A stretch of 64,000 nucleotides of DNA, taken from assembly GCA_965178125.1 (NCBI GenBank), contig OZ237743.1, positions 1,302,001 through 1,366,000 on the forward strand, read 5' to 3'. Shown in pieces: positions 1-64,000 of the stretch. The position numbers and the translations under genes are program-made. The notes under the pieces were generated by a model. That model was not told the origin of the DNA, ran no database searches, and saw only the letters and a program-made list of their open reading frames with translations. Within the stretch, counting starts at the first letter, position 1; each line of letters starts with the position of its first letter. The DNA is from Bilabrum cf. latius. Taxonomy: Eukaryota.

Positions 1-316
1 AATAAACGGATCGACGGCGTGCACCGCCTTCAACCGGTTGCTCGCCGGCAGAGCAGCAAGTCTTATGGCCTGGAGACAGGAGACCCCCGCTTTCAGAGCC
101 ACGAGCTATGGGTCCACTCCTTGAGTGTGACCTCCACTTGGCGCCTACCCTCGTGTGCGATTCGATTTGGTCTCTGTTTGTTTTGCTGCCGCTGGCAGCT
201 TCAGCTCTTTTCGGCGTTGATGTCTGCAACTTTCCCACCAACGCCTGCTTGGCCTTGGCAATTGAAATAGTTCTAACAGGCCCATCTTGAGTTGAGTCTC
301 TGTTTGGCGCAGGCAT
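1..316 (-). CDS. Possible 5' part of a hypothetical protein running off the window start
   Basis: ATG at 316 (minus) opens a frame (MPAPNRDSTQDGPVR...) with no stop up to base 1; no recognisable motif. Confidence 0.3.
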   Translation of the reverse strand, partial: MPAPNRDSTQDGPVRTISIAKAKQALVGKLQTSTPKRAEAASGSKTNRDQIESHTRVGAKWRSHSRSGPIARGSESGGLLSPGHKTCCSAGEQPVEGGARRRSVY

Positions 317-1140
317 GGTGCTGCAACCGGGCGTACTTATTATTGGTTCTCGACTGCGTTGCTCTGGTTCTATATCGGCTTCCTTATTGCCTGCACGATG
401 ATCAATTCAAATCAAATTAGGAAGCATAGCCAAATAAAAATGATAGAAAAATGTTGGGGCATTCTTCGAGAACGGTGCATGCTCCCAGCACTTGTAGTAC
501 GAAACCGAGCATTGGGACTATTTGCGCGACACGAGAGGCCAAAAACCATGGCAAGGCGACAAAAAGTACAATCTGAGGCCATTCAGCACGCTTACCCTAA
601 AATGCGAGGTAGTACTAAACCGTCTCGTCGCTTTTCTTGTTATTTGCGGCTATATTTGCTCTGCTAGAGCTCGACCTCGAGACGTGATGGTGCGCTGCAG
701 ACGGTCGTCTATCGCACCTTATCTGCGAGAAAAATCGCCGAAAAAATCGAAAAACAGCACGATACAGGTATATTTGATCACTTTATATGGTGTGCATGCC
801 GGAGGATGCATTTGGTAGCAGCAAACTATCACAGTCGGCAGTACCAGTCAGCCGGTCTAAACTCACTTCCTCCTCGCTAATACAGACGCAAAACATCGCT
901 TGATACACTATGTAATTGCTGAGAGAGGCTTTTGGATGTCTCGCAAGTAAACGACAGCGAGACGCACGCGCTGGTGCGTTGGTTCTGGTTCAAGGAATAC
1001 CAAAAAATGTAGTTCCGTAGTGACAGAATGCGCGGCGCCAGTTGATCGTAATGTGCAGATTCAACTTGAAATGTCTGGTATATTCGTTGAGATGCGGGAA
1101 TTCAACGTATCACACACATCACTGCACACACATATAGGCA

Positions 1141-2066
1141 ATGCGCGCGGCTCTCGTTGCTTTCTCGGCGCTGACTGTATCTGCTTTTGCAGTAGACCCC
1201 ATCCCGAGTTTTGATGCCCCAGCGTACCTTGGCCGGTGAGATGATGGTAATGCGAGACGATGACGATACAAGTGTCCGCATCCCTTACAGGATGCTAGTT
1301 GAGTTCATCTGACTTCACAACCCCTTTTGGTTTCGTAGATGGTATCAAATGGCTACCGATCCTACCCAAAACGCAACGATTGAGGCTGGAACCAAGTGCG
1401 TCGCGGCAGACTATGGCGTGAACGCCAACAAGACTATCTCAGTGAGTAGGTCTAGTTGAAAGACAACGTGCAAACGGAGGACGCCACAATCCTGCACAAT
1501 CTTCATGAACGTGTGTGTATCCGTCGCTTTGGATGTCGCAGGTGTTCAACCAGTCCCGCCGAAAGAAGGACTACTCATTCGACAACATCTTTGGATGGGT
1601 GAGAGTGCCCAGTACGCGCGATGTTTATGCAGTACAGTATATCTGTAGGCTGCAACTGCGGTGTATCGCGCCCCTGCACTCCAATCGAGCAAAGCACCAT
1701 GCCATTCGTTTCGATTTCTCGCAGGCCGAGGCCACTGATGCCTCCAAGCCCGCCGCCCTCACCGTGCACCTCCAGGGCGTGCCCGTGGGCGCCCCCTACT
1801 GGATCCTCAACATCGGGCCCATCCAGGACAACAAATACCAGTGGAGCGTGGTGTCGGACCCCTTCAAGCTCGGCCTCTTCGTTCTGGCCCGGGACGTGCA
1901 GGAGTTCAACAGCAAGTACGCGAGCGAGGTGTTCACTTGGCTATCGAACAACGGCTTCGACCAGTTCTACAACACGCCCACGCTGACGGACCAGAGCAAC
2001 TGCACGTACGCGCCGCCGCCCTCTGGATTGCTCGGTGTTGCGACCACCTCCTTGCGCGGGGCATGA
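1141..2066 (+). CDS. Secreted lipocalin (ApoD-like), copy 1; exons 1141-1235, 1339-1441, 1542-1598, 1725-2066
   Basis: Signal peptide MRAALVAFSALTVSAFA; the lipocalin SCR1 motif AYLGRWYQ forms across GT-AG intron 1; also YWIL and LFVLAR motifs; ends TGA. Confidence 0.88.
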
Positions 2067-2400
2067 GCATTCAAGTCGAATGGACAGGCAGGCGATCTAG
2101 TACAGCGGGGTATTCTGCTGCTTGGGTAAAGCTATGGCGCTTAAGCCCTGGCCTTACAGGGCCTAGGCGAGTGCATCGCTTTCCTACTGAGTTGAATGGA
2201 TTGAGGATGCGCGTCGCTGCAGCTTGTCTGCAATCACACCAAACATGCTAATTACTTCTCACTTTGTGTCTGGATCTTGTATATGTCATGCTCTTGGATC
2301 ACACAAGGCAAGGATTGCATGTGTAGCGTCAGGACCCGGAGTGCCGCGTGCCCAAGGACAACGAAATCTCTTCACAAAGCCGCAATTGAAGCCTAGAAAG

Positions 2401-3459
2401 ATGCGTTGCGCAGTTGTGCTCGCGGCTATTATCGGCTCTGCTCTTGCAGTGGACCCTATTCCTAGCTTTGATGCCCCAGCGTACCTTGGCCGGTGAGAGA
2501 ACCACGAACACCAGAGCACGTCGCGGTGACAACGCAGCAGAACACCCCCCCCACAGGCTGTCGAGGAACAGAATGACTTAGGATAATCCTGCCGAGCTAA
2601 GTCTGCAATCAATGAAATACATTCAGCTGGTTTGCGCAACGCTGACTCTGTGCTGGGCTTCAAGTTACTAGTCTGGATGCATTTGTGCAAGACCGTCAGT
2701 CTCGTCATTGAATGAGTTCTACTGAAATCACGGGCCATCAATTTTCTTAATCGCAGATGGTATCAAATGGCTACCGATCCTACCCAAAACGCCACGATTG
2801 AGGCTGGGACTAAGTGTGAAGCAGCTGACTATGGCGTGAACGCCAACAAGACTATCTCAGTGAGTAGGTCTAGTTGAAAGACAACGTGCAAACGGAGGAC
2901 GCCACAATCCTGCACAATCTCCATGAATGTGTGTGTATCCGTCGCTTTGGATGTCGCAGGTGTTCAACCAGTCCCGCCGAAAGAAGGACTACTCATTCGA
3001 CAACATCTTTGGATGGGTGAGTTTCAAACAACTTTTCCCCCCGGAAAAAAATGTAGTCCTAGCGTGTTATAAGCACCAATCGATGTGTTCGGACAGTTCA
3101 ATTTCCCGCAGGCCGAGGCCACTGATGCCTCCAAGCCCGCCGCCCTCACCGTGCACCTCCAGGGCGTGCCCGTGGGCGCCCCCTACTGGATCCTCAACAT
3201 CGGGCCCATCCAGGACAACAAATACCAGTGGAGCGTGGTGTCGGACCCCTTCAAGCTCAGCCTCTTCGTTCTGGCCCGGGACGTGCAGGAGTTCAACAGC
3301 AAGTACGCGAGCGAGGTGTTCGGCTGGCTCAAGGCCAACGGCTTCGACCAGTTCTACAACACGCCCACGCTGACGGACCAGAGCAACTGCACGTACGCGC
3401 CGCCGCCGGCTGGGTTCCCCGGGGCTGCTGCAGTGACCACCTCCTTGCGCGGGGCATGA
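2401..3459 (+). CDS. Secreted lipocalin (ApoD-like), copy 2 (tandem paralog); exons 2401-2492, 2757-2859, 2960-3016, 3112-3459
   Basis: Same exon structure as copy 1 and a near-identical mature protein; signal peptide MRCAVVLAAIIGSALA; ends TGA. Confidence 0.88.
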
Positions 3460-3712
3460 GCATGAGAGCCTGGCCCGGCCACGGGGAGCATGAGGCACCG
3501 TCCATGCCTCGTTGGCGAGGGATGGGTGGGTGGGTGCCTCGGGCCGCTAGCCAGGCTGGGACGATGTAACAGCCTGTGCTCGCCCTGCCCCAGGCAACCC
3601 AACGGTGGCTCCATCGGCTTGACTTGATCAGATTCATGCCGATGCTTTTGCAGTTCCACGCCATGCACACGTTGTGCCATGCGATTGAGTCCAGGCAGCC
3701 GTACTGCCATAC

Positions 3713-5232
3713 TCACTTGCCGCCTGCACCTCCTGTTGCTGCTGCTCCTCCTCCTGCCGACGCTTTGCTGTCGGGATTGCTTGCAGCAACTGCCTCACCT
3801 GCCCCCCTAGCGTCCAGGTTGCACCCGCGCCACGCCACCGACACCCCGTCCCAACCGCACGAAGCCACCGTCCCGGCGGCCCCCGCGAGAGGGCTCCACG
3901 CCACCGACCTCACGAACTCCTTGTGGTGCTAAAGGCGACCCAGCAACTTCCAGCCGACCGAGGGCACGTCACCCGCCGTGGGAACCGGATTCATCGGGGC
4001 GACTGCCGCGGACCCCCAGGCCCCACCCGCCCCCTTGCCCCCGCCCGTGCTCCCCCCACCTTCGCCCGCTGCCCACACGCACACCGCTCTGTCGTACCCG
4101 CATGTGAGCAGCCGACCTGCCCCCACTGGGTCCCACCGAACCTTCAGCAGGGCCAGGGTGTGCCCCCCCGAGAGCCTGGCCGCAGGGGCCGCGGGCCACC
4201 GCACGTCCCACACTCTCACCGCCGCATCCACGCCCGCGGTGGCGAGCAGCCCCGGCCTGTCCTGCCTCCAGTCGCAGCTCGTCTGCTCCACGCGGGGGTG
4301 CGAGGGAGCGGATCCCCCCCCCGCCCCCGTCCCCCTGCCCCCCAGTTGCAACCCCCCCTTGAGCCCCTCCCTGGGGTCAAGCACCAGGATGTCCCCCGCT
4401 TCCGTCACCGCCCCAAGCTGGCCCCCGGGGCCCCACGCGATCTCCTGCACCCCCTTCTTGGCCGAGCCCCCGGCCCTGCCAGCGGGGGCAACCCCCGCCG
4501 TTGACCCCACTCCGGGGCCAGCTCCCCCCGAAGGCACACCCCCTCCCCCAGGGGCCCCCGTCAGCAGGGGGGCCCGCAGCGAGGTGACGTCCCACAGGGA
4601 CAGCCGGCCGTCGCCCCAGCCGGTGGCGATCTGCGTGCAGGGGGCCGAGTAGCCCGAGGGACCGGGCCTCTGCCACGCAATGGCAGACATGTCGGCTGAC
4701 GGCCCAGGTGCGTGAGCAGGCGAGGGCGCAGGGGCTGCTGCGGCAGTCTGCGAGCCTGCTGTGGCTGCCAGAGGCAAGGACGGCGGGGCCAATGCTCCGA
4801 ACACGGCGATGGGACGGACGAATCCGTCCGGGGAAGGGACTGCCCGTCTATCGTAAAGCCGGGCGCTACCATCCATGCAGCTCACGACAGCCTGGTGAGG
4901 GCTGCATCTGCTCCATGAGAGCTGCGACACGCCAGCAGGAGACGCGAAGGACACGTCGACCTTGCCGCGCTTCGTGACTGGGTCTGTGCGAACGAAATCT
5001 AGCCTACCCCTGCCTGAAAGTCCAAAGTTTTCGGCCTGAGCAACTGCTATAGTGTTGTCCAGGAATGGGCTGAACGCAACCTGTGCAGAAAGAGGGGATT
5101 TGGTACAGTTCGAACTGGCACGGCCGGCGTTCGCAGCTTGTAGCTGGAGGGTCGAAGCCGCCTTGGCGGGATCAGGTGCATACAATATCTTACATCATTA
5201 CACGGGAAGCTGTGCAGTGTCCAGGAAGCCAT
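3713..5232 (-). CDS. PEX7: Peroxin 7 (PTS2 receptor, WD40); exons 5232-5194 and 5080-3713; one in-frame TAG at 3929-3931
   Basis: The spliced N-terminus DVAFSPFLDNTIAVAQAENFGLSGRGRL matches the PEX7 start. The last WD repeat (HHKEFVRSVAWS...ASCGWD) lies after the TAG in the same frame. Ends TGA. Confidence 0.85.
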
Positions 5233-5481
5233 AGGTAGCGCTTATTTCGTGCGATCTATGGCAGCCAGAGCTTGCGACCGCTGTGTGCAATCCCCGAAGA
5301 TGAAGCAATTAATTTTGGTGCAGTGCAACCGCACCAAAATTTGGGCGACCATGTCGTCCAATCGAGTTGAAGCTCCTCAAATATTCGAAAGTGTAAGTCG
5401 ATCGTCGCAGATCTGCGAACTTTGGTCTGAATTCCCAGCGTTGGGCCTGCTGCCGGTTGGCCGCACCGCAGGCATCCGTTG

Positions 5482-8400
5482 ATGGAATTGTTGCAACCCA
5501 AAGCTCTACATCTACATTCCTTCGCGCAGCGCGAGGCTTTAGTTGGGAGGGATCTCACGGATTTAGATCTGTAGGCGCGCCGCTTGGTGGCTAGGCAGGC
5601 TGCTGAGCGCGAGCGGCGCCGGTGGCGAGAAGCCGGCGATCGCGCCGCGGCCGCGGGGCTCGGTCCACCGAAATTCAGGGACCAGCAGGCTCTGGAACGA
5701 GGGACAGCCGCTGTTCTGAGCGGGGGTGGTACGCTGCGGCTGGGTGAGTAGAGCGATGCCTCCGCCTCCGCCTGGTCGGGATGGACCGCCCAGGGACAGG
5801 GGGGCGCAGGCAGCTCCGGGGACGGCCCCCTCCTTGGGGACGGCACTGGGGGCACCAGGCAGCCGGGGGCGCGGTCCAAGGAGGCGCTCGAGACGGTGCG
5901 GGATGCTCGCCGGGCCCGCGCCATGGAGAGGGGGGAGCTGCCCGAGGACCCAGCGCACGACAAGGACGAGGGCGAACTGGACGGAGGCACTGGCAGGACC
6001 GCTGTCTCGGGTGCATCGCACGGCGGTGCTGGCGCAGCGGCAGGTGCAGGGGTGGTAGGAATGTCCACTTCCTTGTCCTCCAAGTCGGTGCACGAAGCCA
6101 GTCGGAGGCATGGGTCCTCCGGGAGGCAGGCAGGCGACGAGGAGGACGAAAGGGGGCTGGAAGCTGGAGCGGGACTTGACATGGTGGCGGGGAGCACGAG
6201 GGAGAGGGGGGGAGAGAGGGGCAAGGAGGACGAGAGTCGGGAGCGGGACCATCGCAGAACCGTGTCAGTCGATTCGACAGCCGCGGAGGAGTCGGCCGTG
6301 GCAGCCGCGGTGGCTGCTGCCGGAGGGGGAGTTGGTGTGGGGCGCAACTATGGCCAGGTGCACATTGGGCCCGACCCCCCAGCGGGTCTCACACCCGGGG
6401 TCTTGGCTGCGGAGGAGGAACTGCTGGCAGCGACCACGGCCCCCGGGGCGGGCGTTCTGTCTGGTGTGGGGGCCAGGCACAGTAGGCGGGGGCGGGCCGG
6501 TGGAAAGCACGCGCGCAAGACGTCGGGAATCCACAGCCCGAGGGCGCGGGGGGCCAGGGGCGCGGCTTCGACGAGACTCCCTCAGGCTGGCGGCGGGGGC
6601 CCGTCGGGGATCGGAGACACGCGTGCGGAGGACGCACTCGTCACGCCTGACATGCGGCTGGGAGAGCTGTCCTCCGATCTGCACGCGCGGCGGCACGTGC
6701 TGAGCCAGCTGGTGGCCAAGGGCCAGTGGTTCGGCCCCATGCCTTCAAGGAGGGTCTGGGGGGACGAGGCTCTGGAGAACAAGGCCGCAGAGAGGGGTGC
6801 CAGCGCGCTGACGAGTGTGGCTTCAAGAGTGCGGCGGAGGATGCGCCTGCAGGGGCTGCGGCAGGGTGCGGCCATGCGGCTGCGCACCAGGGAGCCGAGC
6901 GCGCTGCAGTCGGCGAGGCACGCCACGGCGTCATCTTCCACCTCCCCTTCTCGGCAGCGGGGGGGCGGCAAAGACGGTGTGAAGGGCGATCCCGGGCCTC
7001 TGGAGGGCGGGAGGGGCAGCCTGATGGACGCCCTACCCAGGGAACAACGGAGGAGGCTCTTCGCTGCGGCTGCCAAGGCCATGGGCGGGGGTTAGGAGGG
7101 AGTGCCCCAGGGTGGGGCGGGGGGCACATGGGGCCTGCGAGCCAGGGAACTGGAGGAGGCGCAGGAGGGGCAGGGCAAGGGCGCCGCGAGAGGGGCGGGG
7201 TTCGGGAGGGCAGCCCGGCCGACGGCGCAGGCGGCCGCTGCTGTGCTGGGGCCGCGGCGGGCGGAGGGTAAAGGTGCAGCGCATGGTGGTGCGGCGGTAC
7301 CTGGGCGCTTTCCGCAGGGCCGGGAGAATGCTCTGAGTCGGGCGGGGGGACGGGTGAGTCGGAGCGGCGTGCACACCCCCTTCCTTCGATAGGGGCCGTC
7401 GGTTGGAGGGCTGGACGAGGGCGAGGGTGAAGGCGGGGGGCCGGGAGAGGGGGGCCATGGGGGAGATGATGTGCACGTGCATGTGCACAGGGAGGGTGAG
7501 GCTGGAAGGGACAGCAGGGGGTCCATGGGGAACACCATGGGGAACACCACTGGCAGGGCGGGTGCGGGCAGCCGGTTGGCAATGATGTGGAGGAGCAGCA
7601 AGAGCAGGGTCGCAGTGGGCGTTGCTGGCGAGTCCAGTTCTAGCCGCAGTGGCTTGCAATCACGGCTAGGGGGCGGCGGGAGCGGCCCTTCCACTGCAGC
7701 GCACGACGATGACGCTGACCCGTCCGGTGTGTCTCGTCTGCTGGAGGGAGTGCTGGACAAGAGCGACCGCAATGCGCTTGCAGCTGCTCTTGACCGGGCC
7801 CTACACGCAGAGCTGGACAGGGGCGGCAACTACGTGCCTCCCGCTCTGCCAAAGGGGACCCAAGGCACCGACGGCCAGCGAGGTGGGCTGATAGGCAGCA
7901 CCAGCACCCCCTCACTGGGTGCCGCTTCTCTGGGGGCCTCCTCTTCGGCTGGCAGGCTGCCGGGGCAGCAGAGGGTCAGGGGGGGGCGGGGCGCGCACGG
8001 TGGTTTCGGGCTGGCGGCGGCAGAGGAGGCCCGCGAGCTGAAGGAGGCCGTTGATACGGTGCACAGGCTGACTGAGGGAGCGAGGACCGACGGGCTGCCT
8101 GCTTCGGGGAGGAGGAGCGCGCTGCTCTCGGGGCAGTCCTCGCTGGCACTCAGCGCGGTGGACATGCTGACCTCCAGGGCCAGCTCCAGAAGGAGGCGTG
8201 CATAGGGGCACGGGCGTGTCTCTGCGGCTGCGGGGGGCAGGGGCTCAAGAGCGACGGGTACCGCGCCTGAGACGGCGGATTCAGGGGCGGCTGTGGGCAG
8301 CGCAGGGGGGCGCGGGTCCACTGGGCGGACTAGTGGTGGTTTTGGCGGGCTGCTGGCGAGTCGGATGGGGGGGCAGGGGCGGCGGGGGCACGGCCGGCCC

Positions 8401-11400
8401 CCCATGGACAAGCGGTCGAGTCGTCGCTTCAAGACGGACATCGCCAGCATGATTGCGCTGGGACTTGTGCCACCACAGGACGCGGGGGATGGGCTGGTGG
8501 CGCTGCAAGGCCCCCGGCCGGGTGTGGTCGACTCGCTGCGTAAGGAACAGAAAGAGGCGGCGAGGGCGGTGCGGCTGCTCGGCGCCAGCACCTCCTTTGT
8601 GTCTCCGCTGGGCACGGTGGTCAACACGGCCCGGCGCGCGAGGCAGGCTCGGCTGCTGGAGCTGCTCTACTGGTTCGGTATCGCGGGGGATGGTCGGTTG
8701 TTGAGCAAGGAAGAGCTTCGAGAGAGGAGGCGCCTCATCCGACAGGGTCAGCTGGAGGAGCCCAGCATGCCCTACAGGAGGGCAGACACAATCTCTGTGG
8801 CGCCCCGGGTTTTCGCCCCCAGCGGTGGCGCGGGCGTTGGGAAGGGGCCAGCTAACGGGGCGCGCAACGGACTGTCGCAGTCCACGAGCAAACGGGCGAG
8901 CGGGAGCAAACGCGGCAGCAGCGCGGCGGCCGGGGATGAGGGGCCTGGGAGCGGCTCGAGCGGCGGCACCCGCGTGCCCGGCCTGGATCTGGCTGCCCTG
9001 GGCGCCACTGGGTTTGCGAGCACCGCGGCGTCCCCGCCGGAGCAGCAGATCGGCAGTCAGACGGCTCGGCTCGGGCAGCGATCCAGTCTGCTGGGCGCAT
9101 CCACGCCAGGCAGCATCGCTGGGGATGCCAGCATGAGCAGGCGCAAGGCCAGGAGGAGGAAGACGAGGGTGTCTCCGGGCCGGGCGGCGCGGCGGGCCGT
9201 CGCGGCGCTGGCCACAGGCAGGGGCGCGGCCATCCACAGCGCGGCCGCTGCCCTGTCTCAGGAACTGTCCCTGTCCCCGCGGGCGGCGGAATACTCCGCG
9301 GTGCTGCCGTCTGCACGCTCAGGCGCGGCTCATCGGCGAGGTGGGGGGCAGCGATCCGCGGCCTCTCCGGGGATGAGCGGGTCCTTGAGCATGTCGCGGA
9401 GCAGGGTGGGGGCGGCTGCCAGCCCTGGCACCGTGGGGTCTCCGGGCACTGTCTCGGGTAGGCTCGGAGGGGCGAGCGGTCTGCTGTCAGCCCGCAGCGT
9501 GAGCGGTTCCTCTTCGATGGGTGGGGGGCCTCGGGCGCCTCGGAGGCGGCTGCGCGGGGGCAAGGGCGCCAGTGCGCTGTCTTTGGCCATCCAAGAGTCG
9601 GAGAGCCGACGCCTGCGCATGAAAACTGGGTCTGTGGGGGCAGCCGAGGCTATGCGGGTGCAGGCTGCCACGAGCATGGCGGCGGCTTCGGTGCTGGAGG
9701 AGGAGGGGGAGGGGGACGGGGGCATCGATGATGGCCGTGGGAGTGGGAGTGGCAGAGGGAGCGAAGAGGGGGGCACAGAACAGACCCACATGGACGAGGA
9801 GGAGGAGCTTCTGCTGATAGGGGCGGGGGAGGGGGCTGGAGACCAGCTGGATGCTACTGTCGTGCCACTGTCACTCATGGCGGAGGAGCGTGCTGCTGCT
9901 GGTGGTAGTGCCAGCGGGGCGCAAGACGCTGGGGCCACGCTGAGCTAGCTTGCGAGAGGAGAGGGACAGCCAGGGAGCAAGGGGAACCAGCTGCCCGGGT
10001 ACCTGGCCAAAGCCGCTTGCCTGGGCTTTCTGCGGGGAGACGAGGCGGAGGCGTGCGCGGGCCCCGCAAGCTCGGGGGCCTCCTGGGTGCTCGGGCAGGC
10101 GGACGCGGACGCCGCCGCGCAGGCGGAAGCATCCGAAGGCGGGCGAGAGGTGCATGCCATCGCCAGCCGGGATGGCGACCAGGACACGGAAGGGCACACC
10201 CCAGACTCTCGGAATGAGCGCAAGCACCTGGCTCGCATGGAGCTCGAGCGGATGCTGCTGGCCGGTAGGGCGGCACTGGCGCAGGCCACGGCCCGCTCCA
10301 GCCACGCGGCAGCCTCGCTGGGGCCCCCCGGCCGGATCAGCCTCGCGCTGTGGCTGGATGGGTCGGGGGGGCAGGGGGCGTTGGAGGGCGGGAATGTGTC
10401 CGTTGGGTTCGCGGCGGTGGCCAGCGATGAGCCAGAGAGTCCACGGGTGGCCTGGGAGGGTGCGTCTGCGCTGCTTGCGGCGGCGCTGGGGCGTGCGGCT
10501 GACTCGGCGGGACAGGTGCTCTTTGGGGGCATTGTCGGGTTGGTGCGCGGGCTCGGTGCCCTGCAGCCACAAGCGTAGGGGCAGGGACAGGGGCAGGAAC
10601 AGGAACATGGACAGCACGGTGCGTCTGCCCGTGGTCTCGGCTCTAGGGGCGTTGGAGCTGCCCAAGGTGCGGGCCCCCTGCAACAGGGTAGTGCAATGCA
10701 CCGAGCTGCGATGGAAGAGGGGCTGGTGCTGGGCGAGGGGGAGGGGCAGCGCGTGCTGCGACCCACTGAGGATTCGGGAAGGGATGCGGCGGGGCAGGAG
10801 CTGGCACTTGGAAGCTCCGTGGGCCCCAGCGGCGAGGTGGGCCTGATGCAGCCCTCTTTGGCCACCTTGGACTCGCAAGAGTTGCAAGGGGGCGATCCCG
10901 TGGGCTTCCACGACGAGGCAATCGCATTCGCCTCGCAGCCCAGACTGCTCATGAGCCCGCCCCCCGTGCGGCCGGACCAGGACGCCTCCACAGGTGGACG
11001 AGTCGGTGCTGACGCCACCCCGCACAGGACCGGAAGAGGGTCTGTCGGGTTCGGTCCCGCGCCTACCCCCCGCAGCTCGTAGGCAGCAGCAGCGGTGGCT
11101 GGGCTGGTGGCTACGCCTCGTTAGCTGCTGGCTCTGCTAGTTGTGTGTGACCTTGCGATCGACAGGCGGGGCCTCGCGCAGCTGAGCCCCCGGAATGTGT
11201 ACGGGCCAGTGGCTCTGTCGAGTGTGGCGCAGGCCGCTCTGCAGCAGCTTGCAATCGAGGCGAGAGGGGCCAGCAGGGCTGAGAGTGGCACAGCGGGCGA
11301 GGGCGAGGGGGAGGGCGAGGGCAAGGGCAAGGGAGACGGCGAGGAGGAGGGGGAGAGGAGGGGGCAGCTCGTGTCCAGAGGGGGTGGGTCCAGAGGGGCG

Positions 11401-14400
11401 GAGTCGTCTCCACAGGGGACTCCTGGCCTGCTGCCCCCCCTGGTGGACCTGGAGGCCCTGGAGCAGGAGGCGCTCGGAGGGTCTCCGCGCGGGACCCGTG
11501 GCCTCGACGGAGAGGGGGAGGGGGAGAGGGAAGACCCCCTCCTGGCCTTTGCATTCCAGGCCCTGTCCGGAGACATCGCGGAGGGAGGGCTGGGACTCAA
11601 GGCCGGGGATGCGGCGCTGACGGACGCAGACGAAGCATCCGATGCTGCAGCTGCCATGGAGCGGGCCTTCCGTGCCGCGATCCAGCGGAAGCCAGATGTG
11701 GGCGAGGTCGGCCCTGACAGTGACAGCGACGGCGGGGAGGAGGGAGGCGGGCAGCTTGGAGGAGCGGGTGCAGGGAATGGTGGGGAACACTTCAGGCCCC
11801 CAGCCGCAGCAGCCGCCGAGGTGCGTGCCAAGACGGCCCGCAGCGTGGCCACGACTGCGCTTCACGCAGCGACAGCCGGCATCGGAGCCGCTGAGGCTGA
11901 GGCCGCTCGCCGAGAGGTGCGACTGTACCGCATGCTGGGGATCGTGCCCCGGCGGCAGTCAGTGCTGGTCATAGGGGAGGCCCCCTCGGCGCTGCAGCAG
12001 CTCTCCGGGGCGCTGACACCCGCCAACATCGCGGCGGCCAAGCACAGCAGCAGAGGGGCTGCCGAGGCCGGGGCTCGGCGGACAGCTGTCGCGGGTGCAG
12101 GGGGCGCGGCCGGTGCCAGTGGCCGGCGGGTGTCTCAGGTCTCGCAGCTGTCCGGGCTCATGCCTGGACGGGCCTCCCAGGGCGGCGTGGCGGCGGCGCT
12201 GTTGGGGCTGCCGGGCGGGGGCCGGGGCCTGGCTGGGCTGCTGGGGCAGAGGGGCAGGTCGGGGTCAGGGGCAGGCCCGGGGGAGAGGGCGGACCGAGGG
12301 GCCATCGACCACGCGCAGCTGCCGGGCATGTACGCGGTGCTAAACCGGAACAGGGCCAAGCACGGGGGCGGTAGCAGCGGGCAGGGCACGGGCAAGGGCA
12401 CGGGCGCCTTTGCCCTGCTGAACAAGGAGGGGATCGAGGCGGCGAGGGCGCCTGGGAGCGCCGTCCAGCAGAGCCACACGGTGACGGCTCTGACAGAGAG
12501 AGGCAGCCGGGCAGCCAGGGCGCAGAAGCGTCGCACCGTGAATGCGCATGGGGCGACGGGCAAGGGGAAGAAGGGCAGGAGGGGGTCAGTGCTGGGCGGG
12601 GCACAGCCGGGTCAGCGCGAGGACGCGGATGCAGCGGCAATCGAGGCCTCAGGTGGCAATGCGAGCGTTGCGCTCGGCCGGCTCGTCGCTGCGGGCGGGG
12701 CCCTGGAGGAGCGCGCGGTGCAGCGGCGCATCGATGAGCGAGGCCTGCCCCGTCGCACGCCCTCGCCCGAGCCGCTGCTCCCATACACGACGCGGAAGCC
12801 TGCCCCGGAGCCTAACCCTCTGCCCACGATGGAGGAGGTGCGGCAGGAGCTGGACCAGCAGGGGTCGGCCGCCGTGGGCAAGATGCTCCGGCAGCACCGC
12901 AGCGAAGTGGCGCGGGCGAACCACGCGATCGAGAAGAGTAGGAGGCGGATCACGGGCGCGGGTGCAGATGGTGAGGTGCTGGAGGGGCTGTACGACGAGG
13001 AACACGAGGATGGCCAAGGGCTGGAACAGGGCTCTTCCATCTTCGGGTTTGGAGAGGAGGAGGAAGAGGGCGAGGGGGGTGGGCCTCATGGCCTCGGAGA
13101 GGTAGACGGTGGAGAGGGGGGTGCGAGCGGGAGGCACGCGGCGGTGCGGCTGCCGAGCGGCCGTCTGGTCAGCGGGGATGGCACCTTGCCTCCGGGGCAG
13201 AGCCTGCGAGAGCTCTCGGTGCTGGACCAGCAGGCGGTGCGTGCCCTGCGGGACCGAGTGGCTGACGAGCAGTTCCTCGCATGGATGCAGCTGAGTGGGC
13301 TGGCGGGGGACGAGGGTGAGGCTAGGCGGATGGCCGGCCTCGAGACGGGCCCTCGGCGCTCGCACGGGCAGAGGGGGCTGCTCTCACACCCGTCCGAGCG
13401 AGATGTCGGGCGGGCGCTCGTGCCGATGGGGCGGGAGAGCAGATTGACGCAGGGAACAACGGGCTCCATGGGGACGGCAGGGACCGATGGAACTGCTGGT
13501 GGAGGAACGAGAGCTGCTGCTAGGCATGGAGTGGACGGCAGGGGGTCGGCAGGGAGCCTGCCCTCGCGCGGGGGTGGCGGTGTGGGCGATGGCGGGGAGT
13601 CGGTCGGGGGTGGGAGGAGGGGTGGGGGCCTCGCAGGCGGGCGCATTTCTAGGGGACGAATGCTTCGCGTGGCATCGGCGCGCACCAAGAAGGATGGCGC
13701 AATCGGAGAGGCAGAGGCAGGTGTTGGGCAGGAGATAGCCAACCGCCCGCGGCCTCCCGCCAGCAAGCCCGCCTGGAACCGAGCAGCAGGTGGCGGCAGG
13801 TCCCGTGCGCCCACCGGGACGGTTCCCATGGGGCAGCCACCGCCCTCGGGTCAAGGTGCTGGAGGCCCGCCCTCTGTCACAGCTGCCACTGAGGACATGA
13901 TCAGGCGCGCGCTGTGGGAGCGGGCGGGGGAGGGGGCATCGGATGGGCACGACGGGCATGACCATGGCGAGGGTGAACAGGGAGGGCAAGGAGAAGCGGG
14001 GGCTGCTGCGGCACGCAAAAAGAAGGGCAAGCGAATGGGTAGGGGCAGGGGCAAGGGACGATTCATCGCAAAGACTGCGTCAGAGGGGCTGGAGCGGTTG
14101 CATCCTGGGCTGGAGGGCGTGAACGAGCGCGATCTAGGGGCCGGGGATCGGTTCGAGCTGGCTCGGGTGAGGGCAGACCAGCGGCTCGGCAAGACCCTGG
14201 ATGCCCTAGCGAAGGGCAGGGCTGACGCGCTGTGGCATCGCATGGGCGCGCTGAGCACCGTGCTGGGAGACGGGTCCTCCAGGGAACAAGGGTCCGGTCT
14301 AGTGGCACTGGACCTGGCGCAGGAGAGCCTGGTGATGATGCGGGTACAGGCAGAGGTTGGCCGGCTGGCCGATGCAGAGGCAAAGAGGGCGGGACTCGGG

Positions 14401-15660
14401 TGGTTTAGACACCTCCTTCGCGTGCTAGTCTCGCAGCAGGCGCCGGGTGACGTGTCCCCCGCCCAGCGCTTGATCGTGCACCGGCTGGCACAGGCCCTCC
14501 GCATCAGCTCCACGCACGGCTCCAAGGCTCGCATCGCAGCCTCGGCGCACCCGCGGAAGCTCCCTCTGACCCTGCTGGGCGGACTGCTGGATGCCTTGGA
14601 GCCGCAGGAACTGGTTCTCCCCGGCGTGCAGCTGACCCTGGCGTTCCTGCGGCGCGCCATGGCTGTGCCCTTGCGCGTGTGGACCGCCATGCACGCAGCG
14701 AGAGGACAGCCCCCACCGTGTGAGGCAGTGCTGCAGCGGCTGTACCTGGAAAAGGAGAGAATCGCTGCGGAGGCGGCGCGAGGTGCATCTGCCGGAGCCA
14801 TGGGGAAGTCCAGTGCAGGTGTTGCAGCCGTGAAGGACGCAGCCCCTGTGGCAGGGGCATTGCCTTCAGCCCGGGGCCAGTGGGGGGCACAGGAGGACGG
14901 CTGGGCGGCGAGGGAGACAGGGCGGAGGCTCCTGTCGCTGCTTGGGGAACAGGGGCCGGCCATCGACCTGTCGCCGGGCAAGCAGGGCAAGAGGGGCAGT
15001 GATGGGAGGGAAGGCAAAATCGCGGCAGGGTTCGGGTTCACCGGCAGCAGCGGTCGCGGGGCCATTGCTGGACATTCGCTGCAGGCCTCCACCTCCCCTA
15101 TCGGCGGTGCAGCGAGCACGAAACAACCGGCAGAGGACCTGCTGCATCGCACTGGGAGTGCCGCTCCTCGAGACATCCACAGCGAGCTGCGCGCGCGGCA
15201 GGCCATCCTGCAGGGTGCCGCCAGTGGTGAAGCCCGCGCCATGGCCGCCAAGCCGCCCTCTCCCGCCCTCCTGCTGCAGCGCGAGTTTGACGCCTTCTAC
15301 GACGCCCTGCCCAAGGTGCCCAAGATACTAGCTTCACCGCTCAAGCAGAGGCAAGCGGGTGCAGGCAACGGCGGTGCAGACGACGCACGGCCCGGCCCGC
15401 CGCCCCGACCAGGGATAAATGCAGTGCATGCAGGTGCAGGTACAGGTACAGGTGGCTCGAGCCGGGACTCGCCCCCCGTGCCGGCCCGGCGGCAGGGGAT
15501 CCTGGACAAGCTGGGGCCCGAGGACCGGGCGCTGCTCCCCAGGGCACTACGGGAGGAGCTGGACGGGACTGTACTGCGGCGGGTGAAAGAAGAGATCGGG
15601 CTAGGGGGGCACTTGCTCGGGGAAGAGGTACAGGACCGTGAGGGTGCGGGGGCCTCGTGA
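5482..15660 (+). CDS. Giant (~3,390 aa) low-complexity Gly/Ala/Arg/Ser-rich hypothetical protein; 9 in-frame TAG; true start uncertain (a short upstream exon from ATG 5351 is possible)
   Basis: Supplied ORFs 5896, 7102, 7471, 8293, 10087, 10696 and 11143 are all in frame +1. They are separated only by TAG (5572, 5749, 7093, 7390, 8203, 9946, 10576, 11080, 11122). The first TAA/TGA is the TGA at 15658. Confidence 0.75.
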
Positions 15661-16392
15661 TGTTCTTGAACGCAGGCCTACGATCGGGGCGTCAGTAGCG
15701 GTTCACTGTGTCCATTTGAAAGGACATCTATTACCAATTGTATTAGGCTTTGTTGCTTTAATGTCCGGCCACAAACGATCATCATCAGGTCCACAAGCTA
15801 ATGCACAAAGGACAGCCGCAGCGATGGTTGCCCAAACCAATGAATCTGCCGAAGTTAACCATGTGCTGCGCATGAGCGGCATGAAGCAAAGTACCAGATA
15901 CATGTGTGTTGACAGATGTATTGAGGTCCAGAACGACCCAAAATTATGCGCATTTTAGCCCGGAGCAGCTTGATGTGCCACACGGTGATGTGACGCTGCA
16001 GTTGCAGTTGGCCGGATCGCAACAAAATAGCTGCACAAATCGACTGTATCGGGAACAAAATTCTCAGTTCGACGCCATCAAGTAAAACTTCATATATCGT
16101 TTGCTTGATTTCTCGCTTAGGAGCGGCTAGAATATCGTTTTGCTTCCCTACTACTGATTTTGAGCTGTGACGGTCGTCAACTGCAACCAGTGACATGGCA
16201 TAGCAAAAAAAGGGCGACGCTGCTACTGAGGTTCAGTGTAGATGTCCACTCAGTCATATGTATGATCAAGCTGGGACGATGAAGGAATAGACCGGAACGG
16301 ATGTTAGTGCGTCTCTAGAAGCCGACTTCTACAAGTTCAACCCCATGCTAGCGATCACCAGCGTGACGGCCTCGGATTATGCGGCATGCAAG

Positions 16393-18675
16393 ATGGGGAA
16401 TGTCAACGCACCGAGGTCTGGACGAGGAAATTCCTCATTCCATCAAAATTGCAGGTCGCCAGCGTCACCACAAAGCAAAGGCTCGGGGCTCAGACCCGCA
16501 GGGGGCCTGGCCCAGTTTATGCCACCGCCGAGCAGAGGCTTTCATCATCGGCAATCGGGGCCCGACGAGGGCAAGGTAGGCAAACGCACAGCAAAGGCAA
16601 ATGTTGACACGATCCTTGCCCTGAGGAGACACCTGAATCGACTGGGTTCAGAGGTGAAGCGGCTGCACACCGGCAAGTGTTACATTTGCGGGGAATGGGG
16701 ACGTGTCGCTCGCCGCACGTGCTGCTCCGCCACTCGGCACTTCGAGTGCGAGTGCGAGTGGCAGAGACAGAACCCCGACAAATGGACACTGGTGGCGCGA
16801 GTAGATCCCGCCGCAGAGGCCAAACGCAGGCTTCAGGATCGCCGAAAGCAGGAGCGGCGGGCAGCGGCCACGTCATCATGTGGCCAGCCCATCGATAGCC
16901 GATCGAATCGAGCCCAGCTGGGTGCCAACGATGCGAAGAGTACATCAGGGCCATTAAATGCTTCATCGCGTGGCTCGGTGTGCTCTTTGCACCGGAGTGA
17001 CTCGCTGGAGATCGTGCTGGCAGCGCGTGGACTGGGCGTGGCATGCCGCGGGCCAGCAGCTACCGCAACAAGATCTCGTCCCTCTACTACCACGGACAGA
17101 GCATCTTCAATGGTCGACAAAGAACTGATAGCTGCAGCCCGTGGCTGGGAGTACATGAAGGTGCCTGCGTCACCCACGGATGCTGCCTTCCTGCGCATGG
17201 TGAGGGCCATGCACGGCCAGGGGGTGCAGCTCTTCCAGGTGCTCCCTTGTTCCCTGTGCAAGGAGCCGTGGCTCGTGGTGCCTGCCAGAGGGGACTTCCG
17301 GCCGCTTCTGCCGAGCGAATTGGCAGAGCTGGAGGACCAGCGGCACGATGAGGCCATGGAATCGTATGTGCCCATCACCGAGGAAGATGTGCTGCAGCAA
17401 GCGGGTGCGAGCGGTGCTCTGGAGATGGAGGGCGAGCCCCCTGCTTGCAGCTACGGGGCATTTCTCCAATGGATGGGTGTTTCGTCTGCTGCTGGCATGG
17501 TTGGAACCCTGCTGGCCCTGCTGGTATTCCTGTGCCTCCCGGTTGGGCTGCTGGCAGCCGCGTGCATGGAGCAGCGCAACGATGCGAACGATGACACCAG
17601 TGAGACAGAAGTTCTGGCTCTCTGCAGTGCTATTGGTCTGTGTGGCGGGGTCCTATTGTACGTGGTAGGCAGGTACACGATCCGGTGGCTGGCAGCGGCC
17701 AGGTGCAGGTGTAGCAGGTGCTGTCCAGGCTGTAGGGGCTGCTGCTCCTCGCAGCAGCACAGCCCAAGCCCCAATGGCACCTTCCCCTAGCTAACCGACG
17801 AACAGAATGTAGAGCGGGCGAGGAATGTTGCAGAGCTGGAAGAGCTGGTGGGCAAGCACATGGCTGGGGGGCGCGGACGAGCCCAATCCACCTCTGCCCT
17901 GCCCGATGCCGATGCAGAGAATGCTCGCCCAGTGGAGGCTGCTTCTAGCCGATGCATTCCTATGGACTCTGTGTCGACCGTTGTGGCAGTATCCACGCCT
18001 AGCAGCACCTCTGGAAGTCTTGAATAGAAGGTCGGCTGCGGCGAGGACTCTGCGGCCACCGTCCGTCTGCACTCGTTGGACTCAAGCGGGCCAGGTCGCG
18101 CCGGGCCTGCGGCTGACCCCCAAGGTAGCTGCCTCCGAATTAAGGTCCCTGCTTCCAGCATTTAGGTCCCTACTTCTAGCACCGATCCGCTGGAGCAGGC
18201 CAGGGCAGTTGCGCATGCCAGCGCCCTGCAGCCATCCAGGCGTCGGGCTGCGGCTGACTCCGACGGATCTGCAGATAGACTGCAGCCGCATGAGCTGTCC
18301 ACGCCGCAGCCAGGAGCCATCGGCATCCAGCAAGCGCTGTCAAGCGGGGTGATCAGCCCGGGGGTAGCCGCAGCTTTGGCTGGCCTGCAGTAGCTCCCTC
18401 CCCCGGCGGTTGAGCAGCGAGATCCTGGCAGTCATCTTTCGAGTTCAGCCTGCAGGGTTCACGCTGTGGTTGCCTCTGGCAGTCCGATGTCAGGCAATCC
18501 GGAATTGGAATGCACAAACGGGATTGCCCCAACTATACAAGGGGTAGATGCTGGGGCAGTGCAGTCAAGTATACAGACTGGATCTTTGGGCAGAGGCCGT
18601 GATTGGGTATCGAGGGCAAGGCAAGCTCAGCTGCGGACTCGAATACGGTCTGCGGGTGACGTCTCAGAGGCATGA
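16393..18675 (+). CDS. MARCH-like protein (RING-CH-like motif + 2 predicted TM helices), ~760 aa; 4 in-frame TAG
   Basis: MGN start; CYIC...TCC...HFEC..W and a distal CSLCK, then two hydrophobic helices. Frame +1 continues through TAG 17788, 18025, 18163 and 18391 to TGA. Confidence 0.6.
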
Positions 18676-19007
18676 CTGAAGAATTCACACCAATGAATAG
18701 AACTGTCCATGCAGGGGAAGCACATACCAGAACTTGTTCCTGCACCCGCGCACACCATCCACCCCTTGGATCTTTTTCTTCTATGAGGCAAGGGGTACCT
18801 ACCTAACCCCACAGACCGGGCAGGTGGTCTGGATTTGGAACGGCTCCGAATGATCGGATCAGGACTAACAATTATTGCTAATTACAGTGAAGACTGGATC
18901 GTGCCGGAGAATGCCTCATTAGCTCGGCTTTGTGCAAGGTAGCCAGCACACGAACCCAAGGTACTACTAGTATCCCGCATCCCTATCCTGCGCGCGTCAC
19001 ATCTGGA

Positions 19008-20945
19008 TCAATCGGACTCCAACGAGCTCCAGCTCGCCGTCATGGCTCGTTCCTGCTCCTGCTCGTGACCAGCCGACCAATCATCATCCCGCCGACGATC
19101 GACATCCTCTCCTCTTACCCCTGCCTGATGCCTCCTGTACTGCTCCCTCAGCTGGGTCACTTCTCTCTTCATAGATTCCATCGTGCCTGGCCCTGCCGTG
19201 CCGTCTCGGTCCCGGTCCACGTCCAGCCCGGCACCTGTCATGAAGCTGGCACCGGCCGGCTCCAAACCAGCCGACACCGTCCCCATATCCCCGCCGTCCA
19301 CCACACCAGCACTCTGCAGCCTTGCCTGGTCTCTGACCATCTGTCGGATAGAGGCACCGACCTGCACATGCATGGCATTGTGGTGCTCCGCGCTACTGCC
19401 CACGCTGCCCCTGCCCCGACCCCTGCCCCCACTCCTGCTGTTGGGAGTGCTGCTGCTCCCAGTCCCCCCGATCCCCACGGACCCCTGCTCATCCATCATC
19501 GCCGCCGTGTCACCTACACCGCCGGTCAGGTCAACGACGCCATCGAACACGTCTCCGTCTCCGGCCCCGAACCTGCCGCCACTCCCGTTTGGTCTTTCAG
19601 TGCTCCTGCCCCGCGAGAACGATTCCCCGAGGAATGATCCCCTCAGCATGGACCGTCTCATCGCTGATGCCTCGCCCGCCCCGCAGCTCCCGTTTGTCAT
19701 CGAGCCCGAGTTACGTGATGCAAGCAGGCTTAGCACACCGCCACCGCTCTGGACTTGTCCGTTGTAGCACTCTAGCGCCGCACCTGCCGCGCCGCCTTTA
19801 CGCGTCAGCCGGCGCCTGGTGGACCCTGGTATCCCACCCGCCACGAGGTCAGTGGCACCGGTGGGCTGAGCGACGGTCTCGCGGTCCTCTTCCTCGTCCC
19901 GCTCCTGCTCACCGACGAGCTGCCCAGCAGCATTGCTAGCAGAGCCGCGATTGCGGAATGGCCTCGGTCTCTATGGCTTCTTCTTGCCACTTTCTTCGAC
20001 TTCGATGGGATCCTCACTGGAGTGGTAGCACTACGATGTGAACGCCGGCCCATGCGAGATCTCGCCGAGCCGTTTCGATACGTGCTCACCTTCTGGCCGA
20101 CCGCCCCCGGAGCTCGTGCCCAGGAACGATCCGCCACCTGACATGAAGCTCCCTGCAGTTGCACTCATGGCTGTCGCAGTTGTTCTTTTCAGCCCCATCA
20201 ACGAGCCCGCCTCACCTGTCCTGTCCATCGCTGTGGGGAGGAGCAGCCCGACCCGACCGCGGCCTCCGCGCTTTTGGCCGTTTGGTAGCGCCGAATCATT
20301 ATCAGAGCATGCTGGATTAACTTCATCAAAGCTTTTTGCTCCGCTGTCGGTAAGATCGACTGCTCGATGGCCCAGCCTTCCCTCGTACTCGGGCATCTCC
20401 AAGGGCAGGACTTGCTTGAGAAATGCCCGCTCTCTTCTAAGTTCTGCTAGTGATGCGCTCGCTTGCGTGTTTTGAGTGTCTACATGATCACTCTTCGCTG
20501 TGACAAACTCAGTAGACTGGTGCTTCCCTCCCGAACTGACGTGGCCCTGCGATGCCGATGGTACTGGAGCAGGTGAACTTGTTGCGAGCAGGTACGCGAT
20601 TTGCAAAAGGCATATAGGATTGTTAGAGACAACTCTACATTTCCAATCAGTTGCATGATCATTCTGGGGTTCATGTTGCCTACAAGCGACCAGGCGGGCT
20701 GAAGTTGGGTCTTCGGTATCGGATTTTCCGTTCCGAACATGGAGCCTTACACCTGCGGATATTAAGAATTATTCAGATTACAATTCAACTGTGCCAGCAC
20801 TTATCCTATATGGCTGCCCAACAGGGTGAACTTGTTCACCCTCTTGGCCAAGCCATTTGTTGAACACTGCTAGGTGAGACACCCAGCCACCAAGCTTACC
20901 TGTTTGTATCATCTCATCATTGGAAGCTGATGCACAAAGTCCCAT
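19008..20945 (-). CDS. Hypothetical protein, tandem paralog A (MGLCAS start; LPLEMPEYEG motif); intron-containing 5' end, 2 in-frame TAG
   Basis: First exon MGLCASASNDEMIQT followed by a GTAAG donor. ORFs 20606-20031 and 19844-19008 share one frame, joined via TAG 20031 and 19971. Ends TGA. Middle exon boundaries unresolved. Confidence 0.62.
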
Positions 20946-21089
20946 GCTTTGGCTAAATGGCGTATGCTTGTGCTATGGTTGGACAGTGCGTGAGGTCGCC
21001 AAGTTGGTCGCAATCCCGAACCGGAACTAACGAAACACCGTGACCGATTGCATCAATTTGCTCAATTACAACAGGTCGGTTTCAAATGT

Positions 21090-22897
21090 TCAGTTGCTGC
21101 TGGACGAGCTCCAGCTTGCCGTGAATCTGCCGTCATCGCTGCTCTCCTACTAGTACCCCGCAGACAGCTTCCCCCCTGACCGCATCGCCGCAACTCGACT
21201 GGCACCCTTGCCTCCACGTGGTCCCTTCTCCCTATCCCTGGCCTGCTGCCTCTTCCATTGCTCCCTCAGCTGCGCCACTTCTCTCCTCATAGACATCACT
21301 GTGCCCGCCCCAGGCGTGATCACGCTCTCGGCGTCCATCTCGTCCAACTTGTCCGTATCGCGGCCTGTGCCGCGAAGGATCACCGAGCCGATCTAATTCT
21401 GGCTGGGCATGCCTCCTGCCTCATCATTGGCGTCTGCATCTGCGCCCCTGCCTGCATCGGTGCTGGCATTCCAGACTTGCTGCACCCTTGCTTTAGTCTG
21501 GGAATCCAGAGTGTCTGCTAGCTTTGCCAGCGCTGCGTTGCGCCGCATCAAGCTGCTGCACGCGCTGCTCCGTGCACTCCTCCCGTCCTCGCTGCACTGC
21601 TCCCCAGGCTCCTGGCGACTCTCCTCTCGTTCTGCATCATGTTCCCCGCCCACTTGGGGGACAAACAGAGCTGACCCCCGCCCCGGGTCACCCAAAAACG
21701 AGCCACCCAGGAATGAACCACCCAGAAACGAGCCGCCCATCAAGGAGGCGCTGCCTACCCCCGCGCTGCCGCTGCCCTCCTTGGGTCTGCCCTAGCCCTG
21801 ATGCAGCTTGCCACTCCTCTCTATCTAAGACGCGCCGGACTGTTCCCTGGAACCAGAGGTGCTAAGTTCCTCGGTGCCGTTGTGCTGGCGGGACTGTTCC
21901 TTGGTGCTGTTGTGCTGGCCAACCATTCCTGCGCCTGGCCTCTCCTTGCTTCCTTTGCTGTCCGTGCCGCCGCTGGTCTAGCTGCCATCCGCAGACCCTG
22001 ACCCTGTGTGCTCTATGACAGAAGCTGTAGGGCCTTCGCGCACTTGGGCATCTTCATCCACAACTGACAGCACGCTCCCCCCCCGCCCCAGATGTGCCCC
22101 GTCGAGTTGCATGTGGGAGCCGCCCCCACCCGAGGATGCGAGGCTGCGGATTCTACGGGGATCGAAATCGCCTGCTTGCGTAGTGCAGCTGTCTATGCCC
22201 AAGTCATCCGACGACGGCAAGTATCCCTTGCTGGCTTGTGGCGCACCATTCGATGCGGTCGGACGACTAGCAACACGCCTGGACCCCCCTTGCAAGCTGG
22301 GACTGTCTGGGTGTGCAGCCACGGTCAGGTCTATGGCGGCATGACCAAGCATCCCTTCGTACTCAGGCATTTCTAAGGGCAAAACACCACTCAAATGCAT
22401 CTGCTCGCGACGCAGATCCCTCCACTCGGCGCGTCGCCTTTGCCGTGCAGACTCGGCGGTAGATCTGTCGTCCTGCGAGCGGCAGCGGTCAGCAACACAG
22501 GCAAGAAGATGTGTAACCAAGAAATGTTTATCTTAAGACATGCACAGTATTTCTCGTGGCTTTTGCTGTAAGAGGAAATACGTTTGATTTGCCGCGCCTC
22601 TTGGCTTCGATTTGGCTTCGTCTCGGTCTCACTGGCTTTGATTCCGATTGTGTACTCGCTGTGAGCGGTAAAAGAAGGGATCGACGCAAGCTGGAAACAT
22701 TACGCAGAGAGCATGGCATGCGCCGCGGGCAGCCAGAAAGCCATAGATAGGCAGCAGGCTGGAAATATTGAGCAGAGATCGACGCAAGCTTGTTCAGAAA
22801 CACAAAATCTATTGCAATCTTCACGTAGTGTATAGATCTTACCAATTTCTACGTTCGGATCGGATTCACTAATAGCAGAGGATCCACATAACCCCAT
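21090..22897 (-). CDS. Hypothetical protein, tandem paralog B (MGLCGS start; LPLEMPEYEG motif); 6 in-frame TAG
   Basis: First exon MGLCGSSAISESDPNVEI followed by a GTAAG donor in the same phase as paralog A. ORFs 22520, 21743 and 21383 share one frame (TAG 21978, 21825, 21792, 21393, 21150, 21147). Ends TGA 21090-21092. Confidence 0.62.
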
Positions 22898-22987
22898 ACA
22901 CGGCAACTTGAAGTACTGACGTAGGCCTAGTCGAAATCGCAGCAGCACGATGACGACGACTGCTGTCATTGTTGGTCGCAAGTATGG

Positions 22988-25900
22988 TCAGTACTCGATC
23001 CCGAATACTGTGGACTTGCGGTCCGTCGTAAACGCTCCAATCTGTATTTTACCAGCCTGCGATCGCCGCCCTGTCGGTACAAAGTCGGCAAACGCTCCTG
23101 GGGCTCCATCAGGCAGCTGGTAGCCATGCGCGCCTCCTCCTCCATCATCGTGCTGCGGCGCCGCCTGCGTCCAGAGCGTTGCCGTGGGGCACCAGGACAC
23201 CCTCTCGGCCCACGCGTCCCACTCGGGCGTGCCCCTCACGGCCAGCCCAGGGGGCACTGCCTCCCTGAGACCCCCCACCAGGGGGTGCGAGGGCCTCCTC
23301 ACGTCCCACACGAAGGCGCACGGGTCCGTGGAACCGCAGGTCACCAGCAAACCACCCGAGCTCCAGTGACCCGCGGAGGCCTGCACCAAGCTGCGGTGTA
23401 TTCGGCTCCGGGTCCAGTGCAGGTGCAGCACCGCCCCCGATGACGTGCGAGAGCCCCCCCCCACCCTGGTGTCCAGCACGCTCAGCCGCTGGGTCCACCG
23501 GGGAGTCACCGTGGCCAGAAGGAGGTCCGGATCCGTGGGATGCGCCTCGATGCACGACACCCGTGGCTGGCTCTCGGGGACCATGCCGCTGCTGCCACTG
23601 CTGCTGCCAGCACTGGAGCTGGAGGCGGCCCCTGCCCTTGTTCCCTGTGCTTGTGCCCCGCTGATACCCACTGCAAACTTGTTGAGCTGTCCCGGGTGGA
23701 TGCCGAACACGTAGGGCTGAGGGTTCTGCCCTTGTCTGTGAGATGCGGCCGGGGCGAGTGCAGAAGAGACGGGACCACTGGGGGCACGGTGCATGCGGGC
23801 AGTCCCCTTGTTCCCTGGCCTTTGCTCATCCGCGCCTTCCATCAGCAGAGCAGGTACCACGGCCAGACCAGACGTGTCGCTGCCTAGGATTGGGCCACGC
23901 CGGGCCTAATGCACGGCGCTGTGACGTGCGCCCTTGCTGCCTGCACCTGCATGCAGTGCACGTGCACCCGCACCTGCACTGCCTGCTAGTGACCCAGGCG
24001 GCGCCCCCGCCCACTCGTCCAGCCCCGGCCTAGACCTCCAAGAGGGCCAGGCCAGCGGCAGCATAAAGGTGGTCCGGTCCCGCTCCACGTCGTGCCCGCA
24101 CACCGTGCCGTCATCGGAGCACGACAGCACGATGCGCCCCCCTGCGTGCCCGCATAGGGCCCTGATCTCCGCCGAGTGTCCGCTCCTGAGGCTGTGCACG
24201 GCCACTGTCCCCGTGAGCGAGTCGGCTCCCTGCACGCAAAGGATGGGCTTGCCGCCGTGTGCTCGACCGGAGGAGGAGGAGGAGGAGGAGGAGGAGGACG
24301 AGGACGAGGGTCCACTCACTAGCAGCATGGGTCCGGAGGGCGGCTTCGATGATGACGAGTGAGATGCTGCATGGGATGCACCGCTCGTCCTCGCTCGCTT
24401 GGGGGAACGTCGTCTCGACCCACTGCCCCTGCTCCTTCTCCTGCCCCTGTCCCGCCCCGCCTTCTGACCCGCTGCACCTGCAGGGCCCCCGCCCTCACTG
24501 TCAGATCCGGAATCAGAAGTGTCCGAATCGGATCCATTAGCGCGGTGACCACCGGTTGCCGTCCCTCCCGCACCGCCCCCGGGTAGCAGCCACCCGGTCG
24601 CAGACACTCCCTGCAGCTGCGGGAAGCTGAACCCGCGGGAGCTGACCCGCTGGGATGCCACCGCCCCGGACCCGAGCAGAGCCATCGTGCTACCCGCAGA
24701 CCCATCAAAGACAGTACACCTGGCCCCGTCCGGCCCGCAGCTCACCTCTCTCTCCCTGAACGCGCCAGGCGGCGCCCCTGCCCGGCTGCCGTCCCCCACC
24801 GCTTTGGAGGGGGCGGGGCCAGCACCCGACAGGGAGTCAGCCGGCAGCAGCGCAACGAGCACCTGCGGCACGCGCACCACCCGCCTCGACGGGGAGGCAG
24901 ATCCGGACACGGCGTCGCTCGAGGTCCCCGCCTGCCGCCTGCCAGCACCTGCAGCCGAGCTCCCGCTCCGCCTGCGAGAGCCCGGCTGCAGCCCCATGGC
25001 GACTGCGATGCGCCTCCTCCATCTCTCGGGCGCCGCCCTGGCCCTGCCCCTCGTCTGCGGCAGCGGCTCGAAGCAGGTCAGCACGCAGGGTGGGGTGTCT
25101 TGCGGGAGGTGCGCCCGGGTGTGCAGCCGAGTCACGGCCCCGTGTTCCCTGGAGCCCTGCACTAGGGCCAGTGCTCCATCCCTGCAGGCCAGCAGCAGCC
25201 CCGAGGAGCCAAGCCTGGAGGTCCCCTTGACTGCCCTGTCCAGCACAGGCCTGCTCATGGAGCCAGCCACTCTGACGGAGCCGCACGAGCGGCTGCTGCC
25301 ACCTGCACTTCCACTTCCACCTGCACTACTGCTGCTGCTGCTGCTGCTGCTGCCTCGCTTGCTGCTGGAGGCGGTGCTGGGACCCGTGCCAGGATGAGCC
25401 GCGGTACCACTGCCAGCCGCGTGGGGTGATTGCGTGCTGTTGCTAGCTGATCTGTGGCCAGGAGGCGCCAAACTCGGTGCTGAAGAGCTGCTGGGCACTC
25501 CCATTGCCGCCGAGGGTCCGGATCCAGATCGGCTCAAGGGTCTGCTGCTACCGCTGCCAGTCACGGCGTCCGCTCGGGGCAACTGAGGAGGAACCGACGG
25601 ACAGGTGGTCGTGTCGGCCTGCTCATATTCGTTCACTTGTGAACCACTGGCATGGTGCACGGGCATGGACACGATACTAGACGACCCGGCCTGAGCTGGG
25701 GCTATGGCGGGTTGCTACTGTTCCTACCGATAACTACTGTGGCTAGATGCCCGGGCGGCTTCTGCGGTATCGCTTCTATGGGACACCTGGGCTGCAGCTT
25801 GTTCGCCTTGGCTGCTTGCGCTCTGTACCTGCACGGCAGCTGCAAACGCCAGCGAATTTGAAGCGCTGCGCAAGGCTGGCGGTGGCGTTGGCTTGAAGTG

Positions 25901-26110
25901 GATCTCTTGCTTGACCGGAACTTCCAGAGTTTCAAACTGCTCAGCGCTAGCACCTTCAGCCAGCGCTGTTTCCCTGAGCATTTCCTGCCTTAATTTTATC
26001 TCTTGCATTTGGAGATACTTCATCCTAGCCTGTCTGGCGCTCGCCCAGGCCTACCTAATGCTGGCTTCGTACTCAGCTAGCGCGGCATCAAACTAATGCT
26101 TTAGGCTCAT
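22988..26110 (-). CDS. WD40-repeat protein with long low-complexity insertions, ~1,040 aa; 5 in-frame TAG
   Basis: WD-like motifs GHSAEIRAL...SCSDDGTV and TCGSTDPCAFVWDVR. ORFs 26023, 25672 and 23860 are in one frame from ATG 26110 (TAG 26093, 26051, 25724, 25715, 23906). Ends TGA. Confidence 0.68.
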
Positions 26111-26235
26111 CCGGGATATATTTGAAAGGAAGTGGCTTGATTGAAATTTGAAATTTTGTGCTCTTCGGGTGCGATCCGGAGCCGCCAGCGTTCGCGGTGC
26201 GGTCCGTTTGGACAGCAGACGCGTGCAATCCAATC

Positions 26236-29124
26236 ATGGACTGTCTCGTGAGCGTAGAAAGATAGCGATGCACTGAGCCGCGAAAGTAGTAGGGATCTCC
26301 CATACTGAAGCGATACGGCAGGGCCCTGGTGTCATGCTTGCCAACTGACAAGGCAATTCGGATCGAGTGTGACTCTGGCAAAAAGCTTGCCATGCCGCTT
26401 GACGGAGGTGTTAGGATCCATCACATTGAGGATGAAGGAAAGCTCACAGTTGTCAACAAAGTGTTTGGTTTGCGCTTGTTTCTCTCGGGAATGGACCCCG
26501 AGGACGTCGTTAGACTGCGATCCACGCTCACGGCAAATCGACGCCGTCGCAAGACAAGCCGAAAAGATCCTGCGAGGGAGCACTGTGCAGCTAGACCAGT
26601 GTCAACAGGAGATACCCTCTACTCGAGTTCGTCAGCTCCTCCCGTTTCGAGCCGCTCCAGCGGCGCAGGACTATTCCAGGTATCCGCCAGCAACGCTACC
26701 TCATCCTCAATCACCTCGACTGCCACTGGCAACTCGCGGCAGAGGGGAGCTCGAGACACCCTGGCGCTCGGCCCATCCCCCGATTCTCTCGCCAGGCGAG
26801 CAGTACCCCGGGACTCGGCACGGGGCACCGTGGTGCGGCGGGCGAGGGGCAGCGGGCGAAGCTCTACCGCTGCCGGTGGTGGTGCCAGGCGGGCCAGGGC
26901 TGGGGCAAGCACTGCAGCGGCCGTGAACAGTATCGATGCAGGGGCCGTAGATTTTGGATTCAAGGTTCGGAGCGGGGCAGTGCGGGTGATTCGCGAGACC
27001 GGTGCAGCAGGGCACCAGTCGTCCAGGGCTGCTGGCGCTGTGGCACAGCCATCGGCCGGGACTGGGGCTGCGGCTGGCATTGTGGACGGCAGGGGCACGA
27101 AATGCGACGGTTGGGTTGAAACGGAGGAGCAGGCTCGTGTGACGAGCGCGGTGAAGAATGGTCGGTCGGTGCTCTTCACCGGCGCGGCTGGCTGCGGCAA
27201 GAGTGCTCTGCTGCGGCGGGTGGTTGGCATGCTGCCGAGGGGTGGCACGGCCGTGACTGCTTCCACAGGGGTAGCTGCTTGCAATGTCGGTGGATAGACG
27301 CTGTATGCGTTCATGTCGGTGGGGGCGGGGGCTGTGGAGGAGGGGGCGGAGGCGGCGGCAGCACTGGTGATGAGGAAGCGGGAAGCGGTGGAGCGGTGGA
27401 GGCGCACCAAGACCTTGGTGGTGGACGAGGTCAGCATGGTGGATGGCAGGCTCTTCGACTTTGCAGAGGAACTGGCCAGGAGGGTGAGGGGCATCGACAG
27501 GCCCTTCGGAGGGATGCAGCTGGTGCTGTGCGGGGATTTCTTCCAGCTGCCTCCTGTGGCGAAGCGCGGGCAATCGCGTGGGTTCGCCTTCGAGGCCAAG
27601 AGCTGGGCCCGGTGCATCCAGGATGTGGTGGAGCTGACTAAGGTGTTTCGGCAGAGCGACGGGGAGTTCATCCGGGCCCTGCATGAGATCCGGTGGGGTA
27701 GGGTGCCTCCGCAGGTGCAGGGCATGCTAGCGGCCAGACAGGGCGCGCCCATCGTGGCAGCCCCAGGTGTCAGGCCGATCCGGTTGTTCACGCACAGAGC
27801 TGACGTAGACGGCGTGAATGCGGATCAGCTCGCGAAGTTGCCGGGGCGCGCCATCGAGTTCCGTGCCGTGGACATGGTGGCACGTAAAGGGGCCGCGCAG
27901 CTGCTGGACAAGGCCTGTCCCGCCCCCCGCTCTCTGCACCTCAAGCCCGGGGCCCAGGTGATCCTAAGGAGAAACCTGGACCAGGAAGAGGGACTCGTCA
28001 ACGGGGCGCAGGGAGTAGTGGTGCGATTCACAGGGGCAGCCAAGCTGCCCGTCGTGCGCTTCTCCGTCCCGAAAGGAGCCAAAGAGGTGACGGTGCACCG
28101 GCAGACGTTTGACGTGGCCATGGACGGTAGACTGGCCGCGTCCAGGAAGCAGCTGCCTCTGGCCCTTGCCTTCGCCCTATCCGTGCACAGGTCACAGGGC
28201 ATGACACTGCACGCAGTGAGCATGAGCCTGTCTAGCAGCTTCGAGTACGGCCAGGTCTACGTCGCTTTGAGCCGCGCCTCGTCTCTGACGGCGCTCTCGC
28301 TGGAGGACAGCTTCAACCCGAGCGCGGTGAGGGCGCACCCCACCGTCGTGAGGTTCTATCAGGACATGGCGAGGAAAACGCAAGGGACGAAGACGGAGCA
28401 GGCCTCTGGTAACAGTATTGGGGCCAGCAAGAAGTGCGACCCATTGGGTTCGAGTGGAAGCATTTCAGTTCCTGCTGCGGTCAAGGAGGTATCGCGAGGG
28501 TCTGCCCTAGCTGTGTCATTGTCGGCATCCAGCGCAGCAGGCGATTCGGAGGCAAGTGGTGCGAGCAAGCACAGACCAAAACAAGTCCAGCAACCAGCCG
28601 GTCGAAAGCAAGCGCCGTAGTCAAGAGCAATCGGCGGCAAGGCGAAGCGAAGGGTCGCCCTGGGCTCGCCCTCCAAGCCAGGGGCAGCAGGAGCCTTGCC
28701 GTCCACAGGGGCAGCCCCAGCCTCTGGGGCCGGTGCGGCACAGAGCCCGCCCCCCTCTGCCCTCCGAGCGCGGAAGCAGCTGCGGCCTGCTGGGACTACG
28801 CCTGACGGTTGCAAGGGGCCTGCAATCAGGCAGAGCACACCGCGCAGGAGGCTGTGCTTCGTCGAGGAAGACGAAAGAAAACAGCATGATGGGGGGTCGC
28901 ACGGGACAGAGGGTCTGTGTGCGGCCTCCACCATCCAGCAGCAGCAACCGGGGCCCCACCCGGCTGCAGCTGCATCTGGCTCGGGGGAGCGAGCCACGAC
29001 TCGCGTGTCGCTGGGCGGTTCAGGCAAGGGTGGGGGGCCTGGAGAGAGCAATGCACAGGCAGCAGTCGCAGTCCCCGCCGAGGGTAGTGGCCAGGTCAGG
29101 CGTGTGCTCACCTTTGGCGTGTAA
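26236..29124 (+). CDS. PIF1: PIF1-family 5'-3' DNA helicase, ~960 aa; 5 in-frame TAG (26263, 26287, 26290, 27295, 28618)
   Basis: Walker A FTGAAGCGKS, motif Ia TASTGVAACNVGG[TAG]TLYAF, DEVSM, GDFFQLPPV, SVHRSQGMTL and YVALSRA. The N-terminal segment resembles the PIF1 N-terminal domain. Ends TAA. Confidence 0.92.
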
Positions 29125-29194
29125 ACATAGACTCTGATGAGCCAGGAATCCGTCGATTGCATCAGTATAAGGCCCATGGGCCCATCATTCCAAG

Positions 29195-32100
29195 TTATTT
29201 CCCCTTCTTGCTCCCCTTGGCAGCCCCTCCCTTCCCCTTGCCCTTGCTAGAGTCCACCTCCGGTACCTGTTCCCCCGCATGCTTGTGCAGACTCAAATCC
29301 ACGGTCTGTGCAGCATCGATGATTGCACGGGCCACCTCTGCCATGGCATCCCAGTCGAACATGGTCGGGCTCTCGCCCAGGTACTCGACCAAAGACCCAA
29401 TTGACTCGGTCAGCTCCTTGTACTGCGTCTAGATTGCATCCAGCGTGTCCTGCGCGTCCTCCACCACCTCCCCTAGCACGTCAGCCAGCTCGTCCTTGGC
29501 ATCCGTCAGGAAGTGCTGCACCGGCTGCTCCCGGGCCGCGTCCAGCTCCGTGTCTAGGAACCCCCTGGCCTTGTCAAGACCCTGCACCATCTCGCGCAGC
29601 TGAGGCAGCGCCACGGGCTGCTCGGTGAAGCCCTCCATCACGTCCTGCAGCCGCTCCAGCATGCGCTTCGGAGATCTCTCCTCAACATCTGGAGCCGTGC
29701 GGGCGTACTCGACTGCTGCCTCTCCGATGACCACCTGCAACAGCGTCTGCGAGCCCGTGGTGGCCTTGGTGCCGTACATCTTGGCGAGGCTGCTGTACTT
29801 GAACCCCCACGCACCGCCCTTACTCGAGCCCCCGTTCATGAAATTACCGATTCCAAGAGCCGTCCGCAGGAGCACTTTGACCGGCAGTGACTCCTTCATG
29901 TCCCGCACCGCCTTCCGGATGGATGCGATGGACTCGCCCACCGTGTCCACGTCCTGCTCCAGCCGATCCATGATACGGACACACTGAAGCCGCTCACCCA
30001 GCCTAGGAAAGCACCCGAGGCAGTAGATGAACCAGTCCGCAGGAGGAAGCCGCTTGGCCGGGTCCCCGCCACCTTTCTCCACCGACGTCACGTTGTTTTG
30101 CAGCTTGGGCATCTCTTCCTCGTCCGCTTGCGGCAGCATGATCGAAAGCGCCTTGCACATGTCCTCGTCCAGCAGATCCTCGTCCACCTGCAGGGCAGCT
30201 TCCACAGCGGTCTTGGGCTTCATCTTCAGCTTGGCCAGCAGGATACCAGTGTTCTGGTTGCGCTTGAACGACAGGATAGAGGGCAGCGGCTTTCCCGAGT
30301 CCGCCTTCCCCTTGCCCTTGCCGCCTTTGGCTCCTGGGTCCGCTTGCACCGCTTTCTTAACCTTGGCTTTGCTCTTCTTCTGCGCAAAGAGCCGCATCAT
30401 CAGCTGCGAATTCACCTCGTATCCCTAGTCTGACACGCCCTGCCACACGCAATCACGCCCGTCCGCGTTGATGTACCGATGCGCCAGCTTGTCCCAAAAC
30501 AGGCTGCGCATGGGCACCGGGGGCTTAGGGTTGGGCTTTTGCGGCTCCTTGGAAACGGCACCCCCGGGCCCCCCACGAGCGGGCCGCCCACCACCGCGGG
30601 CAGGTCGGCCTCGTGCTGGCCTGCCACCAGCGGCACGAGGTCCGGCGCGAGGCCCCGCCCGAGCTCCCCCGGGCCCTGGGCGCGCGCCCCCGGGTCCTGG
30701 TCTGCCTGGGCCTGCCCTAGCTGTACCGGGGCGACCCGGACCTGGCCTACCTGGCCCCGGCCTGCCTGGCCCCGGCCGGCCTGGGCCGGGTCGGGATGCA
30801 CCAGGCCCAGGCCGAGATGCACCAGGCCCAGGCCGAGTTGCACCAGGCCCAGGCCGAGATGCACCAGGCCCTGGCCGAGATGCACCAGGCCCCGGTCGAG
30901 ATGCACCAGGCCCCGGCCGAGATGCACCAGGCCTACCTGGCCTACCTGGCCTACCTGGCCTACCTGGTCTGCCTGGTCTGCCTGGCCGTCCCGGTGCACC
31001 GGTTGCTGGAGCGGGAGCTGGAGCAGGTGCTGGGGCGGGCGCTGGAACGGGTGCGGGAGCGGGTGCAGGTGCAGGTGCAGGTGTAGGCACAGGCGCAGGG
31101 GCTGGCTCTGCGGCCGGTGAAGATGCTGATTTTGCCGCATCACCACTTGCTTGTACCGGCTCAGCCGGCGTCGGAGTAGGTGCCGCAATCGGTGCAGGTG
31201 CTGCAGCAGAGTCGCCTGCACCTGTCGCCGGTGTGCCATCTGCCGACGCCGTCGACTGCGAAGGGGGCCTCGGTTTGACGCCTGGCCTGGCCGACCTGCC
31301 TCCATTCTCAAGGGCCAGCACCTCCTTCAATTGTTCCTTCGCCTTCTCCGCGTCTTCACCGCCCTCCGCAATCCTCTCCTCCAGCGCGGTCCTAAGCTTC
31401 TGCCTCCCCGTTCTGAGCTTGCGCTGCAGCCGCTTCACCTCCCGCATGAGCCTGTCCACCGATGGCGTATTGCCCTCTGCACCCTCTTTCTGCGCCTCTT
31501 GGCTGACCCCGTCCAGAGCCTCGATGCTGGCGCCCTGTGCGAAGGAGCTGAGGCTGCTGGTGTGCTGGGCGGCGCGCCCCTCCCCCCTGTGCACAGACCG
31601 CTGAAACGCGTGCAGGAAGGAGCCGCGGCGGGCGTGCCTGGAGTGTCGCCGCGTGGGAGGCCCATCGTCGTCTCCTCCTCTCGCTTCTGCTCCCGCCGCC
31701 CCCTCCCCTTTCTCCCTGGACCTCCAGTCCTCCCCCGTCTCCCGGACCCTCTCCCTGTCCTCCTTGGAGAGACCGTCCAGCATGCGGGCGGGATTCGACA
31801 TGCCCTGCACGCCCATGCCGCCCATGGAACCCCCGTGTGCTTCTCCACGAGCTCGTTTGACGGCCTGTTTGATGGTGCGCACCCACTCGCGGCACCTGGC
31901 CTCGTCCTGGAACCGGTCGTCCGAGGGTGCCGTCGAGAAGTAGTACTGCCGGCCGTACGCGTGCTGCGGACATCGAGAACAAGCAGGTTCGGGAAGTTGC
32001 ATCGGAAATTAACATGATATTAAAATGTATTCGGTGCGGGCGCCATGTCGGATTCTACATCCCTCACCACCACGAAAGAAACACCGGGCTGGTCCTCAAC

Positions 32101-32340
32101 ATCAGCTTCCGCCGCATCATCAACTTTGGACAGCTCTATCGACCGCATCGTGGAATCAGCCCGGTGCGCCTACTCTTCATCACGATAGTACGCCATATGC
32201 GACTTTGTTAGCACTATGAATCGCTTTTGCCATAGATTGTGTCCTGTGGCGCTCTTTACCATCGAGGTCAGCCAACGCAGCGAAGACCCACCCTTGTCCT
32301 TGTCAGTGGTTTGCGGCTATCGTTTGAACAAAATGCCCTG
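29195..32340 (-). CDS. Formin (FH2) with an N-terminal PH domain; intron 32067-31964; in-frame TAG at 32317, 32170, 30425, 29429; 5' end unresolved
   Basis: FH2 motifs MRSLFWDKL, LGIGNFMNGGSSKGGAWGFK..SLAKM and EYLGE. PH motifs GILFKR...WQKRFIVL...AYY...YYF...EWVRTI. Ends TAA. Confidence 0.85.
30720..31000 (-). repeat. Coding tandem repeats (21-nt GPGASRP units and 9-nt GRP units) in the formin FH1-equivalent region
   Basis: Visible repeats of gcaccaggcccaggccgagat and cctacctgg/cctggtctg. Confidence 0.85.
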
Positions 32341-32748
32341 CGAACTTAGGCACGTGGCGCGAACATGCTGGCAAAACGCTTTCTCATGAGCGAGCTTCGA
32401 ACTATACATGTTCAGCAAGATCTGTTTTTTGGGACGAACAAAGGGGTCATCCAGAACAAGCCAGCCATGCGTACCCTACGATGTCTATGCTTTGATAAAT
32501 ATGATCAGGTGGAAGGCTATGAACCTCCAGTGTGCGGGTGTGGCTCACCTGCATTAAGATCCCGATTTCATCTTCACCGGCACCAGATGCCGCACTCTCC
32601 ATGCTAAATGGGCGCCAACAATGGCAAGATATTCGACCAAACTATCGCCTTGATAAGGTTCTAAACTGCTTCGCAGCTAAATTGCAAGCAGGTTAATGGA
32701 CAGACCTTCCGCGGGTCTCACCTAGTCGTCACAGCTGCCAGGCCGCCA

Positions 32749-35700
32749 TTACGGCTAGCCGAACAGTGCTGCTTCGGCTGCGGCGGCTACATGTGCAGCC
32801 AGACCGCCATCACTGGACATCTTGCCCGCCCCCACCCTGCACGCCCCCAGCGAAGCATCCACCCCGCCAGTCCCCACCACCACCTGCATCCCCAGCAGGG
32901 CCTCTTCACCAGCCCGCAGCCAGCCTCCCGAGTTGCCGCTGTGCCTGGACGCCCTCCCCAGCCATATGCTAGCCATCTTCTAGAGCTCCTCTTGCTGTTC
33001 CCACGCCAGCTGCACCCTCAGGACGCCCCTCCGCGCGGCCTCCTGCGCCTCTCCAGCGGTCAGGGACAGCCCCCAGCGGCCCCGCAGCGGCAGGCATCCC
33101 GCAGCACCTGCAGCGGAAAACAGCGTGGGTCCATCGCCCGGTCCTCCCGGCTCCAGCTCTGTCTCGGGCTGCTGACCCCGCAGCACCCACGGGCGCGGGG
33201 GCCTCACCGGGGCAGAGCCGCACAGGGCCATGGGCGGCATGCAAGCAGCAGCCAGCTCCAGCCATGAGGTGAGGGCGGCATGCAGGCCTGTGCTGTCGTG
33301 CACTGCATGTACTTTATGCCCAACATCAATTCCCGCGAGTCCGGCCGCCACCACGACCTCATCCGTTGCAGTGGGGGTCCCTGCCAGGCTGCGCACTACG
33401 GCTCCCAGTCGCTCCTGCCAACGCACCTCGGACCGAGCCACGGGGCGGCCCTGCGGCCCCGCAGCGGCACGAGCGATCCGGAGCGGAATGTTCGCCTCGA
33501 GCACCACCTTGCCCACTGCAGTGTGCCCGGTGATCCCCGGTTGACCCCCATCCGCCTGCTGGTCCTGGTCCCGGATCCCGGCCAACCGCTCTCGCACGCG
33601 GACTGTGACCCCCCCGCTGCTGCTGCTGCTGCCATCCATTAAAGCGTCGGTGTCGATCCCATCATCGCCTGGGACCCCCTACATCTCGCTGTACCCGCTG
33701 CCTCGGTGCACGCTCTCCATGATCCCCACCAGCGGCCGCACCGCGACCTCGAGCCAGCCCGCCCTCACATGCCGCAGCAAGATCGACCCCCACGCGTGCA
33801 CCCCGCAGTGGCCCCGCACTGCAGCCCGCGCAGCCTCCGCGATACCCTCACGGGAGGCAAGGGCACCACCGGGGGACTGGGCCCAAACATCGTGCACGAG
33901 ACGACGGGCAGCCGCAGCCAGCTGGTCGGGTGACCTAACCACCACAGCGGCCGGAATGCCGAGTCGGGCCCCTGGCTGCCCAGCCACCCATCGAGCGATG
34001 GCCAGAGCGAACCGGCCAGGGAGCGCCTCGCTGGGGACCAGGACTAGGGGTGTCCCCGCCAACACGGATTCCAGCGCTCCAGTGGCAGATCCAAAGGGCC
34101 ATGAGTCGAGGAACGCATCAGAGGCCGCCAGCAATCGAAGGAAGGAAGGGCGGCTTCGCTGCCTCAGGATGCGCACCCTGTCGCACACAGCCACGAAGAG
34201 GTCCACAACAGCTTCCGGCCTACTTACTACCCGCAAGGAACCTATGGTAACGGCCAGCCTGTGGGAAAGACGCGCGGCAAATGCAGCCGTTTCTACCGCA
34301 TGCTCCCCCTCTAGCAGCCTTAGGTCCACCCGAGTTTGGTTGGCGCCTTCTTCTTCCAGCAGCAACTGCGCTAGCACGCCATCAAAGCTGGGCCGTAGCT
34401 TCGCAAGGGTCACCGGACACACCAAGATGCCATGCTGCGGTATCACCTCAGCACCGGACAGTCTGTCCCTGCATCTGCGAGCAGATGCCTTACTAGCCTC
34501 TGCAGAGCACGAGTCTCGTGCCAGCCGCTCACTCAGTCGTGCCGCGATGGCGCGGGCAATGGGCCTCGGGCTCGCTCTTGGGATGCGCATGTCTTGGTGG
34601 CTGCCCGCGAGCGCGAGTGCCACGGACAGCACGGTGGGTCGCCCCTCTATGCCCCCCAGCATGCCCTCCAACCGAGCTGCCTCCTGGTCTGGAAGACTAC
34701 CACCACTGCCATCTGCCTTTCGTGTCCCGTTTACCTTCTGTGCCTGCGCCGCAACGTGAGACCTGTAGCTCACGGCCTCTGCATCTGCGCCCAGCCGGAG
34801 TGGGTCAAAGGCAGGCGCGAGCAGGGCACTTGCAGCAGCTTCCAGCAAGCTCACGCCATCGCACTGAATCGATGCACGTTGGTCCCACGCACCTGAATGT
34901 GGTTGTTTGCGCAGACCACTGCCGGGTACGCCTGCTGCCGCGTGAGACGCCTGTTCCTACAACAGCATGGCCGGGATGCAGCCAGATCCTACGCTCAAGG
35001 GTTTTGGCTCTTGGCCCGGCCACACCGGCCCTGCATTCTGCGGGGCCAGGACGGCTGGGCCGATCTCTGCTGCATCGAAGGCGGAGTGCCCGCACTCGTC
35101 ATCAATCTGCACCTCCTGCTCACACGCACCGGGAAACAGGGGTTCCACGTGCGTCCGCGGTGAGCTGGCAGCACCCAGCGTCACGAAGCCGTCAACAGAC
35201 CCACCCATGCACGGAGGCAGGCTGTGCCCGTGCGTGGTCAGCTGCAATGGTGCCCACCGCCCCAGTGCTAGTGCCGCAGTGGCAGGGTGCATGCCCAGCT
35301 CAGGAAACAGCACTGCGTCGCAGGCAAGCTCGCGAAGCAGGGCGGCTGCCTACGGCCACGGCTCGCTGCGGTTGCTCTGCTGTGCCCCGGTGCCAGAGTC
35401 GGGCACTCGGTGCACCCGAGTGCCCAGCTGCTGCTCCCATGCGCCCGCCGTGGCGTCCACCGGCCCAGCAGGCGCGATCACGTGCGTTTCAAAGAGCTCC
35501 TCAGACAGTCCCAGTATCACCCTGGAGACAATCTTGGTGGCGCTGTGCTCGAAGGGGACCCGAGTGACCCAGCACACCCGAATGCGGCGGGACAAGGCAG
35601 CTGGACTCCGCTGTTGTGCGCCCGATCGGGTTTTCTTTGGCGCCATAGATCGTAGAACAATCGCTTGGGCCCTGGCTAGGGTGGTGCTCAGCTGCGATTG

Positions 35701-37665
35701 AGACAATCCCCGGTCTGGTTGTGCATAGGCTCTCTGTAAGTCAGATATCAGCCTCCTCATCTGCGACGCACCGCGAGCGCTGCTTGCGAATGGTGAAGTG
35801 TCCAGGGAAGCTGCTGCTGCCTCGAGTGCGCGAATGGCATCGGACGATTCCTAGACTTGACTCTAGCGGGTATATCGCGACTATTGTTGTGCTACTGCTG
35901 CCAGCAGCTGCTCCGAGCCCCATCCTCCAGTGGGAGAGAACATCCTGCGACCCAAGCTCACGAATCGAGACCGGAGGGCCGCACTCGCTCGCCAGGCCCC
36001 GCTGTACGCAGTCGAGTAGCCCCCTGCCCCCGCCCCCGACAGCCACTCCGCCATCCAGTGCCCAGCGAGCCCCTTCACAATCGAGGGGGCGTGGTGCCGG
36101 TCCACCAGTAGCCAGTCCATCCCGCCCCCGCTGGCTCGCAGCCATGCCTACCTCACGCACTCGCCAGCATTGCATGCTCTGCCTCGCTCAGCACGCAGGT
36201 GGGAACCCACGTGAGGCGCCTGCATGCTGTCTTCGATCTGCGCCCACCACTGCTGGGAGTCTTGCCACGCCGACTCAAGCATAGACAGCCGAGCACCGGC
36301 GCGGGCCCGGGCCTGCATCTCGCCACCGTGCTATGCCTCGAGCTACTCCTGCTCATCCCCTGCCCCCCCGCCCATCTGCAACAGAGGGGTGTCAGCGAAC
36401 ACCCCTTGGCCAAGCAGCACCAGAACGCTCGCAGGCGGGGGCACTGCCTCTTGATGGGCTGCGGCCAGGCTCTCAAGCTGCCGCTTCGCAAGCGAACCAA
36501 CTCTCCCCACCGCCCCCGATGGAGCCACATGCCCGGGTCCCTGGGTGCGAGGAACAGCGCCACCACCTCGCACCCAGGCCCCCGCCGACCGAAGGACGTC
36601 AGCCCTCCACTTGGCAGGAGTCCTCCGCTCTGCAACCCATGCGAACCTGGCCAGCTCCAGAGCCGCCTGCCGCGGCTGCATGCCCGCCCTTAAACCCCGT
36701 GCAGTGAGGCCGCCCACCTGAAGGTCGGGAGGGGCCCGCAGGAGCACCCGCTGCTGCCTCTGCAGCTGCTCGAGCACGAAGGCGCCCATTGAGAAACCCC
36801 GCTAATTATTCTTAGCCTGCTCGCTGCCAGCCCTGCCTCTGGTTCCCACTGGCGGTTCGGGCAAACTTGAAGACGCGTCCATCGTGTCGATGTCCTCCAG
36901 CTGAGCCGAGCCGCCCATTTCGCGCAGCCCCTGCAGCACCAGGCCGGGCTAGCCCTGTTGCATCCAAGCCTCTGCGCGCTGCAGACGCAGAGATCGCAGC
37001 TACTGGCGCAACTGCAGCACGCTGAACCGTCCATGAAGCTCTCGCCCAGCTCTCTACATGCGCTGCTCCGCCAGTGCCTGCGAGATGCTCGGCGAAGTGA
37101 GCACATCTGTGGAGTTCTCTACCGCTTTGCTGCTAGCAGAACGCGGTACGTACTCCAAGGCAGCAAGTACCAATTCCTCGGCCCGACCAAGTGCCGCTTC
37201 GCTCTCTCGAAGTCGGCTTGCGCTCTGCAGCGCCCCAGCCAGGTTGCTCCAAACGGTGGGCAGCAAACTAGTGTCGGGTGCGACAGTGGCAGCCTACAAC
37301 CAGCGGATTGCAGTAGCACTATTACCTCTTGTGTGGGCCAGCAATCCGAGACAATGCCAAGCCTGCCCGCAAGGACAAGCGGATGCAGCAGGCACTTGCT
37401 CGCTATTCAAGCTATCGCTCGTACCCGGCGTGCTCCCGATACGTGCGACTTGTCGAATCGTCCCGCTCTCATCTTCTAATCTCTGCCTACATGCTGTCCC
37501 ATTATGTATTCGCCATGCGTGCGAGACTGTGCTGGTTCCGTCAGCAGCGGCTACGCTCTCCATGCACTTGTTCGAATGAAAGGGATCGCATGATACTGCC
37601 TGCGCGCAAGCAACCGCGGCAAATTGAGCGATCAGTTGAACTGCTCTGGTATAAAAATGTGGCAT
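32749..37665 (-). CDS. GT41/SPINDLY-like (O-GlcNAc transferase family) glycosyltransferase, ~1,640 aa, with a signal-peptide-like N-terminus; 16 in-frame TAG
   Basis: Motifs DAVLFPELGMHP..ALALGRWAPLQ..HGH, KLRPSFDGVL and DAFLDSWPFGS..GALESVLAGTPLV..GR. Nine supplied ORFs lie in one frame separated only by TAG. Ends TAA 32749-32751. Confidence 0.75.
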
Positions 37666-37817
37666 GACTATGCTCTTCGGGTGAGCCGTCGGCCAAAATT
37701 ATGAAAGCAAAAATGAATGAGCGTGCGTTGCAGTCATCACATCAAGAACCCACCGAGAGCTGCCGCGAGAGCACTCGCAGTAGTTGCTGCTGGACGCATG
37801 AAGTTTGTCGCAGTTTA

Positions 37818-38885
37818 ATGTTGCAACGAAGTGCTCGCAGGACCTCCACAGCTGTACGAGCAGCGCTCATCAGCAATCTCCGTCGTGCTGAAGGCGCGCT
37901 AAGGTTTCCGGCGGTCCACTCCAGGTTCAGCTCTGAAATACCGGATGCACGCCAAAGCTAGCGATAGGAGTCAGATTTAAGTAGGCCTCGCTCCGAGGGC
38001 ACTGAAGCAAGGATTCCGACGCAGTTCGACCCGACAGACGACAGCCTGCCCGACGACTTGCGTTTGCCTACGCCAGCTTCCCTGTGGGAACGGTTCTATG
38101 CTGCTTCGATTGATGCTGCGCTATCGATTGCGCTAGGTTCTGCCCCGTTTGCTGCTTGTCACCTGGCTGGCATGGACATTGACGTCTCGCTGGCTGCAGG
38201 CGCTGGCACCGCTGGTTTCCTCTTTTGCATCCGAGATTGGCTGTGGGAGGAAGGAACACGAAGCTACGGTAAATCAGTGGCAGGATTGGAACTGACCGGC
38301 TGGGACGGGCAGCTGGTGGGCCCCGAGACCGCCCTTCTCAGGAATGCTCCGCTGGCTGTGATCCTCGGGGGCATCCTGGCGCCCACCTCGATTCTGGAGC
38401 ACCCGGCCAGCCTCCTGCTCATCTTCGAGACCGCCTCGATGGCCTCCACGGCGGACGGGCGCCGCGCCGGCGACTACATGCTGGGCAGCCGCGTGGTGCT
38501 CAGCGAGGCGGGCAGGAAGGAGCGGCTGCTGGACCTGGCCGAGGGCAGGCGCATGCACGAGATCAGGGAGGAGCTGGCCAAGGTGGATCCGGCTCTGCAG
38601 GACGACCTGATGCTGGAGGGGGGCATGCACTCCCTGAACTCGGGAGGGGGGGAGGCCCGGGCCGTGGAGGGCGTGGCGGGTGGAGGGGCGGGCACGGGGC
38701 CACTGCTGTCCGCGCTGAGGGAGGGGAGAGAAGACTGGCAGCTGGGCGAGGCGGCCAGCTTGCCGCCCGTGCCTGGTGCTTTGATGCCCGGGCGGGATCG
38801 AGTTCTGGGGGGCAGCGCGGGGGACCCGGGGATAGCAGACATATCGACACGTCCCACCGTCTTGGAATCGGAGTCGCGCCAATGA
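37818..38885 (+). CDS. RDD-family membrane protein with a probable mitochondrial presequence; 2 in-frame TAG (37959, 37965)
   Basis: ASLWERFYAASID...SYGK..GL...LLRN...GRRAGD..GSRVV; Arg/Ser-rich N-terminus ending RFSS; ends TGA. Confidence 0.72.
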
Positions 38886-39098
38886 ATCGCAAAGAAATAG
38901 TTGCACAGTGCATAGGACTGCCTTTGGTCCCGCTACAACATTGCTGCAGCCTGGGGCCAGGCGGCGGGTAAGACAATCTGGTTTTTGATTCGCTTTGTTG
39001 CGAACTGTTTGGTCGCGACCGTTTCAAATTTTCAATTGAAGTCTCTGTGGAGCCACATCCCAGGGTAATTTGCTGCTATCAAAAAGCCCCATTATAAC

Positions 39099-41344
39099 AT
39101 GAGCTCATATTCTCGTGATGCCGGAAAGGGGGAGCGCTTGGAGGCCGAATAGGACCGCATAGGCGGGGATGCGTAGCTGCCACAGCAGATCGATGAAGGG
39201 CGTCGGGTGCCCCAGGGCAGCGCGAACAATGGCGCGCCATCTCCCGATGCCGGCGCTATGGTACCTGCATCGCCAGAGTTGCTGGAGTTTTATCGCTCCC
39301 GCGTCCAGGAATTTGCGGCCGAACGTGAATCCATGATCGAGAGAGTCGCATCTCTCGAAGTCGACCACGAAACCGCGCACAGGATACGCTGGGAACTGCG
39401 AGTACGAGAGGAAGAAGTAAGTCTAGCACGCAGCGTAGCTGCGTAGCTGGGACCGGGCTGTGGTCACTGCTAGCGTAAATCAATCTCGATTCCCGGCTCT
39501 CGGTATTGCCCTCGCAGGTTGCCGAACTGCAGAAAGCCCTTGCGGATGCGAGTGTCTACCTATATGACGAACGGGACAGGGCACTTCGACTCGCCGCCGA
39601 AAACGAGCAGCTCAAGGCGCAGGAAGCTGAGGACCGCCGCCGGATAGCTCACCTGCTCGCGCTCACCAGGCCGGTCGGTGAAGAAGTCACCTTCTTCCGA
39701 GATTGCCGCCCGGAGGCCGTGCACTCCTACCCGCCCTCCAAAGGTGGTGCGCAATCCTCTGGCGCAAGGAAGGGCCGGTCCAGGGCCCGCGCCCCGCACA
39801 CGGCCCAGGCCAGCTCGAGGGGCAAGGCGCCCACAGTGCCCAGGGGCCCGCATCTAGGGCCCGCCGCGCGCCGGCCCCCAGCGACCGGTGCCACCGACGG
39901 GACCGCCGGAGGCCGGGGAGAGGGTGGCAGCGGCCGCGTGCTGCGCACCGTGTTCCTCCCCTCGGAGCGGCAGGACGCGCTGCTGATGAGGGTGTCGGCG
40001 CTGCAGCAGCAGCTCAGGCGGCAGCAGGAGCTATCGGACGAGCGGGCAGCAGCTTGGAGAGCGGACCGGGACGCCCGAGAGGCGGCCTTCAGGAGGAGGG
40101 CAGAGGTAGACGCAGCCGCGATCCGTGCCGCCCAGCAGGAGGCCTCAGAGGCGAGGGCCCGCCTGAGGGCGGTGACGCGGGATGCGCTCCAGCAGCGGCT
40201 GCGGGCAGAGCAGGAGGCCCAGGGACTCAAGGAACACGCCGCCCGGGCGGAGGCACTTGCAGAGGAGGCCACTCACGAGGCGGGCGAGGTGCAGGAGGCG
40301 GCCCGGAGACAGGCCGAGGCGCTGCGTGGGGCAGCCGACGAGGAGGCGCGGGTGCTGCGGGAGGCGGTGAGCGCGGGAGAGGAGCGGCGGCAGGACGAAG
40401 CCAAGCTGCTGCAGCGGCAGTTCGAGAGGGTCCGCGCGAGGCAGGAGGAGCGGGCGGGGGCCCTGGAGGAGCAGCTGACGGCAGCCAGGCGCAAGGCTGC
40501 GCGGGCGGAGAGGAGACGCGTGCTCGAGGTGCAGGGGTTTGCAGCGGATGTGGCAGCGCTGAGGAGGCAGCTGAGGCAGCTCGAGACGCAGTGGGCCATG
40601 GTCGGGGAGGCGCAGGTGGGGATGCGGGGGCCGGGGGCAGGTGCGGGCGGTCCCTTCGAGGCATGGGGGGAGCTGCTGGGAGATGTGGGTGGGGCGGGGG
40701 CCAGCAGGGGCAGCGTGCGAGTGGGGCGTGAGCCTAGCCCGTACATGGCGCCGGCATCTGCTGCGCGGGGCGCCAGGCGGCCGAGAGGAGAGGGCAAGGG
40801 CAAGCGGAGGGTGCGGGGGTTCCAGCCGTCCGTGAGTGCAGGCGCAGGTGCGGGGGGCGGTGCCGGGGTGAGGTCGATGGTCCCAGGTGGTACAACGGCC
40901 TGGAGGGCGAGTCGGCGGGCAGGAGCGGGGGCAGGGGCCGGGGATGCGGGGGGCCTGGAGCTGGACGAGGTGCGGGAGGGGGAGGAGGCCGGCCTCGCCT
41001 CGAGCAACGTGTCCTCTGGGGCTGCGGAGGAGTCTGAGGGCAAGGAAGAGAGGGAAGGGGGGCGTGGGGTTGGGGCGGGCCGGGAGTCCTCTTCTTCGTC
41101 TCCACAGGACGGTAGTGGCAGTTCCCCGGAAGGAGGTGCCTTCGTGGGTCGAACCGCGGAGGAGGACGACCTGAGGTTCGGGGAGGCGGGGGGCAGGGCC
41201 GTGAGCGGGTGGAGCGCGGACCGGCTGCAGAGAGAGCTGCAGCGGCTAAAGCAGAGGGGGCAGGCGCTCGCAGCCAACGCGAGACAGACGGAAAAAGAGG
41301 CCGGTCAGGCGATCGGCCGGCTGCAGCGCGGGGGCTTGCACTGA
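39099..41344 (+). CDS. CCDC77: CCDC77-like coiled-coil (centriolar) protein; intron 39417-39517; 2 TAG in the N-terminal part
   Basis: ELLEFYRSR...HRIRWELRVREEE|VAELQKALADASVYLYDERDRALRLAAENEQLK...EDRRRIAHLLAL matches CCDC77 from recall; ends TGA. Confidence 0.8.
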
Positions 41345-41615
41345 AGGAATCCGCCGTGGCTGTTCCTGCTGTTGTGTTGTGTGCGCCTTGCTCGCTTCAT
41401 TGTGCGGTGTGAGCTCCTCGATTCGTGTGCTGAGGCATTGTCCGCGCATTCTAGCTCCCATCCTATGAGTACGACATCCGATCCCAACCGGTCCGGCAGG
41501 ACACACCGCGGCGTCACTGCCGAGGCTCTGGTCGGACTGGTCCAGGGGTGGATGAGGAGTTCCGGTCCTCAGGCTGCCAGCGGCTTCGACTTCTCCCACT
41601 TGCACAGAGACAGAC

Positions 41616-43097
41616 ATGTGTTGGCAGGCCGCAGTGCTTGCATCGCTAGCTCCAGTACTAACGAGTTCCATCCCTTTACCGGATGGCTGGGATCAAGCGG
41701 ACGCCGTGTGCGTGTTAGCAGGCGCTACAGGGCAGCAGGTAGAGGGTGCGTTTGCCTTCCGGGAGCTGCGGGCTGGAGATGTGGACAGCGGCCTAGAAGT
41801 TTCTTACAGTATTAGTGGCCTTACTGATGGGGACCATCCGTTCCATGTGCACCGTTGGGGGGACGTGAGCTCCGCGTCGGCCGCAGCGGTGGGCGGCCAC
41901 TTCGTCGGGATCTGCCGCGACTGCAGGCCAGATAGCAAGCCGCAAGAAGTCGGACTGCTAAATAACGGCACCCCTATTGCGTCTGCAAATGGCGAGACCG
42001 ATGGCGTCTTCGTGGATGCGGTGGCAAAGCTCCGTGGAAGGAATTCAATCCTTGGCCGATCGGTTGTTGTGCACGGGGAGCTCCCAGACCGGACCGGAAA
42101 GCGCTACGCGCAGTGCACGATTGGTCTCAAGTAGATTCGAGACGTTAGCGCGCCTCCAGAGGCCGCTAGAGACTTTGGTGACCCGCCGGGGAATGACGAC
42201 GACGAGCCCACTGGAGCAACCGCGGGATCGCGAGCCTCTTGCGTGCTTCGCCCGGTTGCTGATGGGAGCACGGCAGTCACGGGGCACGTGGTTCTCGCAG
42301 AGCGCCCTGCATCCGGCGGGAACGGGACGTGGTTGACCTACCGAGACGTGGGCCCGCTCCCTTCGGCGAGCACAGCGCACCACGTGCATGCGTGGGGTGA
42401 CACGAGCGCACCCGACGGGGGCGCAGCGGGGGACCACTTCATCGGGGCCTGCAACGACAGCGTGCCCTGCCGGCCCCCGTGGGCCTCTGCCCAGGAGGTG
42501 GGCATGCTCTTCAACAACGGGCTGCTCAACGGGACCCGAGACGCAGAGGGGTGGGGCGGGCGATGGGCGGTGGGCAGCGCGCAGTCCAGAGACGCCGTGG
42601 TGGTGCTGCAGGCCGGGAACGATGCCGCGCTGAGGGCTCGGGGGGTGTTGGGGCGGTCGATCGTGGTGCACGCGGAGCCCTCGGGCGGGGCCAGGGAGGG
42701 GCAGTGCGCCATCGGGCTGGCGGACCCGGGGCTGTACCCCGCCGAAGACTGCTCAGTGGGCGCGTGGGGAGAATGGGGGGCCTGCGACTGTCCGGACGGG
42801 GGTGGCAGCGGGCTGGCCGGGGTCGAGAGGAGGACGCGACCGGTGGAGGTGCAGCCCGTGTTCGGGGGGATGGCGTGCGGGCCGCTGGTGGAGGAGCGGG
42901 CTTGCGGGCCGTGCCCTAGGTCAAAGAGCGGGGACGCGGCACGCATCATCGCTGGGATTGTGGGAGGCATGGTGGTAATTGCGATGGTGGTGGCGGGTAT
43001 TTACGTGTATAGGCGCTGGGCCATGCAGTACCAGGAGGACACCAGTCGGCTGGTGGAGGGGGAAGTGGTGGAGATGGGTCCAGCCAAAACTCTGTGA
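41616..43097 (+). CDS. Type I membrane protein: signal peptide, two Cu/Zn-SOD-fold domains, TSP1 repeat, TM helix; TAG at 42132 between the SOD domains
   Basis: Domain 1: HPFHVH..GD, GGHF, GRSVVVH. Domain 2: HHVH..GD, GDHF, GRSIVVH. Then DCSVGAWGEWGAC...RRTR...GGMAC (TSP1) and a hydrophobic IIAGIVGGMVVIAMVVAGIYVY. Ends TGA. Confidence 0.85.
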
Positions 43098-43198
43098 TTG
43101 GACTAGATCTCTAGTTGCCGCTGCTGCTCCTTGGTGCTCCCAGTGTTCCGGTCTTTCGCTGGCAGTCGACCAACGGCGAACTACGCCACACACATAGC

Positions 43199-45178
43199 AT
43201 GCTGCGGGGACTCCAGCTAAATTCCGGCAGAGATCATGCAAAGAATGCCATAGAATCAACCGAGGGCAACATAATTGTACTATCCAGCTGTTGTTTTGAT
43301 GAAGTGGGGGCTGATGCGGTTGGCACTGCTTTGCAAGGGAGGGTTTCCGTATTTTCCTTGGTTATGTGCGAAATGCAGTCAGACCGCGCGGGAGTTGCTC
43401 TTGTGAGGCACCTGCCTCGACTTCCGGAAACCGCTGCCAGTGATAGATCCTTCCGCCAGGTTCTCGTGGAACGCACCCTTGGACCAGCGGCCATGGCATG
43501 CTTGCTTGACTCCCTTCGCCATGTTCGCACGAAAACGTTAATAGTTAGTGATAACCCAGGTGACATGGACTATCCTAGCCTGTGTGAGGCCCTGAGCTCA
43601 CAACAGCTCCTACAAAAGCTGACGCTGGGTGGCCCCGTGTGCGGTCTGCCTGAGGATGGATCCTTGATAGCAGATGCCATCTCCCGATGCAACGAGATTT
43701 GCGAAATCAGGCTGGTATCAATCGGTCTCTCTGCCAAGGGAGTGGCCGATCTCGCATCTATCCTACACACATGCCCCAAGCTTCGCACTCTGCATCTAGA
43801 AGGGGATCCTGTGGGCGCCGAGGGTGCCAAGGCCGTGGGTAGCGCGCTGGCCGGGTCCGCTTCCATTCGGTGCTTAACCATAGCAAATGCCGGCATGGAT
43901 AAAGATGTCATGTGCCAATTCGCAGGCTCCCTGGGCCCGAAGTGCCCGCTCTTCTCATTGGAGCTGCCCGACAACCCCGCAGGGGATCAGGGCGTGGCTT
44001 CAGTCATCCTCGCCGTGACTTCCTGGTGCCGAATTGCCAGCGGGACAGGCAGTGGGCTTGCAGCCGATAGCAGTGATCCTGTAGATTCTGGGTCCGAATG
44101 GGAAGATGACGAGCGCGAGGAGTGGACGCGAAACGGCATGCGCACTGGGCTAAGGCGGCTGCGTCTGCCACGCACGGGGGCAGGCATGAAGGCCGTGGCT
44201 GCGGCTGCTCAACTGTTGATCACCGCTGGAGAGGCATGCAGCTTGCGCAGGCTGGATCTGACGGATGCTAGATTCGGTCTGAGACCGGCCGTTGACCTCA
44301 TGAGGGGGGTCGGCAGGTGCAGGGGGCTGAGGGTGCTGGAACTGGGTCTGTGGGCGCATAGGGTGCTGGTGCAGGACTAGGTACAGGATGCGATACAGAG
44401 AGCGGTGTACTGCAACGATGCGATCGAACGGATCTCCAGCGGGGGGACAAGTGCAGGATGGTCGGGTGACGGCCGGAGGAGGAGGGCGCTGCGGTCGGGC
44501 GCTGAGATTCTAGCCAGTTCTTCCATCGCTGTGCCAGGTTTGAGCTCTGCGCAGTGCCTCCCAGAACTGCTGGGTGCGCACTAGCAGATCGACGACAGAC
44601 TAGCCGTGGAGTACATAGTCTAGGCCGCAGAGCAGATCGTATCGTCCGGCCCGCCTGGGACCCTTAAAGGATCCAAGTACGCTATGTATACGCACTTGTT
44701 CAAGGCAGTTCTGGGGCGCATGCGGGAACGGATCCACGGGCTGCAGCGCAGCTTGCCTCTCCTACCCAACCTGCTGAGCGTGCTCCAGGCAATTGACGAG
44801 GCGGGCTGGCATATATCTACACGGATGGAAGCGGTCAGGGCGTGCTGTGACCCCAGAATGCACAGAGACATGGCATGGATCGGCGAGAGCACCCGCACGC
44901 GGAGAGTCTGGGGCCTGGCGAGGTGGCGACACGCAGACCAAGCGCACAAAGATGCAGCCTGCGTCTTTCGTGCCGCGGCAGAAGGTCGTCCGATGGAGCT
45001 GGAGAAGCGGCTGGCCCTGGGCAAGTTCGCGGGGGGGCTGGCAGCCGAGGGGGTGGGCGAGGACGGGGCCTGCATCACCGCGCTGGAGGCTGCGGTCAGA
45101 GGCGGCCACAGGGACTGCGTTAGGGTGCTGCGCATTTGTGAGCTGGGCTTTCTTTCACGTGCGTTGAGTGCCCCCTAA
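43199..45178 (+). CDS. RI-like leucine-rich-repeat protein with a C-terminal ankyrin-like repeat; 3 in-frame TAG (44378, 44582, 44621)
   Basis: LRTLHLEGDPVGAEGAKAVGSAL-type repeats; C-terminal TALEAAVRGGHRDCVRVL; frame +2 is continuous; ends TAA. Confidence 0.7.
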
Positions 45179-45593
45179 CCCCCCCTCCCCCCCCTTTATC
45201 CGGATATCAAGAGCCACGGCATGGATTGGCGATCGCCGATCGGAGATGTACGCAAGGTTTGGGAACATTGAGCGGCGAAAACTAGTGCCGGTCGCAGCTA
45301 TCACTACCTTTATGTGCAACTGCCATGTGCACCTGAACCCACACCACTGGAGAAAGCCAGCCTGGCAGCAGCCGGCCAGGCTGCAAACAGGCTGAATGAC
45401 ATGAGCCAGCAAGCCAGAAATACAGAAATACATTGTTGGGTTAAGTTACCGAACCCGCCACAGATGCACCATATCTCAGGTGATCACCTGCAGCGGTAGG
45501 AGCCCTCATAAGAGGACTACAAGACCCCCGACCCTTTCAGACCAAAGGCCCCCCATGTACCGGCCCTGATGTTGGGACCTCCCTTTGTCGCCT

Positions 45594-46487
45594 TCAAGCC
45601 CTCCTTCGCAGCAGTCCCGGAGCCTTTATTTCGGATATCCGTAGACACACAGGCATACTGCGTGGACCCGGCATTATGCGCGGTCCAGACCCACCACGGA
45701 GTGCCCCTCCAGCCTCCGACGTCACTTCCAGGATCGTCCGGACTCGCGATCCCTCTGAGGGTCGAGCACGCACACAATCATGCTCGTCTCTGGAACTGTC
45801 AGCGTAAATATGTGAATAGTTCCGAGGCTCCCCCTCCTGGGAGTCTTCCCGAGCTCGGTGTCCCCGGGCCCGGCTGATATAGGTGGCACCAACGGTGCAG
45901 AAACCAATCGCCCTGCTCTCCGGCAGGTAGACCGGCGCCAAAGCATTAGATGCTAAGGCTAGGGCTTCAAAGAACCCATTTTCTCCACAAGGGGAGAAAT
46001 CCCGTGCTGAAATGACAGTACGGGCGTCGGAATAGGTGGCACCAACGGTGCAGAAACCAATCGCCCTGCTCTCCGGCAGGTAGACCGGCGCCAAAGCATT
46101 AGATGCTAAGACTAGGGCTTCAAAGAACCCATTTTCTCCACAAGGGGAGAAATCCCGTGCTGAAATGACAGTACGGGCGTCGGAGGCGGTAAATACCTTC
46201 CCGACCGTTTGGTCGTAGACCTTCCCGCGCACATCGGCGAACGGGCCATAACCACTTCGCAGCCCCCACAGGGATCTCGAGTGGAATCGAGAGCTATTTA
46301 GCTCTTCTTCCGCTGCGCAGACGACACTCCAGGACGCCTGAACAGGGCTGTGCTGCTCAACCAGCACAGGCACCGAACCCGGTGCAGCCGACAATGCCAA
46401 TCCAGGCGTCGGCTTCTCCCATCCCATAGGAAGGAAGAATATAGCCAAAGCACTATGTGCTAAGGCTAGGGCCCATAAAGGGTCCAT
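45594..46487 (-). CDS. Hypothetical ORF or relic with a hydrophobic N-terminus and an internal 51-aa duplication
   Basis: ORF MDPLWALALAHSALAIFFLPMG...; atypical lower-GC composition; no recognised homology. Confidence 0.35.
   Translation of the reverse strand: MDPLWALALAHSALAIFFLPMGWEKPTPGLALSAAPGSVPVLVEQHSPVQASWSVVCAAEEELNSSRFHSRSLWGLRSGYGPFADVRGKVYDQTVGKVFTASDARTVISARDFSPCGENGFFEALVLASNALAPVYLPESRAIGFCTVGATYSDARTVISARDFSPCGENGFFEALALASNALAPVYLPESRAIGFCTVGATYISRARGHRAREDSQEGEPRNYSHIYADSSRDEHDCVRARPSEGSRVRTILEVTSEAGGALRGGSGPRIMPGPRSMPVCLRISEIKAPGLLRRRA
45879..46184. repeat. 153-bp direct tandem duplication (45879-46031 / 46032-46184)
   Basis: The two copies are identical except one G/A substitution seen (aaggctaggg vs aagactaggg). 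Confidence 0.92.
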
Positions 46488-46876
46488 CTCCCCCACCAGG
46501 AGATTTTTTTTAGCCAGCAAGAATCGGTTTGTAAGGTGTTAAAATAGGAAATCTTGGTTTTCTGCAGTCCTTCGAACGTTGCGAAACGCCTTCGGTATTC
46601 TTGCATCAATGTAAGTAATATTACCAGCATTTGTCTCTAGCTTCTAACTATATCACCATTCAACTATTAACAGGCCGGATAATGCTTTGCATTCTGTCTG
46701 CGAGGCCTTCGATTATGGGCGGTTGCAAGCAGGAGGCCTTGGTTGCAAGCGGTTGCACCCGCTAGCACTGTCGAAAGCTGTTCTGGGCGGGTGACAAGAG
46801 CTACAAGGGAAACTGTTTTATCCAGATGCATCTTATGTTGCCCTGACTTGTTGCTCCATCTGCTCGCGCAGTGATC

Positions 46877-48682
46877 ATGTCATCATCGTCGTCAAGGGGT
46901 CCGAAAGGGCAAACGGCCGCGGCGGCCGCGGCTGCCGCTGCAGCAGCTGCGGCAGCTGCAGCGGCCAGCGCAAAGCAGGTTCACGCCGCAGTTGCTAGGG
47001 ACGGTGTTCCTCTGGTGCCGCAGATGAGCCTTGCCCCGAATCCATCTGGTCCCGCGGCTGCCCGAGCTGCAGCAGCTGCGATCGCGGCAAACGCCGCCGT
47101 GGATGCGGCGAAGGCGAGCAGCCGGATGGCCGGGAAGCCGGGGCCGCAAAAGCGATCGGCATCGTCTGCTTCCAGCAGCGGTCGTCGCAAGTCCTCCGCT
47201 GAGAAGTAGCCCCCCGAGCCGATGCCGCCCCTCATGCCCGCTGTGCTGCCCATCCCCGAGGCGGTGGCATACGTGCAGGAAGCGGCCCTGCCCCCGCAGC
47301 TGCGCTCCCCGGACGTGGAAGCCCGCATGCGCATGCCGCTGGAGGAGCGCCTGCTCCCCGTGGTGCGCAAGCACGTGGTGGGCTACGGCAAGACCACGTG
47401 CAAGCCGGTGGAGAGGGACCCGGCCAGGTTCGCTGGACTCATCTCCAGACAGTGCCCCGTGGGCTACACGAGCAAGCGGGGCAAGACGTTCTACCTGGGC
47501 TGCTACCCCGCCACTCAGCGCAAGGAGAATCCCTGGCGCTGCAAGGCCTCCCTACCCGTGCCGGGGGCCAAGGTGAATGAGAAGACGGGCAAGCGCAAGG
47601 TTGAGCAGCGGTTCATCGGAACATTCAAGCACCAGGTCGCGGCGGCCATCGCCTACGACCAGTTTGTGCTGTACGCAGGCGCCACGGCCGTGCGCAAAGT
47701 GAACTTCACGGAGCCCATGCGAGCCTACTTGGAGCTGGAGATGCAGAGGAGCCCCGAGCAAGAGCCCGTGGTCCCGGGCATGCAGGAGCACACCGCACGT
47801 GTGGCGGAGGAGCGGCGCAAGCAGGAGGAGGCAAGGGCAGCGAGCAAGGCAAGGGCGGCGAGCAAGAGGGCACAGGCAGCGCATGCCGCTGGTGGCCCGC
47901 AGATGCCTGGGCCCATGATCGGGGGCATGTCCCCTCACGACATGCGACAGCAGATCCAGAACCACGCGCTGCAGCTGCACATGCACCAGATTATGCAGGC
48001 TGGTGCCGTTGGAGGTGCCTCGGCCGGCATGCGGATGGGCACGGTGGGCATGCCCCCGATGCATGCTGCCACTGCGGTCTCATCGAGCGTATCTTCCGCG
48101 GCTGCATCTGCAGCGGAGGCGGCGGCTGCGGCCCAGCACGCCGTGCATGCGGCTCAAGCCGCAGCATAGGCCGGCCAGGTGCAAGCGCAGGCCCAAGGTG
48201 TGGCAAATGCTGCTGCCCTGGCCGCAGCGCAGGCGGCTCGATCGGCGGGGAGTGGCAATGCCGTCGGCAGCAGCAGCAGCAGCAGCAGCAGCAGCGCCAT
48301 GTCTAGCAGCGGCTCGCTGGCGCCAGTCAGCCGCGCTCTGGCGGCTGTGGGAAGCAGCGGGGCTGCGGCTCCTCCTCAATCCGGCATGGGTGTGCAGCAT
48401 GATGGCTTGGAAACCGCGGCAATTTCTGCGGCACTCATGGCGGCGCAGGACAGCACCAGAGCGGGAGTCAGAGCTGGGGCTGGGGCTGGGGCTGGGGCAG
48501 GGGCAGGGGCGGGGGCAAGTATCGTGCACCCGATGGCGCAGCAAGCGCAGCTTGGCTCCAAGCGTGGGAGGGAGCAGGCTGGGGCTGCTTCTGGTGCCGG
48601 TGAAAGCGCCAAGCAAGCTCGCAGCAGGGGGGGGGAGAAGGGAGATGAAGGGGGGGACGCCAAGCGAAGTCGGACCAGCTAA
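46877..48682 (+). CDS. AP2/ERF-domain transcription factor-like protein, ~600 aa; 2 in-frame TAG (47207, 48167)
   Basis: YLGCY...WRC...RFIGTFKHQVAAAIAYD...VNF; Ala/Gln/Met-rich flanks; ends TAA. Confidence 0.72.
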
Positions 48683-48824
48683 TGCGGGTCACTGCCGCTT
48701 CCGCAGTAGTAATTGATATTTACCGTGCTTCGCCTGCATATATATGAATACGCACTTTGTCGGTTCCTTGGGTGGATATGAATTTATTGGATTGGTGTCC
48801 CGTCCAGGGCCGGCACAAGCCGAT

Positions 48825-50088
48825 TTACAGCCCGATCTCCTTGAGCTGCCCCAGCACTGTCTCGAGGTCCTTGGTCCGCTCCAGCCAGTCCTTGGGCAGC
48901 ATGCTGCTCCCGTGCACGGCGCCCAGCAGTCCCCCGGCGATGATGGCTCGCGGGGCCGATGCCCCCAGAGGCGCGAGCGTGGCCCTCAGCCGAGCCACCG
49001 CCTCGCTGGCCCCGTCCTGCGAGTACGTCTCGAGGTCCTCCCCAAGGCGGGAGGCGGGCGCAGCTGCAGCGGCCATGCCCAGCACCGCCACCGTGGGCGC
49101 CGAGCATCCGCCTCCGCCGGGGAAGCTGGTCACATCGGCCCCGTGTGAGGGCTTCCCCCCGTCCCCCTCCTCGGGGTCCTTGGGGGCGAGCAGGGCATCC
49201 AGGGCTGCGACGGCCTCCTTGGCGGCCTCTCCTGCCTCGGGGAGGTCCTTCAGGGCCTGCTCCTTGCCGATGCGAACGGCGTCAGTGGCCGTCTTGGCTG
49301 CTCCAGTGACGGCTGCCTCGACGCTCCTGGCGACGAGCATGGCCGCAGCCACCGCCTTGTCGTCGTCCTGCACAGAGCGAGTGGCCTGCTCCACGGCCGA
49401 CGCGAAGCCCTTTTTCCCTGCTAGCAACGCACCGATCGCAACCGCCTTTGCAGCGCCGTCAGTCTGCGGGTCCTCGTGTCCCTGCGGATACTTGGCTCCA
49501 GCTGCGTGCTCCTTCAGGGCGTCCAGCCAGGCATGGTGCTACCACGGACCCTTCACCGGCCAGTTTTCCTTCTCTTTCTGCTTGCTAATGTCTCCGAACG
49601 CCCCGCTCTCTTGCCTGCTCTTCACATACTCTTGCGCGTGCTCCATGTACTTGCCCTGGTCGAACGAGCCGCCGTTGGAAGCGATGTGGCCGATGAGCTG
49701 CAGCAGCTCATGGCCAAACGTGGACTGCTCGCCAACCTCAACGGCGTAAAACGGACTAGCACTCTTCGGGGCGAACTCTGGAGTTGCTTCTGCTCCTTTC
49801 AGCGCTGCGAGCTTGTCAGCGGCTTCATAGATCCAGTCTGTTGTAGAGGCCGCTGCGCCGCCACAAACGGCTCCGATAATAGAACCTGCAGCGTGGACAT
49901 GCCAAAATGCAGAGGATCAAGCATAGACCACGCATGCTTGGTTTTCAACACGATTCACTGAGATCTCGTTTTGCCGACGTGGCACCAAGTGCACTTGCAG
50001 TGAAAGGATCCACTGCTCCTGTTAGCTTACCCCTCTGCCTGTCAGCTTGGTCACCACTTGAAGCCGAAGTTTCTGCTGCACCTGCCAT
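48825..50088 (-). CDS. ADP-ribosylglycohydrolase-fold protein (crystallin J1/SelJ-like); intron 50030-49886; TAG at 49539-49541
   Basis: DRQRG|SIIGAV...WIYE...PEF.PKSASPFY...GEQSTFG...PVKGPW[TAG]H...GALLAG...GGLLGAVHG...LPKDWL; ends TAA. Confidence 0.75.
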
Positions 50089-50588
50089 AATGCTGTTGGT
50101 ATCTATATCAGGGGATTGGAGTGCAAGGCCACTCGCGTCGTCAGCCAATCCAATGGATGCGTCACACGTTGGACCGCCGGCGTGGCATTCCAAAACGGCC
50201 TCCATGCCGACCACATGCAAGACATTCCAAGCTACAAGAGAACCTAGGATAGATATTCGCATAGGCTTTGCCTTCTTTAATGAGGGAAATTTTGTTGATG
50301 GCCGCATCGGATTTTATTTTTTCGCACTGTGACCAAACACTGCACTGAAATCATATGACTGACAGGAGTTCAACTGCCTGATCGCGAAAACTCAATCTAC
50401 ATGCAACAGCAGCATAAACATGGCAGCGTGTCCTGGCGCGAAAGCCAGTCCCGAAGCCAACATACTTGCATTCGGCAAAGCAATATCCCAAAAGAGGGCT
50501 ACAGCTCACCGAGCGTCTGTGATTCCAGACTCCTCCGTTCTCTGGCGCCGCTGCGGAAATTCGCCTCTCTCATCAACGGATGCTCCTC

Positions 50589-52070
50589 TCAGGCCCTGAT
50601 CTGGAATCGCCCGGTCCTCATGAATGCCTTGACACCCTTGAAGAACCTGTAGCTCTCGGAGCTCAGCAGCACGTCCCTCACGCCCAGCCCGCTGGCAGTG
50701 CCAGAGCCCATCACGAACCGCAGCAGGGAGTGGATCCGCTCGATGGGAGTCTCTGCGCCCTCCTCACACGTGGCAGTCCCCTCCAGCCGAGGGGTGGTCC
50801 CCGGGGGGAAGGCCCCCACGATCCACGTGACCGTGTTGGCCTTGGGGTCGTACGATGCCTTGCCGTGCGTGGGCTTCAGGTTCACCGAGTTCACCGCCTT
50901 GGGGAAGAAGATCAGCAGGCCAACGTCCTCAGCCACCGGTGCGCTGGGCTTGCCGGAACCAGCCACCACCCCGGTGCCTCCCGAGGAAGAAGCCGACCTG
51001 GACGAGACGCCTCCACGCACTGCGGTGGGGCGCGCCCCCAGCTCGAAGCGGACCTTGGCCTCGTGCCCGTGCCACTGCACGTCGGGCCGCACGGACACGG
51101 GCGCGTGGAAGGGCCCCCTCTGCGCGCACCTGTACTGCATGAGTCGGAATGGTCCGTCCGGGGGCACGAAGGAGAGGCAGCGGTCCGTCTCGAACTTGCC
51201 CAGCCGCACGCAGGGGTGGAAGGACGCGTCCTCGATCAGGCCGGGGTCGCTGAAGAGCAGAGTCAGGTCCGGGAAGCCGCTCATCTTGCAGTTGCAGTGC
51301 AGCGTGCCCCGGATGTCAGTGTGCGTGACCACGCCGTTGCCCTCGACGATGGCGTCCACCTCCTCGCGGAGATCGAAGAAGATCTCGTTCGCCGTGTACT
51401 TGACGTCGCTGCGACGCCATGGGATAATGCTAGTGGCCCCAGCCCCGAGTTTGTCGCCGAAGGTGGTCCGCTGGCCGGTCACGAATGTCGTGAATCGCGA
51501 CAGCACCGATGGGGGAGATACAAGCGTGACCAGCGCATTCGGCTCGGTCAGCATGGTGTAGCCCAGAGCAACCATCTCGTGGAGCAATTGGTAGGCGATC
51601 GCGAAGTTGTTCATCAGGACGCGAGAGGTGTGTGAGCCGAAATACAACTCGTACACGTCCACGATCCTGTGGAGCAACTCGATCACCAAAAGCGGTGGCG
51701 CATCACCGGAGAGCACCGCCACATAAAAGCAATCGTTTCTAAGAATCGATACAATGTAGTTCTTCCCTGCCACCAAGACGGGGGGAACCTCGTCGCGCCT
51801 TGGACAAGCGTTCATCACCTCCCAGAACGTGTCTACGACGGCCCTGCCAGTCATGCTGTCCCAATGCTTCTCCAGCACCACATCACTGCGATGAAAATCA
51901 TAGTTTAAGCAATAAGAATCAATCCTGCAGCATTGATGTCGGCTTCTGGTGCAGCCCGACGCATGCAAAGCATCAAGCTTCGCCGACAGGCGCGCAATAC
52001 CGGCAGATTTTTCGGAAGTAGTCTGAGCTCACCCGTTGCTCGAACTCAAAACAAACAATGATTGCAACAT
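50589..52070 (-). CDS. AP3M: AP-3 complex mu subunit; intron 52032-51886; no in-frame TAG
   Basis: MLQSLFVL...LEKHW, PPLLVIELLHR, IPWRRSDVKYTANEIFFD, SFHPCVR, SFVPPDG.F.LM, FKGVK...GRFQIRA followed by TGA. Confidence 0.93.
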
Positions 52071-52354
52071 GGATTGAGCTATAAGCCAGCAATTAGTTGC
52101 CAAACGGGCAGGATCGTTTGCTTTTCTTGCTCGCGATTTTGTGTGCTCGTAAACACACACAACTTAAATTATCTGGTTATTCACAGGCAGTCCTGAGTCT
52201 GCAACAAACTGGCTCAAGGCTGCTCTTTTTGGTGAGTTTTCTTGTATCTATCGCAATAATCGGTGTATCGCTATTGTATTACAGACCAGCATGGCACAAA
52301 TGCTCCCGCTGTACTCTTCCAACCATGCAGTACCGCTGCCAACTGTAAAGGGCA

Positions 52355-55300
52355 ATGTCAGGGAGTTTTCCTCCTGAACCGTTGTCCAAACAAGCTGCGT
52401 GGCTCCAGTACCCCCCAAGAGGCGTTGTATCAGCGGCTGCCCTCCAGTCAATCGACTTGGATGCTGGTGGTGCTGCTGCTTAGCCAGTCCCAGGACCCGC
52501 ACGCTTCCTTCAATTCAGCAGAAATTCACGTGGAGCTGCTGGTGCAGCTCTAGATGATGACCCTGACTCTATCGTGCGATCGTGGTCACGGGCATCTCCA
52601 GAAACAGCCGGGGAAAAGCACGGTGCTGCCTTAGGCCAACAAAGCATGAGCAGCGAGCATAAGGGACCTGCTCCTGTTGCACGTAACGAGCCTGGTATCA
52701 GCATTGATGGTGATTTGGTACTAGCATTGGAGCCAAGTGGGTCCTCCAACACGGCTCGATGGGACAAGGAGAGGCGTCGAGCTGCACTTCTCGGGCCAAG
52801 ACCGCAGGACAGACCGAAGCGGCGCTCGATGCTGGACGGCAGCTCCAGCTCCAGCTCTAGCTCAGAAAGTGACGATGACGACGATGGCGAGGATCGACTG
52901 GACCCTGGGAGTGACGCTCGCGCTGCAATGGAGGCCGCAAAAGATCAGGATTCCCAGGGGCAGTCAAACTTTGACCTAATGATGCAGCTACCAAGCGAAT
53001 TCCGTCGCATGCTCTACTAGCTTGTAGTCTGGCCGTGGTTCGACCGAGTGGTGCTGATGCTTGTCTTTGTCAATTGCATATTCTTGGCATTGGACCGCCC
53101 CGGGGTAGACCCCGACTCTGCGCTAGGCCAGGTCATCGCGACGTCTGACCTTGTGTTTGTGATCATCTTTGCAGTGGAGTGCGGCATCAAGCTGGTGGCC
53201 CTGGGCATCATGAGGGAACCGGACGGGTACTTTAGGAGCGCGTGGAACTGGCTGGATTTCCTCATCGTGATAGAGGGGATTGTCAGCACCAGCACGGACG
53301 GGGACGGACAGCTGAGCGGGCTGCGGGCCTTCCGCGTGCTTCGGCCTCTCAAGACAGTGTCCAGGCTGGAGGGGCTCAAGGTCCTCGTGAATGCGCTGCT
53401 GGCGTCGCTACCTATGCTGTGCAATACTCTCATCGTTTGCGGGTTCTACTTTGTTATTTTCGGGATCGTGGGTGTTCAGATTTGGCGAGGACTCTTCGTG
53501 CAGCGGTGCTTCATGCGAGACTCTGGGCTGCTCGACCCAGAGGACGAGCGGCTGTGTGGCGGCATGCACCAGTGCCGGCAGGAAGCATTTTGCGGTGAGT
53601 GGACCGAAAATCCAGCTGAAGGGGTGGTGTCCTTCGACAACATCCTGTGGGCGTGCAGTACCATCTTCGCCTCGATCACGCTGGAGGGGTGGGCGCAGGC
53701 CATGTACGACTCCCAGGACTCGGGCGGGAGGTGGAGCTGGCTCTTCCACGTGCTCATGATCGTGTTTGGCGCCTTCATTTTGATGAATCTCACGCTTGCC
53801 ATCATTCTGACCAAGTTCCGAGACAGTGTAGAGGAGCAGGAGCGGGACAAGGTGCGGGCTCAGCTCTTGCAGGAGAGGAAGGCTCTCATGAAGGCGCGCA
53901 TCATGCGCATGCGGAGGGAGAGAGAAGCTATGCGCGCGCAGCAGGCCATAGGGGCAGTCACACAGACCGCCAGTCTCAAACTTGCGCAAGCTGCCAGCAG
54001 AGCAAAGGCAAGAATCGCCAAGTCGGCTTCACAGCGAAGTGCGGGCAAGGACGGCCGACCGAGCGATGGAGAAGCCCACCCGCCATCCATTGCAGCCCCG
54101 ACCGGTCCATCTGCCGTGCATACCGAGCAGCTCTCCGTCGACCGTCTGGGTCCTGGCATCGATGCAGGCTCGATCGAGATGACTGCTGCGGGCAGCCGAG
54201 CAGCAGGGTCGGGTAGGCCCGGCTCCGCCTCCCCAGAACACGACGAGAACCAAGGGGAGGACCCCAACATGGACTTCTAGCTCGACGGGGCTACCGCTGG
54301 CCAGGCTCGTTCGAATGCCCATGTGGGGCTTGGTGCGATCAGCAAGCGCTCAAACCTGGGGGGTACTGGACGGGCTACCGCGGACCAGTGGGTGCGTGGC
54401 GAGAGGAAGGTGCGGTCCAGCGGGGAGGAGGAAGATGTCGAGGGGATGCTGAGCGACTATGATGAGTATGGTGACGACTCGGACGACGACGACGAGGACG
54501 GCGACGGGCTATTTGGCGCTGTCTCGTGGTGCTGCGTTGCTGCTTGGCAAGGCCTTCTTGCGGCGACTGCGTGCGTAGATGCTGCAATATGGGCGCCCAT
54601 CCGGGAAGTTGTGGGTCCCGTCGCCACGCATTCATGGTTCGACAGCGCTATCCTGGCTTGCATCGTGCTCAACACTGTAGTGCTGGCCATTGACCACCAC
54701 AACATGGACGCAGAGCTGGAGCGGGGCTTGGCCACCGCCAACATCATATTCACCTTCATTTTCGTCGGAGAGATGGTGCTAAAATGGCTGGGGCTAGGCC
54801 TCTACGTGTACTTTTCGGAGGCATCCAACACGTTCGATTTTGTCATCGTGGTGCTGTCTCTAGTGGAAGTGGGACTCGGGGGCTCGTCTTCATTCGCTGC
54901 CTTCCGGACTGTCCGGCTCTTCCGAGTCGCTCGAGTGGCCAAGTATCTGAAATCAATGAAAATGATCATCGATGTGGTGGGGCGATCGCTGGAGAGTTTC
55001 GGATACATCGCTTTGCTGCTGCTCCTGTTCTGCTTCATCTACAGCGTGCTAGGCATGCAGCTATTCGGTGGTGCGTTCGATGAGTCCGTCGCACTGGGTG
55101 AGGAGCTTCCGCGAAACAACTTCGACACACTGCTGTGGTCTTTCGTGACAGTGTTTCAAATCCTTGCTGGAGAAGCCTGGAATGAGGTCATGTACAGCGT
55201 GGTGGGTGCAACAAGCCCCATCTATATACTGTACTTCATCTCGTGGGTGGTCATCGGTCAGTTCATCCTGCTGAACCTGTTCCTTGCAGTTCTGCTGGAC

Positions 55301-58300
55301 AACTTCTCGCAGTAGGAGGAAGAGGACGAGGAAGAACTGGAGAGGGAAGCGCTGCACAAAGTAGAGCATGCGTCCTAGATCCAGCAAGGCGACGGCATAC
55401 CCGGTCGGGAGAGCCCTGTGAGAGTGACAGCTCTCGCAGATGCCACCGGGATTCAGGCTGCAAACGAGTAGACTCGGCGGGCAAGGGTCGTGCAAGCAGA
55501 AGAGAGCCAGTCTAGGCATGCCGAAGAAGACTTGTTGTGCGGGTAGAGAGCTTCTCGAGCGCTGTGCTTCCCTGCCCGAATGCTATGCAATGCTTGTGGC
55601 AATCCCAGCGCCATGGACGACGCCCAGTCTCGCATGGCGTCAGCTGCATCAGAGCGACTGCGAAAGCAACGACGATCTCGCAAGGTGAGACAAGCACTTG
55701 AGAAGGCGGCAAAATCCCGTGCAGCCAAAGTCTCAAACCGCTTGGAAACGGCACGGCTGTCACTGGGTAGCCTTGGATTCATGCGGCCCCGGTGTGAAGT
55801 GGCTCTGATGGCCATGTTGCGGCCTCTGGAGCCAGGTGCGCTGCAGGAGTATGCTGTGCAGCAGGCCCAGCAGAGCGGGCTGGCCGAAGATCATGGCCTG
55901 GACGGGGTTGGGCTCGTAGCAACCAGCAGCGCGATAGCAACTGCGGCACACTCCCATGCGGCTCAACCGGATACGTTTGGCAGTGGGCAAGCAGCGGGGG
56001 CTTAGCACAGTGTGCAGCGAGAAGCCTCGGAGCGCTCCAAGATCTCGGCCATGTCCAGCGAAGGGGAGGTGGGTGTGTCGCTTCCCGAAGCCTCCGTGCG
56101 TCTATCCGAGGTCATGCTGCGAGAGCTAGTGTACTTGCAAGCGGAGAAGCGTATCAGGGCGATTCGGGAGCGAAAGCAATAGATTGTGGAGGCCCAAGCA
56201 GGCTTGATGCCTGTCGATAGTCCATCCGCAGTTGCTGCTGTGGAGCAGAGCCAAGCCGGGAGAGGACCGAGCGACCCCCGGGTAGACCGGCAACGCATGT
56301 TCCGGGCTGCATCATCTCCTGCCATGCAGCGAACTCTGTCGAAGATCAGCCCGCTGCAGAAGGTTCTGCTGGAGGTCGAGGACGCGCTCCCACCACTGAA
56401 CAGGCTGGACGCCATCCGAATGGCCAATCTAGAGAGGGTCATGAGCGGCAGGCCCAAGGTGGTCCTAAAGCCTAGGCTGCCCATCACACTCGCGTACGAG
56501 CTTGGATCCAGCACGCAATGGGCACGATAGCTGCAGCCAGACCGCCCCATGCTGCTAGATGTGCCCCAGGACGAGCACGACCGGCGGCTCGTGGTGTGCA
56601 TGAACGTTGTCCGCAAGTGGCGAGATTTCATGGGCGCTCGCAGGCCAGCGCCTGCGAATGAGGAGGCGCAGGTGAAGCTTGCTGAAATCGATGCCGTGCG
56701 TCGCATTCGAGCACATTCTGCGATGTCAGCTGGAGTCTCTCCGCTCGGCGAGCGTCAAGCAGCGAGTCGCAATGGTGGCTAGGACTCTCCGGTCGTCCGT
56801 ATCGCAGCGGGCAGCGGCGAATCGAATGATAGCCCATCCGCGAGTCGGGGCAGTCAGAGCCATGCTGATTCGAACGCGGTACTGGTGGATGCTGCAAATC
56901 TGGACCAAGCTCTGGAGTTTGGCGAGATCAATTATTATGGAGGACAGGAGGCGCCGGGCTAGCCGGCAGCCGACGCTCAGCTTCCCTCAACGCAGGCACG
57001 AATGGCTGCACTGACGTGCGTCGATGCTTGGGAGCACGTGCTAGCCCGCTCGCTGGGCCTCCTCGTGGACCGCCGGATCAACCCCGCTGACGCAGACCTC
57101 TCAGATGAGCGAGAGATTGAAGACGGCATCTTGTTGCCGAGAGAGGCGCCACCACCGGAGTCCCCTGCATCCGCACCTTCAAAGCCAGGCGGTGGCGGCG
57201 ATGAACCCGATCCAGACTTGCCCGAAGCTCTGGAAGCGTTGATGCTGGACGACGAAACCGCGGAGCGGCGCATCTTCATGGAGTACCAGGGCAACCACGT
57301 GTGCTGCGTGCCGCGGCACAGCTACCTTGCGAAGAGCATGCGGTACTTCGTGGAGCACCCTTTCACTGTGTGCACCATGCGGGGGAAGCCCTGGAACATA
57401 ACGTTCGATGGCATCGTCCTCGTCCTCATCATCATCAGCTCGGTTCTGCTGGCATCCGAGCCTCCGCCAAGGGACGGAGTCACGCAACCTGGTGTGGGGG
57501 TCAACTCCACCGGGGGCGATGCACTGGACCCCTCACAGCCGCTGGTTGCGCTAGAGATCGTGTTTACAATCCTGTTTACCGCTGAGATTGTCATAAAGGT
57601 GCTTGCGTATGGGTTCCTGTTCGCTCCTGGAGCCTACCTGCTGTCTGCCTACAACGTGATCGATTTCCTGGTTGTGGTGGCATCCGTGCTGAATCTGTCG
57701 CTGACTCAGTACAACTTCGGATTTTTGCGGACACTGAGGCTCCTCCGCACATTGCGGCCTCTGCGCGTGATCAGCAGGAACGAGGGGATGCGCGTGGTCG
57801 TGAGCGCCCTCATCTCGAGTGTAGGGGGCATCGTGAACGTGGCCGTCGTGGTACTGCTCGTGTGGCTCATGTTTGCAATCCTGGGCGTGCAGCTGTTCTC
57901 AGGCCGCATGGGAGACTGCAATGACCCTGACTTCCCGGCTGGTGCCCCTCGAGAGGGCGTACTGGTGCAGCCAGGCAACTCTTCCGCGGGGTACGTCGTG
58001 GACCCATGCGGCCCAGGAGTATTCTTTACGGACGAGTCGGGTGAGCGCGCTGAGCGCGAGTGGGTCACGCCAGATCAGAACTTCGACAACGTATTCAACG
58101 CCATGCTCCTGCTGTTCGTGACCAGCAGTGGCGAGGGGTGGCCAGACGTGATGTTTCGCACGGCTGACGTGACCGGCGTGGAGAAACAGAGGGAGAGGGG
58201 TGCGAGCGCAGTCGCGGTCCTGTACTTCATCGCCTTTATCATAGTGGGGTCATTCTTCTTCTTGAACCTGTTCGTCGGCGTGGTGTTCGACAACTTCATG

Positions 58301-60904
58301 CGGCTGAAGAAGGAGTACGACTCGGCAGGCTTCTTGACGGACGGGCAGAGGGACTGGGTCGGGTAGTAGAGGAAGCTCGCGAGGGCCAGCCCCGAAGCAA
58401 TGACTCGAATGCCATCCGACACCAAGGCAAACGCGTGCCGCCGTCAGGTCTTCTTGCTAGTGAACAGCAGCTGGTTCCGGTGGGTCATCATCGCGTGCAT
58501 CAGTCTGAACATCGTCGCGCTTGGGATCAACTATGCCGAGGAGAGCGATGGGTACGCTCTTGCACTGGAAATCATAAACTATGTCTTCAGCCTGGTGTTT
58601 CTGGCAGAAGCCATCCTTAAGCTATATGGCATGGGGGTGGACCAGTACTTCGTGTCGCCGTGGAACCAATTTGATTTCGTGGTTGTGCTGGGCTCGATCG
58701 CCGACGTGATTTGCGCCAGCATCAACTTCCCGCTTGGTGTACTCCTGGCTAGGATATTCAGGATCATGCGCGTCCTTCGCGTCGTGCGACTAGGCAAGGA
58801 GATCAACAGCTTGCGGAGGCTGATCCTCACCCTATGGGCGGCAATCCCCTCCCTGATCAACGTGGGGTCCCTGCTGCTGCTGCTATTTTTCATCTACGCA
58901 ATCATGGGCGTGCAGAGCTTCGGGCACATAACCCTTGGAGAGTCTATCGATGCCCACACCAACTTCTTTAACTTCACGAACGCTCTCCTGACCCTGTTCC
59001 GCATCTCGACCGGAGAGGGCTGGGAGGGCATCATGTTCGACTGCATGGTGGAGGAGCACGGCGGAGCTGCGATCGCTCCGCTGTACTTTGTGAGCTTCGT
59101 GACCATTGCTTCGTTCGTTATGCTCAACCTTTTCATCACCATCATCGTGGACGAGTTCGAGCAGCAGGAGCAGGAGTCGGCGGGTATGACGGAAGGGCAC
59201 CTCCGCGCCTTCAACATGGTGTGGAAGTTCTTCGACCCGGCGGGGACTGGTCGCATCCCGGTGGCATACCTCGAGCCATTCCTCCGTCACCTGCCGCCCC
59301 CCATGGGCATCTCCACTCCTCAGGACGACGAGGACGCCTTGAATGCCGCTCGCAGCGAGGCTGCTTCCGACAAAGGGGGCCAGCGCTCCCTGCAGGCCCT
59401 GGAGATGAAGCGGGACCGGGCCACATTTTAGGCATTCCTGGCGCGCCTCAAGCAGCTGGACCTGACCTCGTACGAGAGGCACGTGCACTACAGCGAGCTG
59501 CTGCTGGCGGTGCACCGGACCAGCTTCGGCTCGGACATCCCCGAAGAGGTCATGGCCTCGCTGGGGCTGGACCGGGCCCGCATCCGGGCCAAGATCGAGA
59601 AGAAGGCCCTGAGACAGGCTGCTCGCAGGCGGCTGCTCAAGCAGTACGCGCAGGCAGCGGGTGCGTCCTAGAAGGAGGCCTCCGCGATGGTGCGGGCCGC
59701 GGAGGAGCAGGAGAGGAGCGACGCGGGGCTGGATCCCGCCCCGCCCGCGCGGAAACGTGGCGGCATAGGCAAGGCAGCTGGCGGCAAGAATCTCAAGAAG
59801 AAGGGAAAGTCCAAGGCCACGCTTGTGCATAAGGTTATGGCGGACGTGGCAGTGTTTGCAGCTGGCAGCGATGTGCGCCAGCTGGAGGACATGGTGCAGG
59901 TACGCACGCAGAAGCACAGCGTGGCCGAGCTGATGGCCTCGGTAGCCATCGTGAACGCGTTCAGAGCCTGGAGGAAGCGCATCCGGAGGCAGGCCAAGCT
60001 CAGGGCGCAGCACGAGGCAGCCGTGCGGAGAGCTGTGGTTGCCATCGCGGGGTCGGAGTCTGCGGCCGTCGCGTCGCTGGCTGGGTCTCCGAGCCCTAAG
60101 CGGGCAATCTCGCGCGGACTTTCCAGGGGAGGCGTGGCGTCGTCTGCGGCATCGGGTGCGGCACTTGCTGCCGACAAAGTGACTGGTAAGCCGCCAGCTG
60201 TACCCCGGGACAGCAAGATGGGCGCGGGCTCGGTGGGACGCGACCGAGGGACGTGGGGAGGCCAATCTAAGCAAAGGTCAGACGAACTCCCGGCCTCCTA
60301 GGCCAGTGCTGACCCAGAGCTTGGTGGGCCTGCGCAGTCGCGCCCTGCCGCTTCTGCAGCTGCGAAACTGGTGAGGAGCAGCACCAGCAATGGCTCGCCG
60401 GCCCAACCGCAAGCGAAGAGTGCCACAGCTCAAGCACCTGCACCGGCACCTGCACCCGCGCCGGCACCTGCACCTGCACCTGCACCTGCACCTGCACCTG
60501 CACCTGCACCTGCACCTGCACCTGCACCTGCACCTGCACGTGCACGTGCACATGTCCCAGAGTCCGCACGAGCTGGGCGGCAAGCATCTGAGTCTCTGGT
60601 AGCCAGTCGTTCCGGGCATAGCGATGATGCCGGGGGTCGCCTGGAGCAGCAGGACAAGAGCTTCTCAGGTGCCATGGTTGAGGACTAGGGTGACAGGCAG
60701 TCATCGGAAGTATCGGGTACAAGGAAGGCAAAGAAGGCGTCCCGTCCCAAACTTACGCCGGAGGAACTGCTGGCTAGGACCGAACGTGCCTTGGAGGCAG
60801 TCATGCGCCTGAAGAAGCACAAGAAAGTTGGCAGCCAAGCGCGTGGTGGCTCCAGCGAATCAAAGCTTGCAGGTGGAGAAGCAAGCAACACAGGTGGTCA
60901 ATAA
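52355..60904 (+). CDS. Four-domain voltage-gated Ca2+ channel alpha subunit (EEEE filter), intronless, ~2,850 aa; 18 in-frame TAG
   Basis: Four S1-S6 repeats with Arg-rich S4s. Pore motifs TLEGW, AGEAW, SGEGW, TGEGW. C-terminal EF-hand-like WKFFDPAGTGRI and IQ-like IVNAFRAWR. All pieces are in frame +2 separated only by TAG. Ends TAA 60902-60904. Confidence 0.93.
60433..60550 (+). repeat. (GCACCT)n hexanucleotide microsatellite encoding a Pro-Ala run in the channel C-terminal tail
   Basis: Directly visible tandem gcacct units. Confidence 0.9.
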
Positions 60905-61047
60905 TGTTATATGAATCGTAATACCGTTTGTTGTTATAACTAATGTAGAGCGCGATAGCTGCGTTCCATTCCGATTCCGCAGCATTCGCGAGAGCAAACC
61001 AAACTACACTCCATCCCTGGTCTATTAGCATTTTAGCCTCTGAAGTG

Positions 61048-62016
61048 ATGAATAAACCAACCGCTGGAGTTCAAGAGGTCTAGCGAAGACGGTGGGATAA
61101 AGATGAGTACGAGAGGCGAGCGGCAGCACGCCGAGAAGGCCTTGAACATCTGGCCACTGATGGGGAGTGGCATGGAAAAGACAGAGCCGACAAACTTGCT
61201 GCCGCAGAAGAGCTCATTGGGAATCAGGCTCGCAGTGAGGTGGACGCTGATGCAGACAAGCTGCAGGAGAAATCTATATCGGTATTGAGCGCTGGCCCGA
61301 ACGCGCAAGGTCCAGCGATGAGCAAGAGGGCATGGCTCAAGAAGCGCGACTTTGACGTAAGCGTAGACAATAGAATAGGATAGCGCTCCATAATTACGGC
61401 TGGGGCAGTAGGCGTGCACGGCGGAGGATTCTACTGCCCGGTTACAAAGGTCACTCTGAAGGATTCCCAGTCCTATCTAGATCACATCAATGGCCGGAAA
61501 TATCAGAAAGCACTTGGTTATGGAATGCGGGCAGAGCGATCAACAGCGTCTGATGTTCGATCGAAACTGAAAAGCCTTCTGGAGCCGAAAGCGGGAGTGG
61601 CAACGGCGGCACCTGCTGAATCAGCAAAAGAAAGGCGAAAAAGGAAGAGAGAACAGCAGAAAGCAGAGAAAGCACGAGACAATGGGTTAGGTGGGATGAT
61701 GGATGCGCAATCAATTGCACAGCAGCTGGGTCTGGCAATGTCTCAGCAAGGCGGTGCAAATGCTGGACAACCGGCTAGTGCAGCTAGCATACAGTCACTG
61801 GCTAGTTCCGAGTTGGACTCTGAGCCTGCAGCGAAGAGGCCCCGAGTGGGTCCATCCACGCAAGATAGTCAGGCGGACCCGGGCTAGCTCGGTGACGGTC
61901 CCTGGGAGGCGGAGGGCAAGTTTGCTGGTCTGGACGAGGTGCCCGAGGCTGCCATCGACTGGCAGCTGGCACGGGCCATGGGGGTCGAGGTTGCATCGCT
62001 AGGTATGGAACCATGA
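61048..62016 (+). CDS. ZMAT2: ZMAT2/Snu23-like spliceosomal protein; 3 in-frame TAG (61081, 61381, 61885)
   Basis: [TAG]RRRWDKDEYE...LKKRDF...GGFYCPV...KDSQSYLDHINGRK.QKALG..MRAERST...LARAMG; ends TGA. Confidence 0.85.
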
Positions 62017-62068
62017 TTGCGCGCCTGTGCAGTCCCACCCAATTCATTCACTGGCAGTCGTTCCTGTA

Positions 62069-62921
62069 TCAGCCCTTTTCACCAGCCACCTGCTCACCAC
62101 CATCCTTCCCGGGTGCCTACTGCTGCTCAGCTCTCCTCCGCTTCCACATGGCCACTTCCTCCTCGTGCCGCGCTAGAGCCAGCTGCCTCTCCTCCTCCTC
62201 GGTGAGGGGCGCCGCACTGCCGTCCAGAGAGCGAGCCCCGGAACCAATGCCGTCGGCTCCCATCGCAGCGCCACGGAGGGCGCGCTGCAGCCTGGCTCTC
62301 GCAGCCATCTGTGCCTCCTCGATTGCTCCGCTGTCTTTATCCTCATAGAATCTTCGGATTCCCATTGCTGTGTTGATCTGCTGCCGGCGACAAGTGAACC
62401 AAATCACTGACAGCATTCCGAAATATGTTGCGAACCCCCAATTCCTTGTTCGAATAAGACAGCCTGCTGACATGCAGACAGATCGAAAGCAGACATGAAT
62501 GCGCTATAATCAAATGGGGCAAATTACTCAATTAGCCTAGTCGATTGCCACACTCACCTCCAGATTCCTTGAACCGGTGTGCTGCCATTAGTATGCCGCA
62601 CCCTGTTGCCCAAGAGAAGGCCTCAATTGCACATTTCTCCTAGTGAAACGTTCGTAGGCTTTCCATATAATCATTCCATGAGCCCCTCAGTCCTCTGCGG
62701 ACCAGTTCAGACCAGGTCGTTGGCTACGCAGACATCTGCCTCTTCTCTTTCAGCCCTTGCACGTACTCTGAGAGATCTTCGCTTATTTCTCCCTGATCGC
62801 TTCCTATTTCAATTTCTCTCGAGGCGTCACAAGCTGCTTTTCCGCGAGTACCGGCCACGAGGAGACCCGCTGATGCCACAGCGAACTGTACTCGACGAAT
62901 GCGCAAACACCGTGCCAGCAT
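62069..62921 (-). CDS. COX20: COX20-like cytochrome c oxidase assembly factor; intron 62557-62464; 3 in-frame TAG (62724, 62640, 62117)
   Basis: Presequence-like N-terminus; KCAIEAFSWATGCG...HRF...RNWGFATYFG..VIWFTCR fits the two-TM Cys pattern of COX20; ends TGA. Confidence 0.62.
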
Positions 62922-63104
62922 TCGTCGCCGTCAGGTAGAAAAAATTTAATATGTACTTGTTCTGGCGCTGGCTAGAAACCAAACTTGATTAATCTGTCCA
63001 GCTCTACTTGCGTCGAATTGGTTACACACGAACTTCGTGTTGATGAACGTTCCGCAATCGCAGTGCCAGCTGCCAGCTGCGATCGTGCACACGTAGGTCG
63101 AAGA

Positions 63105-63749
63105 ATGGCAGCAGTGTCTGCAAAGTCTGGCTCTCCTCCTTCAGATAAAATGGTTGAAGCTTCGCCGAATCTGCGTTTGCTGTGGCATTTGGGAAACGAA
63201 GGGCTGTTGGAAGGCGGCGATTCGGAACGAAGCGATGATATTAAGGACTACTCTGAAGTGAAATTATTTGGTGATTGTGACATGCGCGTCTACTTGGGTC
63301 GCGGATACGAAAACTTGGAGGAGGTGTGCAAAGCCCTGTGTACGGCTCGCAAGTACAGGCGTTCGCTGCCAGATCTTGGTTCGACAGGTCGGCTCGAGCT
63401 GCCAGGTGAAGACTTCACCGGTCAACTGGAATCTATGCTAGGGCACCATGGAAAAGGTTGGTCAAGCATCAAAGGAGTCGTCACAGATGACACTGGAAGG
63501 ATCGACGAGAAGCATTATCTCAGCCACAAGCTCGAAGATGGAGAATGGGAGCAGAAGGAAACTGCAGGAGACCGACTAGAAGGGACTGCATATACCATGT
63601 GGATAGCTGAAGGCATGGACTTGGACTCAATGAACGTGAAGCAGGGGCACACCGTGCTTGACGATGGCAACCATGCCATACAGGTTCTGCAGCTGGATGG
63701 GGCTACTGGTGGATGGGACTGGTTCATCATTGACAGGGTTACTTCCTGA
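63105..63749 (+). CDS. Hypothetical protein (~214 aa)
   Basis: Uninterrupted globular-looking ORF from ATG 63105 to TGA; no motif recognised. Confidence 0.55.
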   Translation: MAAVSAKSGSPPSDKMVEASPNLRLLWHLGNEGLLEGGDSERSDDIKDYSEVKLFGDCDMRVYLGRGYENLEEVCKALCTARKYRRSLPDLGSTGRLELPGEDFTGQLESMLGHHGKGWSSIKGVVTDDTGRIDEKHYLSHKLEDGEWEQKETAGDRLEGTAYTMWIAEGMDLDSMNVKQGHTVLDDGNHAIQVLQLDGATGGWDWFIIDRVTS

Positions 63750-64000
63750 ACCTCTGTCGGTACTCTATGCACCACCCAACCAAATCGGTCCGGTACGTCG
63801 TAGCTGCTGTATCCAGGTTTCAGAGCATGTTCCTGGAAAGATCCGAGTTGCGGGTATGGTCTCAACGGTGCGAGCCCCTGTCACAACTGTCCTGTTTAGC
63901 AGTTTCGATCTTTCACTGCAACCAAACCATTGCACCATGATCATTTATTGTAAGAAAATGAGGTCAGTGGTACTGTCGGCAGCTGCAGCAGTGCTGCTGC

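What the first reader, a model, noticed from the sequence alone, without database searches (positions are those of the whole stretch)
3713..62921. Non-standard nuclear genetic code: TAG is a sense codon (probably Gln) while TAA and TGA remain stops
Seen in sequence: 18 genes on both strands are split into same-frame ORF pieces whose only interruptions are TAG, about 87 by hand count (Ca channel 18, GT41 16, giant protein 9, PIF1 5, formin 4, etc.). I found no internal TAA/TGA and no frameshifts. TAGs fall inside or between essential conserved parts: PIF1 motif Ia (27295), before the last PEX7 WD repeat (3929), inside FH2 (30425, 29429) and PH (32317, 32170), in the channel III-IV linker (58364/58367), in the ZMAT2 N-terminus and in the SelJ-like core. 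Established: most eukaryotic stop reassignments recode UAA and UAG together, and UAG-only recoding is known from few lineages (e.g. the fornicate Iotanema spirale UAG=Gln, a rhizarian with UAG=Leu, some phyllopharyngean ciliates). Inference: this GC-rich, non-ciliate-looking flagellate genome may be an independent, possibly undescribed origin. That would need a tRNA with a CUA anticodon and an eRF1 that no longer reads UAG.
Basis: partly seen in the sequence, partly recalled or inferred. Interest (0 to 1): 0.97.

Follow-up and report, generated by a model that had tools for sequence, protein, structure and literature searches.

The report
TAG read as glutamine in flagellate
In this protist's nuclear genes the stop codon TAG serves as an ordinary codon for glutamine while TAA and TGA still end genes, a rare change of the genetic code that I could not find reported for this branch of life.

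Summary
With only TAA and TGA as stops, 21 long frames open on both strands. They carry 97 in-frame TAGs, about 86 of them in credible coding parts. A four-domain calcium channel has 18 (Ion_trans E 5e-239).

Off frame, TAG is only 27.6% of stop triplets.

Contigs of four public runs carry the same letters. Two behave like RNA, with spliced GT..AG introns and a poly-T end, and keep 26 of 27 coding TAGs unchanged.

A syntenic metagenome contig from a related species (L001, about 73% nucleotide identity) shows the same TAG-only pattern: 22 TAGs in its channel gene.

Codon pairing between the two species identifies the amino acid. In well-aligned columns there are 3 TAG-TAG pairs, and 20 of 34 other partners are Gln codons. 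Gln beats the next candidate by 55 log-likelihood units. Six ortholog pairs end at TGA or TAA at the same aligned place.

In a channel tree the pair is sister to a clade holding Cafeteria roenbergensis. Nine literature searches found no stramenopile nuclear code change.

The code pattern itself is known (NCBI table 15). tRNA-Gln(CUA) and eRF1 could not be examined because no genome is held.

The parts
52349..60904 (+). Four-domain voltage-gated Ca/Na-type channel gene. 2851 codons, 18 in-frame TAG, no TAA or TGA, ends at TAA.
   Evidence: Pfam Ion_trans, 4 stretches, E 5.3e-239. TAG positions. An RNA-like contig of run X5 covers 52330-60424 with 0 other letters and holds 17 of the 18 TAGs. The ortholog in L001 has 22 TAGs.
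32749..37698 (-). GT41-like (TPR plus glycosyltransferase 41-like) gene. 1649 codons, 16 TAG, ends at TAA.
   Evidence: No direct Pfam, PDB or word-index hit. HMMER on its last 1200 residues found 1003 relatives at E<=0.001. 7 of the 8 that I tested carry Pfam Glyco_transf_41 above the cut-off.
5431..15660 (+). Giant low-complexity ORF. 3409 codons, 9 TAG, ends at TGA.
   Evidence: No Pfam family. Chance of no TAA or TGA about 1e-20.
26152..29124 (+). PIF1 helicase gene. 5 TAG, one in motif Ia at 27295. Ends at TAA.
   Evidence: Pfam PIF1 E 5.9e-37. PDB human PIF1 E 7.7e-106, where the TAG aligns with T of GGTTLH.
29195..32544 (-). Formin gene: PH exon (32020-32544 frame) and FH1/FH2 exon (29195-32008 frame). 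Joined by a predicted intron, 32067 to 31964. 2 TAG in FH2, and 4 in the PH frame of which 2 lie after the first ATG.
   Evidence: Pfam FH2 E 6.5e-54, PH E 1.3e-5. Intron is inferred only.
3713..5194 (-). PEX7-like WD40 gene. 1 TAG (3931-3929). Ends at TGA.
   Evidence: Best PDB hit is the peroxisomal targeting signal 2 receptor, E 6.3e-23. WD40 in Pfam.
60940..62016 (+). ZMAT2/Snu23-like zinc-finger gene. Probable start ATG at 61048. 3 coding TAG (61081, 61381, 61885). Ends at TGA.
   Evidence: PDB ZMAT2 E 4.8e-18. An RNA-like contig covers all 3 TAGs.
50379..52032 (-). AP-3 mu subunit gene with no TAG. TGA stop at 50589-50591, poly(A) site at 50379, RNA-supported intron 51886-52032.
   Evidence: Pfam Adap_comp_sub E 7.5e-61. 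Poly-T loose end and CT..AC joint. The ortholog ends at the same residue with TAA.
48825..50235 (-). ADP-ribosylglycohydrolase (SelJ-like family) gene. 1 TAG (49541). RNA-supported intron 49884-50028. Ends at TAA.
   Evidence: Pfam ADP_ribosyl_GH E 9.1e-12. Spliced contig in X5. The ortholog has 3 TAGs, all aligned to the window's CAG.
41556..43097 (+). Membrane protein with Cu/Zn-SOD-like domains and a TSP1 domain. 1 TAG (42132), shared with the relative (TAG-TAG). Ends at TGA.
   Evidence: Pfam Sod_Cu E 1.5e-20. Pairing.
39069..41344 (+). Coiled-coil gene in two frames (exon 1 to about 39419, exon 2 frame from 39479). 2 TAG in exon 1. The relative has 3 TAG in exon 1 and 7 in exon 2.
   Evidence: Ortholog alignment is 73% identical in exon 2. 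Exon 1 homology ends at a GTAAGT.
46847..48682 (+). Conserved gene of unknown family. 2 TAG. Ends at TAA.
   Evidence: Ortholog in L001 with 10 TAGs. RNA-like contig 46780-48256.
37668..38885 (+). RDD-domain membrane protein gene. 2 TAG. Ends at TGA.
   Evidence: Pfam RDD E 9.5e-6. Ortholog in L001.
43115..45178 (+). Gene with a faint leucine-rich-repeat likeness. 3 coding TAG (44378, 44582, 44621). Ends at TAA. Absent from the syntenic place in L001.
   Evidence: RNA-like contig 44001-45009.
22988..26233 (-). WD40-containing low-complexity gene. 5 TAG. Ends at TGA.
16171..18675 (+). Orphan ORF. 834 codons, 6 TAG. Ends at TGA.
   Evidence: No family.
19008..22532 (-). Two paralogous orphan ORFs: 19008-20768 with 2 TAG and 21090-22532 with 6 TAG. 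Both end at TGA.
   Evidence: Shared N-terminal motif, BLASTP E 4e-12. Counts.
62463..62556 (-). RNA-supported 94-nt GT..AG intron of a minus-strand gene.
   Evidence: CT..AC joint in runs X5 and X7.

Best explanation
The window is nuclear DNA of a GC-rich, intron-poor heterotrophic stramenopile related to Cafeteria. In it UAG has been reassigned from stop to glutamine, while UAA and UGA remain the only terminators. This is the pattern of NCBI table 15.

Shown: TAG is in frame in real, expressed, conserved genes. TAG is exchanged with CAG/CAA between two species. Genes end at TGA or TAA.

Inferred from established knowledge (Panek et al. 2017, PMC5304391, passages read): decoding needs a tRNA-Gln with anticodon CUA, which pairs with UAG but not UAA, and an eRF1 that no longer recognises UAG efficiently. 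The change predates the split of the two species, because both use TAG and 3 TAG positions are shared. It postdates the split from the Cafeteria lineage.
For: (1) TAG is the only interruption. 97 TAGs and no TAA or TGA in 21 long frames, although TAG is only 27.6% of off-frame stop triplets. The chance of no TAA or TGA in the channel frame is about 1e-26.

(2) The frames are real genes: Ion_trans x4 E 5e-239, FH2 E 6.5e-54, PIF1 E 5.9e-37, PEX7 PDB E 6e-23, ZMAT2 PDB E 5e-18.

(3) RNA-like contigs keep 26 of 27 coding TAGs in 44001-64000 with 0 other letters. These contigs (run X5) have a poly-T end at 50379 and two CT..AC joints that the DNA-like run X1 bridges unspliced; a third such joint, 51885>52033, stands in X7 alone.

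(4) A second species, L001, is syntenic at 67-76% nucleotide identity and shows the same pattern: 49 TAGs and no TAA or TGA in 7 orthologous frames.

(5) Amino acid. In columns with at least 6 of 10 identical flanks there are 3 TAG-TAG pairs and 34 TAG-other pairs. 20 of the 34 partners are Gln (before the exon-1 pair was added: 16 CAG and 3 CAA). Gln's own conservation under the same filter is 0.71. Gln leads Glu by 54.9 log-likelihood units, and Gln is best at every flank threshold from 0 to 8.

(6) One TAG of L001 sits in the domain II S6 motif LGM-X-LFGG. There 120 homologues have only H (79), Q (39), R (1) and S (1), and the six closest all have Q.

(7) Six ortholog pairs end at the same aligned place with TGA or TAA.

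(8) The neighbour-context model also ranks Q first, weakly.
Against: 14 of 34 well-aligned partners are not Gln (E 4, A 2, R 2, and D, V, H, T, I, L once each). This is about what Gln codons themselves show, but it leaves room for some noise.

Frames were defined as TAA/TGA-bounded, so 'no TAA or TGA inside' is true by construction. The weight rests on their length, their homology and the off-frame rates.

The tool labels X5 'RNA? (probably DNA)' and X7 'RNA?'. That they are RNA is my inference from the joints and the poly-T end. Contigs drop rare variants.

No tRNA was found in the window or in L001, and no eRF1 or genome was available.

At deep homologue columns of the window's channel the TAG positions are variable and say nothing.

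Lineage rests on one single-gene tree and on hit lists.
Confidence: 0.92

Rival explanations
1. Ambiguous code. UAG is mostly glutamine but still terminates some genes, depending on context, as UAA does in Blastocrithidia or all stops do in Condylostoma.
For: Nothing here rules it out genome-wide, because only about 20 genes were seen. In L001 the coiled-coil gene has a TAG 13 codons before its TGA, in a stretch that aligns poorly with the window.
Against: All 6 ortholog pairs with alignable C-termini end at TGA or TAA at the same place, and no homology stops at a TAG. Of the 19 frames, 12 end at TGA and 7 at TAA.
Confidence: 0.06
2. Very efficient readthrough by a near-cognate tRNA-Gln(CUG) with a weakened eRF1. 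There would be no dedicated tRNA(CUA), so this would be leaky termination rather than a formal reassignment.
For: No tRNA(CUA) has been seen. Near-cognate tRNA-Gln readthrough of UAG is described in canonical-code organisms (PMC13192750, abstract in the search listing).
Against: With 18 and 22 TAGs in one channel gene, full-length protein needs nearly complete decoding at every site. TAG makes up 9% and 22% of Gln codons in the two species, and TAG sits at a conserved Q of S6.
Confidence: 0.04
3. TAG encodes another amino acid (Glu, Leu, Lys, Tyr, Ser or Trp).
For: Glu is the second most frequent partner, 4 of 34. UAG=Leu, Ser and Glu are known elsewhere (PMC11687900, Discussion passages).
Against: Gln leads every other residue by at least 54.9 log-likelihood units at flank>=6 and by at least 27 at any threshold tried. 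The context model puts E, S, W and Y far below Q.
Confidence: 0.02
4. Artefact: pseudogenes, systematic C-to-T base-call error, or TAGs removed by editing or splicing.
For: None found.
Against: The same letters stand in contigs of four studies; only three places differ in 20 kb, none of them at a TAG. RNA-like contigs keep the TAGs. A second species has its own TAGs, mostly at different places, in frames conserved at 53-82% protein identity. Deamination-type errors would also create TAA and TGA, and none is seen in frame.
Confidence: 0.01

Closest known systems
Iotanema spirale (Fornicata) nuclear code: UAG=Gln, UAA and UGA stop (Panek et al. 2017, PMC5304391; abstract and passages read)
   Same: Same codon table: UAG alone is reassigned to glutamine, and UAA is kept as a terminator along with UGA. 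Also a free-living heterotrophic flagellate outside the ciliates.
   Different: An unrelated supergroup (Metamonada against Stramenopiles). Iotanema uses UAA as its primary stop, whereas here TGA is the commoner (12 TGA, 7 TAA). Iotanema's eRF1 has a T32G change in the GTS motif; the eRF1 of this organism is unseen.
NCBI translation table 15 ('Blepharisma nuclei': TAG=Q)
   Same: Translating the window with table 15 gives the same reading.
   Different: The table is a formal description only and says nothing about lineage or mechanism.
UAG-only reassignments in ciliates: Protocruzia tuzeti and two phyllopharyngean lineages (UAG=Gln), other phyllopharyngeans (UAG=Leu) (PMC11687900, Discussion passages read)
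   Same: UAG is decoupled from UAA, and Gln is the new meaning in several of these lineages.
   Different: Those are ciliates, a group with many code changes. The window's organism groups with Cafeteria and has ordinary GT..AG introns and poly(A) ends.
Rhizarian exLh (UAG=Leu) and Scotinosphaera (UAG=Ser) (PMC5304391; PMC11687900 passage)
   Same: UAG-only reassignment with UAA kept as stop.
   Different: A different amino acid. Leu and Ser are rejected here.
UAR=Gln codes (hexamitin diplomonads, oxymonads, ulvophytes, Amoeboaphelidium, many ciliates; PMC11687900 passage)
   Same: Glutamine is the new meaning. The presumed route is a mutated tRNA-Gln anticodon.
   Different: In those codes UAA is reassigned too. 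Here TAA never occurs in frame and ends 7 of 19 frames.

Membership tests
UAG-only to Gln nuclear code (table 15 pattern) | In-frame TAG inside conserved, homology-supported nuclear genes | tested here: met
   18 in the channel, plus PIF1, FH2, PEX7, ZMAT2 and others. Same in the second species, L001.
UAG-only to Gln nuclear code (table 15 pattern) | TAG positions correspond to glutamine in relatives | tested here: met
   20 of 34 well-aligned partners are Gln. Gln leads Glu by 54.9 log-likelihood units. At the S6 column Q and H make up 118 of 120 homologues, and the six closest all have Q. Deep columns at the window's own channel TAGs are uninformative.
UAG-only to Gln nuclear code (table 15 pattern) | TAA and TGA never in frame, and both used as terminators at homology-anchored ends | tested here: met
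   No TAA or TGA in frames of up to 3409 codons, against an off-frame rate of about 0.019 per codon. Six ortholog pairs end at TGA or TAA at the same aligned place.
UAG-only to Gln nuclear code (table 15 pattern) | TAG present unchanged in mature mRNA | tested here: met
   26 of 27 coding TAGs in 44001-64000 lie in spliced or poly-T-ended contigs of run X5 with 0 other letters. This is contig-level evidence only, and the RNA nature of the run is inferred.
UAG-only to Gln nuclear code (table 15 pattern) | tRNA with anticodon CUA and glutamine identity | not testable with these tools
   No genome is held. No tRNA in the window or in L001. No Rfam match in the window.
UAG-only to Gln nuclear code (table 15 pattern) | eRF1 N-domain altered so that UAG is not recognised | not testable with these tools
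   eRF1 is not in the window or in L001, and I had no permitted query sequence.
UAG-only to Gln nuclear code (table 15 pattern) | Peptides with Gln at UAG | not testable with these tools
   This needs proteomics.
Stramenopiles, Cafeteria-related (bicosoecid-like) | Protein phylogeny places it with named members | tested here: met
   In the channel tree of 31 rows, (window, L001) is sister to (P0005, (P0004, Cafeteria roenbergensis)) with SH-aLRT 100. The 20 best-scoring named AP-3 mu hits are all stramenopiles (oomycetes, ochrophytes) at 38-46% identity; animals and amoebozoans follow lower in the list. This is one gene, with sampling limited to the hit lists.
Stramenopiles, Cafeteria-related (bicosoecid-like) | 18S rRNA or multigene phylogenomic placement | not testable with these tools
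   No rRNA in the window and no genome.

The most novel reading that the evidence does not exclude
This is the first non-canonical nuclear genetic code in stramenopiles. It is an independent UAG-to-Gln reassignment (UAA and UGA kept) that arose in a Cafeteria-related clade after its split from the Cafeteria lineage. At least two species share it, and they differ in G+C (63% and 56%) and in TAG's share of Gln codons (9% and 22%). That would offer a young, tractable pair for studying how UAG is uncoupled from UAA, in a group whose relatives can be cultured.
Probability: 0.7. Interest if true: 0.85.

Novelty: new member of a known kind. Interest (0 to 1): 0.8.

Why it matters
Changes of the nuclear code are rare, and UAG and UAA nearly always change together. 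Each independent case where UAG alone becomes a sense codon tests which changes in eRF1 and tRNA are needed to tell the two codons apart (Panek et al. 2017, PMC5304391).

A case in stramenopiles would add a major eukaryotic group to the list. Here it comes with a second species and a standard-code sister lineage for comparison.

It also has a practical side. Gene callers using the standard code will cut this organism's genes into pieces: the channel gene falls into 19. That affects annotation, phylogenomics, and every metagenome or culture data set in which this flagellate occurs. Its sequence was found in runs of 8 studies under several organism labels.

Tried and rejected
- Whole genome: none is held for this window. 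No tRNA(CUA), eRF1, 18S or Codetta-type survey was therefore possible.
- ARAGORN found no tRNA in the window or in L001. Rfam found nothing in the window.
- Deep-homologue columns for the 18 channel TAGs were variable and uninformative (120 hits). The PIF1 motif Ia TAG aligns with T of human PIF1. The two alignable ZMAT2 TAGs align with F and K, and the PEX7 TAG with T. None of these identifies the residue.
- The neighbour-context model ranks Q first, but only by 1.6 log units over M. Its control is leave-in and so optimistic.
- The paralogue pair 19008/21090 aligns only at the N-terminal motif, away from the TAGs.
- The first metagenome scan, with the channel protein, picked low-complexity peptide patterns and found no relative. 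The second, with P0125, gave L001.
- The listing of cluster members gave no organism names for 10 unnamed hits.
- AP-3 mu tree: I mistranslated the window's row (frame error, end branch 8.6), so that row is void. The relative's protein P0125 falls among unnamed sequences, apart from the oomycete plus ochrophyte clade and from animals and amoebozoans. This names no lineage.
- GT41-like ORF: no direct hit in Pfam, in PDB or in the word-index search of proteins of 906-2886 residues. It was supported only indirectly.
- RNA: no RNA holder is listed on record. The RNA nature of X5 and X7 is my inference.
- Parts of the 20-kb stretch without listed RNA-like contigs are not evidence of silence.

Full report
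**What is there.** The window is eukaryotic nuclear DNA with 62.6% G+C. Under the standard stops its genes fall into pieces. With only TAA and TGA as stops, very long frames open on both strands. In 19 such frames I counted 95 in-frame TAGs among 17,479 codons, beside 558 CAG and 169 CAA. Twelve of these frames end at TGA and 7 at TAA. Adding two more genes gives 97 TAGs in 21 frames.

**How many TAGs are coding.** Eleven of the 97 are probably not coding:
- three lie upstream of the ATG at 43115, in a stretch that overlaps the SOD-like gene in another frame;
- four lie beyond the point where exon 1 of the coiled-coil gene stops being conserved;
- two lie upstream of the first ATG of the PH exon;
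- one lies upstream of the ZMAT2 start;
- one lies upstream of the first ATG of frame 62874-63749.

**The frames are genes.**
- Pfam finds four Ion_trans domains in the 2851-codon frame (E 5.3e-239). It also finds FH2 (E 6.5e-54), PIF1 (E 5.9e-37), the AP medium-subunit domain (E 7.5e-61), and RDD, PH and WD40.
- Pfam further finds ADP-ribosylglycohydrolase and Cu/Zn-SOD domains.
- PDB searches confirm PIF1 (E 7.7e-106), ZMAT2 (E 4.8e-18) and the PTS2 receptor PEX7 (E 6.3e-23).
A full HMMER scan with the last 1200 residues found 1003 relatives, and 7 of the 8 that I tested carry Glyco_transf_41 above Pfam's cut-off.

**More than chance.** Off frame in the same stretches there are 594 TGA, 262 TAG and 94 TAA, so TAG is 27.6% of stop triplets. 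Yet every in-frame interruption is TAG. From the local off-frame rate, the chance that the channel frame lacks TAA and TGA is about 1e-26. For the giant ORF it is about 1e-20.

**Not an artefact, not edited, not spliced out.**
- Thirteen listed runs from 8 studies hold at least part of the channel gene. I laid four of them, from four studies, on 44001-64000.
- Run X1 gives long contigs that run through introns and between genes, so it behaves like DNA. It may be the window's own source.
- Runs X5 and X7 behave like RNA. Their contigs start and stop near gene ends. X5 has a 24-T loose end at 50379, about 210 nt past the TGA of the minus-strand AP-3 mu gene.
- Three joints skip 145, 147 and 94 nt with CT..AC ends, which are GT..AG introns of minus-strand genes. 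X1 bridges the first two unspliced, in a single contig covering 48523-60424.
- The tool itself calls X5 'RNA? (probably DNA)', so the RNA reading is my inference.
- One X5 contig covers 52330-60424 with no differing letter. In all, 26 of the 27 coding TAGs in this 20 kb lie in such contigs.
- Only three single-letter differences were listed in 20 kb across the four runs, none of them at a TAG.

**A second species.**
- The AP-3 mu search returned one protein 98% identical and one 85% identical, P0125. Scanning the metagenome contigs with P0125 gave locus L001, 17,820 nt.
- L001 is collinear with window 38210-58776 in reverse orientation, at 67-76% nucleotide identity. It has 55.9% G+C.
- It shows the same pattern. 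Its partial channel frame has 2061 codons with 22 TAGs and no TAA or TGA. Six other orthologous frames carry 0 to 10 TAGs each.
- TAG makes up 22% of Gln-type codons (TAG+CAG+CAA) in L001, against 9% in the window's orthologous frames.

**Which amino acid.**
- I aligned eight orthologous segments with X at TAG and paired the codons. 67 ungapped columns hold a TAG.
- With at least 6 of 10 identical flanking residues and no gap, there are 3 TAG-TAG columns and 34 TAG-other columns. 20 of the 34 partners are Gln. The rest are E 4, A 2, R 2, and D, V, H, T, I, L once each.
- Under the same filter Gln itself is conserved in 71% of columns, so TAG behaves like a Gln codon.
- I scored the partners with a substitution table taken from these same alignments. 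Gln beats the next residue (Glu) by 54.9 log-likelihood units. Gln is best at every flank threshold from 0 to 8, by at least 27 units.
- There is also a check independent of the window. A TAG of L001 sits in the S6 motif LGM-X-LFGG of channel domain II. There 120 homologues have H 79, Q 39, R 1 and S 1, and the six closest all have Q.
- Weaker lines agree or are silent. A neighbour-context model ranks Q first by a small margin. Deep-homologue columns at the window's own channel TAGs are variable.

**Terminators.** Six ortholog pairs end at the same aligned place, with TGA or TAA in both species. AP-3 mu, for example, ends ...FQIRA with TGA in the window and TAA in L001. No homology ends at a TAG. 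A context-dependent stop role for some TAGs cannot be excluded from about 20 genes.

**Lineage.**
- The best named channel hit is Cafeteria roenbergensis, 51% identity.
- I built a quick IQ-TREE tree of 31 rows: the window, L001, and 29 of the 120 listed hits. These were the 21 best plus P0026, P0031, P0033, P0036, P0039, P0046, P0051 and P0081; 91 hits were left out.
- In that tree (window, L001) is sister to (P0005, (P0004, Cafeteria)). Both groups and their union have SH-aLRT 100.
- Those three proteins were called as uninterrupted products of 2691-3106 residues, so they have no in-frame TAG in this gene.
- The 20 best-scoring named AP-3 mu hits are all stramenopiles, at 38-46% identity; animals and amoebozoans come lower in the list.
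- My AP-3 mu tree is void for the window's row, which I mistranslated.
- The placement as a Cafeteria-related stramenopile therefore rests on one gene and on hit lists.

**Mechanism.** Shown: UAG is decoded, as glutamine, at nearly every site. With 18 to 22 sites in one gene, anything less gives no full-length channel. The rest is inferred from what is established for such codes (PMC5304391, passages read). A tRNA with anticodon CUA reads UAG but not UAA, which is why UAG alone can be captured. eRF1 must also lose or weaken UAG recognition; Iotanema has T32G in the GTS motif. Neither molecule could be looked at here.

**Comparison and novelty.**
- The table is that of NCBI code 15. The same pattern is known in Iotanema spirale, Protocruzia tuzeti and two phyllopharyngean ciliate lineages (PMC5304391; PMC11687900, Discussion passages).
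- UAG-only changes to Leu (rhizarian exLh, some ciliates) and to Ser (Scotinosphaera) also exist.
- Nine full-text searches found no nuclear code change in any stramenopile. In two papers that hold both 'bicosoecid' and 'genetic code', the passages concern other matters.
- The library holds only Creative Commons PMC papers and bioRxiv, so an unseen report is possible.
- I file this as a new member of a known kind: a known code pattern in a new, major lineage, with a second species in hand.

Noticed in passing
window 45335-46668: High-copy element. Contig depth there is about 1074 and 179 in run X1, against about 12 elsewhere, and it is also raised in X5, X6 and X7. An ORF on the minus strand (45594-46538) holds an internal duplication of about 50 residues and matches no Pfam family.
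   Followed up: partly
window 43100-46850 versus L001 11626-11956: The orthologues of the SOD-like gene and of gene 46847 are about 330 nt apart in L001 but 3.7 kb apart in the window. The extra DNA holds the gene at 43115-45178 (faint leucine-rich-repeat likeness only) and the high-copy element. This is an insertion in the window's lineage or a loss in the relative.
   Followed up: partly
window 49884-50028, 51886-52032, 62463-62556: Three RNA-supported spliceosomal introns of 94-147 nt with GT..AG ends, all in minus-strand genes. Genes are otherwise nearly intron-free. Two more introns are predicted: formin 32067 to 31964, and the coiled-coil gene after about 39419.
   Followed up: partly
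window 19008-20768 and 21090-22532, minus strand: Two neighbouring orphan genes share an N-terminal motif (LPLEMPEYEG.LGH..DLT) and a C-terminal coiled stretch. They match no known family.
   Followed up: partly
window 41556-43097: An unusual architecture: a membrane-anchored protein with two Cu/Zn-SOD-like domains and a spondin-like TSP1 domain. It is conserved in L001 at 54% identity.
   Followed up: no
window 1-4000: Lower G+C (0.547) than the rest of the window. It holds a lipocalin-like ORF at 1509-2066 (Pfam Lipocalin_10, E 7e-7).
   Followed up: no
window 50589-52028 and L001 6453-7823: The best-conserved gene of the region, AP-3 mu (82% identity), has no TAG in either species. The less conserved genes carry most of them. 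The coiled-coil gene's exon 2 has 0 TAG in the window and 7 in the relative.
   Followed up: partly
runs: The channel gene's sequence is held, nearly whole, by runs filed under four different coded organism labels in four studies. Small shares occur in runs labelled protist and algae metagenome. The flagellate may be a frequent companion or contaminant of other cultures.
   Followed up: no

Follow-up and report, generated by a model that had tools for sequence, protein, structure and literature searches.

Sense use of TAG, probably as a glutamine codon, in the nuclear DNA of a relative of Cafeteria roenbergensis

We have analysed a contiguous stretch of 64,000 nucleotides, referred to here as the window, and conclude that in the organism from which it comes UAG most probably encodes glutamine, with UAA and UGA staying as stops. 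That TAG is a sense codon in this organism is beyond reasonable doubt, and both TAA and TGA are retained as terminators. The window is best explained as nuclear DNA of a GC-rich and intron-poor stramenopile. Among named organisms it comes nearest to the bicosoecid Cafeteria roenbergensis, whose proteins are identical to those of the window in 46% of the residues of a cation channel, in 55% of a PIF1 helicase and in 48-49% of a ZMAT2 protein.

The sense use of TAG follows from the reading frames. Seventeen credible ORFs, each of which terminates at TGA or TAA, contain 83 in-frame TAG codons and not a single TAA or TGA within the frame, and in the two off-frames of the same ORFs TAG is found 127 and 116 times, TGA 288 and 244 times, and TAA 36 and 40 times. 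The in-frame density of TAG is about two-thirds of the off-frame density, which means that TAG is not strongly avoided. If TAG is read through, the longest open frames of the window grow from 1511 codons to 3409, 2851 and 1649 codons; if TAA is read through, no long frame of the window gains length. The 18 ORFs first listed end with TGA in 12 cases and with TAA in six. The ORFs that contain TAG code for recognisable eukaryotic proteins with domains known to Pfam (Table 1). TAG occurs at a frequency of about 5 per 1000 codons and in nearly every gene of the window, and local recoding of the pyrrolysine or selenocysteine type was set aside because TAG is not confined to a few special sites.

Table 1. 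Position, strand and basis of the TAG-containing genes, ORFs and sites in the window
Feature	Position	Strand	Basis
Giant low-complexity ORF, 3393 codons, 9 in-frame TAG, TGA end	5479..15660	+	ORF translation
TAG codon, residue 1700 of the giant ORF	10576..10578	+	Gln slot of L-Q-P-Q-A-[TAG]-G-Q-G-Q-G-Q-E-Q-E
Period-6 (CAG GGN)-like microsatellite	10577..10614	+	Tandem Repeats Finder, 6.3 copies, 78% matches
PEX7-like WD40 gene, 1 TAG at 3931-3929	3713..5185	-	Pfam
WD40-repeat ORF, 5 TAG including 25726-25724 and 25717-25715	22988..26233	-	Pfam
SYR[TAG]EQ[TAG]QP	25726-25724 and 25717-25715	-	WD40-repeat ORF
PIF1 helicase gene, 5 TAG	26158..29124	+	Pfam, homologue alignment
Formin (FH2) gene, 2 TAG, TAA end	29195..32002	-	Pfam
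ORF of 1638 codons, 16 TAG, one of them two codons before the TAA	32749..37665	-	ORF translation
AVAQQ[TAG]	35883-35881	-	ORF 32749..37665
Gene with no assigned family, TAG at 47207 and 48167	46871..48682	+	Substitution pattern against relatives
AAQAAA[TAG]AGQVQAQAQ	48167	+	Gene 46871..48682
Four-domain voltage-gated cation channel, 18 in-frame TAG, TAA end	52355..60904	+	Pfam Ion_trans, E 5e-239, 4 stretches
NFSQ[TAG]EEE	55313	+	Channel gene
TAG-TAG pair, residues 2004 and 2005 of the channel	58364..58369	+	Column alignment, 12 relatives
ZMAT2/SNU23 gene, TAG at 60946, 61081, 61381 and 61885	60943..62016	+	Homologue alignment
TAG in RAEQQ[TAG], putative 134-codon ORF 62069-62473	62117..62119	-	ORF list

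The original prediction, which was made from the letters of the window, placed the TAG at 10576 in a Gln slot of an alternating-Gln run, and the frame, the context and the position are all confirmed. The AG of this codon is the opening of a period-6 array, and its T occupies the slot that is taken by C in the later CAG units. All seven TAG contexts quoted in the prediction were found where it had put them, and CAG is, as claimed, the main Gln codon of the window, being used 556 times against 164 for CAA. The giant ORF around position 10576 matched no Pfam family; the ORF with 1638 codons matched none either, and no homologue of it was found at an E-value of 0.001 or better. The likely true start of the ZMAT2 gene is the ATG at 61048, and downstream of its TAG at 61885 there is a C-terminal ZMAT2 motif which, judged by eye and not by alignment, looks to be one that the Cafeteria proteins have as well. 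The paralogue pair at 19008-20606 and 21090-22520 could be aligned only over an N-terminal block of 64 residues, with no TAG inside it.

The TAG sites resemble Gln sites in their neighbourhood. Gln is enriched 1.61-fold within five residues of a TAG, with 57 occurrences where its background frequency predicts about 35, and adjacent TAG-TAG pairs occur three times where 0.43 would be expected. To calibrate such observations the Gln-versus-X log-likelihood at 86 TAG sites was compared with that of held-out sets of true residues from the window, with 300 draws for each residue. The TAG set fell within the range of true Gln in all nine pairwise comparisons. Its score was attained by none of the 300 sets of true Lys, Ser, Tyr, Thr, Arg, Val or Ala, by 1.7% of the true Glu sets and by 2% of the true Leu sets. 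These pairwise tests were used in place of a position-specific naive-Bayes ranking, which put Gln first by 7.3 ln units and is weakly calibrated, true-Gln sets being called Gln in only 11% of the trials. It should be noted that the context signal could also be expected if the TAGs are former CAGs at weakly constrained sites, whatever TAG encodes.

The four-domain channel gives a further comparison. Only one of its 18 TAGs touches a hydrophobic segment, at the edge of that segment, where 4.1 would be expected; the corresponding shares are 11 of 111 for Gln and 105 of 271 for Leu. This agrees with the claim that TAG avoids the transmembrane helices of the channel. The claim that Leu is unlikely holds, which the contexts (2%) and the aligned columns presented below (0 of 5000 draws) bear out as well.

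Homologues could be aligned at eight TAG columns, five of which are based on 12 sequences. As a reference for these eight, residues of the window itself were drawn in family-matched sets 5000 times. With eight columns the test has low power; it leaves Gln as the sole residue without rejection (p 0.12), followed by Lys (0.039), Ala (0.004), Glu (0.003), Thr (0.002) and Ser (0.001), and Leu, Tyr, Val and Trp reached the TAG value in none of the 5000 draws. Adding up the log column frequencies with no calibration does not single out Gln: six residues (Val, Ser, Lys, Ala, Gln and Thr) come out within 5 ln units. Conservation at the eight columns is lower than at ordinary sites, whichever residue is taken; even for Gln the mean own-frequency is 0.085 at the TAG columns against 0.214 at true Gln sites.

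Looked at one by one the columns give a mixed picture. Gln has the plurality in one of the eight, at channel residue 2005 (six of 12 relatives). Of the 151 homologues aligned at ZMAT2 residue 147, which is the TAG at 61381, 102 have Lys and eight have Gln, so that the alignment with Lys given in the original prediction turns out to be real. At channel residue 987 eight of 11 sequences have Glu, in an acidic stretch that is only loosely aligned. The PIF1 TAG at 27295 is flanked by invariant GG and T, and the column of PIF1 residue 380 contains, among 120 homologues, T51 V25 I23 S7 Q3 M3 C3 A2 K1 G1 R1; Thr, Val and Ile together account for 99 of them, and the four nearest homologues have Thr. 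The remaining columns are variable, among them that of channel residue 2004. Single alignments to PDB entries, which are too few to carry weight, put Thr (human) or Ile (yeast) at PIF1 residue 380, Asp at formin residue 526, Thr at PEX7 residue 419 and Phe at ZMAT2 residue 47. The original prediction is partly supported: that local contexts point to Gln survives the calibrated context test, and in the column test, with its low power, Gln is the one residue left. It had also been proposed that columns dominated by Leu, Tyr, Glu or Lys would speak against Gln, and this part did not come out cleanly: Gln leads in one column of the eight, Lys dominates one, Glu one, and Thr, Val and Ile share one.

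At two TAGs the window could be compared directly with close relatives. Relatives which differ by about 7% in DNA were found in public runs of three studies, and their contigs span the TAG at 47207 with the frame kept on both sides, which supports the sense use of TAG. Among the differences listed between 46963 and 47698, 28 of 31 are at third codon positions, and among the 30 changed codons listed for the same interval 26 are synonymous and four are replacements, on both sides of the TAG at 47207. At that TAG these relatives carry TCA (Ser); the observation covers one of the 27 TAG codons of the compared stretch and comes from 41 of 1430 differences. At ZMAT2 residue 147 two Logan-derived proteins that are 97% identical to the window (P0241 and P0391) have Lys. 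The residues at the two sites thus differ. Homologue searches restricted to the length range of the complete protein returned no full-length copy of the channel or the PIF1 of the window. The relatives' proteins in public collections are fragments beginning at the first start codon past a TAG, and an exact look-up of ten ATG-started fragments of window genes in a protein collection found none of them. A metagenome scan with the channel protein gave 591 pattern matches, none of which was confirmed, and a scan with P0391 gave 27 loci and no close relative, the best long match (100 residues) having 48% identity and segments of about 25-45 residues having 54-68%.

The reading that competes best with Gln is that TAG means lysine through a tRNA-Lys with the anticodon CUA, a meaning that no nuclear code described to date has; we consider it improbable. 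It draws on ZMAT2 residue 147, where Lys is found both in the majority of homologues and in the two close relatives, so that under the glutamine reading a Lys-to-Gln replacement (AAG to TAG) is needed in the lineage of the window. Lys is also present at ZMAT2 residue 47 in three of the five nearest relatives and at channel residue 2359 in four of 12, and it is second best in the column test (p 0.039). The earlier caution that Lys stays a candidate as far as this window goes was right. The contexts are at variance with this reading, as none of the 300 true-Lys sets (mean -11.4, sd 7.2) came up to the 13.0 of the TAG sites. Lys is not enriched near TAG (1.0-fold), while near Lys itself it is enriched 2.05-fold, the codon AAA is depleted near TAG (one seen, 5.3 expected), and Lys does not occur at channel residue 2005 and occurs once among 120 at PIF1 residue 380. 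We know of no precedent for UAG as a Lys codon in nuclear codes.

Natural readthrough of UAG inserts Gln, Tyr or Lys. A model in which TAG has no single meaning would build on this: UAG would have ceased to end translation and would be decoded by near-cognate tRNAs for Gln, Lys and Tyr or by several suppressors, with TAG tolerated mainly where the identity of the residue matters little. Such a model, to which we give little credence, would account for the poor conservation of the TAG columns, including the low own-frequency of Gln, and for Lys at one TAG and Ser at another in close relatives. It would also be in line with the lack of TAG in two ORFs: the AP-mu gene (421 codons examined), which has a higher GC3 than any other ORF, and the coiled-coil ORF at 39506-41344. 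On the other hand the number of TAGs in the 17 ORFs, with up to 18 in the channel, would lead to very heterogeneous or poorly made proteins, TAG is kept in frame at about two-thirds of its off-frame density, and the TAG contexts are uniformly Gln-like. To our knowledge the studied lineages with reassigned stop codons have dedicated suppressor tRNAs. On the whole it is unlikely that UAG is something other than a clean Gln codon, that is, either Lys or an ambiguous near-cognate reading after eRF1 lost its recognition of UAG; what speaks for it is the Lys at ZMAT2 residue 147 in two relatives with 97% identity and the unusually poor conservation of all TAG columns. If the ambiguous reading were true, a code change would have been caught before a dedicated tRNA had fixed the meaning of UAG, and if Lys were true the nuclear code would be one never described.

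Another residue (Leu, Tyr, Ser, Thr or Trp), or editing of TAG to CAG in RNA by a U-to-C change, is very improbable. For Ser one may point to the TCA of the relatives at 47207, which is one step from TAG via TCG, and Thr and Ser are frequent both at PIF1 residue 380 and at ZMAT2 residue 147. The anticodon plays no part in tRNA recognition by SerRS and LeuRS, and in Mesodinium UAG is Tyr. Against these readings stand the context scores already given for Ser, Thr, Tyr and Leu and the column scores, including those for Tyr and Trp, and unlike Leu, Val and Tyr the channel TAGs avoid hydrophobic segments. Editing would have to act at 83 or more nuclear sites, for which we know of no precedent.

Glutamate is the meaning of TAG in peritrich ciliates and Blastocrithidia, where TAA and TAG are reassigned together, and here it is the least credible reading: Glu at channel residue 987, in 24 of 135 occupied rows at ZMAT2 residue 47 and in two of 12 at channel residue 2004 is set against the column test (p 0.003), the context test (1.7%), its absence at three sites (ZMAT2 residue 147, PIF1 residue 380 and channel residue 2005), and the use of TAA as a stop. 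The earlier reservation that Glu and Tyr were not fully excluded is accordingly weakened, both residues now being disfavoured by the context tests as well as by the columns.

Gln is the commonest meaning of a reassigned UAG. For the glutamine reading we infer a route with precedents in other lineages where UAG became Gln. A tRNA-Gln would have changed its anticodon from CUG to CUA, and the new tRNA would read UAG; an eRF1 with a weakened recognition of UAG would cease to compete. From then on CAG-to-TAG transitions would be silent, and TAG would build up as an AT-shifted synonym of CAG. A tRNA scan of the 64-kb window gave no genes, and the gene for eRF1 lies outside it. Across the genes the share of TAG among Gln codons rises with that of CAA (rho 0.80) and with the ratio of TTG to CTG (rho 0.62), which is compatible with Gln and does not discriminate between readings.

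In code 6, which is used by many ciliates, hexamitid diplomonads, some ulvophyte green algae and oxymonads, both TAA and TAG mean Gln. The window organism resembles these in that TAG is probably Gln and would accumulate as an AT-shifted synonym of CAG; it differs in keeping TAA as a stop, with no in-frame TAA in 17 ORFs and a TAA end in six of 18, and this lack of a sense use of TAA places it outside code 6. A closer counterpart is the fornicate Iotanema spirale, whose published account describes a reassignment of UAG on its own to Gln (Panek et al., 2017, PMC5304391). The layout is that of NCBI table 15 in both, with TAG as sense, TAA and TGA as stops and Gln as the (here probable) meaning, and the putative route via a CUA-anticodon tRNA and an altered eRF1 would be common to the two. 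The supergroups are unrelated, the window organism being a stramenopile close to Cafeteria, and the UAG change would therefore be of independent origin. By that account the Iotanema assignment is based on hundreds of alignments, whereas the present one is based on 86 codons of one 64-kb window, and here the tRNA and eRF1 are presumed partners. The same source describes the rhizarian exLh, where UAG is likewise the sole reassigned codon and means Leu (PMC5304391); in the window Leu is rejected by the columns, by the contexts and by the way in which TAG avoids the hydrophobic segments of the channel.

Cafeteria roenbergensis also has a GC-rich and intron-poor nuclear genome. It differs in using the standard code, and its orthologues of the channel, PIF1 and ZMAT2 are predicted at full length (3106, 683 and 452 residues), from which it follows that they have no in-frame TAG. 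The code change is, as judged from these sequences, younger than the split from the Cafeteria roenbergensis lineage.

Nuclear code changes are rare outside ciliates, and changes of UAG alone with UAA still a stop are rarer, Iotanema (Gln) and exLh (Leu) being the cases given in one paper (PMC5304391). A full-text literature search found no report of a nuclear code variant in any stramenopile and none of a TAG reassignment in the Cafeteria-like group. An independent change of UAG alone would add a lineage for comparing the evolution of eRF1 and tRNA, and this free-living relative of Cafeteria may be such a lineage. For the genes themselves the consequence is immediate, as the standard code splits every long gene of the window into fragments.

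Under the standard stops only broken frames are found across the window, which is GC-rich (0.55-0.71 in 4-kb bins). With TAG alone read through, ORFs of 3393, 2849, 1638, 1081, 988 and 935 codons appear, and reading through TAA makes no long frame of the window longer. The products are ordinary eukaryotic proteins (see the table). The 17 credible ORFs hold 83 in-frame TAG and no TAA or TGA; their two off-frames hold 127/116 TAG, 288/244 TGA and 36/40 TAA. The terminators of the 18 ORFs first listed are TGA (12) and TAA (6). TAG is a sense codon here. A 1638-codon ORF has its last TAG two codons ahead of the terminating TAA (...FG[TAG]P-TAA).

Features of the window and alignment columns at TAG codons
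Feature	Coordinates	Strand	Detail
Lipocalin-like ORF	1533-2066	+	first 31 residues (MSQVFNQSRRKKDYSFDNIFGWV...) repeated ~1.4 kb downstream
Copy of its start	2927-3373	+	
Giant ORF	5479-15660	+	3393 codons; TAG at 10576
Period-6 array	10577-10614	+	
Paralogue ORF 1	19008-20606	-	family unassigned
Paralogue ORF 2	21090-22520	-	family unassigned
PIF1 helicase	26158-29124	+	
Formin, repeat run	30900-31300	-	run within the FH2-domain formin
Last TAG of 1638-codon ORF	32755-32757	-	
Coiled-coil gene, N-terminal part	39099-39455	+	3 TAG
Coiled-coil gene, second frame	39506-41344	+	612 codons, 0 TAG
ORF without known family	45594-46487	-	~55-residue internal direct repeat (SDARTVISARDFSPCGENGFFEAL...CTVGATY), 2 copies
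Gene with TAG 47207	46871-48682	+	
Adaptor-complex mu subunit	50589-52151	-	apparent exons of 13 (MLQSLFVLSSSNG) and 421 codons
Four-domain voltage-gated cation channel	52355-60904	+	Ion_trans, E 5e-239; 18 TAG
Channel C-terminal repeat run	60430-60560	+	
ZMAT2/SNU23	60943-62016	+	
Cu/Zn-SOD with TSP1 domain			
PEX7-like WD40 protein			
Channel column 222			variable
Channel column 987			E 8/11, within acidic run
Channel column 2004			variable
Channel column 2005			Q6 A3 V1 T1 L1
Channel column 2359			K4 R3 A3 L1 I1
PIF1 column 380	27295	+	T51 V25 I23 S7 Q3 M3 C3 A2 K1 G1 R1
ZMAT2 column 47			G24 E24 Q14 K14 F13 and others
ZMAT2 column 147	61381	+	K102 T16 S15 Q8 R7 and others

The stop-containing stretch between the short first and the main exon of the mu-subunit gene looks like an intron, so introns are present but few. 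The 421 codons examined in this gene contain no TAG, and their GC3 (0.84) is the top of the ORFs tabulated. The coiled-coil gene appears split over its two frames, which suggests a small intron or a frameshift near 39460-39510. The repeated start of the lipocalin-like ORF points to a local duplication. The neighbouring paralogue ORFs have an LPLEMPEYEG-LGH motif in common at the N-terminus (identity 44% across 64 residues) and resemble each other at the C-terminal end. The formin and the C-terminal end of the channel carry long runs of (Ala-Pro)n and (Pro-Gly-Arg)n.

The original prediction read TAG as Gln from local contexts; all the coordinates and contexts it quoted are correct, the TAG at 62117 lying within a short putative ORF. 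The period-6 array starts at TAG 10576, whose T occupies the slot where the next array units have the C of CAG. Across the 17 ORFs the TAG share among Gln-type codons varies from gene to gene with the local shift towards AT (rho is 0.80 against the CAA share, -0.79 against GC3 and 0.62 against TTG/(TTG+CTG)).

Within five residues of a TAG, Gln is enriched 1.61-fold and Lys is not (1.0-fold), Lys near Lys being 2.05-fold. A neighbour-composition model was built from the window's own residues, comparing Gln pairwise with each rival and calibrated on held-out sets. The 86 TAG sites score as true-Gln sets do in 9/9 comparisons. The Gln versus Lys score is 13.0 for TAG, 11.0 +/- 5.2 for true-Gln sets and -11.4 +/- 7.2 for true-Lys sets, and the TAG value was reached by none of 300 draws each of true Lys, Ser, Tyr, Thr, Arg, Val and Ala sets; Glu sets reached it in 1.7% and Leu sets in 2%. 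Were the TAGs simply former CAGs at unconstrained sites, their contexts would resemble those of Gln under any meaning of TAG. With a meaning other than Gln, however, TAG should also arise silently from the codons of the residue in question, which would dilute the signal; no such dilution is seen at the 86 sites.

Homologue sets were obtained for three families only: PIF1 (n=120), ZMAT2 (n=151) and the channel, where 120 proteins were returned, 15 aligned and three vertebrate T-type rows removed, leaving 12 protist-like rows. Eight TAG columns have an occupancy of at least 60%. Their raw log-frequency sum does not decide, placing Val, Ser, Lys, Ala, Gln and Thr within 5 ln units. For each amino acid the mean frequency at the eight columns was compared with family-matched draws of its true sites in the window, which is the more informative test. 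Gln is not rejected (0.085 versus 0.214 +/- 0.106, p 0.12), since no residue has less conserved sites (median own-frequency 0.08 for Gln). The result for Lys is borderline (p 0.039); next come Ala (0.004), Glu (0.003), Thr (0.002) and Ser (0.001); all further residues are at or below 0.0006, and for Leu, Tyr, Val and Trp 0/5000 draws were as low. In the channel, 1/18 TAG, 11/111 Gln and 6/87 Lys touch a hydrophobic segment; 105/271 Leu and 17/41 Tyr lie in such segments.

A comparison covering 20 kb (44001-64000, leaving out 60425-60561 as repeat) showed that the window sequence itself is present in public runs, one of them identical in 8/8 pieces listed. In that run the word depth of the ORF at 45594-46487 is 64.8 versus about 2 around it, suggesting a possible repeated element. 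Relatives with about 6-8% DNA difference (258/3874 letters in one piece) occur in three runs of three studies; A>G and T>C are commoner than the reverse changes, which makes these relatives somewhat richer in GC. Among the 41 listed of 1430 differences, 31 fall in 46963-47698, inside the gene with TAG 47207. Third codon positions account for 28/31, and 26/30 changed codons are synonymous, on either side of this TAG; the frame crossing it is thus under purifying selection. The codon itself is TCA (Ser) in the relatives, two steps from TAG, in a linker with a Met/Lys replacement nine codons further on. Two protein fragments predicted from relatives (97% identical to the window's ZMAT2) begin exactly at a GTG, the window's first start codon past TAG 61081, which would fit a stop-like TAG shared at that position.

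The best-conserved TAG column, ZMAT2 147, is Lys. It is Lys also in the two relatives 97% identical in ZMAT2, and Thr or Ser in Cafeteria-like relatives; the site is visible only because the relatives have no TAG there. Under Gln a TAG-less relative is expected to carry CAG or CAA, not AAG, so this is real evidence for Lys, with odds roughly estimated at some tens to one. A Gln meaning requires an AAG to TAG replacement at a Gln-tolerating site (8/151). Lys is however rejected outright by the contexts, and we hold it unlikely. This column, 47207 and the low conservation at all TAG columns would also suit a TAG that is read ambiguously or that is tolerated just where the residue matters little; ambiguous decoding seems quite unlikely. 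Glu, despite channel column 987, and any other meaning are very unlikely, a small remainder of the probability being left unassigned. Gln is the sole residue left unrejected by the two independent calibrated tests. Since both leave Gln, the contexts reject Lys and known codes favour Gln a priori, TAG likely encodes Gln.

The UAG-only codes of Panek et al. 2017 (PMC5304391), with Gln as the meaning in Iotanema and Leu in rhizarian exLh, have the layout of the window: TAG sense, TAA and TGA stops. Code 6 differs in also reassigning TAA, which the window keeps as stop. On the tRNA and eRF1 side the mechanism would follow that of other lineages (same paper). The available part of the P10K paper treats code variation in ciliates only, and full-text searches of the literature outside subscription journals, very recent work and supplements turned up no variant nuclear code for any stramenopile or bicosoecid. 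Among named relatives, Cafeteria roenbergensis comes closest in all three families (identity 46% for the channel, 55% for PIF1 and 48-49% for ZMAT2); its proteins are predicted whole under the standard code. The window probably represents a UAG-to-Gln reassignment of independent origin in a Cafeteria-like stramenopile, with Gln as the candidate residue.
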